Part shown: positions 1-64,000 of the stretch, in pieces
How the letters are laid out: each line of letters opens with the position of its first letter
How positions within the stretch are numbered: position 1 is the first letter of the stretch
Assembly (NCBI RefSeq): GCF_032062105.1
Contig: NW_026940531.1
Coordinates: 1 to 64,000 of the forward strand
Direction of reading: 5' to 3'
Source of the DNA: Saccostrea cucullata
Taxonomy: Eukaryota
DNA: 64,000 bases
Translations under genes and position numbers: made by a program
The notes under the pieces: model-generated
Told to the model about the DNA's origin: nothing
What the model saw: the letters and a program-made list of their open reading frames with translations, nothing else
Database searches by the model: none

Positions 1-29
1 CTTTTGAGCCCGAAAATGAGTCTAGAGCA

Positions 30-393
30 GAAGGATATGGAAATAACGAACAGTATTCAATGTCAATGTCCATTAAACAAATATACAAAATAAGAGCAGA
101 GCAAACACGGACCTCCGAAACATCAGAGGTGGGATCAGGTGCCATGGAGGAGTGAGCATCCCCTCCTGACCGGTCACACCCGCCGTGTGCTCGTTGTCAT
201 AATCAGGAAATAACGGAAAAAAATCCGTGGTCAATTCAGTGTATAAATAATGGACTAACAATTGGTATGAAAAACGTCAGTCAGCATTTCATTCAATGAT
301 AAATTGTATTTGCTGACAAGGTCATTGTATCGATCATAGAATTTACGAAATGATGACTTTAAACGAGACTGTTGATATTCTTGTTTCATCAAC
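30..393 (-). mobile_element. Penelope-like element (Naiad-type) 3' fragment
   Basis: Same RT C-terminal coding sequence and 3' UTR, ending ttcgttatttccatatccttc, as the copies at 20119, 23754, 55330 and 58778. Confidence 0.8.
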
Positions 394-2044
394 AGCAGCT
401 AAGGGGGTCACTGACTTCAATAACTTTCCTCTATGCTAGTCCCACTTCTGGATTTTTTTTTTGTTAAGCTCCCGTGAGTAGTATCCTCTTAAATTAGACA
501 GCTTGGTTTGCAACAAATCAATTGTAATTTTGAAAAGTGCTATCAATCATGTTATTTATTTGCATATATATATGTATGTTTTGAATTACTTAAAGACAAA
601 GACTAATAGAAAATAATTCTTACTGGTTCCATTTATACCTGGGAAATCCTCCTTCAACTTTGTCAGAATATTTTCTAAAGCTTTTCTTCTACAATCCTTG
701 TTGCAATTATTAGCGGAAGAAACATTCCTAAAACTATCTCTTCTTGATATTGTTCAGCTAATCTTTCTGTCTGCTTTGTGGTTAATTTTAGCATTCTCTT
801 TTATTTCCAGCCATTTTGAATGGAGAGCAAGCAAAAGAAAATGTTGGTTGTTCTTTATATAGATCCTCTCTAACCTTATCCATGCTGGGTAAAAATAACA
901 GACCTGCCAGACGGAATAGAGCATGTCTATATTCCATCTGAATTCATTTCTGTCTTAATTATAATTTTCCTATTTTAACCATCTGATTTGGAAGATGTTG
1001 CAAGTCACATCTTACAAATCGGAGCGTGTAAAAAAGGCTTTAAGGAATCGATATAAATAAATGTTGAAGTTTGTCCTGCGAATACCATTTATAATTAGCA
1101 CGACCGTCGTATGAATAACGACCGTTGTGTGGATATTGGTAATTAGCACGACCGTCGTGCGTATAGGTGGCAGAGGAAAAATTTACTTTTCAATCAAAAC
1201 GTTTGACACGATTTACCTAATATTGAGCTGGTTTTAAAAATGTCCATTAACAAAATTTAAATTCAGTGTACATGTAATAATAGTATGATGTAGTCCTTTG
1301 AGAAATTTTAAGCTTTTAGGATGTTATATTTGGATGGCGTAACTTTGCCAGTTTGTCAGCATTGGTTATCTTTCCTATTAAGGATTTTTTGGGTATGTTT
1401 TCCTCCTTAAATGCGTTCAGATTACAATACCCATAAGTGTAGACTTGGATTATCACAATAATAAATAATTTCTATGTGTATGTTTAAAATTTGTGTTGAG
1501 AGAATCAGTATCGCACGTCGGAGCAAAAAAAAAAATGCTAAGGAGCTACAGACAGACACGGGCCCTGTGTGCAAGTACATGAACCCTAAATGTAGAATAT
1601 ATTTGTTTGTTTTTTTTTCACAAAAACTATGCAATTAAATATTGTATATTTTGAACATGTTTGAGAAGAACGGTTTAATGAGGCGCTGAAGACACGGGGC
1701 CTAAGGATCAGCGAACAAGAAAGGTCCCTCACTGCTGAGTAATGTATCACCGTGTTTTTGGTGATATTTTTGTTTGCTGATGTAATGACCTGAAAATAGG
1801 ACAGGAGACGAATAAAGTTTACGTTTTTAAACTAATAAGGACAGATGAGAAATAACAGACCAATCAACTATACCATAAAGACCTGACAAACCGCATCTGC
1901 AGAAGAACAAACATATCTGCAGGACACTGTGCAACAGCCCGAAGAAACGTAACCCAAAGTTAGACGATAACAGCTGACATCAATACTGACACCAATACAG
2001 AGGAAACTGACAACCCACCGATAGAAACCATTCAGTGTGACCCA

Positions 2045-2770
2045 GTGATTATGGCTACTGGATTTAGCCTCCCAAAGTTCAATGGTTCTGAAACCCCAGT
2101 GATATGGATTTCTAAAATCGACTCATGGCAGAAGTTCAATAATTACAATGATCAGAAAATCCTGGACTTACTTCCTTGTGTCCTAGAAGGGAGTGCAAGC
2201 ACATGGTACCAAACCATGCCTCCATGCAATTACCTTGCAACATTTAAGCAGCAACTAACAGAAAGATTTCAACCCATAATGTATGGAATGCCTCTCATGG
2301 TAATTGGCAGGATACAAGTGAAACACTTGACCAATACCTAGAGAGAGCCGAACGCATTGGCATGATACATGACATTGCTGATACTACAAGTTCAGGCCAC
2401 TGCATCAGGTCTCCTACCTCCGTGGCGTGGAAAAGTTTTGGCCCGTGAGCCAAAGACATTTCAAGAACTTAGAAATGCCGTTTCAAAGACTCAAGTGGAA
2501 TTAAGTGACATTCAGCCTCAAAGTGCTCCACAGACTTCCACCAGTGATGCCAGCCTTGCCAACTTGTGTACCGTGTTAGCTACCCAGATGACGGAACTAA
2601 CCAAAAACATTAAAGCGGAAATCAGTGCTCTCCATGTGGCCAGCCAACCACCACAACAACAACGCTGGAACAACCAGCCTGGCAGACGCCCCCAGTACCA
2701 GCCACGCGGACAGACTGATGACAGACCCAATGAGCAACAGAACTTCAGATGCAAATATTGTAATATTGTG
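2045..2770 (+). pseudogene. Gypsy/Ty3-like LTR retrotransposon gag fragment (frameshifted)
   Basis: Capsid-like motifs LPKFNGSE..WI.K and LEGSASTWY...FKQQLTERF, followed by a Q/R-rich region and a truncated Zn knuckle (CKYC). Confidence 0.7.
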
Positions 2771-2974
2771 TTGAGTCATGTAGTAATGAGAAACATGTCC
2801 AGCTTTTAACACTAACTGCTTTAAATGGCACCACAATGAAAAAGTTTGTTTCAGAAAACGTAGAAATTTGCACAACAAATACAACACTAACACAAGCACC
2901 AACCCTTACTCTTCCAGTTAGGGACAGCGCCTGTCCCAAACAAGGATAGGCACTCAATTAACAATGCAGAAATA

Positions 2975-3410
2975 ATTTTTCCCAGTGATGCAGGTGTTTC
3001 CAGGGGGTCAATTTTTTTGAATGCTTTCAAAAGAATCTTCAAGAATTGTCCCTGTAGATAACCAAACTTTGATCATATGCTTTGCTGCCCCAAAGATAAT
3101 ATTATGCAGGGGGTAAATTTGACATTCGGGGGGAAAAAAACTAGAAACTTAGGTCTGAAAACTAACACCCATATCACTCTCCAAATTCGACTTTTCAGAT
3201 TTGGTTTTAGCTCCCAAAACTTTATCAATAGAGAAGATGGCCCTTTGTTTCTCTTTTCTGCCACTCTTTTCTATCAAGCCCGGGAAATTCTCTATTTCCT
3301 ACAGCCCCGGGGGAAATTCTTTAAAACATTTAAACAACCAGGGGCCCCAAAAACCCGCACAGTTTCCTTGTTGCCGGAATATGTATCCCACAAACATAAC
3401 GGCTAGTTTG
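2975..3410 (-). pseudogene. CMC-like transposase fragment (degraded mirror copy)
   Basis: Reverse complement of 17595-18035 with many homopolymer-type differences. Confidence 0.55.
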
Positions 3411-5218
3411 ACAACACACAACCCCCCCCCCCCCCCCCCCTTAGACCCCAAACCATCTTTGTTTATTAACTACTGCAAAAAATTACAACAAACCCAGAGC
3501 TCTTTAGTATGCAGTGTAGAGAGGGTTCTTAATATAAGAGTATTATGTATCTGACGGGTATTTAAGAGTAAAAAATTTAATCCTATAGTATTAAGGATGG
3601 AAATCTTTAAATCTAAATTTAAAAAATGGAATATCACAGTTTGTAATCATTTGAAATATTCATAACATTTTGAAAGGGAAAATAAATTAAAGAGGTTATT
3701 AATGTTTACTTTTTCTGTAAAATAACCAACATTGATTTCTATTCACTGCTATGGTTTTGTGTTTGATTATTTTCACTGGGGGGTTTAAAGCCACTTACAT
3801 AGAATGAGTTTTAAAGATGCTTTATTAAATATTTTACATTGCTAGACTGATAGCTATTATTACATTTTTATCACCAAGAAAAAACCACTTATGAATTTAC
3901 CAATTCAGTTTTTGATTCCATTTTGTTAAAGATGAGTTATTGCTAGACTAATAGCTATATTACATTTTTTATCACAAATAAAAAACAAAAAAATTTTAAA
4001 CAGTCACATACTCAGCAGACACTGCCTGCCGTCTCCATTCTTTAGCTGCTGTGTTAAGCATTTATCTTCTCTCAGCAACCCATTCTGGAGGGAGATTTCC
4101 AAGAAGCTAAATAAAGATATAAGAATTATAGACCAATTTTCATTAAAACAAAAAATATCCTGTTTGTGTATAATTATAAACTAGAATTTCCAAGGAATAC
4201 ATGTTTCACCTGCTTTTAGCTTTTATTAGTGTTAAGCTATTTATACGTAGCATATACAACATGTACAATGTACTTTATTTATGAAAAAAAAATCTAGCAT
4301 GCAAGCAACAAACAACTTAGTTACTGTAAATTGGTAATTTTTGCTTTTGAATGTGTAATTATGCATCTAAAATTAAACTTTTTTAGGGTTTTCAAATAGT
4401 TACATTAACAAAATGTCAGAGTACACCTATAAATTGATTGGCGAAGCCAACGTTTTTTTTGGGTTGTTGTTGTTGGGGGTGGGGGGTTCTATGCAATAAA
4501 GACTGCATTAAGGTAACATTCATTTGAAAAAAGTGGTAAAGGAGGAAAGAGTACCATACAGACCTTTCACTCTATTCTGAAATTTTCGACATTTTTAACA
4601 AATGTTTGATGTTCATACTTCATAAATTGAAAGTTTTATCCTTTATCTGGAGTTGACAGTACCCTGTCTTAATATTCTTTTGTATTCATATACTTAGTAC
4701 ATTGCTTGTTTCATACATTATAATATTGTACAAACAGAAAACAGACAGACAAACAGATTGGCATTCTGATAGCTATGACCCTCTCCCCCGACCACTTCAC
4801 ATGGTAAAGTAATCTCAGAATACTTCAATGTTCTTACCTCAACTTCTTCCCAGAAAGTACGGGTATGATTGTACTGGCTTCTTTGCCTTGCTTTTGGAAC
4901 CTCCGATGGGCCTGAAAATTGGGGGGGGGATTAAATCCGCATCATCCAATTTGTTTCTACCTTATCATCTTTATGACTGGCCAATATTTCTTTCATGCGT
5001 GGATTTATAAATTTTTGCTCACTGTTGCACAGAGTAAAATATATAAAAAAAATTAAATAAACTTTTTAAATTTAAAATTTTATTGAAATATGCCATGCGT
5101 TAATTACAATAGTTCCTCTGGATGAACTATCCTAATAATTTAAAAATGCAATATATTTGAATTCATGCACATGTATGACAAAACATATCCCTTTAATTAT
5201 ACTATATATCCACAGATA

Positions 5219-5482
5219 TTAACACATATCAATAAAGTAATGCTCAATATAATGCTTTTTTGTAAATAGGATTAATTTTCTGTTATGTATCTGATACATG
5301 TGTGAGACTTGATTATACACCTTTTTTGTCAGTTTAAAGCTTTTATACCTAAATACTAAAGCAAACTTACCTAATGTCCTCAGCTGACCTCTTTTCAGAA
5401 GGAGGTGGAATTCATCGACAAATTCCTTCACATCTAATCCATAGAGGTACTTGAATTCCTCGTCAGTTACATAAAACCTCAT
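5219..5482 (-). CDS. 87-aa hypothetical protein (mirror copy)
   Basis: Mirror of 15491-15754 with only conservative changes (E/D, R/K). Confidence 0.4.
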   Translation of the reverse strand: MRFYVTDEEFKYLYGLDVKEFVDEFHLLLKRGQLRTLGKFALVFRYKSFKLTKKVYNQVSHMYQIHNRKLILFTKKHYIEHYFIDMC

Positions 5483-5644
5483 GGATGAAATCTGAACAGT
5501 GACATCTTCTTCCCCAGCATCAGTCTAAAAAATTTAAAGTAGTACAAAATACCCGTGGATTCTATTTTAACTGATTTCTCAAAAAGAAATGGAGAAAAAA
5601 CAAGATGTTTTTGTGAAACACTATGCGCCCAGTGCCGTAAAAGA

Positions 5645-6335
5645 GTACCAAGTTGTACAGGGAGGTCATACGAAATTCAACTCCTCGCTTTTTCTATTTC
5701 GAAAACATGGTATCCTAGATCGGTGAGATTTATGAATTTGGTATCATTCACTTCTATGGTGGCTTCTTCAGTTCCTTTTACATATTTAATTTCCTGATGT
5801 TTAGACTGATCCATGATAAGTGATCTATAGATAGAATGACCTCTCAGCTTTGATATATCGGCTGAAATTACCATAGATGGATCCCTAAATTGTATCTCCA
5901 AGGCGACGGTCGTTGGTCACTTCGCGCACAAAGTTTCGAAAGCATCTACTGGGGTATATTCAATCACCTGGTAAATGCGGGTCACATCCATTCTATGGTT
6001 GAGATACCATTTCAAGAGTGGTGTAACTAGAAGAATTTTTCTAGCACGTAAACCACCTATGAGAAGTCGACGATGATTTTCACTTAGATTGTTTTCACGT
6101 GTATGATTCTGCTTGTGAAAACCAGTGGCGTCGAAGGGAATGTCTGTAGTGCATAAAATGGGATCTATCTACTGAAAATATTCGTATGGACTTAAACTTT
6201 TTTGCATTTGATCTGGCCACTGGTCCTCAATGTCAATGACAACTCTTGCTTGGGTTTCCTTGACTCTTGTTATAAAAAAAGATGAAGCACCAGTATCTGT
6301 GTCAATAAACAACAGCTCATTTGTTTTCTCAAGTT
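5645..6335 (-). pseudogene. Polinton-like pPolB fragment (mirror copy)
   Basis: Reverse complement of 14640-15330. Confidence 0.68.
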
Positions 6336-7329
6336 TTTTTTTCCAACAATGTAAGGAGTTTTACATCCACATTCAGAAGAAACATGTTCAAATTCTTCAT
6401 TAAATAACAATAACTTCTCAACAATGTAAAACTCAGCAGAGTTTAGATTACATAGTTAATTGATTTATCATTTTCCATCACTCTTAGTGTAAGACTGAGA
6501 ATAAACTAAATTGTCTTTAAACAAAAAGCGGCCGGTAGAGGGCTCTTTACAATTACTGATCACTTGCCTGTATATATCAGATATCAGACAGGCAGGCCAG
6601 TCAAATATTTTCATATCTGTTTAGACTGGTTCTCAAGTCTACATGGTTCCTTTTTCATACACTTCCGTTTGGAAGCAGCAGCGTGTTATGATGGACAACA
6701 TATTTTAATTGGCTTATTTTTCCTCCTATCAAAGTTCATGCACATCTAGGAATCGTGTAACGGTGCTTCCTAAGCAAGAACCATAGATCTCTAACGGATC
6801 GACACAATTTATGACCATCCTTAAATTATGTGAGGTAAAATCCTTATAATACCTTTTCAATTTGTATATTGATGTTTTTGAAGCAATTTTAAAGGTTATT
6901 TTATGCATTGACATTGCCCTTAATGCATATTTCGGTAAGTTTTGTCAGCCTTGAGTTTGTAATACAAAATTTAAAAAAAATTGTCATAAGACAATCATTG
7001 AATTATTTTCATGCTTTATTGATTGTTTTCTCTGGTTAATTTGCACTCACAATATTTTAAACTTCTTTGTTATAATTGAAAAGACAGTTACATGTGGTCA
7101 GTAAGCATATGATATGCATTATGACTTATAGGTAACTACATGTATATTCTTCTTTATATTTATTTTTTTTCAAAAACAAGTTTCTAAAGCATATAATATT
7201 TTACAACTCTTTCATTTTTGAATTGAATGCATCATTTTTTCTGTTTATTCATTAGAATTTCCTTATCATAAAAGATTAAATGACTTTCAATATTAGATCC
7301 AGATGATCAAACTTTCGTAATACTTTTAC

Positions 7330-8877
7330 CTGTACATTCAAAGAATGATAGCATTTTCTGTTGACATAATATGCTTCATGTGCCATCCAAACATCCAAGG
7401 ACATTTGGAAAACCTAAATTTCATTAGAATAACAAATACATGTGTCACACTCACTGGTCTCTCTAGATAACTTAAAAATTAATGCAATTATTTAAAATCA
7501 AAAAAATTATTAAGCTCTGTAATATATACTACATATTGTATAAAATATTAATTACACAATATAACAATTTCAAATTTGATAAATAATTTTCTTTCTCTTA
7601 TTAATCCCCTACCGGTCAAACCAGAGGGGACTATAGGTTTCCTCTGCGTCCGTCCGTCTGTCTGTCCCCGTCAGTCTGTCCCACTTGGTTTTCCACACTT
7701 CTTTTTCTAAACGCTTGCAGATATTGAGCTGAATTTTGATACGTGAGTGTATCTTAATGAGTTACAGATCAAGTTTGAATTTCGCTTCGCTGCATTGATT
7801 TTTTAAAGAATTATGGCATTTTGAATATATTTCATAATCACTTAATTAAGATCGGGTTCGAACTGCGCTAACTTCCGATTGTCGACAAAAATATGAAGCG
7901 ATGAAAAGACGATGGAAAAATGTGTTGAATTGTCGTCTTAATGTTGATTGATTTATTAGTTTTAAGGCATTTAAAACTTGAAAATCTTTCAGTTTAACCT
8001 TGGACATGACTTTTGCACATTAAAAAAATGACATCTTGAAGAGAAAGGGGAATCCGGTAGGGGACATGTATTGCTTATGCAGTACTCTCAGAATGCTTGT
8101 TTTATTATTGTATATCATTAAAGTATTCAAAATTATATTGAGTCCCGGTTCTTTCAATGAAATAAGAGTGTACAGTCCATTAATTTTTTTTTAAGAGCTG
8201 CAATTAATGGACAGATATAATTTCACATTCAATGTTTAAATATTAATTTATTTATCTTGTTTTTTTTTTTTTATAATATGGGACAAAGTATTGCATGAAA
8301 AAAAGTTAAACAGTATTGTATTGATGGTAATTTACGCTTTCATTCACTTGGGTTTAAAACTAACTATAGTTATAGGACCTTAACTAATGGGAGTCGAAAC
8401 GACAAGGTATCGAATTTCTGACGTCATTTTTAACAACTTTCGTTTTCTTCCCTGCAATGGCGGAGAAAGCACGTTTCACGGATAAGGTGTCGTTTCCAGT
8501 GGGGAATCTAACAAATCTTCGGCACAATTGGAAAGATGGGAAGCTATATCCCGAATACATCTGCCGGCCGTACTCCGGGAAATATTCAACGAGTCCCCGA
8601 TGAGAAGGTGGATAGCACCAGTGGCCAAGAACCTCAGGCATAGCAGTAACTGCAGCAGTGGTGGCAAGGGGTTGTTGCGTCCTGTGGGTCTTGATTGGGA
8701 AAAAGTCCGAGGATGAACAGGATCCTCTGAGGTCGGAAACGATACCTTTCGAAAACTTCCTCGTCCAAATCTTCGTCCAAATCTTCAAGGGGATTGGAGC
8801 GGTCTCTAAAAAAACCTCGGACGCCTGTGCTGCTGTACATTTCGATAGCGTCAAACTAATACCCTGCAAGCTGCCAT
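7330..8877 (-). pseudogene. PIF/Harbinger HARBI1-like transposase, intron-containing and disrupted
   Basis: Exon 1 reads PLE.LDEE.FERYRF...LQLLLCLRFLATG...IGDSLNISRST..RCIR...VRFP...VKRAFSAIAG. Exon 2 (~7330-7415) reads GFPNVLGCLDGT* after a ttag acceptor. Confidence 0.8.
7600..8101 (+). mobile_element. Non-autonomous Helentron (HINE/DINE-like) in the HARBI1 intron
   Basis: 5' subTIR tcccctaccgg, (GTCC/GTCT)n microsatellite, 3' subTIR ccggtagggga plus hairpin gtattgc-ttat-gcagtac, T-rich flanks. Confidence 0.75.
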
Positions 8878-9659
8878 TTTTACAGTCGACACTTGAGATT
8901 GACTCTGAGGTTGGTTTGAAGCATACTTGAAAAATCTTGAGTTTGTACTCCGTTGGAGTTAAAGAATGAGTAGAATAAATTTTTAATATGTTTTACGGTG
9001 CGACCGTTGGGACGAGTGCAGTTTATTTACTATCATACACCTACACATGTACTGTCTATCATTCAAGAAAAAAAGAAATACAAATAAAACAAAACAACAA
9101 AAAGAAATCATTTCCCAAGCATCGGGATCGAAATTCGAAAATTCTCGGAAGTTTCCGACAAAATCGGAAATACCCGAACCGTTGAAGTGACGAAAGTCTG
9201 ACGTCAGAATGAGAAAAAAAGTTCTGTTGACTGAGAACGCAAACGCTAGTTTTATGGAAAAGAGATTGCATTAAATCGTTCTTTTCATGTAAATTGTTGC
9301 TATGTTTCAGCCGAGTTTCACTGAAGCAACCGACATAACTCCGTCAAAATTCGTAAGTTTCCGGTGACGTCATTTGTATATTTCCGAAGGACAAGGTGAA
9401 GGCCGGTGTTGTGGCATGGGGGTATTTTTTTTAATAAGGTAAGGCAAAATCATTTCGTTAAGATTTCGGTAAGAAACAAGGTTCCTTTAATTTTTTACTA
9501 TTTTGGATTTATTCGCGCAAAGGACATTGGGTAGTGCAGGAATTCCGGGAAGGTTGCACAGAGAAATTTGGCTGACGTATGTACAGATTTCAATCCGAAT
9601 TTCCTCTGTTCATACACGTTAGTCTATTGAGCTCGCTTCGCGACGCTCGCTGCGCCCGC

Positions 9660-9757
9660 TTTAACCTCCATTTAGGAGTACGAGTTTGAATTTGGAGTAG
9701 GAGTTTGAGTTAGAGTACGAATTTGAACTCTAAAAGGTTTTATAACCTCGGGGCCTG
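9660..9757 (-). mobile_element. Probable terminus (TIR) of the Harbinger-type element
   Basis: Ends ...ttttataacctcggggcctg with short gagtttga-like subterminal repeats, upstream of the HARBI1 ORF. The partner TIR was not seen. Confidence 0.45.
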
Positions 9758-10388
9758 ATTTCAATATAACTTGGCACACAAGTAGACAACACTAAGATAC
9801 ATATTTCTTTGCATCGGTTTTTGAGTTTGATGAACAGTGTTGCCATTGTTTCTTATTATTCATTGTATAACTTTCTGTGAAATTCTTTCATAATGCTACT
9901 CCATAACTTGGCACACAAGTAGACTTCACTAAGCTGCATCATTCCTTGGTTTCTGAATTCGATAAACGGTGTTGCCATGGTTATTAATTTTTTTGGTGAA
10001 ATTCTTTCAAAATGCTACTCCTTCAGTTTTTAAGATTTCAATATAGCTTGGTAAGTAGACTACTTCAAGATACATAATTCTGTGCATCGGTTTTTTATTT
10101 CGACGAACGGTGTTGCTATGGTTACTTACAATAGAAATTTATGTTTATTTTTTTCAAATGCTACATTTATTTCAGTTCTCATTCGAGTTCTATAAAACTT
10201 AGCAGACAAGTAGACCAGACTAAGATATGTAATTCTGTGCATCGGTTTTTATTTTGATGAGTAGCAAGGCTCAATTCTCTATTTACTGCTGTTTTACAGT
10301 TTCAAGTTTAAAGTCCCAACTGCTAATATTCTCTTCCTTTGTTTTACGAACCAGTAGAGCTACAGTCTCGACAGAGACTTCTGGTTAA
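9758..10388 (+). mobile_element. 3' part of a HINE with degenerate internal tandem repeats
   Basis: About four diverged units (aacttggcacacaagtagac...tgcatcggttttt...ggtgttgccat) and a terminal hairpin agtctc-gaca-gagact followed by tctggtt. Confidence 0.5.
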
Positions 10389-11545
10389 ATTTACATTACC
10401 ATCACTGTCTATCTGCGATTTGCTTTTGTGCGTAAGTATAATTGAATGAATTGCAGGTTAGCCTTGTTAATTATGTCTTCCAATGTGGTGTTTTTGTCCT
10501 ATAAAGGTTTTAGCTGTAAATCTGTCAATTAACTCAACTTCCATTTTCGTCACCTCTTCATGCTGATGTTCTCCATTAAGGTCAGACGAGACGTTCCTCA
10601 AAAATCGTTTTATATATCTTTACAATGCATATTTAGATGAGTGCTCACGTATTTGTGAATTGGCACTTTCTCTGAAAAACCCAGCCGGGGTATTTGTCCT
10701 ATTGGACAGTTCTTGGTTTTTTGGCAGGAAACAGTGTACAATTTACCTTGAGTACTAATTGTTAATATTTGTAATTTTTTGCTCAGCCTTATTGATCTTT
10801 TCTTCTTATTCTTTCATTTGCTCAAGAACATCTCTTTCAAGAACTCCATTTTCATCTTTCCCTGAAATGATGAAGAAAATATCAACTTATATATAAATAC
10901 TTTTTTATTCATGTGTTTTTGTATGTTTTATACAACACAACAATTATTCTTAACACTTTCAATGTATACTGGATACGTTAATATTTTAATTTAACGGATG
11001 CCTCATTCGATTCTTTACCTTTCTTCATCAATATAGATAAATCATCCTTGTCCTCGTTTGGTGCACTTACTGTGGTACTAAAAAGAAAAAAAAACACTGT
11101 TGTTACATCTGCTCAATTTTTTTTCTGGTCCCTACACAACAAAATGCTACTGAACAAAATTTTTCGTGTCACATTAAGTCCATTAGCCAGCTTCATATTT
11201 ACTAGGGATTATAATCGAATACAGAATTGCTAAACGATTAACCGCATGACATTCCAATCGATCTACCTTTTAACATACAAAATTCCACATTTTCTTGTTG
11301 TTCACATTAAGTTCTTTTCCCCCGGCGGCTCCATTGGTCCATATAAAATTGAATGTCTTGATGTTAAATCACTTTATTTGAATGGAATTCTTGCTTTTAA
11401 AACCCTATGACGTTGCACACGGTGTTGGCACACACTGACGTTACGTCAAAATAACGTTAAAAGTCATAACGTTGTTATGAACCTTATACCTGTATATTTC
11501 AGATCTTTGAATGAATTTTATTTTCAAAAGTATAAAAAAAATAAA

Positions 11546-11763
11546 ATACAAGAGGCCCAAGGGCCTTGAATCGCTCTTCTGATAAATTGTACAACCTATC
11601 ACTTGTATTTAAAGCCTCTAACCCTAGGTATCCTGAGACCAATCAAACTGTGTAAGTTGATGCATTTGGGGTTTTCCAAGAATGTAGACCAAGAAGTAGT
11701 TCTTATTGGCTAAGAATCATCAAACTTTGTCAGGTGGTGCAACTTTGGTCTCAGGATACCTCA
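11546..11763 (-). mobile_element. 3' terminus of the satellite-bearing HINE family, rearranged at the palindrome junction
   Basis: caagaggcccaagggccttgaatcgctcttctga. The subTIR gctcttctga matches the 5' subTIR at 28567 and its mirror near 35870. Satellite monomer pieces follow. Confidence 0.7.
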
Positions 11764-12102
11764 TTTCTCATTCTGACGTCAGACTTTCGTCACTTCAACG
11801 GTTCGGGTATTTCCGATTTTGTCGGAAACTTCCGAGAATTTTCGAATTTCGATCCCGATGCTTGGGAAATGATTTCTTTTTGTTGTTTTGTTTTATTTGT
11901 ATTTCTTTTTTTCTTGAATGATAGACAGTACATGTGTAGGTTTATGATAGTAAATAAACTGCACTCGTCCCAACGGTCGCACCGTAAAACATATTAAAAA
12001 TTTATTCTACTCATTCTTTAACTCCAACGGAGTACAAACTCAAGATTTTTCAAGTATGCTTCAAACCAACCTCAGAGTCAATCTCAAGTGTCGACTGTAA
12101 AA

Positions 12103-13640
12103 ATGGCAGCTTGCAGGGTATTAGTTTGACGCTATCGAAATAAACAGCAGCACAGGCGTCCGAGGTTTTTTTAGAGACCGCTCCAATCCCCTTGAAGATT
12201 TGGACGAGGACGAAGTTTTCGAAAGGTATCGTTTCCGACCTCAGAGGATCCTGTTCATCCTCGGACTTTTTCCCAATCAAGACCCACAGGACGCAACAAC
12301 CCCTTGCCACCACTGCTGCAGTTACTGCTATGCCTGAGGTTCTTGGCCACTGGTGCTATCCACCTTCTCATCGGGGACTCGTTGAATATTTCCCGGAGTA
12401 CGGCCGGCAGATGTATTCGGGATATAGCTTCCCATCTTTCCAATTGTGCCGAAGATTTGTTAGATTCCCCACTGGAAACGACACCTTATCCGTGAAACGT
12501 GCTTTCTCCGCCATTGCAGGGAAGAAAACGAAAGTTGTTGAAAATGACGTCAGAAATTCGATACCTTGTCGTTTCGACTCCCATTAGTTAAGGTCCTATA
12601 ACTATAGTTAGTTTTAAACCCAAGTGAATGAAAGCGTAAATTACCATCAATACAATACTGTTTAACTTTTTTTCATGCAATACTTTGTACCATATTATAA
12701 AAAAAAACAAGAAAAATAAATTAATATTTAAACATTGAATGTGAAATTATATCTGTCCATTAATTGCAGCTCTTAAAAAAATTAATGGACTGTACACTCT
12801 TATTTCATTGAAAGAACCGGGACTCAATATAATTTTGAATACTTTAATGATATACAATAATAAAACAAGCATTCTGAGAGTATTGCATAAGCAATACATG
12901 TCCCCTACCGGGTTCCCCTTTCTCTTCAAGATGTCATTTTTTTAATGTGCAAAAGTCATGTCCAAGGTTAAACTGAAAGATTTTCAAGTTTTAAATGCCT
13001 TAAAACTAATAAATCAATCAACATTAAGACGACAATTCAACACATTTTTCCATCGTCTTTTCATCGCTTCATATTTTTGTCGACAATCGGAAGTTTGCGC
13101 AGTTCGAACCCGATCTTAATTAAGTGATTATGAAATATATTCAAAATGCCATAATTCTTCAAAAAATCAATGCAGCGAAGCGAAATTCAAACTTGATCTG
13201 TAACTCATTAAGATACACTCACGTATCAAAATTCAGCTCAATATCTGCAAGCGTTTAGAAAAAGAAGTGTGGAAAACCAAGTGGGACAGACTGACGGGGA
13301 CAGACAGACGGACGGACGGACGTAGAGGAAACCTATAGTCCCCTCTGGTTTGACCGGTAGGGGATTAATAAGAGAAAGAAAATTATTTATCAAATTTGAA
13401 ATTGTTATATTGTGTAATTAATATTTTATACAATATGTAGTATATATTACAGAGCTTAATAATTTTTTGATTTTAAATAATTGCATTAATTTTTAAGTTA
13501 TCTAGAGAGACCAGTGAGTGTGACACATGTATTTGTTATTCTAATGAAATTTAGGTTTTCCAAATGTCCTTGGATGTTTGGATGGCACATGAAGCATATT
13601 ATGTCAACAGAAAATGCTATCATTCTTTGAATGTACAGGT
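12103..13640 (+). pseudogene. HARBI1-like transposase (mirror copy)
   Basis: Reverse complement of 7330-8877. Exon 2 ttag|gttttccaaatgtccttggatgtttggatggcaca at ~13555. Confidence 0.8.
12864..13369 (-). mobile_element. HINE (mirror copy)
   Basis: Reverse complement of 7600-8101. Confidence 0.75.
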
Positions 13641-14639
13641 AAAAGTATTACGAAAGTTTGATCATCTGGATCTAATATTGAAAGTCATTTAATCTTTTAA
13701 GATAAGGAAATTTTAATGAATAAACAGAAAAAATGATGCATTCAATTAAAAAATGTAAGAGTTGTAAAATATTATATGCTTTAGAAACTTATTTTCGAAA
13801 ATAAAAAAGAAATATAAAGAAGAATATACATGTAGTTACCTATAAGTCATAATGCATATCAGATGCTTACTGACCACATGTAACTGTCTTTTCAATTATA
13901 ACAAAGAAGTTTAAAATATTGTGAGTGCAAATTAACCAGAGAAAACAATCAATAAAGCATGAAAATAATTCAATGATTGTCTTATGACAATTTTTTTTTT
14001 AATTTTGTATTACAAACTCAAGGCTGACAAAACTTAACGAAATATGCATTAATGGCAATGTCAATGCATAAAATAACCTTTAAAATTGCTTCAAAAACAT
14101 CAATATACAAATTGAAAAGGTATTATAAGGATTTTACCTCACATAATTTAAGGATGGTCATAAATTGTGTCGATCCGTTAGAGATCTATGGTTCTTGCTT
14201 AGGAAGCACCGTTACACGATTCCTAGATGTGCATGAACTTTGATAGGAGGAAAAATAAGCCAATTAAAATATGTTGTCCATCATAACACGCTGCTGCTTC
14301 CAAACGGAAGTGTATGAAAAAGGAACCATGTAGACTTGAGAACCAGTCTAAACAGATATGAAAATATTTGACTGGCCTGCCTGTCTGATATCTGATATAT
14401 ACAGGCAAGTGATCAGTAATTGTAAAGAGCCCTCTACCGGCCGCTTTTTGTTTAAAGACAATATAGTTTATTCTCAGTCTTACACTAAGAGTGATGGAAA
14501 ATGATAAATCAATTAACTATGTAATCTAAACTCTGCTGAGTTTTACATTGTTGAGAAGTTATTGTTATTTAATGAAGAATTTGAACATGTTTCTTCTGAA
14601 TGTGGATGTAAAACACCTTACATTGTTGGAAAAAAAACT

Positions 14640-15330
14640 TGAGAAAACAAATGAGCTGTTGTTTATTGACACAGATACTGGTGCTTCATCTTTTTTTTAT
14701 AACAAGAGTCAAGGAAACCCAAGCAAGAGTTGTCATTGACATTGAGGACCAGTGGCCAGATCAAATGCAAAAAAGTTTAAGTCCATACGAATATTTTCAG
14801 GAGATAGATCCCATTTTATGCACTACAGACATTCCCTTCGACGCCACTGGTTTTCACAAGCAGAATCATACACGTGAAAACAATCTAAGTGAAAATCATC
14901 GTCGACTTCTCATAGGTGGTTTACGTGCTAGAAAAATTCTTCTAGTTACACCACTCTTGAAATGGTATCTCAACCATAGAATGGATGTGACCCGCATTTA
15001 CCAGGTGATTGAATATACCCCCAGTAGATGCTTTCGAAACTTTGTGCGCGAAGTGACCAACGACCGTCGCCTTGGAGATACAATTTAGGGATCCATCTAT
15101 GGTAATTTCAGCCGATATATCAAAGCTGAAAGGTCATTCTATCTATAGATCACTTATCATGGATCAGTCTAAACATCAGGAAAGTAAATATGTAAAAGGA
15201 ACTGAAGAAGCCACCATAGAAGTGAATGATACCAAATTCATAAATCTCACCGATCTAGGATACCATGTTTTCGAAATAGAAAAAGCGAGGAGTTGAATTT
15301 CGTATGACCTCCCTGTACAACTTGGTACTC
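14640..15330 (+). pseudogene. Polinton/Maverick-like protein-primed DNA polymerase B fragment
   Basis: RRLLIGGLRARKILLVTPLLKWYLNH...IYQVIEYTPSRCF..FVREVT..RR.GD, then EVND.KF..L..L....FEIE..R...YDLPVQLG. Frameshifted and internally deleted. Confidence 0.7.
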
Positions 15331-15490
15331 TTTTACGGCACTGGGCGCATAGTGTTTCACAAAAACATCTTGTTTTTTCTCCATTTCTTTTTGAGAAATC
15401 AGTTAAAATAGAATCCACGGGTATTTTGTACTACTTTAAATTTTTTAGACTGATGCTGGGGAAGAAGATGTCACTGTTCAGATTTCATCC

Positions 15491-15754
15491 ATGAGGTTTT
15501 ATGTAACTGAAGAGGAATTCAAGTACCTCTATGGATTAGATGTGAAGGAATTTGTCGATGAATTCCACCTCCTTCTGAAAAGAGGTCAGCTGAGGACATT
15601 AGGTAAGTTTGCTTTAGTATTTAGGTATAAAAGCTTTAAACTGACAAGAAAGGTGTATAATCAAGTCTCACACATGTATCAGATACATAACAGAAAATTA
15701 ATCCTATTTACAAAAAAGCATTATATTGAGCATTACTTTATTGATATGTGTTAA
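15491..15754 (+). CDS. 87-aa hypothetical protein next to the pPolB fragment (possible Polinton accessory ORF)
   Basis: ATG-to-stop ORF intact in both arms, protein-like composition, downstream AATAAA at ~15889. Confidence 0.4.
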   Translation: MRFYVTEEEFKYLYGLDVKEFVDEFHLLLKRGQLRTLGKFALVFRYKSFKLTRKVYNQVSHMYQIHNRKLILFTKKHYIEHYFIDMC

Positions 15755-17594
15755 TATCTGTGGATATATAGTATAATTAAAGGGATATGTTTTGTCATAC
15801 ATGTGCATGAATTCAAATATATTGCATTTTTAAATTATTAGGATAGTTCATCCAGAGGAACTATTGTAATTAACGCATGGCATATTTCAATAAAATTTTA
15901 AATTTAAAAAGTTTATTTAATTTTTTTTATATATTTTACTCTGTGCAACAGTGAGCAAAAATTTATAAATCCACGCATGAAAGAAATATTGGCCAGTCAT
16001 AAAGATGATAAGGTAGAAACAAATTGGATGATGCGGATTTAATCCCCCCCCCCCAATTTTCAGGCCCATCGGAGGTTCCAAAAGCAAGGCAAAGAAGCCA
16101 GTACAAGCATACCCGTACTTTCTGGGAAGAAGTTGAGGTAAGAACATTGAAGTATTCTGAGATTCCTTTACCATGTGATACAAAGTTGGTCGGGGGAGAG
16201 GGTCATAGCTATCAGAATGCCAATCTGTTTGTCTGTTTTCTGTTTGTACAATATTATAATGTATGAAACAAGCAATGTACTAAGTATATGAATACAAAAG
16301 AATATTAAGACAGGGTACTGTCAACTCCAGATAAAGGATAAAACTTTCAATTTATGAAGTATGAACATCAAACATTTGTTAAAAATGTCTGAAAATTTCA
16401 GAATAGAGTGAAAGTCTGTATGGTACTCTTTCCTCCTTTACCACTTTTTTCAAATGAATGTTACCTTAATGCAGTCTTTATTGCATAGAACCCCCCACCC
16501 CCAACAACAACAACCAAAAAAAAAAGTTGGCTTCGCCAATCAATTTATAGGTGTACTCTGACATTTTGTTAATGTAACTATTTGAAAACCCTAAACAAGA
16601 TTCAATTTTAGATGCATAATTACACATTTAAAAGCAAAAGATTCACCAATTTACAGTAACTAAGTTGTTTGTTGCTTGCATGCTAGATTTTTTATTCATG
16701 AAATAATGTACATTGTACATGTTGTATATGCTTAGCGTATAAATAGCTTAACACTAATAAAAGCTAAAAGCAGGTGAAACATGTATTCCTTGGAAGTCTC
16801 TAGTTTATAATTATACACAAACAGGATATTTTTTGTTTTAATGCAAAATTGGTCTATAATTCTTATATCTTTATTTAGCTTCTTGAAAATCTCCATCCAG
16901 AGAATGGGTTGCTGAGAGAAGATGAAATGCTTAACACAGCAGCTAAAGAATGGAGACGGCAGGCAGTGTCTGCTGAGTATGTGACGTGTTAAAATTTTTA
17001 TGTTTTTTCTTTGTGATAAAAAGTGTAATATCAGCTATTAGTCTAGCAATAACTCATCTTTAACAAAATGGAATCAATAAACTGAATTGGTAAATTCATA
17101 AGTGTTTTTTTCTTGGTGATAAAAAGTGTAATAATAGCTATCAGTCTAGCAATGTAAAATATTTAATAAAGCATCTTTAAAACTCATTCTATCGTAAGTG
17201 GCATTAACCCCCAGTGAAAATAATCAAACACAAAACCATAGCAGTGAATAGAAATCAATGTTGGTTACTTTCACAGAAAAAGTAAACGTTAATAACCTCT
17301 TTAATTTATTTATCTTTGCCTTTCAAAATGTTATGAATATTTCAAATGATTACAAACTGTGATATTCTATTTTTTAGAATTTAGATTTAAAGATTTCCAT
17401 CCTTAATACTATAGGATTAAATTTTTTACTCTTAAATATCCGTCAGATACATAATACTCTTATATTAAGAACCCTCTCTACACTGCATACTAAAGAGCTC
17501 TGGTTCTATTGTAATTTTTTGCAGTAGTTAATAAACAAAGATGGCATTGGAGTCTAAAGGGGAGGGGGGGGGGGGCGTTGTGTCGTTGTCAAAC

Positions 17595-18035
17595 TAGCCG
17601 TTATGTTTGTGGGATACGATATTCCGGCAACAAGGAAACTGTGCGGGTTTTTGGGCCACACTGGTTGTTCGAAGTGTTTTAAAGAATTTCCCGGGACTGT
17701 AGGAAATAGAGACTATTCCGGTCTTGATAGAAATGAGTGGCAGAAAAGAGAAACAAAGGACCATACTTCTCGTATTGATAAAGTTTTGGGAGCTAAAACC
17801 AAATCTGAAAAGTCGAATTTGGAGAGTGATATGGGTGTTAGATTTTCAGACCTAAGTTGTCTGAGTTATTTTGACCCCATCCGAATGTCGAAATTGACCC
17901 CATGCATAATATGTATCTTGGGTCAGCAAAGCATATGATCAAAGTTTGGTTATCTACAGGGACAATTCTTGAAGATTCTTTTGAAAGCATTCAGAAAAAA
18001 GTTGACCCCATGGAAACACCTGCATCACTGGGAAA
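17595..18035 (+). pseudogene. CMC/EnSpm(CACTA)-like DDE transposase fragment
   Basis: DIPATRKLCGFLGH..GCSKC.KEFP...DYSG...GVRFS.L..LSYFDPIRM, then a frameshifted DPMHN..LG..KHM. Confidence 0.65.
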
Positions 18036-18254
18036 AATACTATTTCTGACGACTTGTTAATTGAGTGCCTATCCTTGTTTGGGACAGGCGCGTGTCCCTA
18101 ACTGGAAGAGTAAGGGTTGGTGCTTGTGTTAGTGTTGTATTTGTTGTGCAAATTTCTACGTTTTCTGAAACAAACTTTTTCATTGTGGTGCCATTTAAAG
18201 CAGTTAGTGTTAAAAGCTGGACATGTTTCTCTATTTCTACATGACTCAACACAA

Positions 18255-18970
18255 TATTACAATATTTGCATCTGAAGCTCTGTTGTTCATTGGGTCTGTC
18301 ATCAGTCTGTCCGCGTGGTTGGTACTGGGGGCGTCTGCCAGGTTGGTTGTTCCAGCGTTGTTGTTGCGGTGGTTGGCCGGCCACATGGAGAGCACTGATT
18401 TCGGCTTTAATGTTTTTGGTTAGTTCCGTCATCTGGGTAGCTAACACGGTACACAAGTTGGCAAGGCTGGCTCCACTGTTGGACGTCTGTGGAGCACTTT
18501 GAGGCTGAGTGTCACTTAACTCCACTTGAGTCTTTGAAAGGGCATTTCTCAGTTCTTAAAATGTCTTTGGTTCACGGGCCAAAACTCTTCCACGCCACGG
18601 AGGTAGGAGACCTGATGCAGTGGCCTGAACTTTGTAGTATTCAGCAATGTCATGTATCATGCCAATGCGTTCGGCTCTCTCTAGGTATTGGTCAAGTGTT
18701 TCACTTGTATCCTGCCGAATTACCATGAGAGGCATTCCATACATTATGGGTTGAAATCTTTCTGTTAGTTGCTGCTTAAATGTTGCAAGGTAATTGCATG
18801 GAGGCATGGTTTGGTACCATGTGCTTGCACTCCCTTCTAGGGCACAAGGAAGTAAGTCCAGGATTTTCTGGTCATTGTAATTATTGAACTTCTGCCATGC
18901 GTCCATTTTAGAAATCCATATCACTGGGTTTCAGAACCATTGAACGTTGGGAGGCTTAATCCAGTAGCCA
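18255..18970 (-). pseudogene. Gypsy-like gag fragment (mirror copy)
   Basis: ORFs 18556-18924 and 18040-18525 mirror 2045-2809. Confidence 0.7.
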
Positions 18971-20118
18971 TAATCACTGGGTCACACTGAATGGTTTCTA
19001 TCACTGGGTCACACTGAATGGTTTCTATCACTGGGTCACACTGAATGGTTTCTATCGGTGGGTTGTCAGTTTCCTCTGTATTGGTGTCAGTATTGATGTC
19101 AGCTGTTATCGTCTAACTTTGGGTTGACGTTTCTTCGGGCTGTTGCACAGTGTCCTGCAGATATGTTTGTTCTTCTGCAGATGCAGTTTGTCAGGTCTTT
19201 ATGGTATAGTTGATTGGTCTGTTATTTCTCATCTGTCCTTATTAGTTTAAAGACGTAAACTTTATTCGTCTCCTGTCCTATTTTCAGGTCATTACATCAG
19301 CAAACAAAAATATCACCAAAAACACGGTGATACATTACTCAGCAGTGAGGGACCTTTCTTGTTCGCTGATCCTTAGGCCCCGTGTCTTCAGCGCCTCAGT
19401 AAACCGTTCTTCTCAAACATGTTCAAAATATACAATATTTAATTGCATAGTTTTTGTGAAAAAAAAAACAAACAAATATATTCTACATTTAGGGTTCATG
19501 TACTTGCACGCAGGGCCCGTGTCTGTCTGTAGCTCCTTAGCATATTTTTTTTTGCTCCGACGTGCGATACTGATTCTCTCAACACAAATTTTAAACATAC
19601 ACATAGAAATTATTTATTATTGTGATAATCCAAGTCTACACTTATGGGTATTGTAATCTGAACGCATTTAAGGAGGAAAACATACCCAAAAAATCCTTAA
19701 TAGGAAAGATAACCAATGCTGACAAACTGGCAAAGTTACGCCATCCAAATATTACATCCTAAAAGCTTCAAATTTCTCAAAGGACTACATCATACTATTA
19801 TTACATGTACACTGAATTTAAATTTTGTTAATGGACATTTTTAAAACCAGCTCAATATTAGGTAAATCGTCGGTCAAACGTTTTGATTGAAAAGTAATAT
19901 TATCCTCTGCCACCTATACGCACGACGATCGTGCTAATTACTAATATCCGCACGTTATTCATACGACGGTCGTGCTAATTATAAATGGTATTCGCAGGAC
20001 AAACTTCAACATTTATTTATATCGATTCCTTAAAGCCTTTTTTACACGCTCCGATTTGTAAGATGTGACTTGCAACATCTTCCAAATTAGATGGTTAAAA
20101 TAGGAAAATTATAATTTT

Positions 20119-20701
20119 ATGCTTGAGTTTCTGATTGACAATATCTATGTGGCTAACAACCAAGCTATATGATAAACGTGATGACTTTAACTTTTCTATC
20201 GTCAACTTCCCTTACTTATGCAGCAATATACCTTCATCACCTGCATACAGAGTATTTATATCTCAGTTGATTCGATACGCTAGAGCATGCTCTACGTATG
20301 AACAATTTCTTAAACGAGGTAAATTATTGACAAGCAAGTTGATGAAACAAGAATATCAACAGTCTCGTTTAAAGTCATCATTTTGTAAATTCTATGGTCG
20401 ATACAATGACCTTTTCAACAAATACAATTTATCATTGAATGAAATGCTGACTGACGTTTTTCATACCAATTGTTTGTCCATTATTTATACACTGAATTGA
20501 CCACGGATTTTTTTCCGTTATTTCCTGATTATGACAACGAGCACACGGCGGGTGTGACCGGTCGGCAGGGGATGCTCACTCCTCCATGGCACCTGATCCC
20601 ACCTCTGAAGTTTCGGAGGTCCGTGTTTGCTCTGCTCTTATTTTGTATATTTGTTTAATGGACGTTGAGAGTGAATACTGTTCGTTATTTCCATATCCTT
20701 C
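20119..20701 (+). mobile_element. Naiad-type Penelope-like element 3' fragment, truncated at the duplication junction
   Basis: TKLYDKRDDFNFSIVNFPYLCSNIPSSPAY.VFISQLIRYARAC (PLE RT thumb). The ORF ends without a C-terminal GIY-YIG domain. Confidence 0.8.
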
Positions 20702-21869
20702 ATAGAGATGGAAATGAAGTACTTATTGCAAAAGGTATCACAAGTGCTTGTCCATATGCTATGTTTCTGCGTTATACAAAAGAGGCTGAAATTGATTTAT
20801 GTTCTGATCATTTTCTTTTTAATCCCGCTTTCAGAAGTAATGGTTTTTCAAAATTGATATTTAAAAACAAGAAGCTTATTTATACTGCAGCAAAGCAATA
20901 TATTGATACTTTTATAAAATATTGGTCTCCATTCTCTCAGATCAGGGGGTGCAACTGCGGCTGCAAATGTTGGTGTTAATGAAAGGTTTTTACAAAGGCA
21001 CAGGCGTTGGAAATCGATGTCTAGTAAAATGTTTATGTCAAAGACTCTTTAGAAAAAAGATTACATGTAACGAAACAATTGTTGTTGTAAGTTATTTATA
21101 TATATATATTTTTTTTCTAGTCCCTTTCTCTCCCTTTCTTTGGTTATGTCTATTGTCAACCTGCTCGGTGCGCTACAATGCACATTAAGGTGTTAATTGT
21201 GTTTATATATAAAGGTGCATAGTGAAATGAAGTGTTGACTTACATTTTTTCGCGTTACGAAGTATAGCGAAAAATAATTGTCCTGACGACATGTAAACGA
21301 ATACGAAAGTGTGGTGTTACTAAGGTAAAATTGCTATGTAGGTTTCAGCCAATGAAATGTTAGTATTGAGAAAAACGTGTTCGATTGAATATACGGGTGG
21401 TTAGTAAGGGTTCACTTTCTAGCGCACGCTTTCCCGAGCACGTCGTGTTTTAAATTTTGTTTTTTAAATACAATAGTTGAATTTATAATTTTTTTTCAAA
21501 TTAAGAATAAGCTTTTTGGATGTTTTAAAGGTGAGTGAGGGTCCGCCACTCAATTTTTTCGCTTACTCTGCATTTGCCGCGGATACACAGGTTTCCATAA
21601 TTTTTTCAAAATATTTTTTATCTATGGTTTTTCCTGGGCGGCAGAGGAGGCTCTAAGGCTTAGATTCTATTGCATCAATATAAATCTCGATGTGTGTATA
21701 TGTTTTTACCTGTTTGTTTGTTGGCAAAATGTTATATCAGAACTGCTTTGTTTGTATGTTTGAAAATATTCAATACAATAAACCTGGCGCCAACCTACTC
21801 GATGCGCTACAATGCATATTAAGGTGTTAATTGTGTTTATATTTAAAGGTGCATAGTGAAATGAAGTGT
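20702..21869 (+). mobile_element. Tyrosine-recombinase retrotransposon (Ngaro/DIRS-like) 3' end
   Basis: YR C-terminus (G.EVLIAK....CP..MF.RY, H..RSGGATAAAN, RWKS, KDSLEKRL). Split direct repeat at 21157-21235 and 21791-21869. Confidence 0.7.
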
Positions 21870-22529
21870 GGACATTTATAAACTGGTAAGCCAAACACCC
21901 AAGCTGTCATACCAATAAACCTGTCAGAGATACCCAACTTGAGCTTGCGGTTAATTAAGTTTCCCCAGGTTTTAAGGTGTTAATTAATAGCCAATGGCGA
22001 TAATGTGTGAAGTCATGACGCCAGGTGTGTTCAAAAGAACGAAAAAATCACTGCACTTCGAGAAAAGCCAGGTAAAAAAGGGCTTGGGACTTTGAATATA
22101 CTGCGACATAAGTAGGGTAATCGAGATTACCGTGTTCGAGATATCAGTATAGTTTTTTGAAATATATATGTAGAGAAAACGGCCGGGACCGGCGATCGAC
22201 TTAGACAGAAGCGGGGTATTCGTGATCCCCTTTGACATAAGCTATACTGTGATAAATGCGAAAATATTTTTATATGATTATAAATACCCTTATCATGATT
22301 CTTTTGAATTAAAATCAATATAATGCAAAAGACTTTATTTTTCAATATATTACCAGTTTTTTTTAATTATGTATTCATTTAAAAATTCTCAGTTTTATAC
22401 AATGTTAGGATACAGCGACAGCTTCAACCTGATATAGCTCAAGTTGGAGTGACCGAAATGTTGGACCAAAGCATCAATGAATGGCAAAGATCGACATGCA
22501 GAAAAAGAACTGAACTTTGAGGTATGTTG

Positions 22530-23295
22530 CACTTCGTATAATATTATTACAAGTATCTTTGGTTGAAGGGATTCAAGATTGTGAAAATGAAGGCCCACGA
22601 CTCTTTCAAGGGAGAGATGATAAATAATAAGTGTAAAATTAATCACACTGTTTGAAAAAAAATCTGAAGAACCACTGGGCCAAGAGAGATAAAACTTACG
22701 CGGAAGCATCCTCAGTTAGTGTACAATCAGATTTCTTCAAATCATGACCCCCAAGGGTAGGGTTGGACCCCAACAAAGTTGTAGACAGGAATATATAGGA
22801 AAAAAATCTTTATAAACATACATCTTGAAAACAGCAAAGTTATGATAGATCATATTTATGTGGAAGCAGCATCATGTGTTTAAAATCAAGTTTGTTCAAA
22901 TCTTGACCCCTGGAGGGAGGATAATTAATCAAAGCTAAAACCTTTTTTAGCATATAGGTCACAGTCAAGATCATTGATCTAGGTGTCATTTGAAAGAACT
23001 TAATTAGTAGAGTATGCATACCAAATGTGAAGTCTCTATCTCCTATGGTTAAAAAAATATGACCATAGTTCAAAAAAGCTATTTTTAGCATAAGGTCACA
23101 GGAAAGGTCATTGCACTTGGTACCATATGAACAAGCTTAATATGTGGAGTATGCATACCAAATATGAAGTCTTTTACTCTCTCAGTTCAAAAGTTATGGT
23201 GAAGGTTAAAGTTGACAATAGAGAGACAAACAGATAAACAGACAGGCAGGACAAAAACAATATATGCCCTATCAATGGATTCTGGCGCATAAAAA
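22530..23295 (-). mobile_element. Degenerate HINE/satellite-type repeat fragments
   Basis: Repeated ggtcac..tcattga..gtatgcataccaaat.tgaagtct units, a (GACA)n microsatellite and a terminal gcataaaaa. Mirrored at ~56185-56945. Confidence 0.45.
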
Positions 23296-23753
23296 AATAT
23301 TCATGTGATCTTTCACTTGTCTGCACATAAGCTTTTATTTCTGAAATAATAATGTTTGCTTTATTTAAGGAATGTTTTTCAGTTTTGTGTGAGTTATTGG
23401 TGTGTGAATCACGCAGACTTGTCACGTAGGCATATTTCATGAAGTGAGTGTGTTATGCCCTGGTGGAGGAGATCATGAATTTGTATGGAGAGTGGGGGTG
23501 AAGCAACAGACCAACAGCAAAGTCAACCGAATGCTCTTTGCCCAATACTTGTATGGGAGAAGGAGGCGGTACCTTCCGCATGAAGAAAGAAAAAGTAACG
23601 ATTTAAAATAAATGTAACGAGTAACAGAATGCTCTTTGCCCAGCTGCTTGGACTGAGAGAGGAGGGCACCATCTACAAGTTCCTTGGTGCCTTATTGTCC
23701 AAGACACTTTCAAAGAAGGAGTTCAAAATTTTTTTAATGAATTGCTTTCTGAA

Positions 23754-24246
23754 GAAGGATATGGAAATAACGAACAGTATTCAATCTCAACGTCCATTAA
23801 ACAAATATACAAAATAAGTGCAGAGCAAACACGGACCTCCGAAACATCAGAGGTGGGATCAGGTGCCATGGAGGAGTGAGCATCCCCTGCCGACCGGTCA
23901 CACCCGCCGTGTGCTCGTTGTCATAATCAGGATATAACGGAAAAAATCCGTGGTCAATTCAGTGTATAAATAATGGACTAACAATTGGTATGAAAAACGT
24001 CATTCAGCATTTCATTTAATGATAAATTGTATTTGCTGACAAGGTCATTGTATCGACCATAGAATTTACGAAATGATGACTTTAAACGAGACTGTTGATA
24101 TTCTTGTTTCATCAACTTGTTTGTCAATAATTTACCTCGTTTAAGAAACTGTTCATACGCAGAGCATGCTCTTGCATATCGAATCAACTGAGATATAAAT
24201 ACTCTGTATGCAGGTGATGAAGGTATATTGCTGCATAAGTAAGGGA
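23754..24246 (-). mobile_element. Naiad-type PLE 3' fragment
   Basis: ORF 23978-24187 (IRYARAC...KFYGRYNDL) and the shared 3' end. Confidence 0.8.
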
Positions 24247-24877
24247 CTATTTCGTATTCAGTTTGGTTTTTAACCTAACAAATGATATAAAAGAAAAGTT
24301 AGTAGGTGGTCCTAGGTTCGTTAAAAACAATCAAAGTGCCATCAGTACTTAAATATCACACTGATAATTATGAGGTCTATATCTCATGTTTCTTGGAAGA
24401 AATTAAAGGACAGGTACGTTTTAACACTGAACTGTTGAAAACATCCAAACAAAAGTCGATGTCCCTTTCCCAGTTGGAGAAAATAACCAGAAATAGACCT
24501 TTGAAAAGGTTTTACTTTGAAAAACCTTGAGAACATGGACAACTTAGAGAAGTTCGAAAGTGTGGATCAGTTATTTATGGTCGAACTTCAAGTTTCTTTT
24601 TTTTATTTGAATATATTTCAAAGTTTGATTGCACTTGTGACAATTAGAGATAAAAAGTTAAATTTGAGAAACTAAGCTGATAGCTTCCTATTAAGCTTTA
24701 TTTTGCATTTGGGTTGATTTTTTTTTTCAACATAGCTATATTTACTTTAATGAAAAGGATCTTCATTTTAAATAAAGTGGCTAGTAAAGGAACACATAAA
24801 TAGCAGAATAAACAGCATGTTGATAAGATTGTAAAACTCTATTGATTTTAAGACTTGATTAATTTATTCTTTTGCAG

Positions 24878-27200
24878 AACTGAAAGTGAACTGAAAAAAG
24901 TGAAGAAAACCTTGCAATTAGATGTTCAAAGTTTGGATGCCAGGATGGAAGAACTTTCTGAGTCTGCCAAAAATAAATTAAGGCATGGACATCTTAAAAA
25001 ACTGCAAATGTTTGCCAATGAAAGGCAGTACATTCTGTCCTTACTAAAGAAATATTTTGGTAAAAATATGTTTCTTTAAATTCTTTTATTTATTGCTGAA
25101 TACAGTTGAACATCATGATCTCTAGCCTCAATATCTCAAAGTTTATGTATATGTAAAATTGCGTTTTTGACTCCCAACTATCTAAACTGTTATTAGGGCC
25201 CCGCAAGGATTTGCGGGTGCCCTATAGTAATCACTCTGTATGTCCGTCCGTCCGTCCGTCTGTCTGTCACTCTTCCGTCCACAAATTTTCTGTTTTTTTT
25301 CTAATAACTTTTTTTATGGTTGCCCAATCAAGTTTAAATTTGGTATGGTAGTTTAATAGGCAGAAATACAAATTTTTATGCTAAGTTTGATTCTCTACAT
25401 CTTCTAGTTTGGAGCTGGGGTGGTGGGGTAGATTCCTTAACTATGCATAAGAATGAACAGGCAACATTTTTTATGGTTGCCCAATTAAGATCAAATTTGG
25501 TACGGTAGTTCAGTAGGCAAAAATACATATTTTGATGCTAAGTTTGGTCCTCAATGTCCCTTGGTTTGGAGCTGGGGTGGTGGGGTAGATTCCTTAACTT
25601 ATATAAGAATGCATTGGCAAAGAGAGATAACTGCTGAAGATGTTCCCATTCAGTAAACTGGATGCAACTAGGAGTCCCATGGGATTAATTAGCTTTCCTC
25701 CTGAAGAAAATCCAGAGCATTATCTTTATCCGTCACATTGAGATTAATTACCACCTCTGTCTGCAAATGAAGTTTGCTTTGAAGTTAAATCAATTTGGAA
25801 TGCTATGAACACTCTGAATTGTGGATTTAAATATAATTTTTTATTATATATTTTTGTTTGATAGTTATGATTTCATTGAACCCCAAAAAAAGAAATAGAT
25901 TAAAGAAGATTTTTTGATTTACCAGGGTACTTTTTTTTTCACTTTTTTTCCTTTTTTTTTTAAAATATATTAATTCAAGAATGTTTTTAATGTAGTTGTA
26001 TAAAAACCCCATTCTATCATTAATACTGAAAACGTTCTTATTGTAATTTTAGAAGAAAATGATGAGAGAGGTACAATTAATCCCTTGGGTTAAATTATCT
26101 AGCCTGCTGCAGAAAATTTAGTAGGCTTCTCTTTATCTGTCACTTTAAGATTAATGAAAACCTTTGTCTGCAACTGCTGTTTGTTTGAAGTTAAGGTCAA
26201 GCCTTCATGATATTGAAGGCTGGCATTTTATATAACACAAGATTCATAATTGTTTAAATATAAATTCAATGTTAAGTTGTTCTTTACTGCCTAATGTAAA
26301 TACAATAAGATTATTTTCAGGAATTATGTTGAAATTTTAAGAATACAGTTGCTGTTGCTTTTTCTTTGTACATTTATTAATCATTCTGTAAGCTGCACCC
26401 TTTTAATTCTACCCCATGGCGGGGCCCTTCCTGACTGGTCAGTTCTCTAGTTATAATATGATTTTCCTTTTTTGTTTCATAATTAGAGAAGTTGAGATTT
26501 CATACATGTACGTATACTTCTAGTTGGGAGATTCCCTGAATTCCTCACATATTATGCCATCAATTTTAGTGATGACAAGTTTTCAACACGTTCTTAGAAC
26601 TTTTTGAGTGGTATCTACATGAAAATGAAAACTAGTCGCTTTAATATTTAAAATCAGTCAATTCATGTGTAAAAATGTGGGGGTTGTACATTTTTTGGAA
26701 TGTTTAGTTATGAGCACTTATATTAATCATGTTTAATTTACAACGTAAACTCATTCTGACGAAACAAAACATATGAAAAGTCTGAAACAAAGTTGTTTTG
26801 TTAAATAAAGGATATCAAGGTTATTTCGTACTAGATCCCAGTGACTTCATTATAACCAAGTTTGTTGTAGGCAGTGGAACATAAATGCAACATTTAATTT
26901 TGTTTGTTCTTATATAATTTGTACAGATGGACAAGAGATGACAAAAAGAATTTCGAAGCAGTTGTCTTCAAACAGTGAGAGAATAAAGAAGTGTCTCAAA
27001 CAATTTAATACCAACTTCAGTAAAAGTTTTTCCCTTGCTGAAGTCAGCATACCAACTGCTGCTATTTACAAAGATTTAGAAACAACAGCCACCCTAAATG
27101 ATGACCAAATCAAGGCTTGTCAGGCATACTCCCTCCACCAGGTAAATCAAGGCTTGTCAGACATACTCCCTACACCAGCCACTTGGCAGGAACAAATGAC
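24878..27200 (+). pseudogene. Spliced gene fragments resembling a KDZ (Zisupton-type) transposase C-terminus
   Basis: Exon ~24878-25059 (...NERQYILSLLKKYF|gt) joins exon ~26926 (DGQEMTKRISKQL...IKKCLKQFN). Family assigned from recalled similarity only. Mirrored at ~52380-54700. Confidence 0.35.
25190..26452 (+). mobile_element. HINE-type non-autonomous Helentron
   Basis: subTIRs agggccccgc / gcggggccct, (GTCC)n, an internal dimer of ~150-bp units and a 3' hairpin ctgac-tg-gtcag. Confidence 0.75.
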
Positions 27201-28561
27201 AAAAACTGATATAAAAGCTTTGCTCAATTATGCTGATAATACCAACCATAAAAATCTCAATTATGTTGATAATACCAACCAAAAATTATTAAATTTCATT
27301 GTTGAATCCGAACGAAAAATTAGGTATCAAATTGGGCGTAAGCACATGCTTACATACGCATCTCAATGTGCTTCTTTGAACTTCTCAGAAAGGTCTAATT
27401 AAAACTAGAAAATTTTTATCCCGTAAAAGCATTTTTAGATTCCAATGTTTATTGACATTATATGAAATTAGAGATGATTTATGGAGCTTTCCAAAGAACC
27501 TTAAAGCAAATTGAGAGACAAATAATGAAAATTGTTGCATGAAAATATTTAATTTTCAAGATTCATTTAAAGACTTTTTGAATCAAAGTATAAATAAAGA
27601 GTTGCTATTCCTTGCTGAGGGTCGGAGTCAATTAATATCCGTATTTATTTTCATTTATTTTCAAAATATTTAGACAATTTGTTACTGCAGACCTACATGT
27701 TGAACCATTATTGGACACCCCCCCCCTTTCTTACGGAAAATCAGTTTGATAACTTAATGAAAGACATACAACACCAGATGAAAGACCAATAAACCATCTG
27801 TGAGGAAAGAACTCTTTCCGACTGAGGAGCCACCAGTGGTTTTTTCTTTGGAATCGGAGTACGTAAAAAGTAGATACAAGTATAAAAAAGAATGATTTTT
27901 ATTGAAAATAACTGATTTCTGTATGTCCTGTTCATTTTTTCCAATACCTAGAGAGCATGCAAAATCAATCGGATGGTTGGATGACATCGAGCTTGAGTCA
28001 GTCTCCGAGGCCTCAAATGACGCTGGGGATGTAATAGTCATTTCTGACGACAGCTCGGATGATGATAAGTTGGGCGTCTCAATGCCCGACCACAGATGTG
28101 CATTTTGACGTTTTAATAGATAATATATTCTTTCACATACGATATCAAGAGTTGAAATTTTATCAGCATATTTATCTTTTTTTCAGACAGATATTACTTA
28201 ACTACGAAGAGGACCTGATTGAAAAAAAATATTCAAATAAAAAAGACATTAAAAAACTTCTCAAAAAGGATCGCCAAAGTGAACGAGGAGCTCGATGGAG
28301 TACAGTTCACCTCGCATTCCCTCTACTCCGCCGAGTGAGGATACATGAATAACAAAAATAATAATTTATGACACCTTTTCCCCCGATTCTGTATTACTAA
28401 TTAATCGAGTACTTGATGTGTTTTTTGTGTGAAACATACATATCCAGGGAGCAGTTACACCGCCGGGACATTGTATGTGTCTGTGATTAGAAATATCTCT
28501 TCGTTGTGTATTTTTAGATTTCTCAAAAAAGAAGGTTCAAACATTGAACATTAAGTGCCCT

Positions 28562-30292
28562 TTTTAGCTCTTCTGAGCCAAAGGCTCAAAGAGCTAATGC
28601 TATGGCCATTTGTGCGGTGTGCGGTGTGCGTTAACTTTTTAGAATATGGGCCATAACTCAAGAACCCCTTTGCCAATCAGTACCAAATTTGCCACAGGGT
28701 ATCCTTGGCCCAAGGGCTACCATTTATACTAAAATAAGGGTTGGGACCCTAACACAAGGGGAGATAATCAGGAAAACAAAACCAAAAGTACTAGTTGCTA
28801 AAAAATCTTCTTCTCCAGAACCGCCAGGCAGATTTTCACCAAACTTACATACAAGGATCAGGATATGTTGAAGATAAAAAATTGTTCAAGGCATGACCCT
28901 GGGGCAAAGGGCGTGGCCTCAAGGTCACTTTGAAGTTGACCTAAATTTACAATTAATAAAAATGTTTATATTTTGCTTACTATACGGGCTAGGATCATCA
29001 AATCTTGTAAGTTGATGCATCTTAAGACTTCACATCCTGTTAACTCAAAAGTAGGTCACGGTGACCTACTTTTTAAATTTTGCGGGCATTTGTTTTCAAA
29101 TTGATTTGAAGGCATATTTTGGAAACATTAAAGCCTAAGATCATGAAACTTAGTCAGTTGATGCATCTTGGGTCCTTCAACAACGTCAACCAAAAAGTAG
29201 GTCACCGTGACCTACTTTTTGAACTTTATGACTTAACCTTTTTAAAACATTAAATCCCATTATTTCAGGCACTAAAAGGGTTAGAATCATCAAATCTTGT
29301 AAGTTGCTGCATCTTGGGACCTAAAAACATATTTAAGAAAAAGTAGGTCACTGTGACCTACTTTTAAAATTTTGCAGGCATATGTTTTCAAATTGTTTAA
29401 AAGGCATTTTTTGATTACCTTCAGACCTACAATCATTTAACTTGGTCAGGAGATGCATCTTGAGACTCTGAAAAATGTCAACCAAAATGTAGGTCACGGT
29501 GACCTACTTTCGACATTTTATGGCTATATATAAGTATTTTAGGTATTTATTGGCTTAGAATCATCAAACTTTGTGAGTTGATGCATCCTGGGTTTTCGGA
29601 GAGTGACGACCAAAAATTAGGTCACGGTGACCTATTTTTGACATTTTATGGCTATATTTCAGTATCTCCGGTACTTATTGGCTTAGAATCATCAAACTTT
29701 GTCAGTTGATGCATCTTGGGTTTTTGGAGAGTGACAACCAAAAATTAGGTCACGGTGACCTAATTTTTACATTTTATGGCTATATTTAAGTATCTTGGGT
29801 ATTTATTGGCTTAGAATCATCAAGTTTTGTGAGTTGATGCATCTTGGGTTTTCGGAGAGTGACGACCAAAAATTAGGTCACGGTGACCTAATTTCGACAT
29901 TTTATGGCTATATTTAAGTATCTTGGGTATTAATTGGCTTAGAATCATCAAGTTTTGTGAGTTGATGCATCTTGGGTTTTCGGAGAGTGACGACCAAAAA
30001 TTAGGTCATGGTGACCTAATTTTGACATTTATGGCTATATTTAAGTATTTTCTTTAAAAATTGGCTTACAATCATCAAACTTTGTCAGTTGATGCATCTT
30101 GGGTTTTTGGAGAGTGACGACCAAAAATTAGGTCACGATGACCTAATTTCGACATTTTATGGCTATATTTAAGTATCTTGGGTATTTATTGGCTTAGAAT
30201 CATCAAATTTTGTGAGTTGATGCATCTTGGGTTTTCGGAGAGTGATGACCTAAAATTAGGTCACAGTGACCTACTTTTGACATTTAATGGAT
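28562..30292 (+). mobile_element. HINE with an internal satellite array (146-bp then 128-bp units), 3' end missing
   Basis: 5' end ttagctcttctgagccaaaggctcaaagagc and a (tgcgg)n microsatellite. Palindromic core aggtcacggtgacct at 29053, 29199, 29345, 29491, 29619, 29747, 29875, 30003, 30130 and 30258. Confidence 0.8.
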
Positions 30293-30293
30293 A

Positions 30294-33200
30294 TAAAGAT
30301 AAAAGATAAAGATAAGCTTTATTTAAAGTCAGTATGGTAGTTAAAAAAGTAACACAAGCTCTAATGAGCTTTTGACTGACATGATTAACATATACATAAC
30401 AATAAAACAAAGAAAACATGCAGCACTATATAAACATAGAATTCCTTGCAACAATACAGCACACAGTCTAATCTAAAGGACATCGTCAGTTAAAGATACA
30501 TATAAAAACACACATGTATAGACACATAGACAATACAGTACAGATGCATAGAGAAAGCACAGGTTTACATTCATAAGTCACAACATTACAAACATGCGAA
30601 CAGCACATCGACAGAAACATAAAAGAACATAACAGGAAAAAAAAATAGATACATAAGAAGAGACAAACTGACACACATGCACAGACACACAAACAAAAAG
30701 ACACAACTTACCTAGTGGAGCAGGCTGTACACTCACAGTCCTTACCGCTCCAAGAGGCAATCAAAGATTTAAACTGTAAAAAATTGGTTTGACTTTTAAA
30801 ATGTTCAGGTAAGGAGTTCCATAAAACTGGTGCTGCATATCTAAAAGACATTTTGCCATATGATGTAGTTCTCACTTTTGGTATTTCTAAAATGTTTGAA
30901 TATCTAAAATTATATGTCACTTTCTTAAAACTCACTAAGTCTGACAGACATCTAGGAGAAAGGTCATGTAAAATCTTAAAACATTCCAGAGCCATACTAC
31001 GCATTCTTCTAATCTCTAATGATGGTAATTTTGCCTTAAGTAGTAATGACTCATAGCTACTCTCCAAATCTTCATAAATAAAACGTAAAGCTCTTTCTTG
31101 AATTTTCTCAATTTTCCTGGTATTTTTCTTGGAGCAGAAATGCCATACAAGAGGACAGAAATTAAAATTTGACAAAATAAAACTGTAAAATATTGTAATT
31201 TTGTTTGCCCGAGTTAATACTGAGCCAATGCGTTTTAACACATTTAATTGTTGAGCAGCTTTTTTACAGATATTACTAATATGTACATCAAACTTGAGCA
31301 TAAAATCAATATCAATTCCCAATAATTTGACAGTCTCATTACACAAAATCTCTGCACCATCAATTTTAAGTACAGGTTTCTTATCAAAAGTTTTCTTACC
31401 CAAGGCAACTGCCTGAAATTTAGATGGATTGGCTTGCATACAGTTTTCTTTAAACCATTTCAATAATACAGAAATTTCATCTTGTAAAGTATTTATCAAA
31501 GTGTCAAAATCCTTATGCCAGTATGCTTAAGAATTATCATCTGCATAATTATATAAAGACCCATTCTTAATGAAATAAAAAATGTCATTAATAAAAACAT
31601 TGAAAAGTAGTGGTTCAAGGATGGAACCTTGTGGTACTTCCTTTTTAATGCCAACCCAACTACTGACAACTCCCTGAAGTTTCACTTGCTGAAAGCGCTC
31701 AGACAAGTAGCTTCCTAGAATGGATACAGAGTTTGGAGATAAACCATAAGCTGAGAGTTTACTTAATAGTATGTCATGAGGCAAACAATCAAAAGCCTTA
31801 GAGAGGTCCATTAAGATAGCAGCAACATGTAAGTTCTGATCTAAAGCCATTTTCCAGTCTTCAAGGAGTCGCAGTAGTGTAGTTTGGCATCCATGACCTT
31901 TTCTAAATGCACAAAGTGCGTTGTTAAAAATACCATCAAAATAGTCAGAAAGTTGTACACATAAAACCTTTTCAAAAACCTTTGACACGGTTGGTAAAAT
32001 ACTAACAGGTCTATAATTACTTTTTAACAGAGGGTCTTCTTTTTTGTATAAAGGGATGACCTGAGCTTGTTTAAGTCTATCAGGAAAAGTATCCTTTTGT
32101 ATGGATTGGTTAACAAGAATAGAAATATGTTTACTCAAAACAGGTGCTCCAAATTTCAGAAGTTTAGCTGATATTGTATCTACACCAGTGGATTTCTTAA
32201 CATTTAGTTTGTTTATTAATCTGGTCACTTCTTCTTCATTAGTTTTCTTAAAATCAAATGTCTCAGTAAAAGCAAAATTTTCCCTAATGGCATTTAGACT
32301 ACAATGATCTTTTTCATTAAAAACTACATCTTTCCCTATTTCACTAGCCACATTAGCATAAAATTCATTAAAAGTGTTGCAAGTTTCTATTGGGTCATTT
32401 AAAATCTTGTCATTTTCACATAAAAGAATTGTATTTTCTCCGGACTTTGATTTTTTCGATAAGAATGGTTTGATTGTTTTCCAAAAATCTGAACTTTTTT
32501 GTCCCCCTACACATCTTTCTTGAAAATAGTTTCTTATTGATACCCTTTTCAGTTTTGTAACATAATTCCGCTGTTTCCTAAACTCTTCCCAATTATTATC
32601 TGTCTTACACTTGTCAAACTTGTTTTTCAGCATTTGCTTTTTGTAGATAGCCCTTCTTAATTCACAGTTCATGTATGGTACACTATTTTTATGTTTTCGC
32701 CTTTTTTTCCAAGGTGCATGTTTGTCTGCAACATTTACAAATGCTTTTTCAAAATTTTGATAATTTACATTTACATCTGAGGCATCATTTGCTACTGGGG
32801 GTGTTTCAATTTTTTGTAAGTCAGAAATATAGGATTGTACATCAAAGCTCTTAAAACTTCGAGTTAAAAAAACAGAATTTTTAGAATTTGTGATACTGGC
32901 CTTGATAAAAGTTCCAATAAGATTGTGACAATCGCTTACTCCAGTATTAAAATTTAGGGTGTTTTTACATACTGCTTGATCAGATGTCAATATCACATCA
33001 ACAAGGGATGGTTCACAACCCTTTTTAAAACATGTTGGTGATTTAATAATATTACAGATCAAAAATGTCACATATTTCAGCTAGACATTTGGATTTCTCT
33101 TCAATCATCATATCAAAATTCAAATCTCCAAAAACCATGATTTTTTCATAAAAAGAGGTACTTTTTTCAAGAATATTGCACATAGATTTGTTAAAACAGA

Positions 33201-34413
33201 GCTCATTGAAAGATGGAGGTCTATATACACACAGCAAAATCCACTTAATTTTACCTAGTGTCACTTCCATAGTGATGGATTCTAAATCTCGATCCTCAAG
33301 GTCTGTTCTTCTCCTAGCTGGAATATCTGATCGCATAAATACTGCCAGCCCACCTCCATGCCTTGTTCTGTCACGTCGAAACAGTTTATAACCTTCGACT
33401 GCAAAAATAGCATCAAGGAACGAAGAGTCTATTTTCGTTTCGCTAATGATGAGACAGTCAACCAATTTATCAATCAATATGTCTTTAATTTCGTCAAATT
33501 TATACCTTAGACTGTTAATATTTAAGTGACACACCAAAAAGTTATTTAGGTTTTGCTTCCTTGCTACTCGTAACGTCTGCCAGATGTCTGCATCTTCCAG
33601 CTGATCGGTCTCTGAAATTGGGTCACTGGGTTGCGGGTTTTGTATACTCGAATCGTCGAGCCCGATCGTAATGCGGGATACGGGATCTACAGCATCTGCA
33701 GTCGTTGAGGATGAATATGGTATATTGTTTGTACACATACTGCAGGACCATCGACTGATCATCTCTGGATTGATTCCATGCTTGGATGTGACACATTTTA
33801 AATGACATCTAGAACTGCATAATGCACAGACCAGCATTTTTTTATTATTTTTTCTGGTTTGTTTTTAACACACAGAACAAGGAAATTTTATTGGTCCTGG
33901 ATTTGTGGCGACATCACCAGCAATTAAAATTCGAAGAATAAAAAGATATTTGTAGGCTGAGACTCTCGATGTATTGTTTTCATCGTGGCGGGAAATAAAC
34001 AAAGGAATTCTCGGGGAATAAAGTTTATACAGCAAGTAATCGTCCAAATAAATACCGTATATAAACCTGGACAGGAATAAATCCTCCACACGTGAAGTTG
34101 CAACTTCACTGGAGTTCAGTTGCTCATCTGCTGGTGTTATTCTGCAGAACAAGGTCGTGATTGTCAGAGCGATTGTCCACTGAACTGACCAGTCCGCCAT
34201 ATTGTTCCATTCTTTGTGGCAAGTTTTGTTGAAATTGTCCACCAAAAATTTTAAAAGTTAACAGACGGACACACATACAGCTACTATAACAATACCTGGC
34301 CATAAGTGAGTCATAATTTGATTTTTCCACTTTATATTTCATTGAAAAATGCTTTTTCCTAAAATACAATACACCATGTACACTGTAGCAGTATTATTTT
34401 TGTTGATATATAT
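30294..34413 (-). mobile_element. CR1/L2-group LINE (2A-like, PHD, APE, RT), near full-length but disabled
   Basis: ORFs 33865-34245, 33052-33837, 31527-33071 and 30708-31499 form one polyprotein broken by two in-frame TAAs and one frameshift. Motifs: HLNINSL, GDLNFD, SDCH, NYRPVSILP, MDLSKAFD, VPQGS, YADD. 3' AATAAA and (TATCTT)n tail at ~30295-30323. Confidence 0.92.
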
Positions 34414-34418
34414 TGTCG

Positions 34419-35880
34419 AAATGTCGAAATTAGGTCATCGTGACCTAATTTTTGGTCGTCACTCTCCAAAAACCCAAGATGCATCAACTCACAAAGTTTG
34501 ATGATTCTAAGCCAATTTTTAAAGAAAATACTTAAATATAGCCATAAATGTCAAAATTAGGTCACCATGACCTAATTTTTGGTCGTCACTCTCCGAAAAC
34601 CCAAGATGCATCAACTCACAAAACTTGATGATTCTAAGCCAATTAATACCCAAGATACTTAAATATAGCCATAACATGTCGAAATTAGGTCACCGTGACC
34701 TAATTTTTGGTCGTCACTCTCCAAAAACCCAAGATGCATCAACTGACAAAGTTTGATGATTCTAAGTTAATAAGTACCGGAGATACTGAAATATAGCCAT
34801 AAAATGTCAAAAGTAGGTCACCGTGACCTACTTTTTGGTCGTCACTCTCCGAAAACCCACGATGCATCAACTCACAAAGTTTGATGATTCTAAGCCAATA
34901 AATACCTAAGATACTTATATATAGCCATAAAATGTCGAAAATAGGTCACCGTGACCTACATTTTGGTTGACATTTTTCAGAGTCTCAAGATGCATCTCCT
35001 GACCAAGTTTAATGATTGTAGGTCTGAAGGTAATCAAAAAATGCCTTTTAAACAATTTGAAAACATATGCCTGCAAAATTTTAAAAGTAGGTCACAGTGA
35101 CCTACTTTTTCTTAAATATGTTTTTAGGTCCCAAGATGCAGCAACTTACAAGATTTGATGATTCTAACCCTTTTAGTGCCTGAAATAATGGGATTTAATG
35201 TTTTAAAAAGGTTAAGTCATAAAGTTCAAAAAGTAGGTCACGGTGACCTACTTTTTGGTCTTCTTTATTTGAGGACCCAAGATGCATCAACTGACTAAGT
35301 TTCATGATCATAGGCCTTAAAGTGTCCAAAATATGCCTTCAAATCAATTTGAAAACAAATGCCCGCAAAATTTAAAAAGTAGGTCACCGTGACCTACTTT
35401 TGAGTTAACAGGATGTGAAGTCTTAAGATGCATCAACTTACAAGATTTGATGATCCTAGCCCGTATAGTAAGCAAAATATAAACATTTTTATTAATTGTA
35501 AATTTAGGTCAACTTCAAAGTGACCTTGAGGCCACGCCCTTTGCCCCAGGGTCATGCCTTGAACAATTTTTAATCTTCAACATATCCTGATCCTTGTATG
35601 TAAGTTTGGTGAAAATCTGCCTGGCGGTTCTGGAGAAGAAGATTTTTTAGCAACTAGTACTTTTGGTTTTGTTTTCCTGATTATCTCCCCTTGTGTTAGG
35701 ATCCCAACCCTTATTTTAGTATAAATGGTAGCCCTTGGGCCAAGGATACCCTGTGGCAAATTTGGTACTGATTGGCAAAGGGGTTCTTGAGTTATGGCCC
35801 ATATTCTAAAAAGTTAACGCACACCGCACAAATGGCCATAGCATTAACTCTTTGAGCCTTTGGCTCAGAAGAGCTAAAAA
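34419..35880 (-). mobile_element. Satellite-bearing HINE (mirror copy, 8 cores)
   Basis: Cores at 34432, 34559, 34687, 34815, 34943, 35089, 35235 and 35381. 5' end ggctcagaagagctaaaaa. Confidence 0.8.
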
Positions 35881-48121: not shown

Positions 48122-51100
48122 TTTTTAAGAGAGACGCAAGTTACATGCAATTTGTAAACCATTTTCACACAAGACTTACCTTGAACATGTGTCACACATT
48201 TCCTAAAATTACATGTACCATATAAATGTATACAACATTCACTGGCATAGCTTTTGTGCAATAATCCAAATTACATTCCTAACCATTGTGGTATTTCATA
48301 AAATTTTATAGAACTTCTTTTTTTTTATTATGTTTATCGAGGACTGTTTGAACATTGGTAATGTATTTAACCTGCAATTAAAATTATAAAAGCAACCCTT
48401 TAAGCCATTTCAAGTTTTTCTGTTATGCCACCACATGCATCTTAATTTTTCATAGCTCGTATCAGAAATTACAAAGTCAGGATTCTTAAAATTTGCTATA
48501 TTGGTCAAAACCTTTTAATTCAGCCATTTCCTCTATTAAGGTATTTGATGTATAACGACCATATTTTGTACCTAATAAATGACTGGCCCGATATTCCTAA
48601 CCATGGTAGCATTTTGAAGATGTTATCAAATAAAAATGCTCCACCAAAAGAATTTACAAAATTTTCATTATTCTCCAATTAATTGCACCTTGAATTTTGC
48701 ATTGAAGTCTATGGGCAGCGCAGGTTTTTATAAGATATTGTAAAAAGTAATTTGAATTTCAAAAAAATCTCTTGGTGAAAATATGCATTTACTCTTTCTT
48801 TATTTAAATATCAAATAAAATGAATTATTTACTGCACAAATTTTGAGAAATCTTGAACTTTCTTCTTTTGCCCAAGGGCAGATAACTCTTTAAAAACTTT
48901 TAATGTGCAAAATGACAGTCTCCTTACATGTCATCAGTTTTGTGAATTTGGTTTATATCACTTTTATTGTTATCTAGCAATGCGTCTTTAACTAGTTTAA
49001 AATTATTTAAAATCGTTCAAAACCCCTTCGTTATACATCGAATACCTTAAATATTCCTCTAAGATGTGTTATAATTTGGTAGCATTTAAAACCTTGAAAT
49101 TTCTTTTGAAATAAAATCAATTCCTTTGAATTACATCACTTTTATCATCATTGTGTCAACAAAAACTTTGCCTACAACCTTTTAGTGGCTCCTCACCCAC
49201 TATGGCTTTCACATTTGACAGGTGTATTTCTTGTGACAAGACCTTTCTTTGTGCACCACCAAATTTGACCTCTTGACCTTGGAGTTTGACCTACTTTTTA
49301 CTAAAAAAAAATACCACACTTTAATCTTGGTCTTGACTTTTGAACATATGGAGCTAGAATAAAGAGTGTGCTAAAATTTACATGTCCCATATGGGTAACA
49401 ATTAAAGCTAAAGAAACATATAAGGAACTTGTTAAATGCTAAGAAAACCATTTTATGAATACTTGAACTTTGTCAAAAATGATCACCTCTTTTAGGTCAA
49501 GAATGGTTGAAACAATATGTAGGCCTTAAATGAACACTAAATTTTGGATTAAATTATATACCGCCAAGATTAAATATGGGTCAGACTAATAACAGGAAAT
49601 GGACAATACTGCAAGCTAGTGCAAGGTTTTGCTATACAAAAGAAAAAAATTGTAGTTTAGAAAATATGTAAATGTAATCAGAGCGAGCGCAGCAAAGGTC
49701 GCAAAGTAACGCGAAGTGAGCTCAATAAACTTACATGTAAGAACAGAGGAAATTCGGAATGAAATCTGTACATATGTCATGCAAAATTTGTTGTGACACC
49801 TTCCCAGAATTCCTTTGCAACCCAATACCCTTTACGCAAATAAATAATAACATAAGGCATAAAAGACTTTCAGTATGTAGAAATCTTAAAAATAAACAAA
49901 AAATAATAACTCTGCAACTTCTTTTGACAAAAATTGCACTAAATCTATTAGTCTCAACTAGATGCTTGTCTGTTTCCGTTAACCCTGACTATCTCTCGTA
50001 TGAAGTAATAATCTAGATGTTTCATGCGACTTGACGTTTGAAGTGGCAGATCAACATTTCAGGTGTATTTTTTAAGGTACAAGTGCGCTCGCCCAAACGG
50101 TCACATCGTAAAATATATTAATGAAAAATACAAGTCTTAATTCTTGATAACTACTTTTTAACCTTGTAATCACAAAAAATAAATACATGTTGTCATTCTA
50201 ATGAAAGGTGGGACTAATATCAGTAATATACCCGTTGAATGCAATTTTTTAAAAATATTAATTCCGATTGTTTCAATATATCAATAATCATGAAATATTG
50301 TTTAAAGTTAACAAAATATTATTTCCAACTTTCAGTTATTTTCATAAAAAAATGCCCATAAAACAACAATGAACTGCATGTAGATCTGTAGTCTTTTTAT
50401 TATACTGTTGTCTTTTTTTTTTTTACCATTTTACACACTCTTCTAAGCTTTATTTTAACCAATTGTCAGGAACCTGTGCAGATGATATATTCCTTGTCTC
50501 CGCAATTGACACAAAATCACAATCAAGAGTTTCCTTTCTGCAAACTTCAATAAACACTTGTACTGATACTTTTACTAACAATAAGTTATCCTTTATAAAC
50601 ATCTACTGATGAGTCATGACAGGTGTACCTATACGCAAGAGTTGTCCCTGTTAGTGTAGACGACTTTTACATTTACAAAAGTTATTCCCCTTTGTGGGGA
50701 CTATCCAGGGTCAAAAAGCTTAAGGCACTGTTTTCCCTCTATAACATTACCATCTTTATAATTCAGTATCTTAGTAATAAAATCTGTATGAATAGGTTCA
50801 TAATTTACATGTTACCTCATACTCTGGCAATACAGGTACAGATCAAAATTGTCTGAAAACATTTGGAGACAGTGGGAAATAGATCGTTACGCCGACAACG
50901 GGGGAAACTCTTAGAAATGTAAAAAAAAAAATGTAAAATTCGTCTATTTATGTTATGCAATGACAAACTATTACGCTTCGTTCTACTATGTAAATTTTAA
51001 AAAGAGATAATCTTCTCAATCTTCTTTAACACTAGTAAAATGTAGCAGTATCTAAATGGACTTGTTTTTCTCCGAGAGACTTCAACTGCGCAGTATGATC

Positions 51101-51816
51101 GCTGTGTGCCCATTGCATAATAACAAATTAATGCTGCATGAACAAATATACGCAAGTTTGTAATTATTCAGCAAAATCCTTTACTCTTCAAACCTTACAG
51201 AATAAAAACAACAATCGGCAATGAATACTTTTGTTCCAGATCCGTGTAAACACTAAATTTCACTTTACTTCAGTCAGTTCTTTGTCCACACATCAAAAAT
51301 GGCTGACGTGCCTCGTTTTCATTTATTTGGTACACCGCGCCCGATCGAAAAAAAAATAAAGGTAAACCTAATCTGTTGATACATGTATCTTTTCGTACGG
51401 CCACAAACTAGACAAAATTGAATGTGCACTACATAAGGTTACTTGCACATTAATGTAATTACTCACAGTTCTGTTGCCTATGGGATCTGGGGAAGAAGAT
51501 TTTTAAATTTTAAAGGTTTTCTGATGTATTCTTATGTAAAATTTACTCATCCATTACGGCCCCACCCTTGCCCCAGAGGTCTTGATTTTAACAAATTTGA
51601 AGCTGCATCACCTGAGGGTACTTCACTATGAGTTTCATCTTTCTTGACCACTTGGTTCTTGATAAGAAGATTTTTAAAATACATCATTACTTTTTCACTA
51701 ATTCCTAATTATCTCCCCTTGAAAGAGGGCATGGCCCTTCATTTGAACAAACCTGAATCCCCTTTACCTAAGGATACTTTATGGCAAGTTTGGTTGAAAT
51801 TGGCCTAGTGGTTCTT

Positions 51817-51852
<36 letters not shown>

Positions 51853-51881
51853 GACGACAACGACAACGACAGACAACGGAC

Positions 51882-51913
<32 letters not shown>

Positions 51914-53130
51914 TGGCTCAGGTGAGCTAATAAAAAAACGGGTATTAAGTGACTCCGACCCTTAGCAAGGAATGGCAACTCTTTAATTTATACTTTTATT
52001 CAAGAAGTCTTTAAATGAATCTTGAAAATAAAATATTTTCATGCAACAATTTTCATTATTTGTCTCTCAATTTGCTTTAAGGTTCTTTGGAAAGCTCCAT
52101 AAATCATCTCTAATTTCATATAATGTCAATAAACATTGGAATCTAAAAATGCTTTTACGGGATAAAAATTTTCTAGTTTTAATTAGACCTTTCTGAGAAG
52201 TTCAAAGAAGCACATTGAGATGCGTATGTAAGCATGTGCTTACGCCCAATTTGATACCTAATTTTTCGTTCGGATTCAACAATGAAATTTAATAATTTTT
52301 GGTTGGTATTATCAATATAATTGAGATTTTTGTGGTTGGTATTATCAGCATAATTGAGCAAAGCTTTTATATCAGTTTTTGTCATTTGTTCCTGCCAAGT
52401 GGCTGGTGTAGGGAGTATGTCTGACAAGCCTTGATTTACCTGGTGGAGGGAGTATGCCTGACAAGCCTTGATTTGGTCATCAGTAAGGATGGCTGTTGTT
52501 TCTAAATCCTTGTAAATAGCAGCAGTTGGTGTGCTGACTTCAGCGAGGGAAAAACTTTCACTGAAGTTGGTATTAAATTCTTTGAGACTCTTCTTTATTC
52601 TCTCACTGTTTGAAGACAACTGCTTCGAAATTCTTTTTGTCATTTCTTGTCCATCTGTACAAATTATATAAGAACATTAGAAAATTCGAAGTTGCATTTA
52701 TGCTCAACTGCGTACAGAAAAACTTGGTTATAATGAAGTCACTGGGATCTAGTACGAAATAACCTTGATATCCTTTATTTAACAAAACAACTTTGTTTCA
52801 GACTTTTCATATGTTTTGTTTCGTCAGAATGAGTTTACGTTGTAAATTAAACATGATTAATATAAGTGCTCATAACTAAACATTCCAAAAAATGTACAAC
52901 CCCCACATTTTTACACATGAATTGACTGATTTTAAAAATTAAAGCGACTAGTTTTCATTTTCATGTAGATACCACTCAAAAAGTTCTAAGAACGTGTTGA
53001 AAACTTGTCATCACTAAAATTGATGGCATAATATGTGAGGAATTCAGGGAATCTCCCAACTAGAAGTATACGTACATGTATGAAATCTCAACTTCTCTAA
53101 TTATGAAACAAAAAAGGAAAATCATATTAT

Positions 53131-54388
53131 AACTAGAGAACTGACCAGTCAGGAAGGGCCCCGCCATGGGGTAGAATTAAAAGGGTGCAGCTTACAGAAT
53201 GATTAATAAATGTACAAAGAAAAAGCAACAGCAACTGTATTCTTAAAATTTCAACATAATTCCTGAAAATAATCTTATTGTATTTACATTAGGCAGTAAA
53301 GAACAACTTAACATTGAATTTATATTTAAACAATTATGAATCTTGTGTTATATAAAATACCAGCCTTCAATATCATGAAGGCTTGACCTTAACTTCAAAC
53401 AAACAGCAGTTGCAGACAAAGGTTTTCATTAATCTTAAAGTGACAGATAAAGAGAAGCCTACTAAATTTTCTGCAGCAGGCTAGATAATTAAACCCAAGG
53501 GATTAATTGTACCTCTCTCATCATTTTCTTCTAAAATTACAATAAGAACGTTTTCAGTATTAATGATAGAATGGGGTTTTTATACAACTACATTAAAAAC
53601 ATTCTTGAATTAATATATTTAAAAAAAAAAGGAAAAAAAGTGAAAAAAAAAGTACCCTGGTAAATTAAAAAATCTTCTTTAATCTATTTCTTTTTTTGGG
53701 GTTCAATGAAATCATAACTATCAAACAAAAACAAATAATAAAAAATTATATTTAAATCCACAATTCAGAGTGTTCATAGCATTCCAAATTGATTTAACTT
53801 CAAAACAAACTTCATTTGCAGACAGAGGTGGTAATTAATCTCAATGTGACGGATAAAGATAATGCTCTGGATTTTCTTCAGGAGGAAAGCTAATTAATCC
53901 CACGGGACTCCTAGTTGCATCCAGTTTACTGAATGGGAACATCTTCAGCAGTTATCTCTCTTTGCCAATGCATTCTTATATAAGTTAAGGAATCTACCCC
54001 ACCACCCCAGCTCCAAACCAAGGGACATTGAGGACCAAACTTAGCATCAAAATATGTATTTTTGCCTACTGAACTACCGTACCAAATTTGATCTTAATTG
54101 GGCAACCATAAAAAATGTTGCCTGTTCATTCTTATGCATAGTTAAGGAATCTACCCCACCACCCCAGCTCCAAACTAGAAGATGTAGAGAATCAAACTTA
54201 GCATAAAAATTTGTATTTCTGCCTATTAAACTACCATACAAAATTTAAACTTGATTGGGCAACCATAAAAAAAGTTATTAGAAAAAAAACAGAAAATTTG
54301 TGGACGGAAGAGTGACAGACAGACGGACGGACGGACAGACAGAGTGATTACTATAGGGCACCCGCAAATCCTTGCGGGGCCCTAATAA
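53131..54388 (-). mobile_element. HINE (mirror of 25190-26452)
   Basis: Reverse complement copy in arm B. Confidence 0.75.
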
Positions 54389-55329
54389 CAGTTTAGATAG
54401 TTGGGAGTCAAAAACGCAATTTTACATATACATAAACTTTGAGATATTGAGGCTAGAGATCATGATGTTCAACTGTATTCAGCAATAAATAAAAGAATTT
54501 AAAGAAACATATTTTTACCAAAATATTTCTTTAGTAAGGACAGAATGTACTGCCTTTCATTGGCAAACATTTGCAGTTTTTTTTAAGATGTCCATGCCTT
54601 AACTTATGTTTGGCAGACTCAGAAAGTTCTTCCATTCCGGCAACCAAACTTTGAACATCTAATTGCAAATTTTTTTTTCATTTCACTTCTGGGTTCTGAA
54701 GAAGAATAAATTAAACAAGTCTAAAAATCAGTAGAGTTTTACAATCTTATCAACAAGCTGTTTATACTGCTTTTTATGTGTTTCTTTACTAGCCCCTTTT
54801 TTTGAAATGCACACCATCTTCATTAATGTTGATATAGTTATGTTGAAAAAAAAAAACAATCCAAATGCAAAATAAAGCTTAATAGGAAGCTATCAGCTTA
54901 GTTTCTCAAATTTAACTTTTTATCTCTAATTGACACAAGTGCAATCAAACTTTGAAATATATTCAAATAAAAAAAAAGAAACTTGAAGTTCGACCATAAA
55001 TAACTGATCCACACTTTCGAACTTCTCTAAGTTGTCCATGTTCTCAAGGTTTTTCAAAGTAAAACCTTTTCCAAGGTCTATTTCTGGTTATTTTCTCCAA
55101 CTGGGAAAGGGACATCGACTTTTGTTTGGATGTTTTGCAACAGTTCAGTGTTAAAACGTACCTGTCCTTTAATTTCTTCCAAGAAACATGAGATATAGAC
55201 CTCATAATTATCAGTGTGATATTTAAGTACTGATGGCACTTTGATTGTTTTTAACGAACCTAGGACCACCTACTAACTTTTCTTTTATATCATTTGTTAG
55301 GTTAAAAAACCAAACTGAATACGAAATAG

Positions 55330-55822
55330 TCCCTTACTTATGCAGCAATATACCTTCATCACCTGCATACGGAGTATTTATATCTCAGTTGATTCGATAT
55401 GCAAGAGCATGCTCTGCGTATGAACAGTTTCTTAAACGAGGTAAATTATTGACAAACAAGTTGATGAAACAAGAATATCAACAGTCTCGTTTAAAGTCAT
55501 CATTTCGTAAATTCTATGGTCGATACAATGACCTTGTCAGCAAATACAATTTATCATTAAATGAAATGCTGAATGACGTTTTTCATACCAATTGTTAGTC
55601 CATTATTTATACACTGAATTGACCACGGATTTTTTCCGTTATATCCTGATTATGACAACGAGCACACGGCGGGTGTGACCGGTCGGCAGGGGATGCTCAC
55701 TCCTCCATGGCACCTGATCCCACCTCTGATGTTTCGGAGGTCCGTGTTTGTTCTGCACTTATTTTGTATATTTGTTTAATGGACGTTGAGATTGAATACT
55801 GTTCGTTATTTCCATATCCTTC
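55330..55822 (+). mobile_element. Naiad-type PLE 3' fragment (mirror of 23754-24246)
   Basis: PYLCSNIPSSPAYGVFISQLIRYARAC and the shared 3' UTR. Confidence 0.8.
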
Positions 55823-57607
55823 TTCAGAAAGCAATTCATTAAAAAATTTTTGAACTCCTTCTTTGAAAGTGTCTTGGACAATAAGGCACCAAGGAACTTG
55901 TAGATGGTGCCCTCCTCTCTCAGTCCAAGCAGCTGGGCAAAGAGCATTCTGTTGACTTTGCTGTTGGTCTGTTGCTTCAGCCCCCACTCTCCATACAAAT
56001 TCATGATCTCCTCCACCAGGGCATAACACACTCACTTCATGAAATATGCCTACGTGACAAGTCTGCGTGATTCACACACCAATAACTCACACAAAACTGA
56101 AAAACATTCCTTAAATAAAGCAAACATTATTATTTCAGAAATAAAAGCTTATGTGCAGACAAGTGAAAGATCACATGAATATTTTTTATGCGCCAGAATC
56201 CATTGATAGGGCATATATTGTTTTTGTCCTGCCTGTCTGTTTATCTGTTTGTCTCTCTATTGTCAACTTTAACCTTCACCATAACTTTTGAACTGAGAGA
56301 GTAAAAGACTTCATATTTGGTATGCATACTCCACATATTAAGCTTGTTCATATGGTACCAAGTGCAATGACCTTTCCTGTGACCTTATGCTAAAAATAGC
56401 TTTTTTGAACTATGGTCATATTTTTTTAACCATAGGAGATAGAGACTTCACATTTGGTATGCATACTCAACTAATTAAGTTCTTTCAAATGACACCTAGA
56501 TCAATGATCTTGACTGTGACCTATATGCTAAAAAAGGTTTTAGCTTTGATTAATTATTCTCCCTCCAGGGGTCAAGATTTGAACAAACTTGATTTTAAAC
56601 ACATGATGCTGCTTCCACATAAATATGATCTATCATAACTTTCCTGTTTTCATAATGTATGTTTATAAAGATTTTTTTCCTATATATTCTTGTCTACAAC
56701 TTTGTTGGGGTCCAACCCTACCCTTGGGGGTCATGATTTGAAGAAATCTGATTGTACACTAACTGAGGATGCTTCCGCGTAAGTTTTATCTCTCTTGGCC
56801 CATTGGTTCTTCAGATTTTTTTTCAAATAGTGTGATTAATTTTACACTTATTATTTATCATCTCTCCCTTGAAAGAGTCGTGGGCCTTTATTTTCACAAT
56901 CTTGAATCCCTTCAACCAAAGATACTTTTAATAATATTATACGAAGTGCAACATACCTCAAAGTTCAGTTCTTTTTCTGCATGTCGATCTTTGCCGTTCA
57001 TTGATGCTTTGGTCCAACATTTCGGTCACTCCAACTTGAGCTATATCAGGTTGAAGCTGTCGCTGTATCCTAACATTGTATAAAACTGAGAATTTTTAAA
57101 TGAATACATAATTAAAAAAAACTGGTAATATATTGAAAAATAAAGTCTTTTGCATTATATTGATTTTAATTCAAAAGAATCATGATAAGGGTATTTATAA
57201 TCATATAAAAATATTTTCGCATTTATCACAGTATAGCTTATGTCAAAGGGGATCACGAATACCCCGCTTCTGTCTAAGTCGATCGCCGGTCCCGGCCGTT
57301 TTCTCTACATATATATTTCAAAAAACTATACTGATATCTCGAACACGGTAATCTCGATTACCCTACTTATGTCGCAGTATATTCAAAGTCCCAAGCCCTT
57401 TTTTACCTGGCTTTTCTCGAAGTGCAGTGATTTTTTCGTTCTTTTGAACACACCTGGCGTCATGACTTCACACATTATCGCCATTGGCTATTAATTAACA
57501 CCTTAAAACCTGGGGAAACTTAATTAACCGCAAGCTCAAGTTGGGTATCTCTGACAGGTTTATTGGTATGACAGCTTGGGTGTTTGGCTTACCAGTTTAT
57601 AAATGTC

Positions 57608-58777
57608 CACACTTCATTTCACTATGCACCTTTAAATATAAACACAATTAACACCTTAATATGCACTGTAGCGCATCGAGCAGGTTGGCGCCAGGTTTAT
57701 TGTATTGAATATATTCAAACATACAAACAAAGCAGTTCTGATATAACATTTTGCCAACAAACAAACAGGTAAAAACATATACACACATCGACATTTATAT
57801 TGATGCAATAGAATCTAAGCCTTAGAGCCTCCTCTGCCGCCCAGGAAAAACCATAGATAAAAAATATTTTGAAAAAATTATGGAAACCTGTGTATCCGCG
57901 GCAAATGCAGAGTAAGCGAAAAAATTGAGTGGCGGACCCTCACTCATCTTTAAAACATCCAAAAAGCTTATTCTTAATTTGAAAAAAAATTATAAATTCA
58001 ACTATTGTATTTAAAAAACAAAATTTAAAACACGACGTGCTCGGGAAAGCGTGCGCTAGAAAGTGAACCCTTACTAACCACCCGTATATTCAATCGAACA
58101 CGTTTTTCTCAATACTAACATTTCATTGGCTGAAACCTACATAGCAATTTTACCTTAGTAACACCACACTTTCGTATTCGTTTACATGTCGTCAGGACAA
58201 TTATTTTTCGCTATACTTCGTAACGCGAAAAAATGTAAGTCAACACTTCATTTCACTATGCACCTTTATATATAAACACAATTAACACCTTAATGTGCAT
58301 TGTAGCGCACCGAGCAGGTTGACAATAGACATAACCAAAGAAAGGGAGAGAAAGGGACTAGAAAAATATATATATATATATAAATAACTTACAACAACAA
58401 TTGTTTCGTTACATGTAATCTTTTTTCTAAAGAGTCTTTGACATAAACATTTTACTAGACATCGATTTCCAACGCCTGTGCCTTTGTAAAAACCTTTCAT
58501 TAACACCAACATTTGCAGCCGCAGTTGCACCCCCTGATCTGAGAGAATGGAGACCAATATTTTATAAAAGTATCAATATATTGCTTTGCTGCAGTATAAA
58601 TAAGCTTCTTGTTTTTAAATATCAATTTTGAAAAACCATTACTTCTGAAAGCGGGATTAAAAAGAAAATGATCAGAACATAAATCAATTTCAGCCTCTTT
58701 TGTATAACGCAGAAACATAGCATATGGACAAGCACTTGTGATACCTTTTGCAATAAGTACTTCATTTCCATCTCTAT
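57608..58777 (-). mobile_element. Ngaro/DIRS-like 3' end (mirror copy)
   Basis: Reverse complement of 20702-21869, with repeats at ~58243-58321 and ~57608-57687. Confidence 0.7.
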
Positions 58778-60007
58778 GAAGGATATGGAAATAACGAACA
58801 GTATTCACTCTCAACGTCCATTAAACAAATATACAAAATAAGAGCAGAGCAAACACGGACCTCCGAAACATCAGAGGTGGGATCAGGTGCTATAGAGGAG
58901 TGAGCATCCCCTGCCGACCGGTCACACCCGCCGTGTGCTCGTTGTCATAATCAGGAAATAACGGAAAAAAATCCGTGGTCAATTCAGTGTATAAATAATG
59001 GACAAACAATTGGTATGAAAAACGTCAGTCAGCATTTCATTCAATGATAAACTGTATTTGTTGAAAAGGTCATTGTATCGACCATAGAATTTACAAAATG
59101 ATGACTTTAAACGAGACTGTTGATATTCTTGTTTCATCAACTTGCTTGTCAATAATTTACCTCGTTTAAGAAATTGTTCATACGTAGAGCATGCTCTAGC
59201 GTATCGAATCAACTGAGATATAAATACTCTGTATGCAGATGATGAAGGTATATTGCTGCATAAGTAAGGGAAGTTGACGATAGAAAAGTTAAAGTCATCA
59301 CGTTTATCATATAGCTTGGTTGTTAGCCACATAGATATTGTCAATCAGAAACTCAAGCATCTTCTTGATGTCAACTTCAGAGTAATTATGTTTGCAATCA
59401 GAATCTGTTTTAACAAATTAATTTTTCAAATGACCAATGACGAGGTAAGTAAACTTACGAGTTCCATTTTTGTTGAAGAAGCAGCTGTCAATGATATCAA
59501 AAAGCCTGGATTTTAATTTGTCGTGCGGAATTGTTGTGTATAAAGTTGAAAAGTCGTAAGTTTTTATGCTGTTGATTTTTGTAAAGTCTTGTGATTTCAA
59601 ATTGTCCAAAAGTTCTTTAGAATTTTTAAGTATCCACATCTGATTGACACCACTTCTTGAATATATAGTTGTACAGTACTATTGAAGTTTTTCCTTCACT
59701 ACTGTCAATATTTTAGTGAGAAGTAACGAAAGAGGCTTGGTTGAACATTTACTGGAACCTGCAATGTATCTTTGTTTGTAAGGATTCTTATGAAGTTTCG
59801 GAATCCAATATATATAAGGTAGTTCAAATTCATTTTGGCTCTGTGGAATATTAAAAGTATTCAAAACTGACAGGTGATTTTGAAGAATTTCTTCCTTAGA
59901 AAGAGTAGTATATGTATAAGTAGGATTACCACTTGTAGAATTAAATCCAAGTTCTTCTAAAATGCAATTTATATAATGAGCCTTACAAACGAAGACAATG
60001 TTGTTCG
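58778..60007 (-). mobile_element. Naiad-type PLE, 5'-truncated and internally deleted, lying between the two parts of the YR element
   Basis: NNIVFVCK, LPYIYWIPKLHKNPYKQRYIAGS, MWILKNS and TYDFSTLYTTIPH. MLEFLIDNIYV jumps directly to LTTKLYDKRDDF, so the catalytic YxDD region is deleted. Confidence 0.85.
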
Positions 60008-60177
60008 TTTTTGCATGTTTCAATAAAAAGTTTTAAATAATTTTCTTCAACAATGATATTATTGCATTTCAGAGAACTCAGTTCATCAAATCTCAAAAAA
60101 AAAAACATGCAGCAAAAGCTATAAAAATCATAGATAAATTTCTCAATAAAAGGACATCTGTACTGTCAGTATACAAA

Positions 60178-61865
60178 TCACACAAATCGTAACATCTGAC
60201 GGTCTACTGGATCTTTCCTGTGCACTGGCCTACCAGTTAAACGCTTTGCTGATTCTTGTAACGATTTCACAAAAGAATTTTTTTCGGTAGGATCTGGATA
60301 ACCACTAATTTCATGCATCCATTTAATCGAATAAATAGCACTATTCACTGTAGAATATGACGCACCAGAATCTAGCAAATAAGTAATATACAAAGCAACA
60401 TGTATCGGCTGCGCTGGAATTTCACTTTGCTCATGTTCGTTTATGAACTTCTTCCATCGTTGAAAACTATGTTTATAGGCCTTGTTGGTGCTGTCACTCT
60501 TCGATGATAAGAGATATCCACACATATGCTCACTAAAAGATCCCAACTTGCTGCTCAACGAAATGCCACTATCAGTAACTGCTTTGTTTACCAATGACTG
60601 CACTTCTAATCCTGGAAAAAACACTTAGTGCCATTAGAATATATTCGTAATCTTGCACACTAATTGTCTATTTTAAAAATTCCTCAATACCAACATCTTA
60701 AATTTCAATGGAAATTTTGGAAATACTGATTTTTTACTTTTGCCATGCGTTATTAATTTTTCATCAGGTAAATAGTCATTAAATTTTACAAAATGTTTGA
60801 AAAAGTTTCCCTCAAATATCAAAGGCCAAAATGGAGATGATTTCCATTCTGGAATAATTAACGTACCTGAAGCCTTCTCCGCTACCATTTTGTTAATAAC
60901 TCTAGGTATAAAAATGGGCGGGGGAACTAACTAATTATTTTCACCTACCCATTCCTGTGTAAAAGCATCAATTGCCTCTGTACCAGGAAACCAATATTTT
61001 GAATTAAATCTTTCACATTTTTTTTAAATGAGTTGAAAATCTATCAACAGTATGAACTCCCCACAATTTCTCATAAATGTCAAATACCTCATCCCTTACT
61101 GACCAATCGTCCATGTCAGTTACTCTGCTCAAAAAAAATGCCCTTTTCTTTTCATTTTTCCAGGCTGTTTTCACAGCAAGTGTCAGATATTTGATTTGCA
61201 ATAATTTGTAAATATGGCTTTTTCTCCCAACTTGCATAATTTTTGAAACGTTTTAACAGTCCGAAATTACTTTTAACTTTGAATTTTCAATGATATTGAC
61301 TTTACTTTTCATAACCCTTTTAACAGTTTCAAGTTCTCTCCATGTTGAGCTCTGTATTGCTTCTTCTTCTGTCCAATTTCCAACTACACTACCCATACAG
61401 ACATTTTCATCTCTTTCATTCAAACTTTCAAAATAACCACCAAAGCCTACATCTGAGGCATCACAATATAAATACAAATGGCATACATCCAATGCGCTTA
61501 CCAAATGAATTGAACAACCATTTTCATTCAATGTTGACACATTTCTCCGCCAAAATTCAATTTCTTTCAAAGCTTCCGCACTTATTTTTACCCGAGCTTC
61601 CCAGCTAGCTTTGCTTGATATGCAGTAATATAAATATCTTCTTTTCATTCTAACTATACCACCGAAAACCACTTTTATGTATATTACTTGACCAACAATT
61701 TTAGCCAAAAATTTTACATGAAAATAAGTACATTTTTCTGTACCTCGCAATGTAAAGCGTCTAAGCAAGAATTTAAACGTTGAATTGTATCACCACTGAT
61801 GTAAACTTGACCTTTTTCTGTATTCCACTGCAAACCTAACCCTAAACAATTTTGACTTGGAACCC
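60178..61865 (-). mobile_element. Ngaro/DIRS-like internal region: RT end, RNase H, Dam-like methyltransferase and YR N-terminus (decayed)
   Basis: YCDASDVGFGG and SSTWRELE (RNase H); DDWSV...WGVHTVDRF, GTEAIDAF and GTLIIPEWKSSPFWP (MT); SDSTNKAY...FQRWKKF (YR core-binding domain). Confidence 0.8.
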
Positions 61866-62067
61866 TGTTACATATAGGTATATGAAATATATATATTAAT
61901 TTAGTAGAGTTTTATGTATAGAGTTGTACATATTTTTAGTATAAAAATCAAATGTAAGTTTTAAAAAATTAAAGAGGGAGGAAACCTAGTTCCCCTTCCG
62001 GGTATATGGGTTTGACTTTGTGAATGCTTTCCCCGCCACCCCAAGACCTGCACTTTTGACAGCAAAG

Positions 62068-63060
62068 ATGTGGCGACTAGTAATGATTTTGAGTATTGTA
62101 AGCGTTCAGGGCGAACTGGACCGAGTATGTAAAGTACAGGGAAACATTGTCCAGTGCAGTAAACTGGGTGAAAGCATAACAATGCAAGGATGCGGGAACG
62201 AAGCTGAGATCGGCGGAGAGACTAATTTTACAAGCTCCTAAAACCCGCCTGACCAAGATCACCCCTAAATGTCTACCAAAGTTGAGGATTGTTGATGTGC
62301 GAGGAATTGATCTGTTAACTTGCGATGATTTCAAGGGATTCCCTTTAGTGATCATCAACAGAAGGATCTGTGGAGAAACTGTAAGTAGTAATTTTTTTTA
62401 ATATCTTCTCTCGGTTTTATTGAAATAAAGAAAGTTTATTTATTTATTTCATTTATTTAAACAGACTACCGGGTCATCCACGACTAAAACGACCAGGAAG
62501 CGTCCCAAAATCCCGTTAAAAACCAGACCCATCCCTCAGCACGTCAGGTAATTTAATATGATAAAATAAAAAAAATTATTTTAATGTTTGTGTAATATAT
62601 GTAAATTTTATTTATTTTATTTGATTTTTTTTTAGTTTCTTCCTCAACCATCAACGCAACAAGCACCACAGAGTCGCTTACATCAACAAGGAATTCGTCC
62701 TCTACCCCCACCTCCGAGATTTTAACGCCCACCCCCAGACTTTGATGTAGTCAAGAAGAAGGGTAAGTATTTTTTTAATTTAAAATTAAAGAAGTCTTTT
62801 TATTTTTGAATAAAAAAATCTCCATAGTCTAATTAAACTTTTTTTTAGAGCTCGCTTTAATGACTGCCGTGATCTTCCTGTCAAGTCTCTCGTTCCTGAT
62901 GTTGATACTGGTATGCCTTTTCCTTCACAAGAAGAAGCTGAGAAGGATGAAACGCACCAGAAAACTCCCGCTGGCCGAGGATCTGGGTAGCTCGGATGTG
63001 ATTTTTATAAACAGTCGCGATCGACGGAAGGAGCGCTATTTCGAGACAAAGTTTGAGTGA
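62068..63060 (+). CDS. Four-exon gene or pseudogene for an orphan type I membrane glycoprotein
   Basis: Exons 62068-62380, 62466-62547, 62636-62762 and 62849-63060 with GT..AG introns of 85-88 bp. Signal peptide, Cys-containing domain, S/T stalk, TM helix and KKKLRR stop-transfer. Needs two +1 homopolymer corrections. Confidence 0.6.
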
Positions 63061-63876
63061 ACATTTTTTGTATGTAAACCCCCCCCCCTTTTTTTATTTG
63101 ACGCTGTACATTTTTTTAACATGTATATATTTTCAACTTTTGTATTGATGTGATAAGTTTTCCTCAACCCAAGACGCCAAGAACTCCTTTCAATATCATC
63201 ACCATTAAGAGAAATTGTCGCACTTATCCGTTTAATTTAATTTAACAAAGTGATAATATAAGAAAAATTCTTGTTTGAGCATTGCTCTTGAATCACTGCA
63301 TTTCTGAATTCACAGTTATGTCCTTTTGATTTTTTAAATAGTATCTTAGTCTATGCATCGAAAAGATGATCCTATCGTCCACCTCTTTATAGAGCTAAAA
63401 ATCGTTTAGCAGCTTTAGACCACAATATTCTCATTGGTAGACCAGCACTTACAAAAGACAATGGAAATCCAAGTTAGGTAATTGCTCAAGTCTGACTCGA
63501 ATTCATCGACTTCAAAAATTGGATCAGTCCTTCGGTGAATACAGTGAACACATTCACAATAAGAATCTATAAAATGACGGCATATACGGCCGAGTAATTG
63601 GTTCATTGAATCGCACAAATTGGACAACAGAAGTCTTCTCCGACCTTCCTTTTGCAGCACTTCTTATATATTTTTTTTCAAACATAATTCGGAAGGGAAA
63701 TATATATAATATAATCCATGATTAAATAATGAGAACAAATATGACATTTTAAAATTCATTTCCTTAAACTATACTTTTCACTATGTGGCACTGTACAAAC
63801 AGTGTGCTTCTAACAATTCACTTCTATAGTGTTCCAGGCACTATAAATAAAATTCAATACCTTGTATACAAACTTT

Positions 63877-64000
63877 TAACAGGCCCATGGACCAAACTGC
63901 TCACCTGAATTACTTTGACCTATTTTACTAAAAAAAATTTAAAGTAGAAGGCTTCAAAGTTAACTTAGGTGAGGCAGAAGGCTCAAATTGACCCCACCCC
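63877..64000 (-). mobile_element. 3' end of another HINE/Helentron (runs off the window)
   Basis: aacaggcccatggaccaaactgctcacctga resembles the terminus at 36787. Confidence 0.5.

What the first reader, a model, noticed from the sequence alone, without database searches (positions are those of the whole stretch)
957..59360. Two giant palindromes fused back-to-back: an inverted copy of a tail-to-head (circle-like) junction
Seen: the layout is A-S1-A'-B'-S2-B, and A' ends at 20116 while B' starts at 20119, only 2 nt apart. Read on the minus strand, this junction joins position 59360 (mid-Naiad; the Naiad continues past 59360 only in B) directly to position 957. Arm A appears to run on into S1 (probable Harbinger terminus at 9757), and B' runs on into S2 (an extra satellite unit). 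The new junctions are therefore 11763/4, 20116/9 and 34418/9. Inference: the ancestral locus was A-S1-rc(S2)-B. A B-end-to-A-start junction (eccDNA circle or tandem duplication) then ended up inverted inside the locus, or three serial template switches occurred. A simple fold-back or a staggered-break inversion would not give this order.
Basis: partly seen in the sequence, partly recalled or inferred. Interest (0 to 1): 0.85.

Follow-up and report, generated by a model that had tools for sequence, protein, structure and literature searches.

The report
Double fold-back scar around one break
About 21 kb of repeat-rich DNA, probably from an oyster, was duplicated into two back-to-back palindromes; both turning points lie in one small transposon and one holds a retrotransposon, which resembles the 'reciprocal fold-back' scars described in cancer genomes but appears here to be inherited, and no host gene was found in it.

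Summary
The layout is confirmed: A 957-9216 / A' 20116-11764 and B' 20119-30157 / B 59360-34419, with A' and B' 2 nt apart. B also carries a 15.1-kb Helentron. Two other contigs reproduce the junctions and 38 arm-specific substitutions (0.5%), which argues against a read fold-back artefact. Raw reads could not be checked.

New here: the end of S1 and the start of B are the two halves of one ~2-kb HINE element. The two turning points were therefore ~25-410 bp apart in the ancestral locus, ~10.7 and ~10.2-10.6 kb from the outer breakpoints. S2 is one satellite unit plus a near-intact LINE. The left turn has an extra 130-bp inversion at a native 10-11-bp inverted repeat.

Best reading (0.5): one double-strand break in the HINE, plausibly during LINE integration; both ends folded back and the two copied arms were joined. 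It works like the reciprocal and L1-bridged fold-backs of cancer genomes, so it is a new variant of a known kind. No host gene was found. The scan had noted only the Helentron here.

The parts
957..9216 (+). Arm A (original copy); repeat-rich, includes a gag-like fragment
9217..11547 (+). S1: single-copy native continuation of A; inferred resection tract or deletion on the returning arm
11548..11642 (-). Y: 3' terminus of a HINE (palindrome plus 3' subTIR at 11572-11582), in native orientation
11632..11761 (+). X: 130-bp HINE segment inverted relative to Y (opposite arrangement in 37 of 37 family copies); bounded by a native 10-11-bp inverted repeat (11632-11642 / 11745-11755), now a 17-bp stem
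11762..11763 (.). J1, left fold-back junction with a 2-nt insert
   Evidence: also in C7392
11764..20116 (-). Arm A' (inverted copy), cut inside repeats at both ends
20117..20118 (.). J2, B-end-to-A-start junction; no microhomology, 2-nt insert
   Evidence: also in C7392
20119..30157 (-). Arm B' (inverted copy); holds the empty site of the Helentron at ~27645
28566..30295 (+). HINE body in B': 5' subTIR, IR, microsatellite, 146-bp and 128-bp tandem units with palindromes of up to 15-bp arms; the last unit (30158-30295) is unpaired
30296..34203 (-). EN-RT LINE, single long ORF starting near 34200, short-repeat tail at 30296-30303; one frameshift shared by both contigs; longest copy of a young family
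34204..34418 (-). 215-bp leader: LINE 5' UTR or captured DNA (unresolved); candidate 5-6-bp target-site duplication near its outer end; J3 at 34418/9
34419..59360 (+). Arm B (original copy); starts inside the HINE satellite and ends inside a Penelope-like element that continues to 60005
36788..51930 (-). 15.1-kb Helentron (Rep, PIF1 helicase, endonuclease) present in B only

Best explanation
The ancestral locus was U-A-S1-[HINE]-B-D (supported by repeat-family continuity). One double-strand break opened the HINE (inferred), plausibly during integration of the LINE (about 0.55 given this model). The ends stayed unjoined, were resected unequally and were replicated. Each side then fused to its own sister copy. 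Left fold-back: breakpoints ~2.5 kb apart, with a 130-bp flip at a native short inverted repeat. Right fold-back: breakpoints 138 bp apart, bridged by the LINE, whose tail sits on the longer end. The two copied arms, which would both derive from the same parental strand, broke or ended ~10.5 kb either side of the centre and were end-joined (J2). This gives U-A-S1-A'-B'-LINE-B-D. Later the arms diverged by ~0.5% and a Helentron inserted into B. Shown: order, polarity, co-location of the turns, LINE position. Inferred: the break, its cause, the order of joins and how J2 formed. No function is proposed; it is most likely a neutral repair scar.
For: Both turns lie in one element: 10 family copies carry the B-type 5' part and the S1-type X/Y end 1.6-2.4 kb apart in the right orientation, and the subTIRs match 10/11. 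The gap between turns is ~25+128n bp. The centre is symmetric: 10,686 vs 10,202-10,586 bp, post hoc P 0.005-0.023 for a randomly opened circle. Arm divergences overlap: A 0.50% (0.35-0.69), B 0.67% (0.41-1.03) and 0.40% (0.15-0.87). The LINE tail is on the longer right-hand end and its 5' side meets J3. The LINE is young. Spacer sizes resemble the 429- and 2,059-bp offsets in PMC12807874. L1-bridged fold-backs and local inversions at the reciprocal end are described in 10.1101/2024.12.14.628481.
Against: J2 needs two further ends, and sequence alone does not show how they arose. The inverted spacer at the left turn does not fit a plain snap-back of the retained strand and fits an inverted-repeat crossover equally well. 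A candidate 5-6-bp target-site duplication and the unexplained 215-bp leader allow a separate LINE insertion. LINE age is compatible with either timing (P=0.18). The symmetry weakens to P=0.145 if the LINE was ancestral. No raw reads and no ancestral allele were seen.
Confidence: 0.5

Rival explanations
1. J2 came first. A ~21-kb circle or tandem duplication formed, then recombined or inverted at the HINE's short inverted repeats. This gave two near-perfect palindromes whose centres were later remodelled (2.4-kb deletion on the left, LINE on the right).
For: The insert is an exact circular permutation of A..B, the signature used in PMC7450558. A crossover at the 10-11-bp repeat predicts the inverted X seen at the left turn. 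Erosion of palindrome centres is expected (PMC10766186).
Against: It predicts X at both centres, and X is absent on the right. It needs two or three more independent events. It does not explain the central opening point or the LINE meeting J3.
Confidence: 0.25
2. Serial template switching (FoSTeS/MMBIR or ODIRA-like) in one replication round, from an ancestor that may already have held the LINE.
For: [quoted passage not shown] The short junction inserts could be templated.
Against: It needs four switches, one of them ~21 kb forward in reverse orientation. J1 and J2 show no microhomology, and their templating is not significant (P about 0.12 each). There is no triplicated segment, so it is not the ODIRA product.
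Confidence: 0.15
3. Assembly artefact: haplotypes or chimeric reads were stitched together.
For: The assembly is fragmented and redundant (23,869 contigs). C7392 itself leaves the locus abruptly at window 23155. The supporting contigs are near-identical outside repeats, so they are only semi-independent. Reads were unavailable.
Against: 38 evenly spread substitutions and 15 indels separate A from A' identically in two contigs. All junctions recur base for base in a second contig. B' variants phase consistently across three contigs. The junctions contain non-native sequence.
Confidence: 0.06
4. A giant foldback or TIR mobile element.
For: The genome appears to hold a family of long inverted pairs.
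Against: A and B occur at this locus only, and every arm end cuts through an unrelated repeat.
Confidence: 0.02

Closest known systems
Reciprocal foldbacks from breakage-replication/fusion (PMC12807874)
   Same: Two fold-back junctions facing away from one small interval, each joining adjacent parallel breakpoints 0.1-2.5 kb apart.
   Different: Described in cancers and cell clones (23 PCAWG cases). Here both fold-backs lie on one molecule, closed by a third local junction ~10.5 kb out on each side, and the arms have diverged 0.5%, implying inheritance.
L1-induced foldback and local inversion (10.1101/2024.12.14.628481)
   Same: A retrotransposon bridges one fold-back with its tail on the longer end; there is a short inversion at the other end.
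   Different: The element is a single-ORF EN-RT LINE with a short-repeat tail, not L1. Causation is not shown and the 215-bp leader is unexplained.
Circular-DNA-mediated segmental duplications (PMC7450558)
   Same: Permuted order with the donor ends joined inside the copy; tiny indels at the junction.
   Different: There the acceptor is 0.09-58 Mb away or on another chromosome. Here the copy sits inverted at its own opening point.
ODIRA / DUP-TRP/INV-DUP (PMC4689423, PMC10766186)
   Same: [quoted passage not shown]
   Different: No triplicated segment; copy number is 1-2-1-2-1 with three main junctions, and a head-to-tail junction lies in the middle.
Cg_HINE non-autonomous Helentrons (PMC7492417)
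   Same: The split central element has subTIRs, an IR, a microsatellite, central tandem repeats, a 3' palindrome and T-rich flanks.
   Different: The unit sequences were not compared with the named Cg_HINE families.

Membership tests
Reciprocal foldbacks (breakage-replication/fusion) | [quoted passage not shown] | tested here: met
   Left pair ~2.5 kb apart, right pair 138 bp apart
Reciprocal foldbacks (breakage-replication/fusion) | The two pairs face each other across a small gap | tested here: met
   Both lie in one HINE; gap ~25+128n bp, n about 0-3
Reciprocal foldbacks (breakage-replication/fusion) | Origin from one break with sister-derived copies | not testable with these tools
   Needs ancestral alleles; equal arm ages are compatible
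LINE-induced foldback | Element tail on the longer (primer) end of the fold-back | tested here: met
   Tail at 30296 on B', which extends 138 bp beyond B
LINE-induced foldback | Element 5' end joined directly to the shorter sister end | tested here: inconclusive
   Family homology stops at 34203; 34204-34418 is unique here, and a possible 5-6-bp target-site duplication is present
LINE-induced foldback | Insertion as old as the duplication | tested here: inconclusive
   1 shared lesion vs 3.1 expected, P=0.18
Circle-mediated duplication | Permuted order with a tail-to-head junction | tested here: met
Circle-mediated duplication | Acceptor site distinct from the donor locus | tested here: not met
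   The copy lies at its own opening point
ODIRA inverted triplication | Three copies with the central one inverted | tested here: not met
   Each arm occurs twice
HINE (non-autonomous Helentron) | 5' subTIR + IR + microsatellite; 3' subTIR + palindrome; central tandem repeats; T-rich target | tested here: met
   Read directly at 28561-28635 and 11548-11582 against the definition in PMC7492417
Naiad Penelope-like element (B end) | Clade placement and endonuclease domain order | not tested
   Only RT-like motifs by eye; Pfam blank

The most novel reading that the evidence does not exclude
A single LINE integration broke a germline chromosome, both ends folded back, and the two copied arms were joined locally. 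This would leave a stable, heritable double palindrome with no sign of further breakage-fusion-bridge rounds: a natural germline record of a process so far shown in tumours and cultured cells.
Probability: 0.28. Interest if true: 0.7.

Novelty: new variant of a known kind. Interest (0 to 1): 0.45.

Why it matters
If confirmed, fold-back fusion at one break can end in a compact, inherited duplication rather than a dicentric chromosome, and retrotransposons or palindrome-rich HINEs can seed 10-kb palindromes in animal genomes. The locus is testable by PCR and population long reads, and the B/B' pair brackets the age of a Helentron insertion. Limits: one locus, no host gene found, mechanism inferred.

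Tried and rejected
Treating C7392 and C9482 as a second haplotype was rejected as unproven: outside repeats they differ from the window by about 0.1%, differences cluster in repeats, and those in the LINE are skewed to synonymous sites (30 synonymous, 26 not), which suggests polishing with paralogous reads. Templated-insertion signatures at J1 and J2 are not significant, and my test scored J3 as 0. No ancestral allele was found in the assembly (top candidates only). No tRNA or Rfam hit and no host-gene domain in arm ORFs. There is no clear arm-to-arm gene conversion: only 4 clustered sites. A paper search for the species found nothing. Three mechanism searches were empty, so the absence of precedent is only weakly tested.

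Full report
Observation. The window is the first 64 kb of contig C22668 in a 1.17-Gb, 23,869-contig assembly. Self-BLAST gives A 957-9216 vs A' 20116-11764 (96.6%) and B' 20119-30030 vs B in three blocks (99.0, 97.5, 95.9%). B is interrupted by a 15.1-kb element with Helitron Rep, PIF1 and endonuclease domains, and its empty site is in B'. Aligning the satellite units shows that 34419 pairs with 30157 and that B lacks one 128-bp unit. S2 is therefore one unpaired unit (30158-30295), an EN-RT LINE (30296-34203) and a 215-bp leader.

Is it real? C7392 matches window 4-23155 at 99% and C9482 matches 21713-52456 colinearly. All three junctions recur base for base. In a four-way alignment of arm A, 38 substitutions in 7,580 clean columns and 15 indels separate A from A' in both contigs and are evenly spread. 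The lower raw identity comes largely from differences private to the window's own A, concentrated near the contig start and probably assembly errors. Fold-back reads would not give this pattern. Caveats: the extra contigs are nearly identical to the window outside repeats and may be redundant rather than a second haplotype; C7392 leaves the locus abruptly at 23155; and reads could not be examined.

Polarity. Repeat families run unbroken across upstream/A, A/S1 and B/downstream.

The centre. S1 ends in a HINE terminus (Y, 11548-11642) followed by a 130-bp piece X (11632-11761). In all 37 family copies listed, X and Y lie in the opposite relative orientation. X is therefore inverted here, between native 10-11-bp inverted repeats that now form a 17-bp stem. 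B starts inside the satellite of the same family. Ten copies carry both the B-type 5' part and the X/Y end, 1.6-2.4 kb apart, and the two subTIRs match 10/11. By coordinates the turning points were ~25+128n bp apart. The element meets the HINE definition of PMC7492417, and most of its tandem units hold a palindrome with 8-15-bp arms. The outer breakpoints lie 10,686 bp left and 10,202-10,586 bp right of the centre; a randomly opened circle would be this symmetric with P 0.005-0.023, or 0.145 if the LINE was ancestral (post hoc). Arm divergences overlap, consistent with one event.

The LINE. Its tail abuts the longer right-hand end (30296) and its 5' side meets J3. It is the longest member found of a family whose closest copies are 93-98% identical and mostly 5'-truncated, and it has one frameshift shared by both contigs. 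Homology to relatives stops at the ORF start, and the 215-bp leader as a whole is found only here. A 5-6-bp match flanks it that could be a target-site duplication, so a separate insertion is not excluded.

Mechanism. One break with both ends resected, replicated and fused to their sisters gives two fold-backs. The long left end and the short right end would come from one parental strand, and the short left end and the LINE-extended long right end from the other. The two truncated arms, A' and B', are exactly the latter pair. Joining them yields the observed order. This follows the breakage-replication/fusion scheme and its 23 reciprocal foldbacks in cancers (PMC12807874), and the L1-bridged foldbacks and local inversions of 10.1101/2024.12.14.628481. 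How J2 arose is not shown. A circle or tandem duplication recombining at the short inverted repeat gives the same order and the inverted X (PMC7450558), but predicts X at both centres and needs extra remodelling. Serial template switching needs four switches, and the junction inserts are not significantly templated. ODIRA predicts a triplication, which is absent.

Verdict. The structure is very probably real (about 0.9). It works like a reciprocal fold-back and meets the two structural criteria I could test; the single-break origin is inferred (0.5). I found no description of this locally closed, inherited form, but my literature search was limited. No host gene, tRNA or Rfam RNA was found. 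New variant of a known kind; interest 0.45.

Noticed in passing
window 36788-51930: 15.1-kb Helentron with ORFs broken by two apparent frameshifts and an empty site in B'. C9482 lacks 111 bp at its left border and differs by larger indels.
   Followed up: partly
L008:5000-10000 (C7392:220000-225000): Repeat occurring as inverted pairs of 2.6-5-kb arms several kb apart on at least six contigs at 88-97% identity; a possible giant foldback family.
   Followed up: no
L006:3518/9 (C7392:198518/9; window 23155): Blunt switch to DNA that starts at the same base on C11348 and C1292 (96%): an insertion, another allele or a misjoin.
   Followed up: partly
window 58778-60005: Young Penelope-like fragment (99% to 39 copies) with a ~320-bp deletion at 59326/7 shared by B and B'; partial copies at 29-393 and 55330-55822 (inverted).
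   Followed up: partly
window 60178-61768: Weak integrase-SAM and RNase H hits on the minus strand, suggesting a tyrosine-recombinase retroelement fragment.
   Followed up: no
window ~33890-33930 (minus strand): The LINE ORF has a 2A-like motif followed by cysteine pairs before the endonuclease; from memory this is typical of CR1/L2-group elements.
   Followed up: no
window 45051-45845: 51-bp in-frame tandem array (15.6 copies) inside the Helentron Rep ORF.
   Followed up: no
window 23566-23623 vs 55911-55953: Small local mismatch between B' and B (57-bp gap against a 43-bp overlap) beside the inverted Penelope-like piece.
   Followed up: no

Follow-up and report, generated by a model that had tools for sequence, protein, structure and literature searches.

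Two back-to-back fold-backs with ~10-kb inverted duplications at a HINE locus of Saccostrea cucullata

Introduction

A 3' end and a 5' end of a minus-strand HINE type stand apart in a contig of Saccostrea cucullata (NW_026940531.1), with inverted copies of the neighbouring DNA between them. Was one HINE divided here by a rearrangement, and what broke it? The original prediction held that it was, and that the element had seeded the inverted duplications either through HUH Rep nicking or through hairpin-induced fork stalling.

Results

Self-comparison of the window, the whole 64-kb stretch analysed, gave the inverted-pair layout A x H3 / A- / B- C- D- H5- / LINE / H5 D z C B, in which a minus sign marks an inverted copy. 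The locus is two fold-backs, back to back, with inverted duplications of ~10 kb, and its features are as follows.

957..9216, plus strand: arm A, outer copy, an inverted match to 11764-20116 (96.6%, BLAST)
9217..11545, no strand: DNA x, single-copy (no second copy in self-BLAST; junction mapping)
11546..11625, minus strand: HINE 3' module, with subTIR at 11573-11582, palindrome at 11554-11567 and T-rich flank; element end near 11549
11626..11761, no strand: left fold-back centre, a 17-bp exact inverted repeat (11626-11642 / 11745-11761) flanking a 102-bp reversed monomer piece (11643-11744)
11764..20116, minus strand: inverted copy of A, its 11764 end linked to 11761 by a 2-base insertion
20117..20118, no strand: 2-base insertion at which the two inverted arms meet by their far ends
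20119..28564, minus strand: inverted copy of B, C and D, without the 15-kb Helentron; empty site near 27646
28565..30295, plus strand: HINE 5' part with its array, inverted copy; 138 bp of it (30158-30295) are unmatched in the outer copy
30296..34418, minus strand: right fold-back centre, a full-length LINE with 218 bp of extra 5' DNA (Pfam; tblastn of relatives)
34419..35876, minus strand: HINE 5' part, outer copy, with subTIR and inverted repeat, then 146-bp and 128-bp hairpin-bearing monomers
35877..36788, plus strand: arm D, outer copy, differing from the inner one by 43 substitutions in 911 columns
36789..51929, minus strand: Helentron z, autonomous-type (Rep, helicase, AP endonuclease; two frame breaks), in the outer arm only
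51934..59360, plus strand: outer copy of C and B as a single unbroken arm, with a 98-bp indel and 99 substitutions in 7416 columns

The locus has five junctions (11642/3, 11761-11764, 20116-20119, 30295/6 and 34418/9), and its inverted arms are 10,788 and 10,177 bp long. DNA x and 11546-11625 are missing from the inverted arm (2409 bp absent). The joint at 20117..20118 interrupts a retroelement reading frame that continues across 59360 in the outer copy, and the joint between A and B is thus new. A division of B and C into distinct segments was rejected, only the 98-bp indel lying between them, and so was the repeat at 30-393 as a sign of B preceding A; with 11-13 differences from the B copies and a different flank, it is a separate insertion. 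Except for this repeat copy, the window sequence on either side of 957-59360 had no match in the insert, and in the arms no host gene with a known function turned up.

Divergence between the arms averaged 1.3-2.9% and was patchy (dispersion 3.6-8.2), as between alleles, the outer and inner copies of A differing by 120 substitutions in 8225 columns. In outer A, 37 of the 54 gaps fell within 2926-4374, 0 at homopolymers, and a frame open in the inner copy was broken there, suggesting thin read support in that part of outer A. These raw-read-like deletions in one arm keep an assembly artefact among the rival explanations, namely two haplotypes joined by fold-back or chimeric long reads; the patchy, allele-like divergence would fit it, as would the heterozygosity of 1.3-3.2% reported in Pacific oyster (PMC7992393). 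However, an artefact would require three false joins. The junctions are clean and carry short insertions and an exact repeat, one of them ends at the LINE tail, and a plain second haplotype cannot yield the B-to-A joint. We consider an artefact quite unlikely.

The termini of the HINE were recovered on both sides. The minus-strand 5' terminus lies at 35863-35876, with a T-run up to 35880, and its inverted repeat pairs with the subTIR (35840-35880 folds at z -3.27). The 5' and 3' subTIRs match exactly over 10 bp, and over 12 bp with one mismatch. The motif GCTCTTCTGA is present in three copies in the 64 kb (11573, 28567 and 35865), only in HINE pieces or their inverted copy; 0.09 would be expected, and 0 of 100 shuffles gave three. 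The predicted minus-strand 3' terminus, with a subTIR matching the 5' end, was thus borne out by an exact match that is rare in the window. The 3' module could be aligned to the 3' terminus of Helentron z, at 36789 (score 43; the highest of 300 shuffles reached 35), and after its subTIR a palindrome with a 5-bp stem is present, the folding of which alone is within chance (z -0.80). T-rich DNA lies on both flanks, and no empty site was found within the window.

No further copy of this HINE family was found in the window, and the other Helentron ends there (51916-51929; 63870-63910) carry a different subTIR. A shared subTIR indicates a family rather than a copy, and two separate HINEs of the same family might flank a unit present in three copies, the middle one inverted (DUP-TRP/INV-DUP or ODIRA-like), and this middle copy would later have lost the B-to-A DNA. 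The window is blind to DNA beyond its own ends. It would nevertheless need two breaks in a family with no other copy in the window plus a large deletion, and the outer flanks match the insert only via the separate repeat copy. We judge this explanation very unlikely.

The central tandem arrays have periods of 128 and 146 bp. Mapping of array and junctions agreed with the prediction that the element halts mid-monomer at 34419, and an 8-bp tandem duplication (34414-34429) lies at this cut. Roughly every monomer carries one hairpin with arms of 8-15 bp; of the 38 palindromes of this kind in the window, 19 belong to the two array copies, and a single monomer folds at z -3.02. Both inner breakpoints had been placed in a palindrome-rich element, which is true of the hairpin-rich array; however, 11546-11763 contains no hairpin with arms of at least 8 bp and a loop of at most 8, and there are more than two junctions. 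None of the five is centred on a monomer hairpin, the nearest (34419) lying 8 bp outside the hairpin at 34427-34451.

The left fold-back centre (11626..11761) folds as a single hairpin (z -6.14). Its inner piece, 11643-11744, is 77-88% identical to the monomers and matches them only in the opposite orientation (score 60, against 17 in the same orientation; best of 200 shuffles 29), and the strand switches at 11642/3, within the HINE. Removal of 11764-34418 had been expected roughly to re-form a single element; the result is not collinear, 11643-11744 lying backwards. The naive join of 11546-11763 to 34419-35880 was rejected, as orientation flips at the seam. The stretch 11764-34418 also contains the third HINE piece (28565-30295), which extends 138 bp beyond the copy ending at 34419, and the 4.1-kb LINE block.

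With the reversed piece taken into account, the element can be rebuilt as 1829 bp in one orientation throughout, and only then does the array have a single orientation. The foldback offsets are 102 bp (left) and 138 bp (right); each pair of adjacent parallel breakpoints is joined to itself, the right pair through the LINE block. The two long ends are in the correct order and 34 bp apart in monomer phase, a proximity expected about 1 time in 4 by chance with a 128-bp period. Whole monomers may be missing between these ends. The idea of one HINE split by rearrangement was therefore retained on the reversed spacer, monomer phase and arm offsets, although naive deletion fails to rebuild it, and on the sequence a single divided HINE appears to be the most economical reading.

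Continuity across the element was also sought in its flanks. The degenerate exon run at 10470-10865, left of the element, had 0 protein matches among 1.84 billion representatives, and for the exons at 36344-36661, on its right, 0 of 65 candidates matched. Three relatives of the C-arm protein reach neither flank region, one match at E ~8 being noise. Comparison of x with the DNA of D, C and B gave no clear signal; two of eight comparisons scored 2-3 points above the best of a set of only 30 shuffles, in AT-rich sequence.

Alternatively, tandem duplication of 957-59360, or its circle, may have come first, followed by inversion or by re-entry of an inverted circle via the HINE array of each copy. 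In its segment order the insert is circularly permuted relative to the locus, a signature of circle-mediated duplication (PMC7188851), and the arm divergence and 2.4-kb loss would become older differences. However, two breaks within ~270 bp of the same position would be needed in a unit of >20 kb, and the junctions lack long homology and are not at palindromes, making this route unlikely.

The LINE of the right centre, which was absent from the original prediction, encodes PHD, AP endonuclease and RT domains (start codon 34200, frame end 30708), and we take it to be CR1/L2-type. Its short tandem-repeat tail begins at 30296, exactly at the junction, and lies in antisense orientation against the longer arm's 3' end. 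No target sequence duplication was seen beside it; CR1-type LINEs are not known to make such duplications. The 218 bp of DNA 5' of the LINE start include a 32-bp match to another HINE family, and such extra 5' DNA goes beyond plain retrotransposition. Decay of the LINE (two stops; 1.2-1.5%, with an interval of 0.15-5.3% that is too wide for dating) overlaps the arm divergence of 1.3-2.9%. Full length, and a tail that adjoins the longer arm in the polarity required for target-primed reverse transcription (TPRT), make the LINE the best suspect for the break, ahead of the HINE.

The same single break might instead have come from the HINE hairpin array, by fork stalling or hairpin cleavage, or by chance, the LINE arriving later or being copied in during repair. 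The hairpins recurring in each monomer and their folding favour this, a hairpin with a 15-bp stem is a foldback hotspot in yeast (PMC7467729), and a copied-in block would fit the extra DNA beside the LINE. Fork stalling, as originally proposed, is thus possible, but no junction is hairpin-centred, the left centre has no such hairpin, and later entry of the LINE sits poorly with a tail exactly at the junction. We regard this explanation as possible but doubtful.

Helentron z was rejected as the source of the HINE 3' piece, as its subTIR differs; its own 3' end was missed by the 3'-end search pattern, the spacing there being different. The breaks lie ~95-200 bp from the HINE 3' end and ~1.46-1.6 kb from the 5' end, and all five junctions are away from element termini. 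Helitron transposase cuts at element ends (PMC5876387), and the predicted HUH Rep nicking is thus unsupported. A Helentron Rep that nicked the HINE and began the inverted duplications could have come from the autonomous-type element 0.9 kb away, and imprecise junctions and aberrant cleavage sites are reported for Helraiser (PMC5876387). Nevertheless, the HINE has kept both of its termini intact, the Helentron beside it carries another subTIR and is lacking in the inverted copy, and no circle junction of element ends occurs at the locus, making Rep nicking extremely improbable.

Discussion

Considering these results, we lean slightly towards one double-strand break in the HINE array, followed by reciprocal foldbacks of both ends, and infer the following order of events and cause. 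The ancestral locus would have been A x HINE D C B, with a single HINE of ~1.8 kb. One double-strand break may have occurred in its monomer array; resection would have removed 100-140 bases from both ends, each of which then fused with its own sister copy, through breakage-replication/fusion or hairpin self-priming. The resulting inverted arms of 10.8 and 10.2 kb would then have broken or stopped, and been joined to each other. Later events, or recombination with other alleles, may account for the point differences, the 15-kb Helentron and the loss of 2.4 kb beside the left centre. As a cause of the break, insertion of the right-centre LINE by TPRT would be the likeliest, and in it we place about half of the confidence given to the single break; otherwise another cause may have acted, with the LINE arriving later.

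Tentatively, a non-L1 LINE entering a HINE hairpin array in the mollusc germ line may have caused one break, both ends of which folded back within a short replicated stretch, the product being rescued as two paired, heritable palindromes of 10 kb. If the LINE reading is true, the near-equal arms would indicate a replication bubble centred on the element, and retrotransposon-made reciprocal foldbacks would extend from tumours to natural animal genomes. As a heritable invertebrate case involving a different LINE clade, with junctions resolved to the base, the locus would show that the same route yields palindromic segmental duplications in natural populations. Further cases could be searched for by their signature, a LINE tail placed on the longer of the two arms at a fold-back centre. 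Naming rolling-circle elements a cause of palindromes from this one locus would be premature.

Double fold-backs have so far been described mainly in cancer genomes, and reciprocal and LINE-bridged foldbacks are known from tumours and cultured cells. Among titles and abstract openings, with most subscription journals outside the scope, none described a bivalve double fold-back made by a Helitron or a LINE. In PCAWG, 23 instances of reciprocal foldbacks were attributed to breakage-replication/fusion (PMC12807874). As in those, two junctions here face away from one point, each joining adjacent parallel breakpoints; unlike those somatic human cases, this one lies in an assembled invertebrate genome, with aged ~10-kb arms joined together and offsets of 102 and 138 bp. 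The ~10-kb length of both arms falls outside the published reciprocal-foldback model.

L1-bridged fold-back inversions (PMC7058536; 10.1101/2024.12.14.628481) likewise hold a retroelement inside the junction, with its tail on the longer arm, and a plain foldback is possible on their reciprocal end, as here. In contrast to them, the present LINE is of PHD-APE-RT type, full length, with a tandem-repeat tail and extra 5' DNA. Fold-back inverted duplications (PMC3907307; PMC7467729) share the single-copy spacer, short or no microhomology and some junction insertions, but usually comprise one fold-back with terminal loss or translocation, and human spacers are 766-70,466 bp, against 102 bp here.

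DINE-1/HINE elements at Drosophila duplication breakpoints are treated in PMC4067079 as transduction or duplication of gene fragments, not as back-to-back fold-backs within an element. The subTIR variant of the present HINE is absent from the 11 listed Cg_HINE elements of Crassostrea gigas, and four monomer probes had 0 matches in the Cg_HINE array table (both PMC7492417). The HINE nevertheless shares with Cg_HINE the 5' subTIR and inverted repeat, central array, 3' subTIR and palindrome, and T-rich site, its ends resembling those of group 1 (PMC7492417). In the published oyster HINE arrays the orientation relative to the flanks never changes (PMC7492417), whereas the array of the present element switches orientation.

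Arrangement of the inverted arms

Self-BLAST of the AT-rich, transposon-dense window returned four long inverted matches, B and C forming a single arm interrupted by a 98-bp indel. Two inverted arms of 10,788 and 10,177 bp are joined to each other in the following order.

Order of features across the window (A to D, arm segments; minus sign, inverted inner copy; HINE, non-autonomous Helentron)
957–9216, outer A
9217–11545, single-copy DNA (x)
11546–11625, HINE 3′ piece (H3)
11626–11761, left centre
then A-, up to the middle junction (20116–20119)
then B-, C- and D-
28565–30295, H5-, inverted copy of the HINE 5′ part and array
30296–34418, LINE block (y), right centre
34419–35876, H5, outer copy of the HINE 5′ part and array
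35877–36788, outer D
36789–51929, minus strand, 15-kb Helentron (z) with Rep, Pif1 helicase and AP endonuclease frames
51934–59360, outer C and B

Helentron z occurs in the outer arm only, the inner arm having a clean empty site within a T-run. Aligned bases differed between arms at 120/8225, 99/7416 and 68/2373 positions, patchily so (dispersion 3.6, 8.2 and 5.7, respectively). The closest named relative of a protein in arm C is from the oyster Saccostrea echinata (70% identity; 91% in a second exon), from which the DNA is taken to be that of an oyster. KDZ-type transposase C-terminal exons, truncated before the end, lie at 52230–54677 (minus strand) and 24876–27351 (plus strand), and their relative has PF18758, PF18802 and PF18803. 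The 3′ piece of one young retroelement (~97% alike) occurs at 30–393, 20208–20701, 23754–24246, 55330–55822 and 58778–59271, representing three independent insertions, two of them duplicated along with the arms and standing face-to-face 3 kb apart. Arm A carries a polymerase-like frame (14612–15088, plus strand), presumably resembling a Polinton-type protein-primed DNA polymerase and having no Pfam match, and a gag-like frame (18040–18930, minus strand) with a weak Retrotrans_gag match. Within x, a diverged array of ~137-bp units (9757–10260) adjoins an apparent terminus at ~9740–9757, which we take to be Harbinger-type. Fragments at 60178–61789 (minus strand) resemble integrase SAM-like and RNase H-like domains, at scores short of the curated cut-offs, and suggest a DIRS-type retrotransposon.

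The middle junction links the end of B (20119) to the start of A (20116) through two inserted bases. A retroelement frame that we assume to be Penelope-like from its motifs (no Pfam match) runs unbroken across 59360 in the outer copy, and the B-to-A joint is therefore new. The repeat at 30–393, which might have signalled that B precedes A, is a separate insertion.

Misassembly of the locus was also considered. Of the 54 gaps in outer A, 37 lie within 2926–4374 and none at homopolymers; these dense 1–2-bp deletions, confined to one arm, interrupt a frame that is open in the inner copy, and the cluster looks like unpolished long-read error. It may simply reflect reads mapped to the other arm, but it leaves misassembly as an improbable alternative. 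Allele-like divergence is not decisive, because recombination between an outer arm and a normal allele can occur.

The two fold-back centres

Both HINE termini lie where the original prediction had placed them. Their 10-base subTIR occurs three times in the window (0.09 expected), only in these HINE pieces, and none of the 11 Cg_HINE entries in Table S2 of PMC7492417 has it. Since this rare subTIR is common to the two pieces and distinct both from that of z and from that at a third end (near 63900), they are assigned by sequence to one family, which has no other copy within the window. The third end, at 63870–63910 (minus strand), is the 3′ terminus of another HINE that continues past the window edge.

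Deletion of 11764–34418, predicted to re-form the element, does not do so: 11643–11744 matches the monomers only in reverse (score 60 versus 17 forward; best of 200 shuffles, 29). Because array orientation relative to the flanks is constant across all elements studied (PMC7492417), this reversal is a scar. An exact 17-bp inverted repeat (11626–11642/11745–11761) flanks the reversed 102 bp. The right copy and the reversed piece together read as natural monomer sequence; the left copy continues into the HINE 3′ module. The left centre is a fold-back whose arms enclose a single-copy spacer, like human inverted duplications reported in PMC3907307. Past it, the inverted arm jumps to A via two inserted bases, 9217–11625 being absent. 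A Harbinger-like transposase start near 12100 is severed by the left junction.

At the right centre, diagnostic monomer variants fix the register at 34419 = 30157; the inner arm extends 138 bp beyond the outer and contains internally one extra 128-bp monomer. The intervening LINE has PHD, AP endonuclease and RT domains, relatives covering it through the C-terminus. Its start codon lies at 34200, and its coding sequence contains two in-frame stops as well as one frame break. Its tandem-repeat tail starts at 30296, abutting the longer arm at that arm's 3′ end and running antisense to it, the polarity that target-primed reverse transcription gives. The 8-bp tandem duplication on the far side (34414–34429), of a kind present at 0.56% of 5000 random positions, was spotted post hoc among five junctions. 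Plain retrotransposition does not account for the 218 bp from the start codon to 34418, in which 32 bp match the 5′ module of z (score 48 versus 44 for the best of 300 shuffles). LINE decay (1.2–1.5%, interval 0.15–5.3%) is compatible with an age equal to that of the arms, though it cannot prove it.

The long ends of both inverted arms are correctly ordered, with a gap of 34 bp in monomer phase, and were assembled computationally into 1829 bp of single orientation. By itself, the monomer-phase argument for one element is weak, and direct tests of adjacency between the HINE flanks found nothing. A single ancestral element is favoured by economy, because a two-copy origin calls for two independent breaks within this family plus a further deletion. 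The split HINE is probably right in a corrected form, marking a single break with two fold-backs.

Origin of the break

The first frame of z contains a coding tandem repeat (45051–45856, 51 bp × 15.6 copies) and also matches Herpes_teg_N, a match we take to be OTU-like; the element has two frame breaks, possibly read errors. In subTIR, inverted repeat, microsatellite and 3′ palindrome, z agrees with the entries for Cg_HINE_1 and Cg_HINE_2, and it may therefore be their autonomous partner; a search of C. gigas reportedly found no autonomous element (PMC7992393).

The original prediction had the HINE seed the inverted duplications through HUH Rep nicking or hairpin stalling. Helraiser transposase, from a canonical Helitron rather than a Helentron, is reported to cut single-stranded element ends (PMC5876387); here, Rep nicking finds little support because every junction is internal and both termini are intact. 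The monomer hairpins are real, accounting for 19 of the 38 palindromes in the window, and stems of this kind are reported to be capable of directing foldbacks in yeast (PMC7467729), but none of the junctions has a hairpin at its centre. As 8.8% of the ancestral duplicated stretch is HINE and rolling-circle elements are described as abundant in oysters (PMC7992393; 10.64898/2026.02.10.705023), one break within it is no evidence of enrichment.

The LINE is more likely than Helentron machinery to have caused the break. Replication of resected break ends followed by fusion between sisters is reported to leave adjacent parallel breakpoints, with 23 reciprocal foldbacks counted in PCAWG (PMC12807874). 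A retrotransposon-extended end is described as giving a foldback with insertion while the reciprocal end can yield a plain foldback (10.1101/2024.12.14.628481), and L1-bridged fold-backs are reported in tumours (PMC7058536). The evidence here, from the assembled sequence of one locus, fits this model point by point: offsets of 102 and 138 bp, the LINE tail on a long end and a plain foldback opposite. The model does not cover the rescue, in which both inverted arms stop after ~10 kb and are joined; we infer that a replication bubble surrounding the break could produce this outcome. As far as the literature surveyed shows, the setting is new, though closer examples may exist; the kind of event is already known from cancer genomes.
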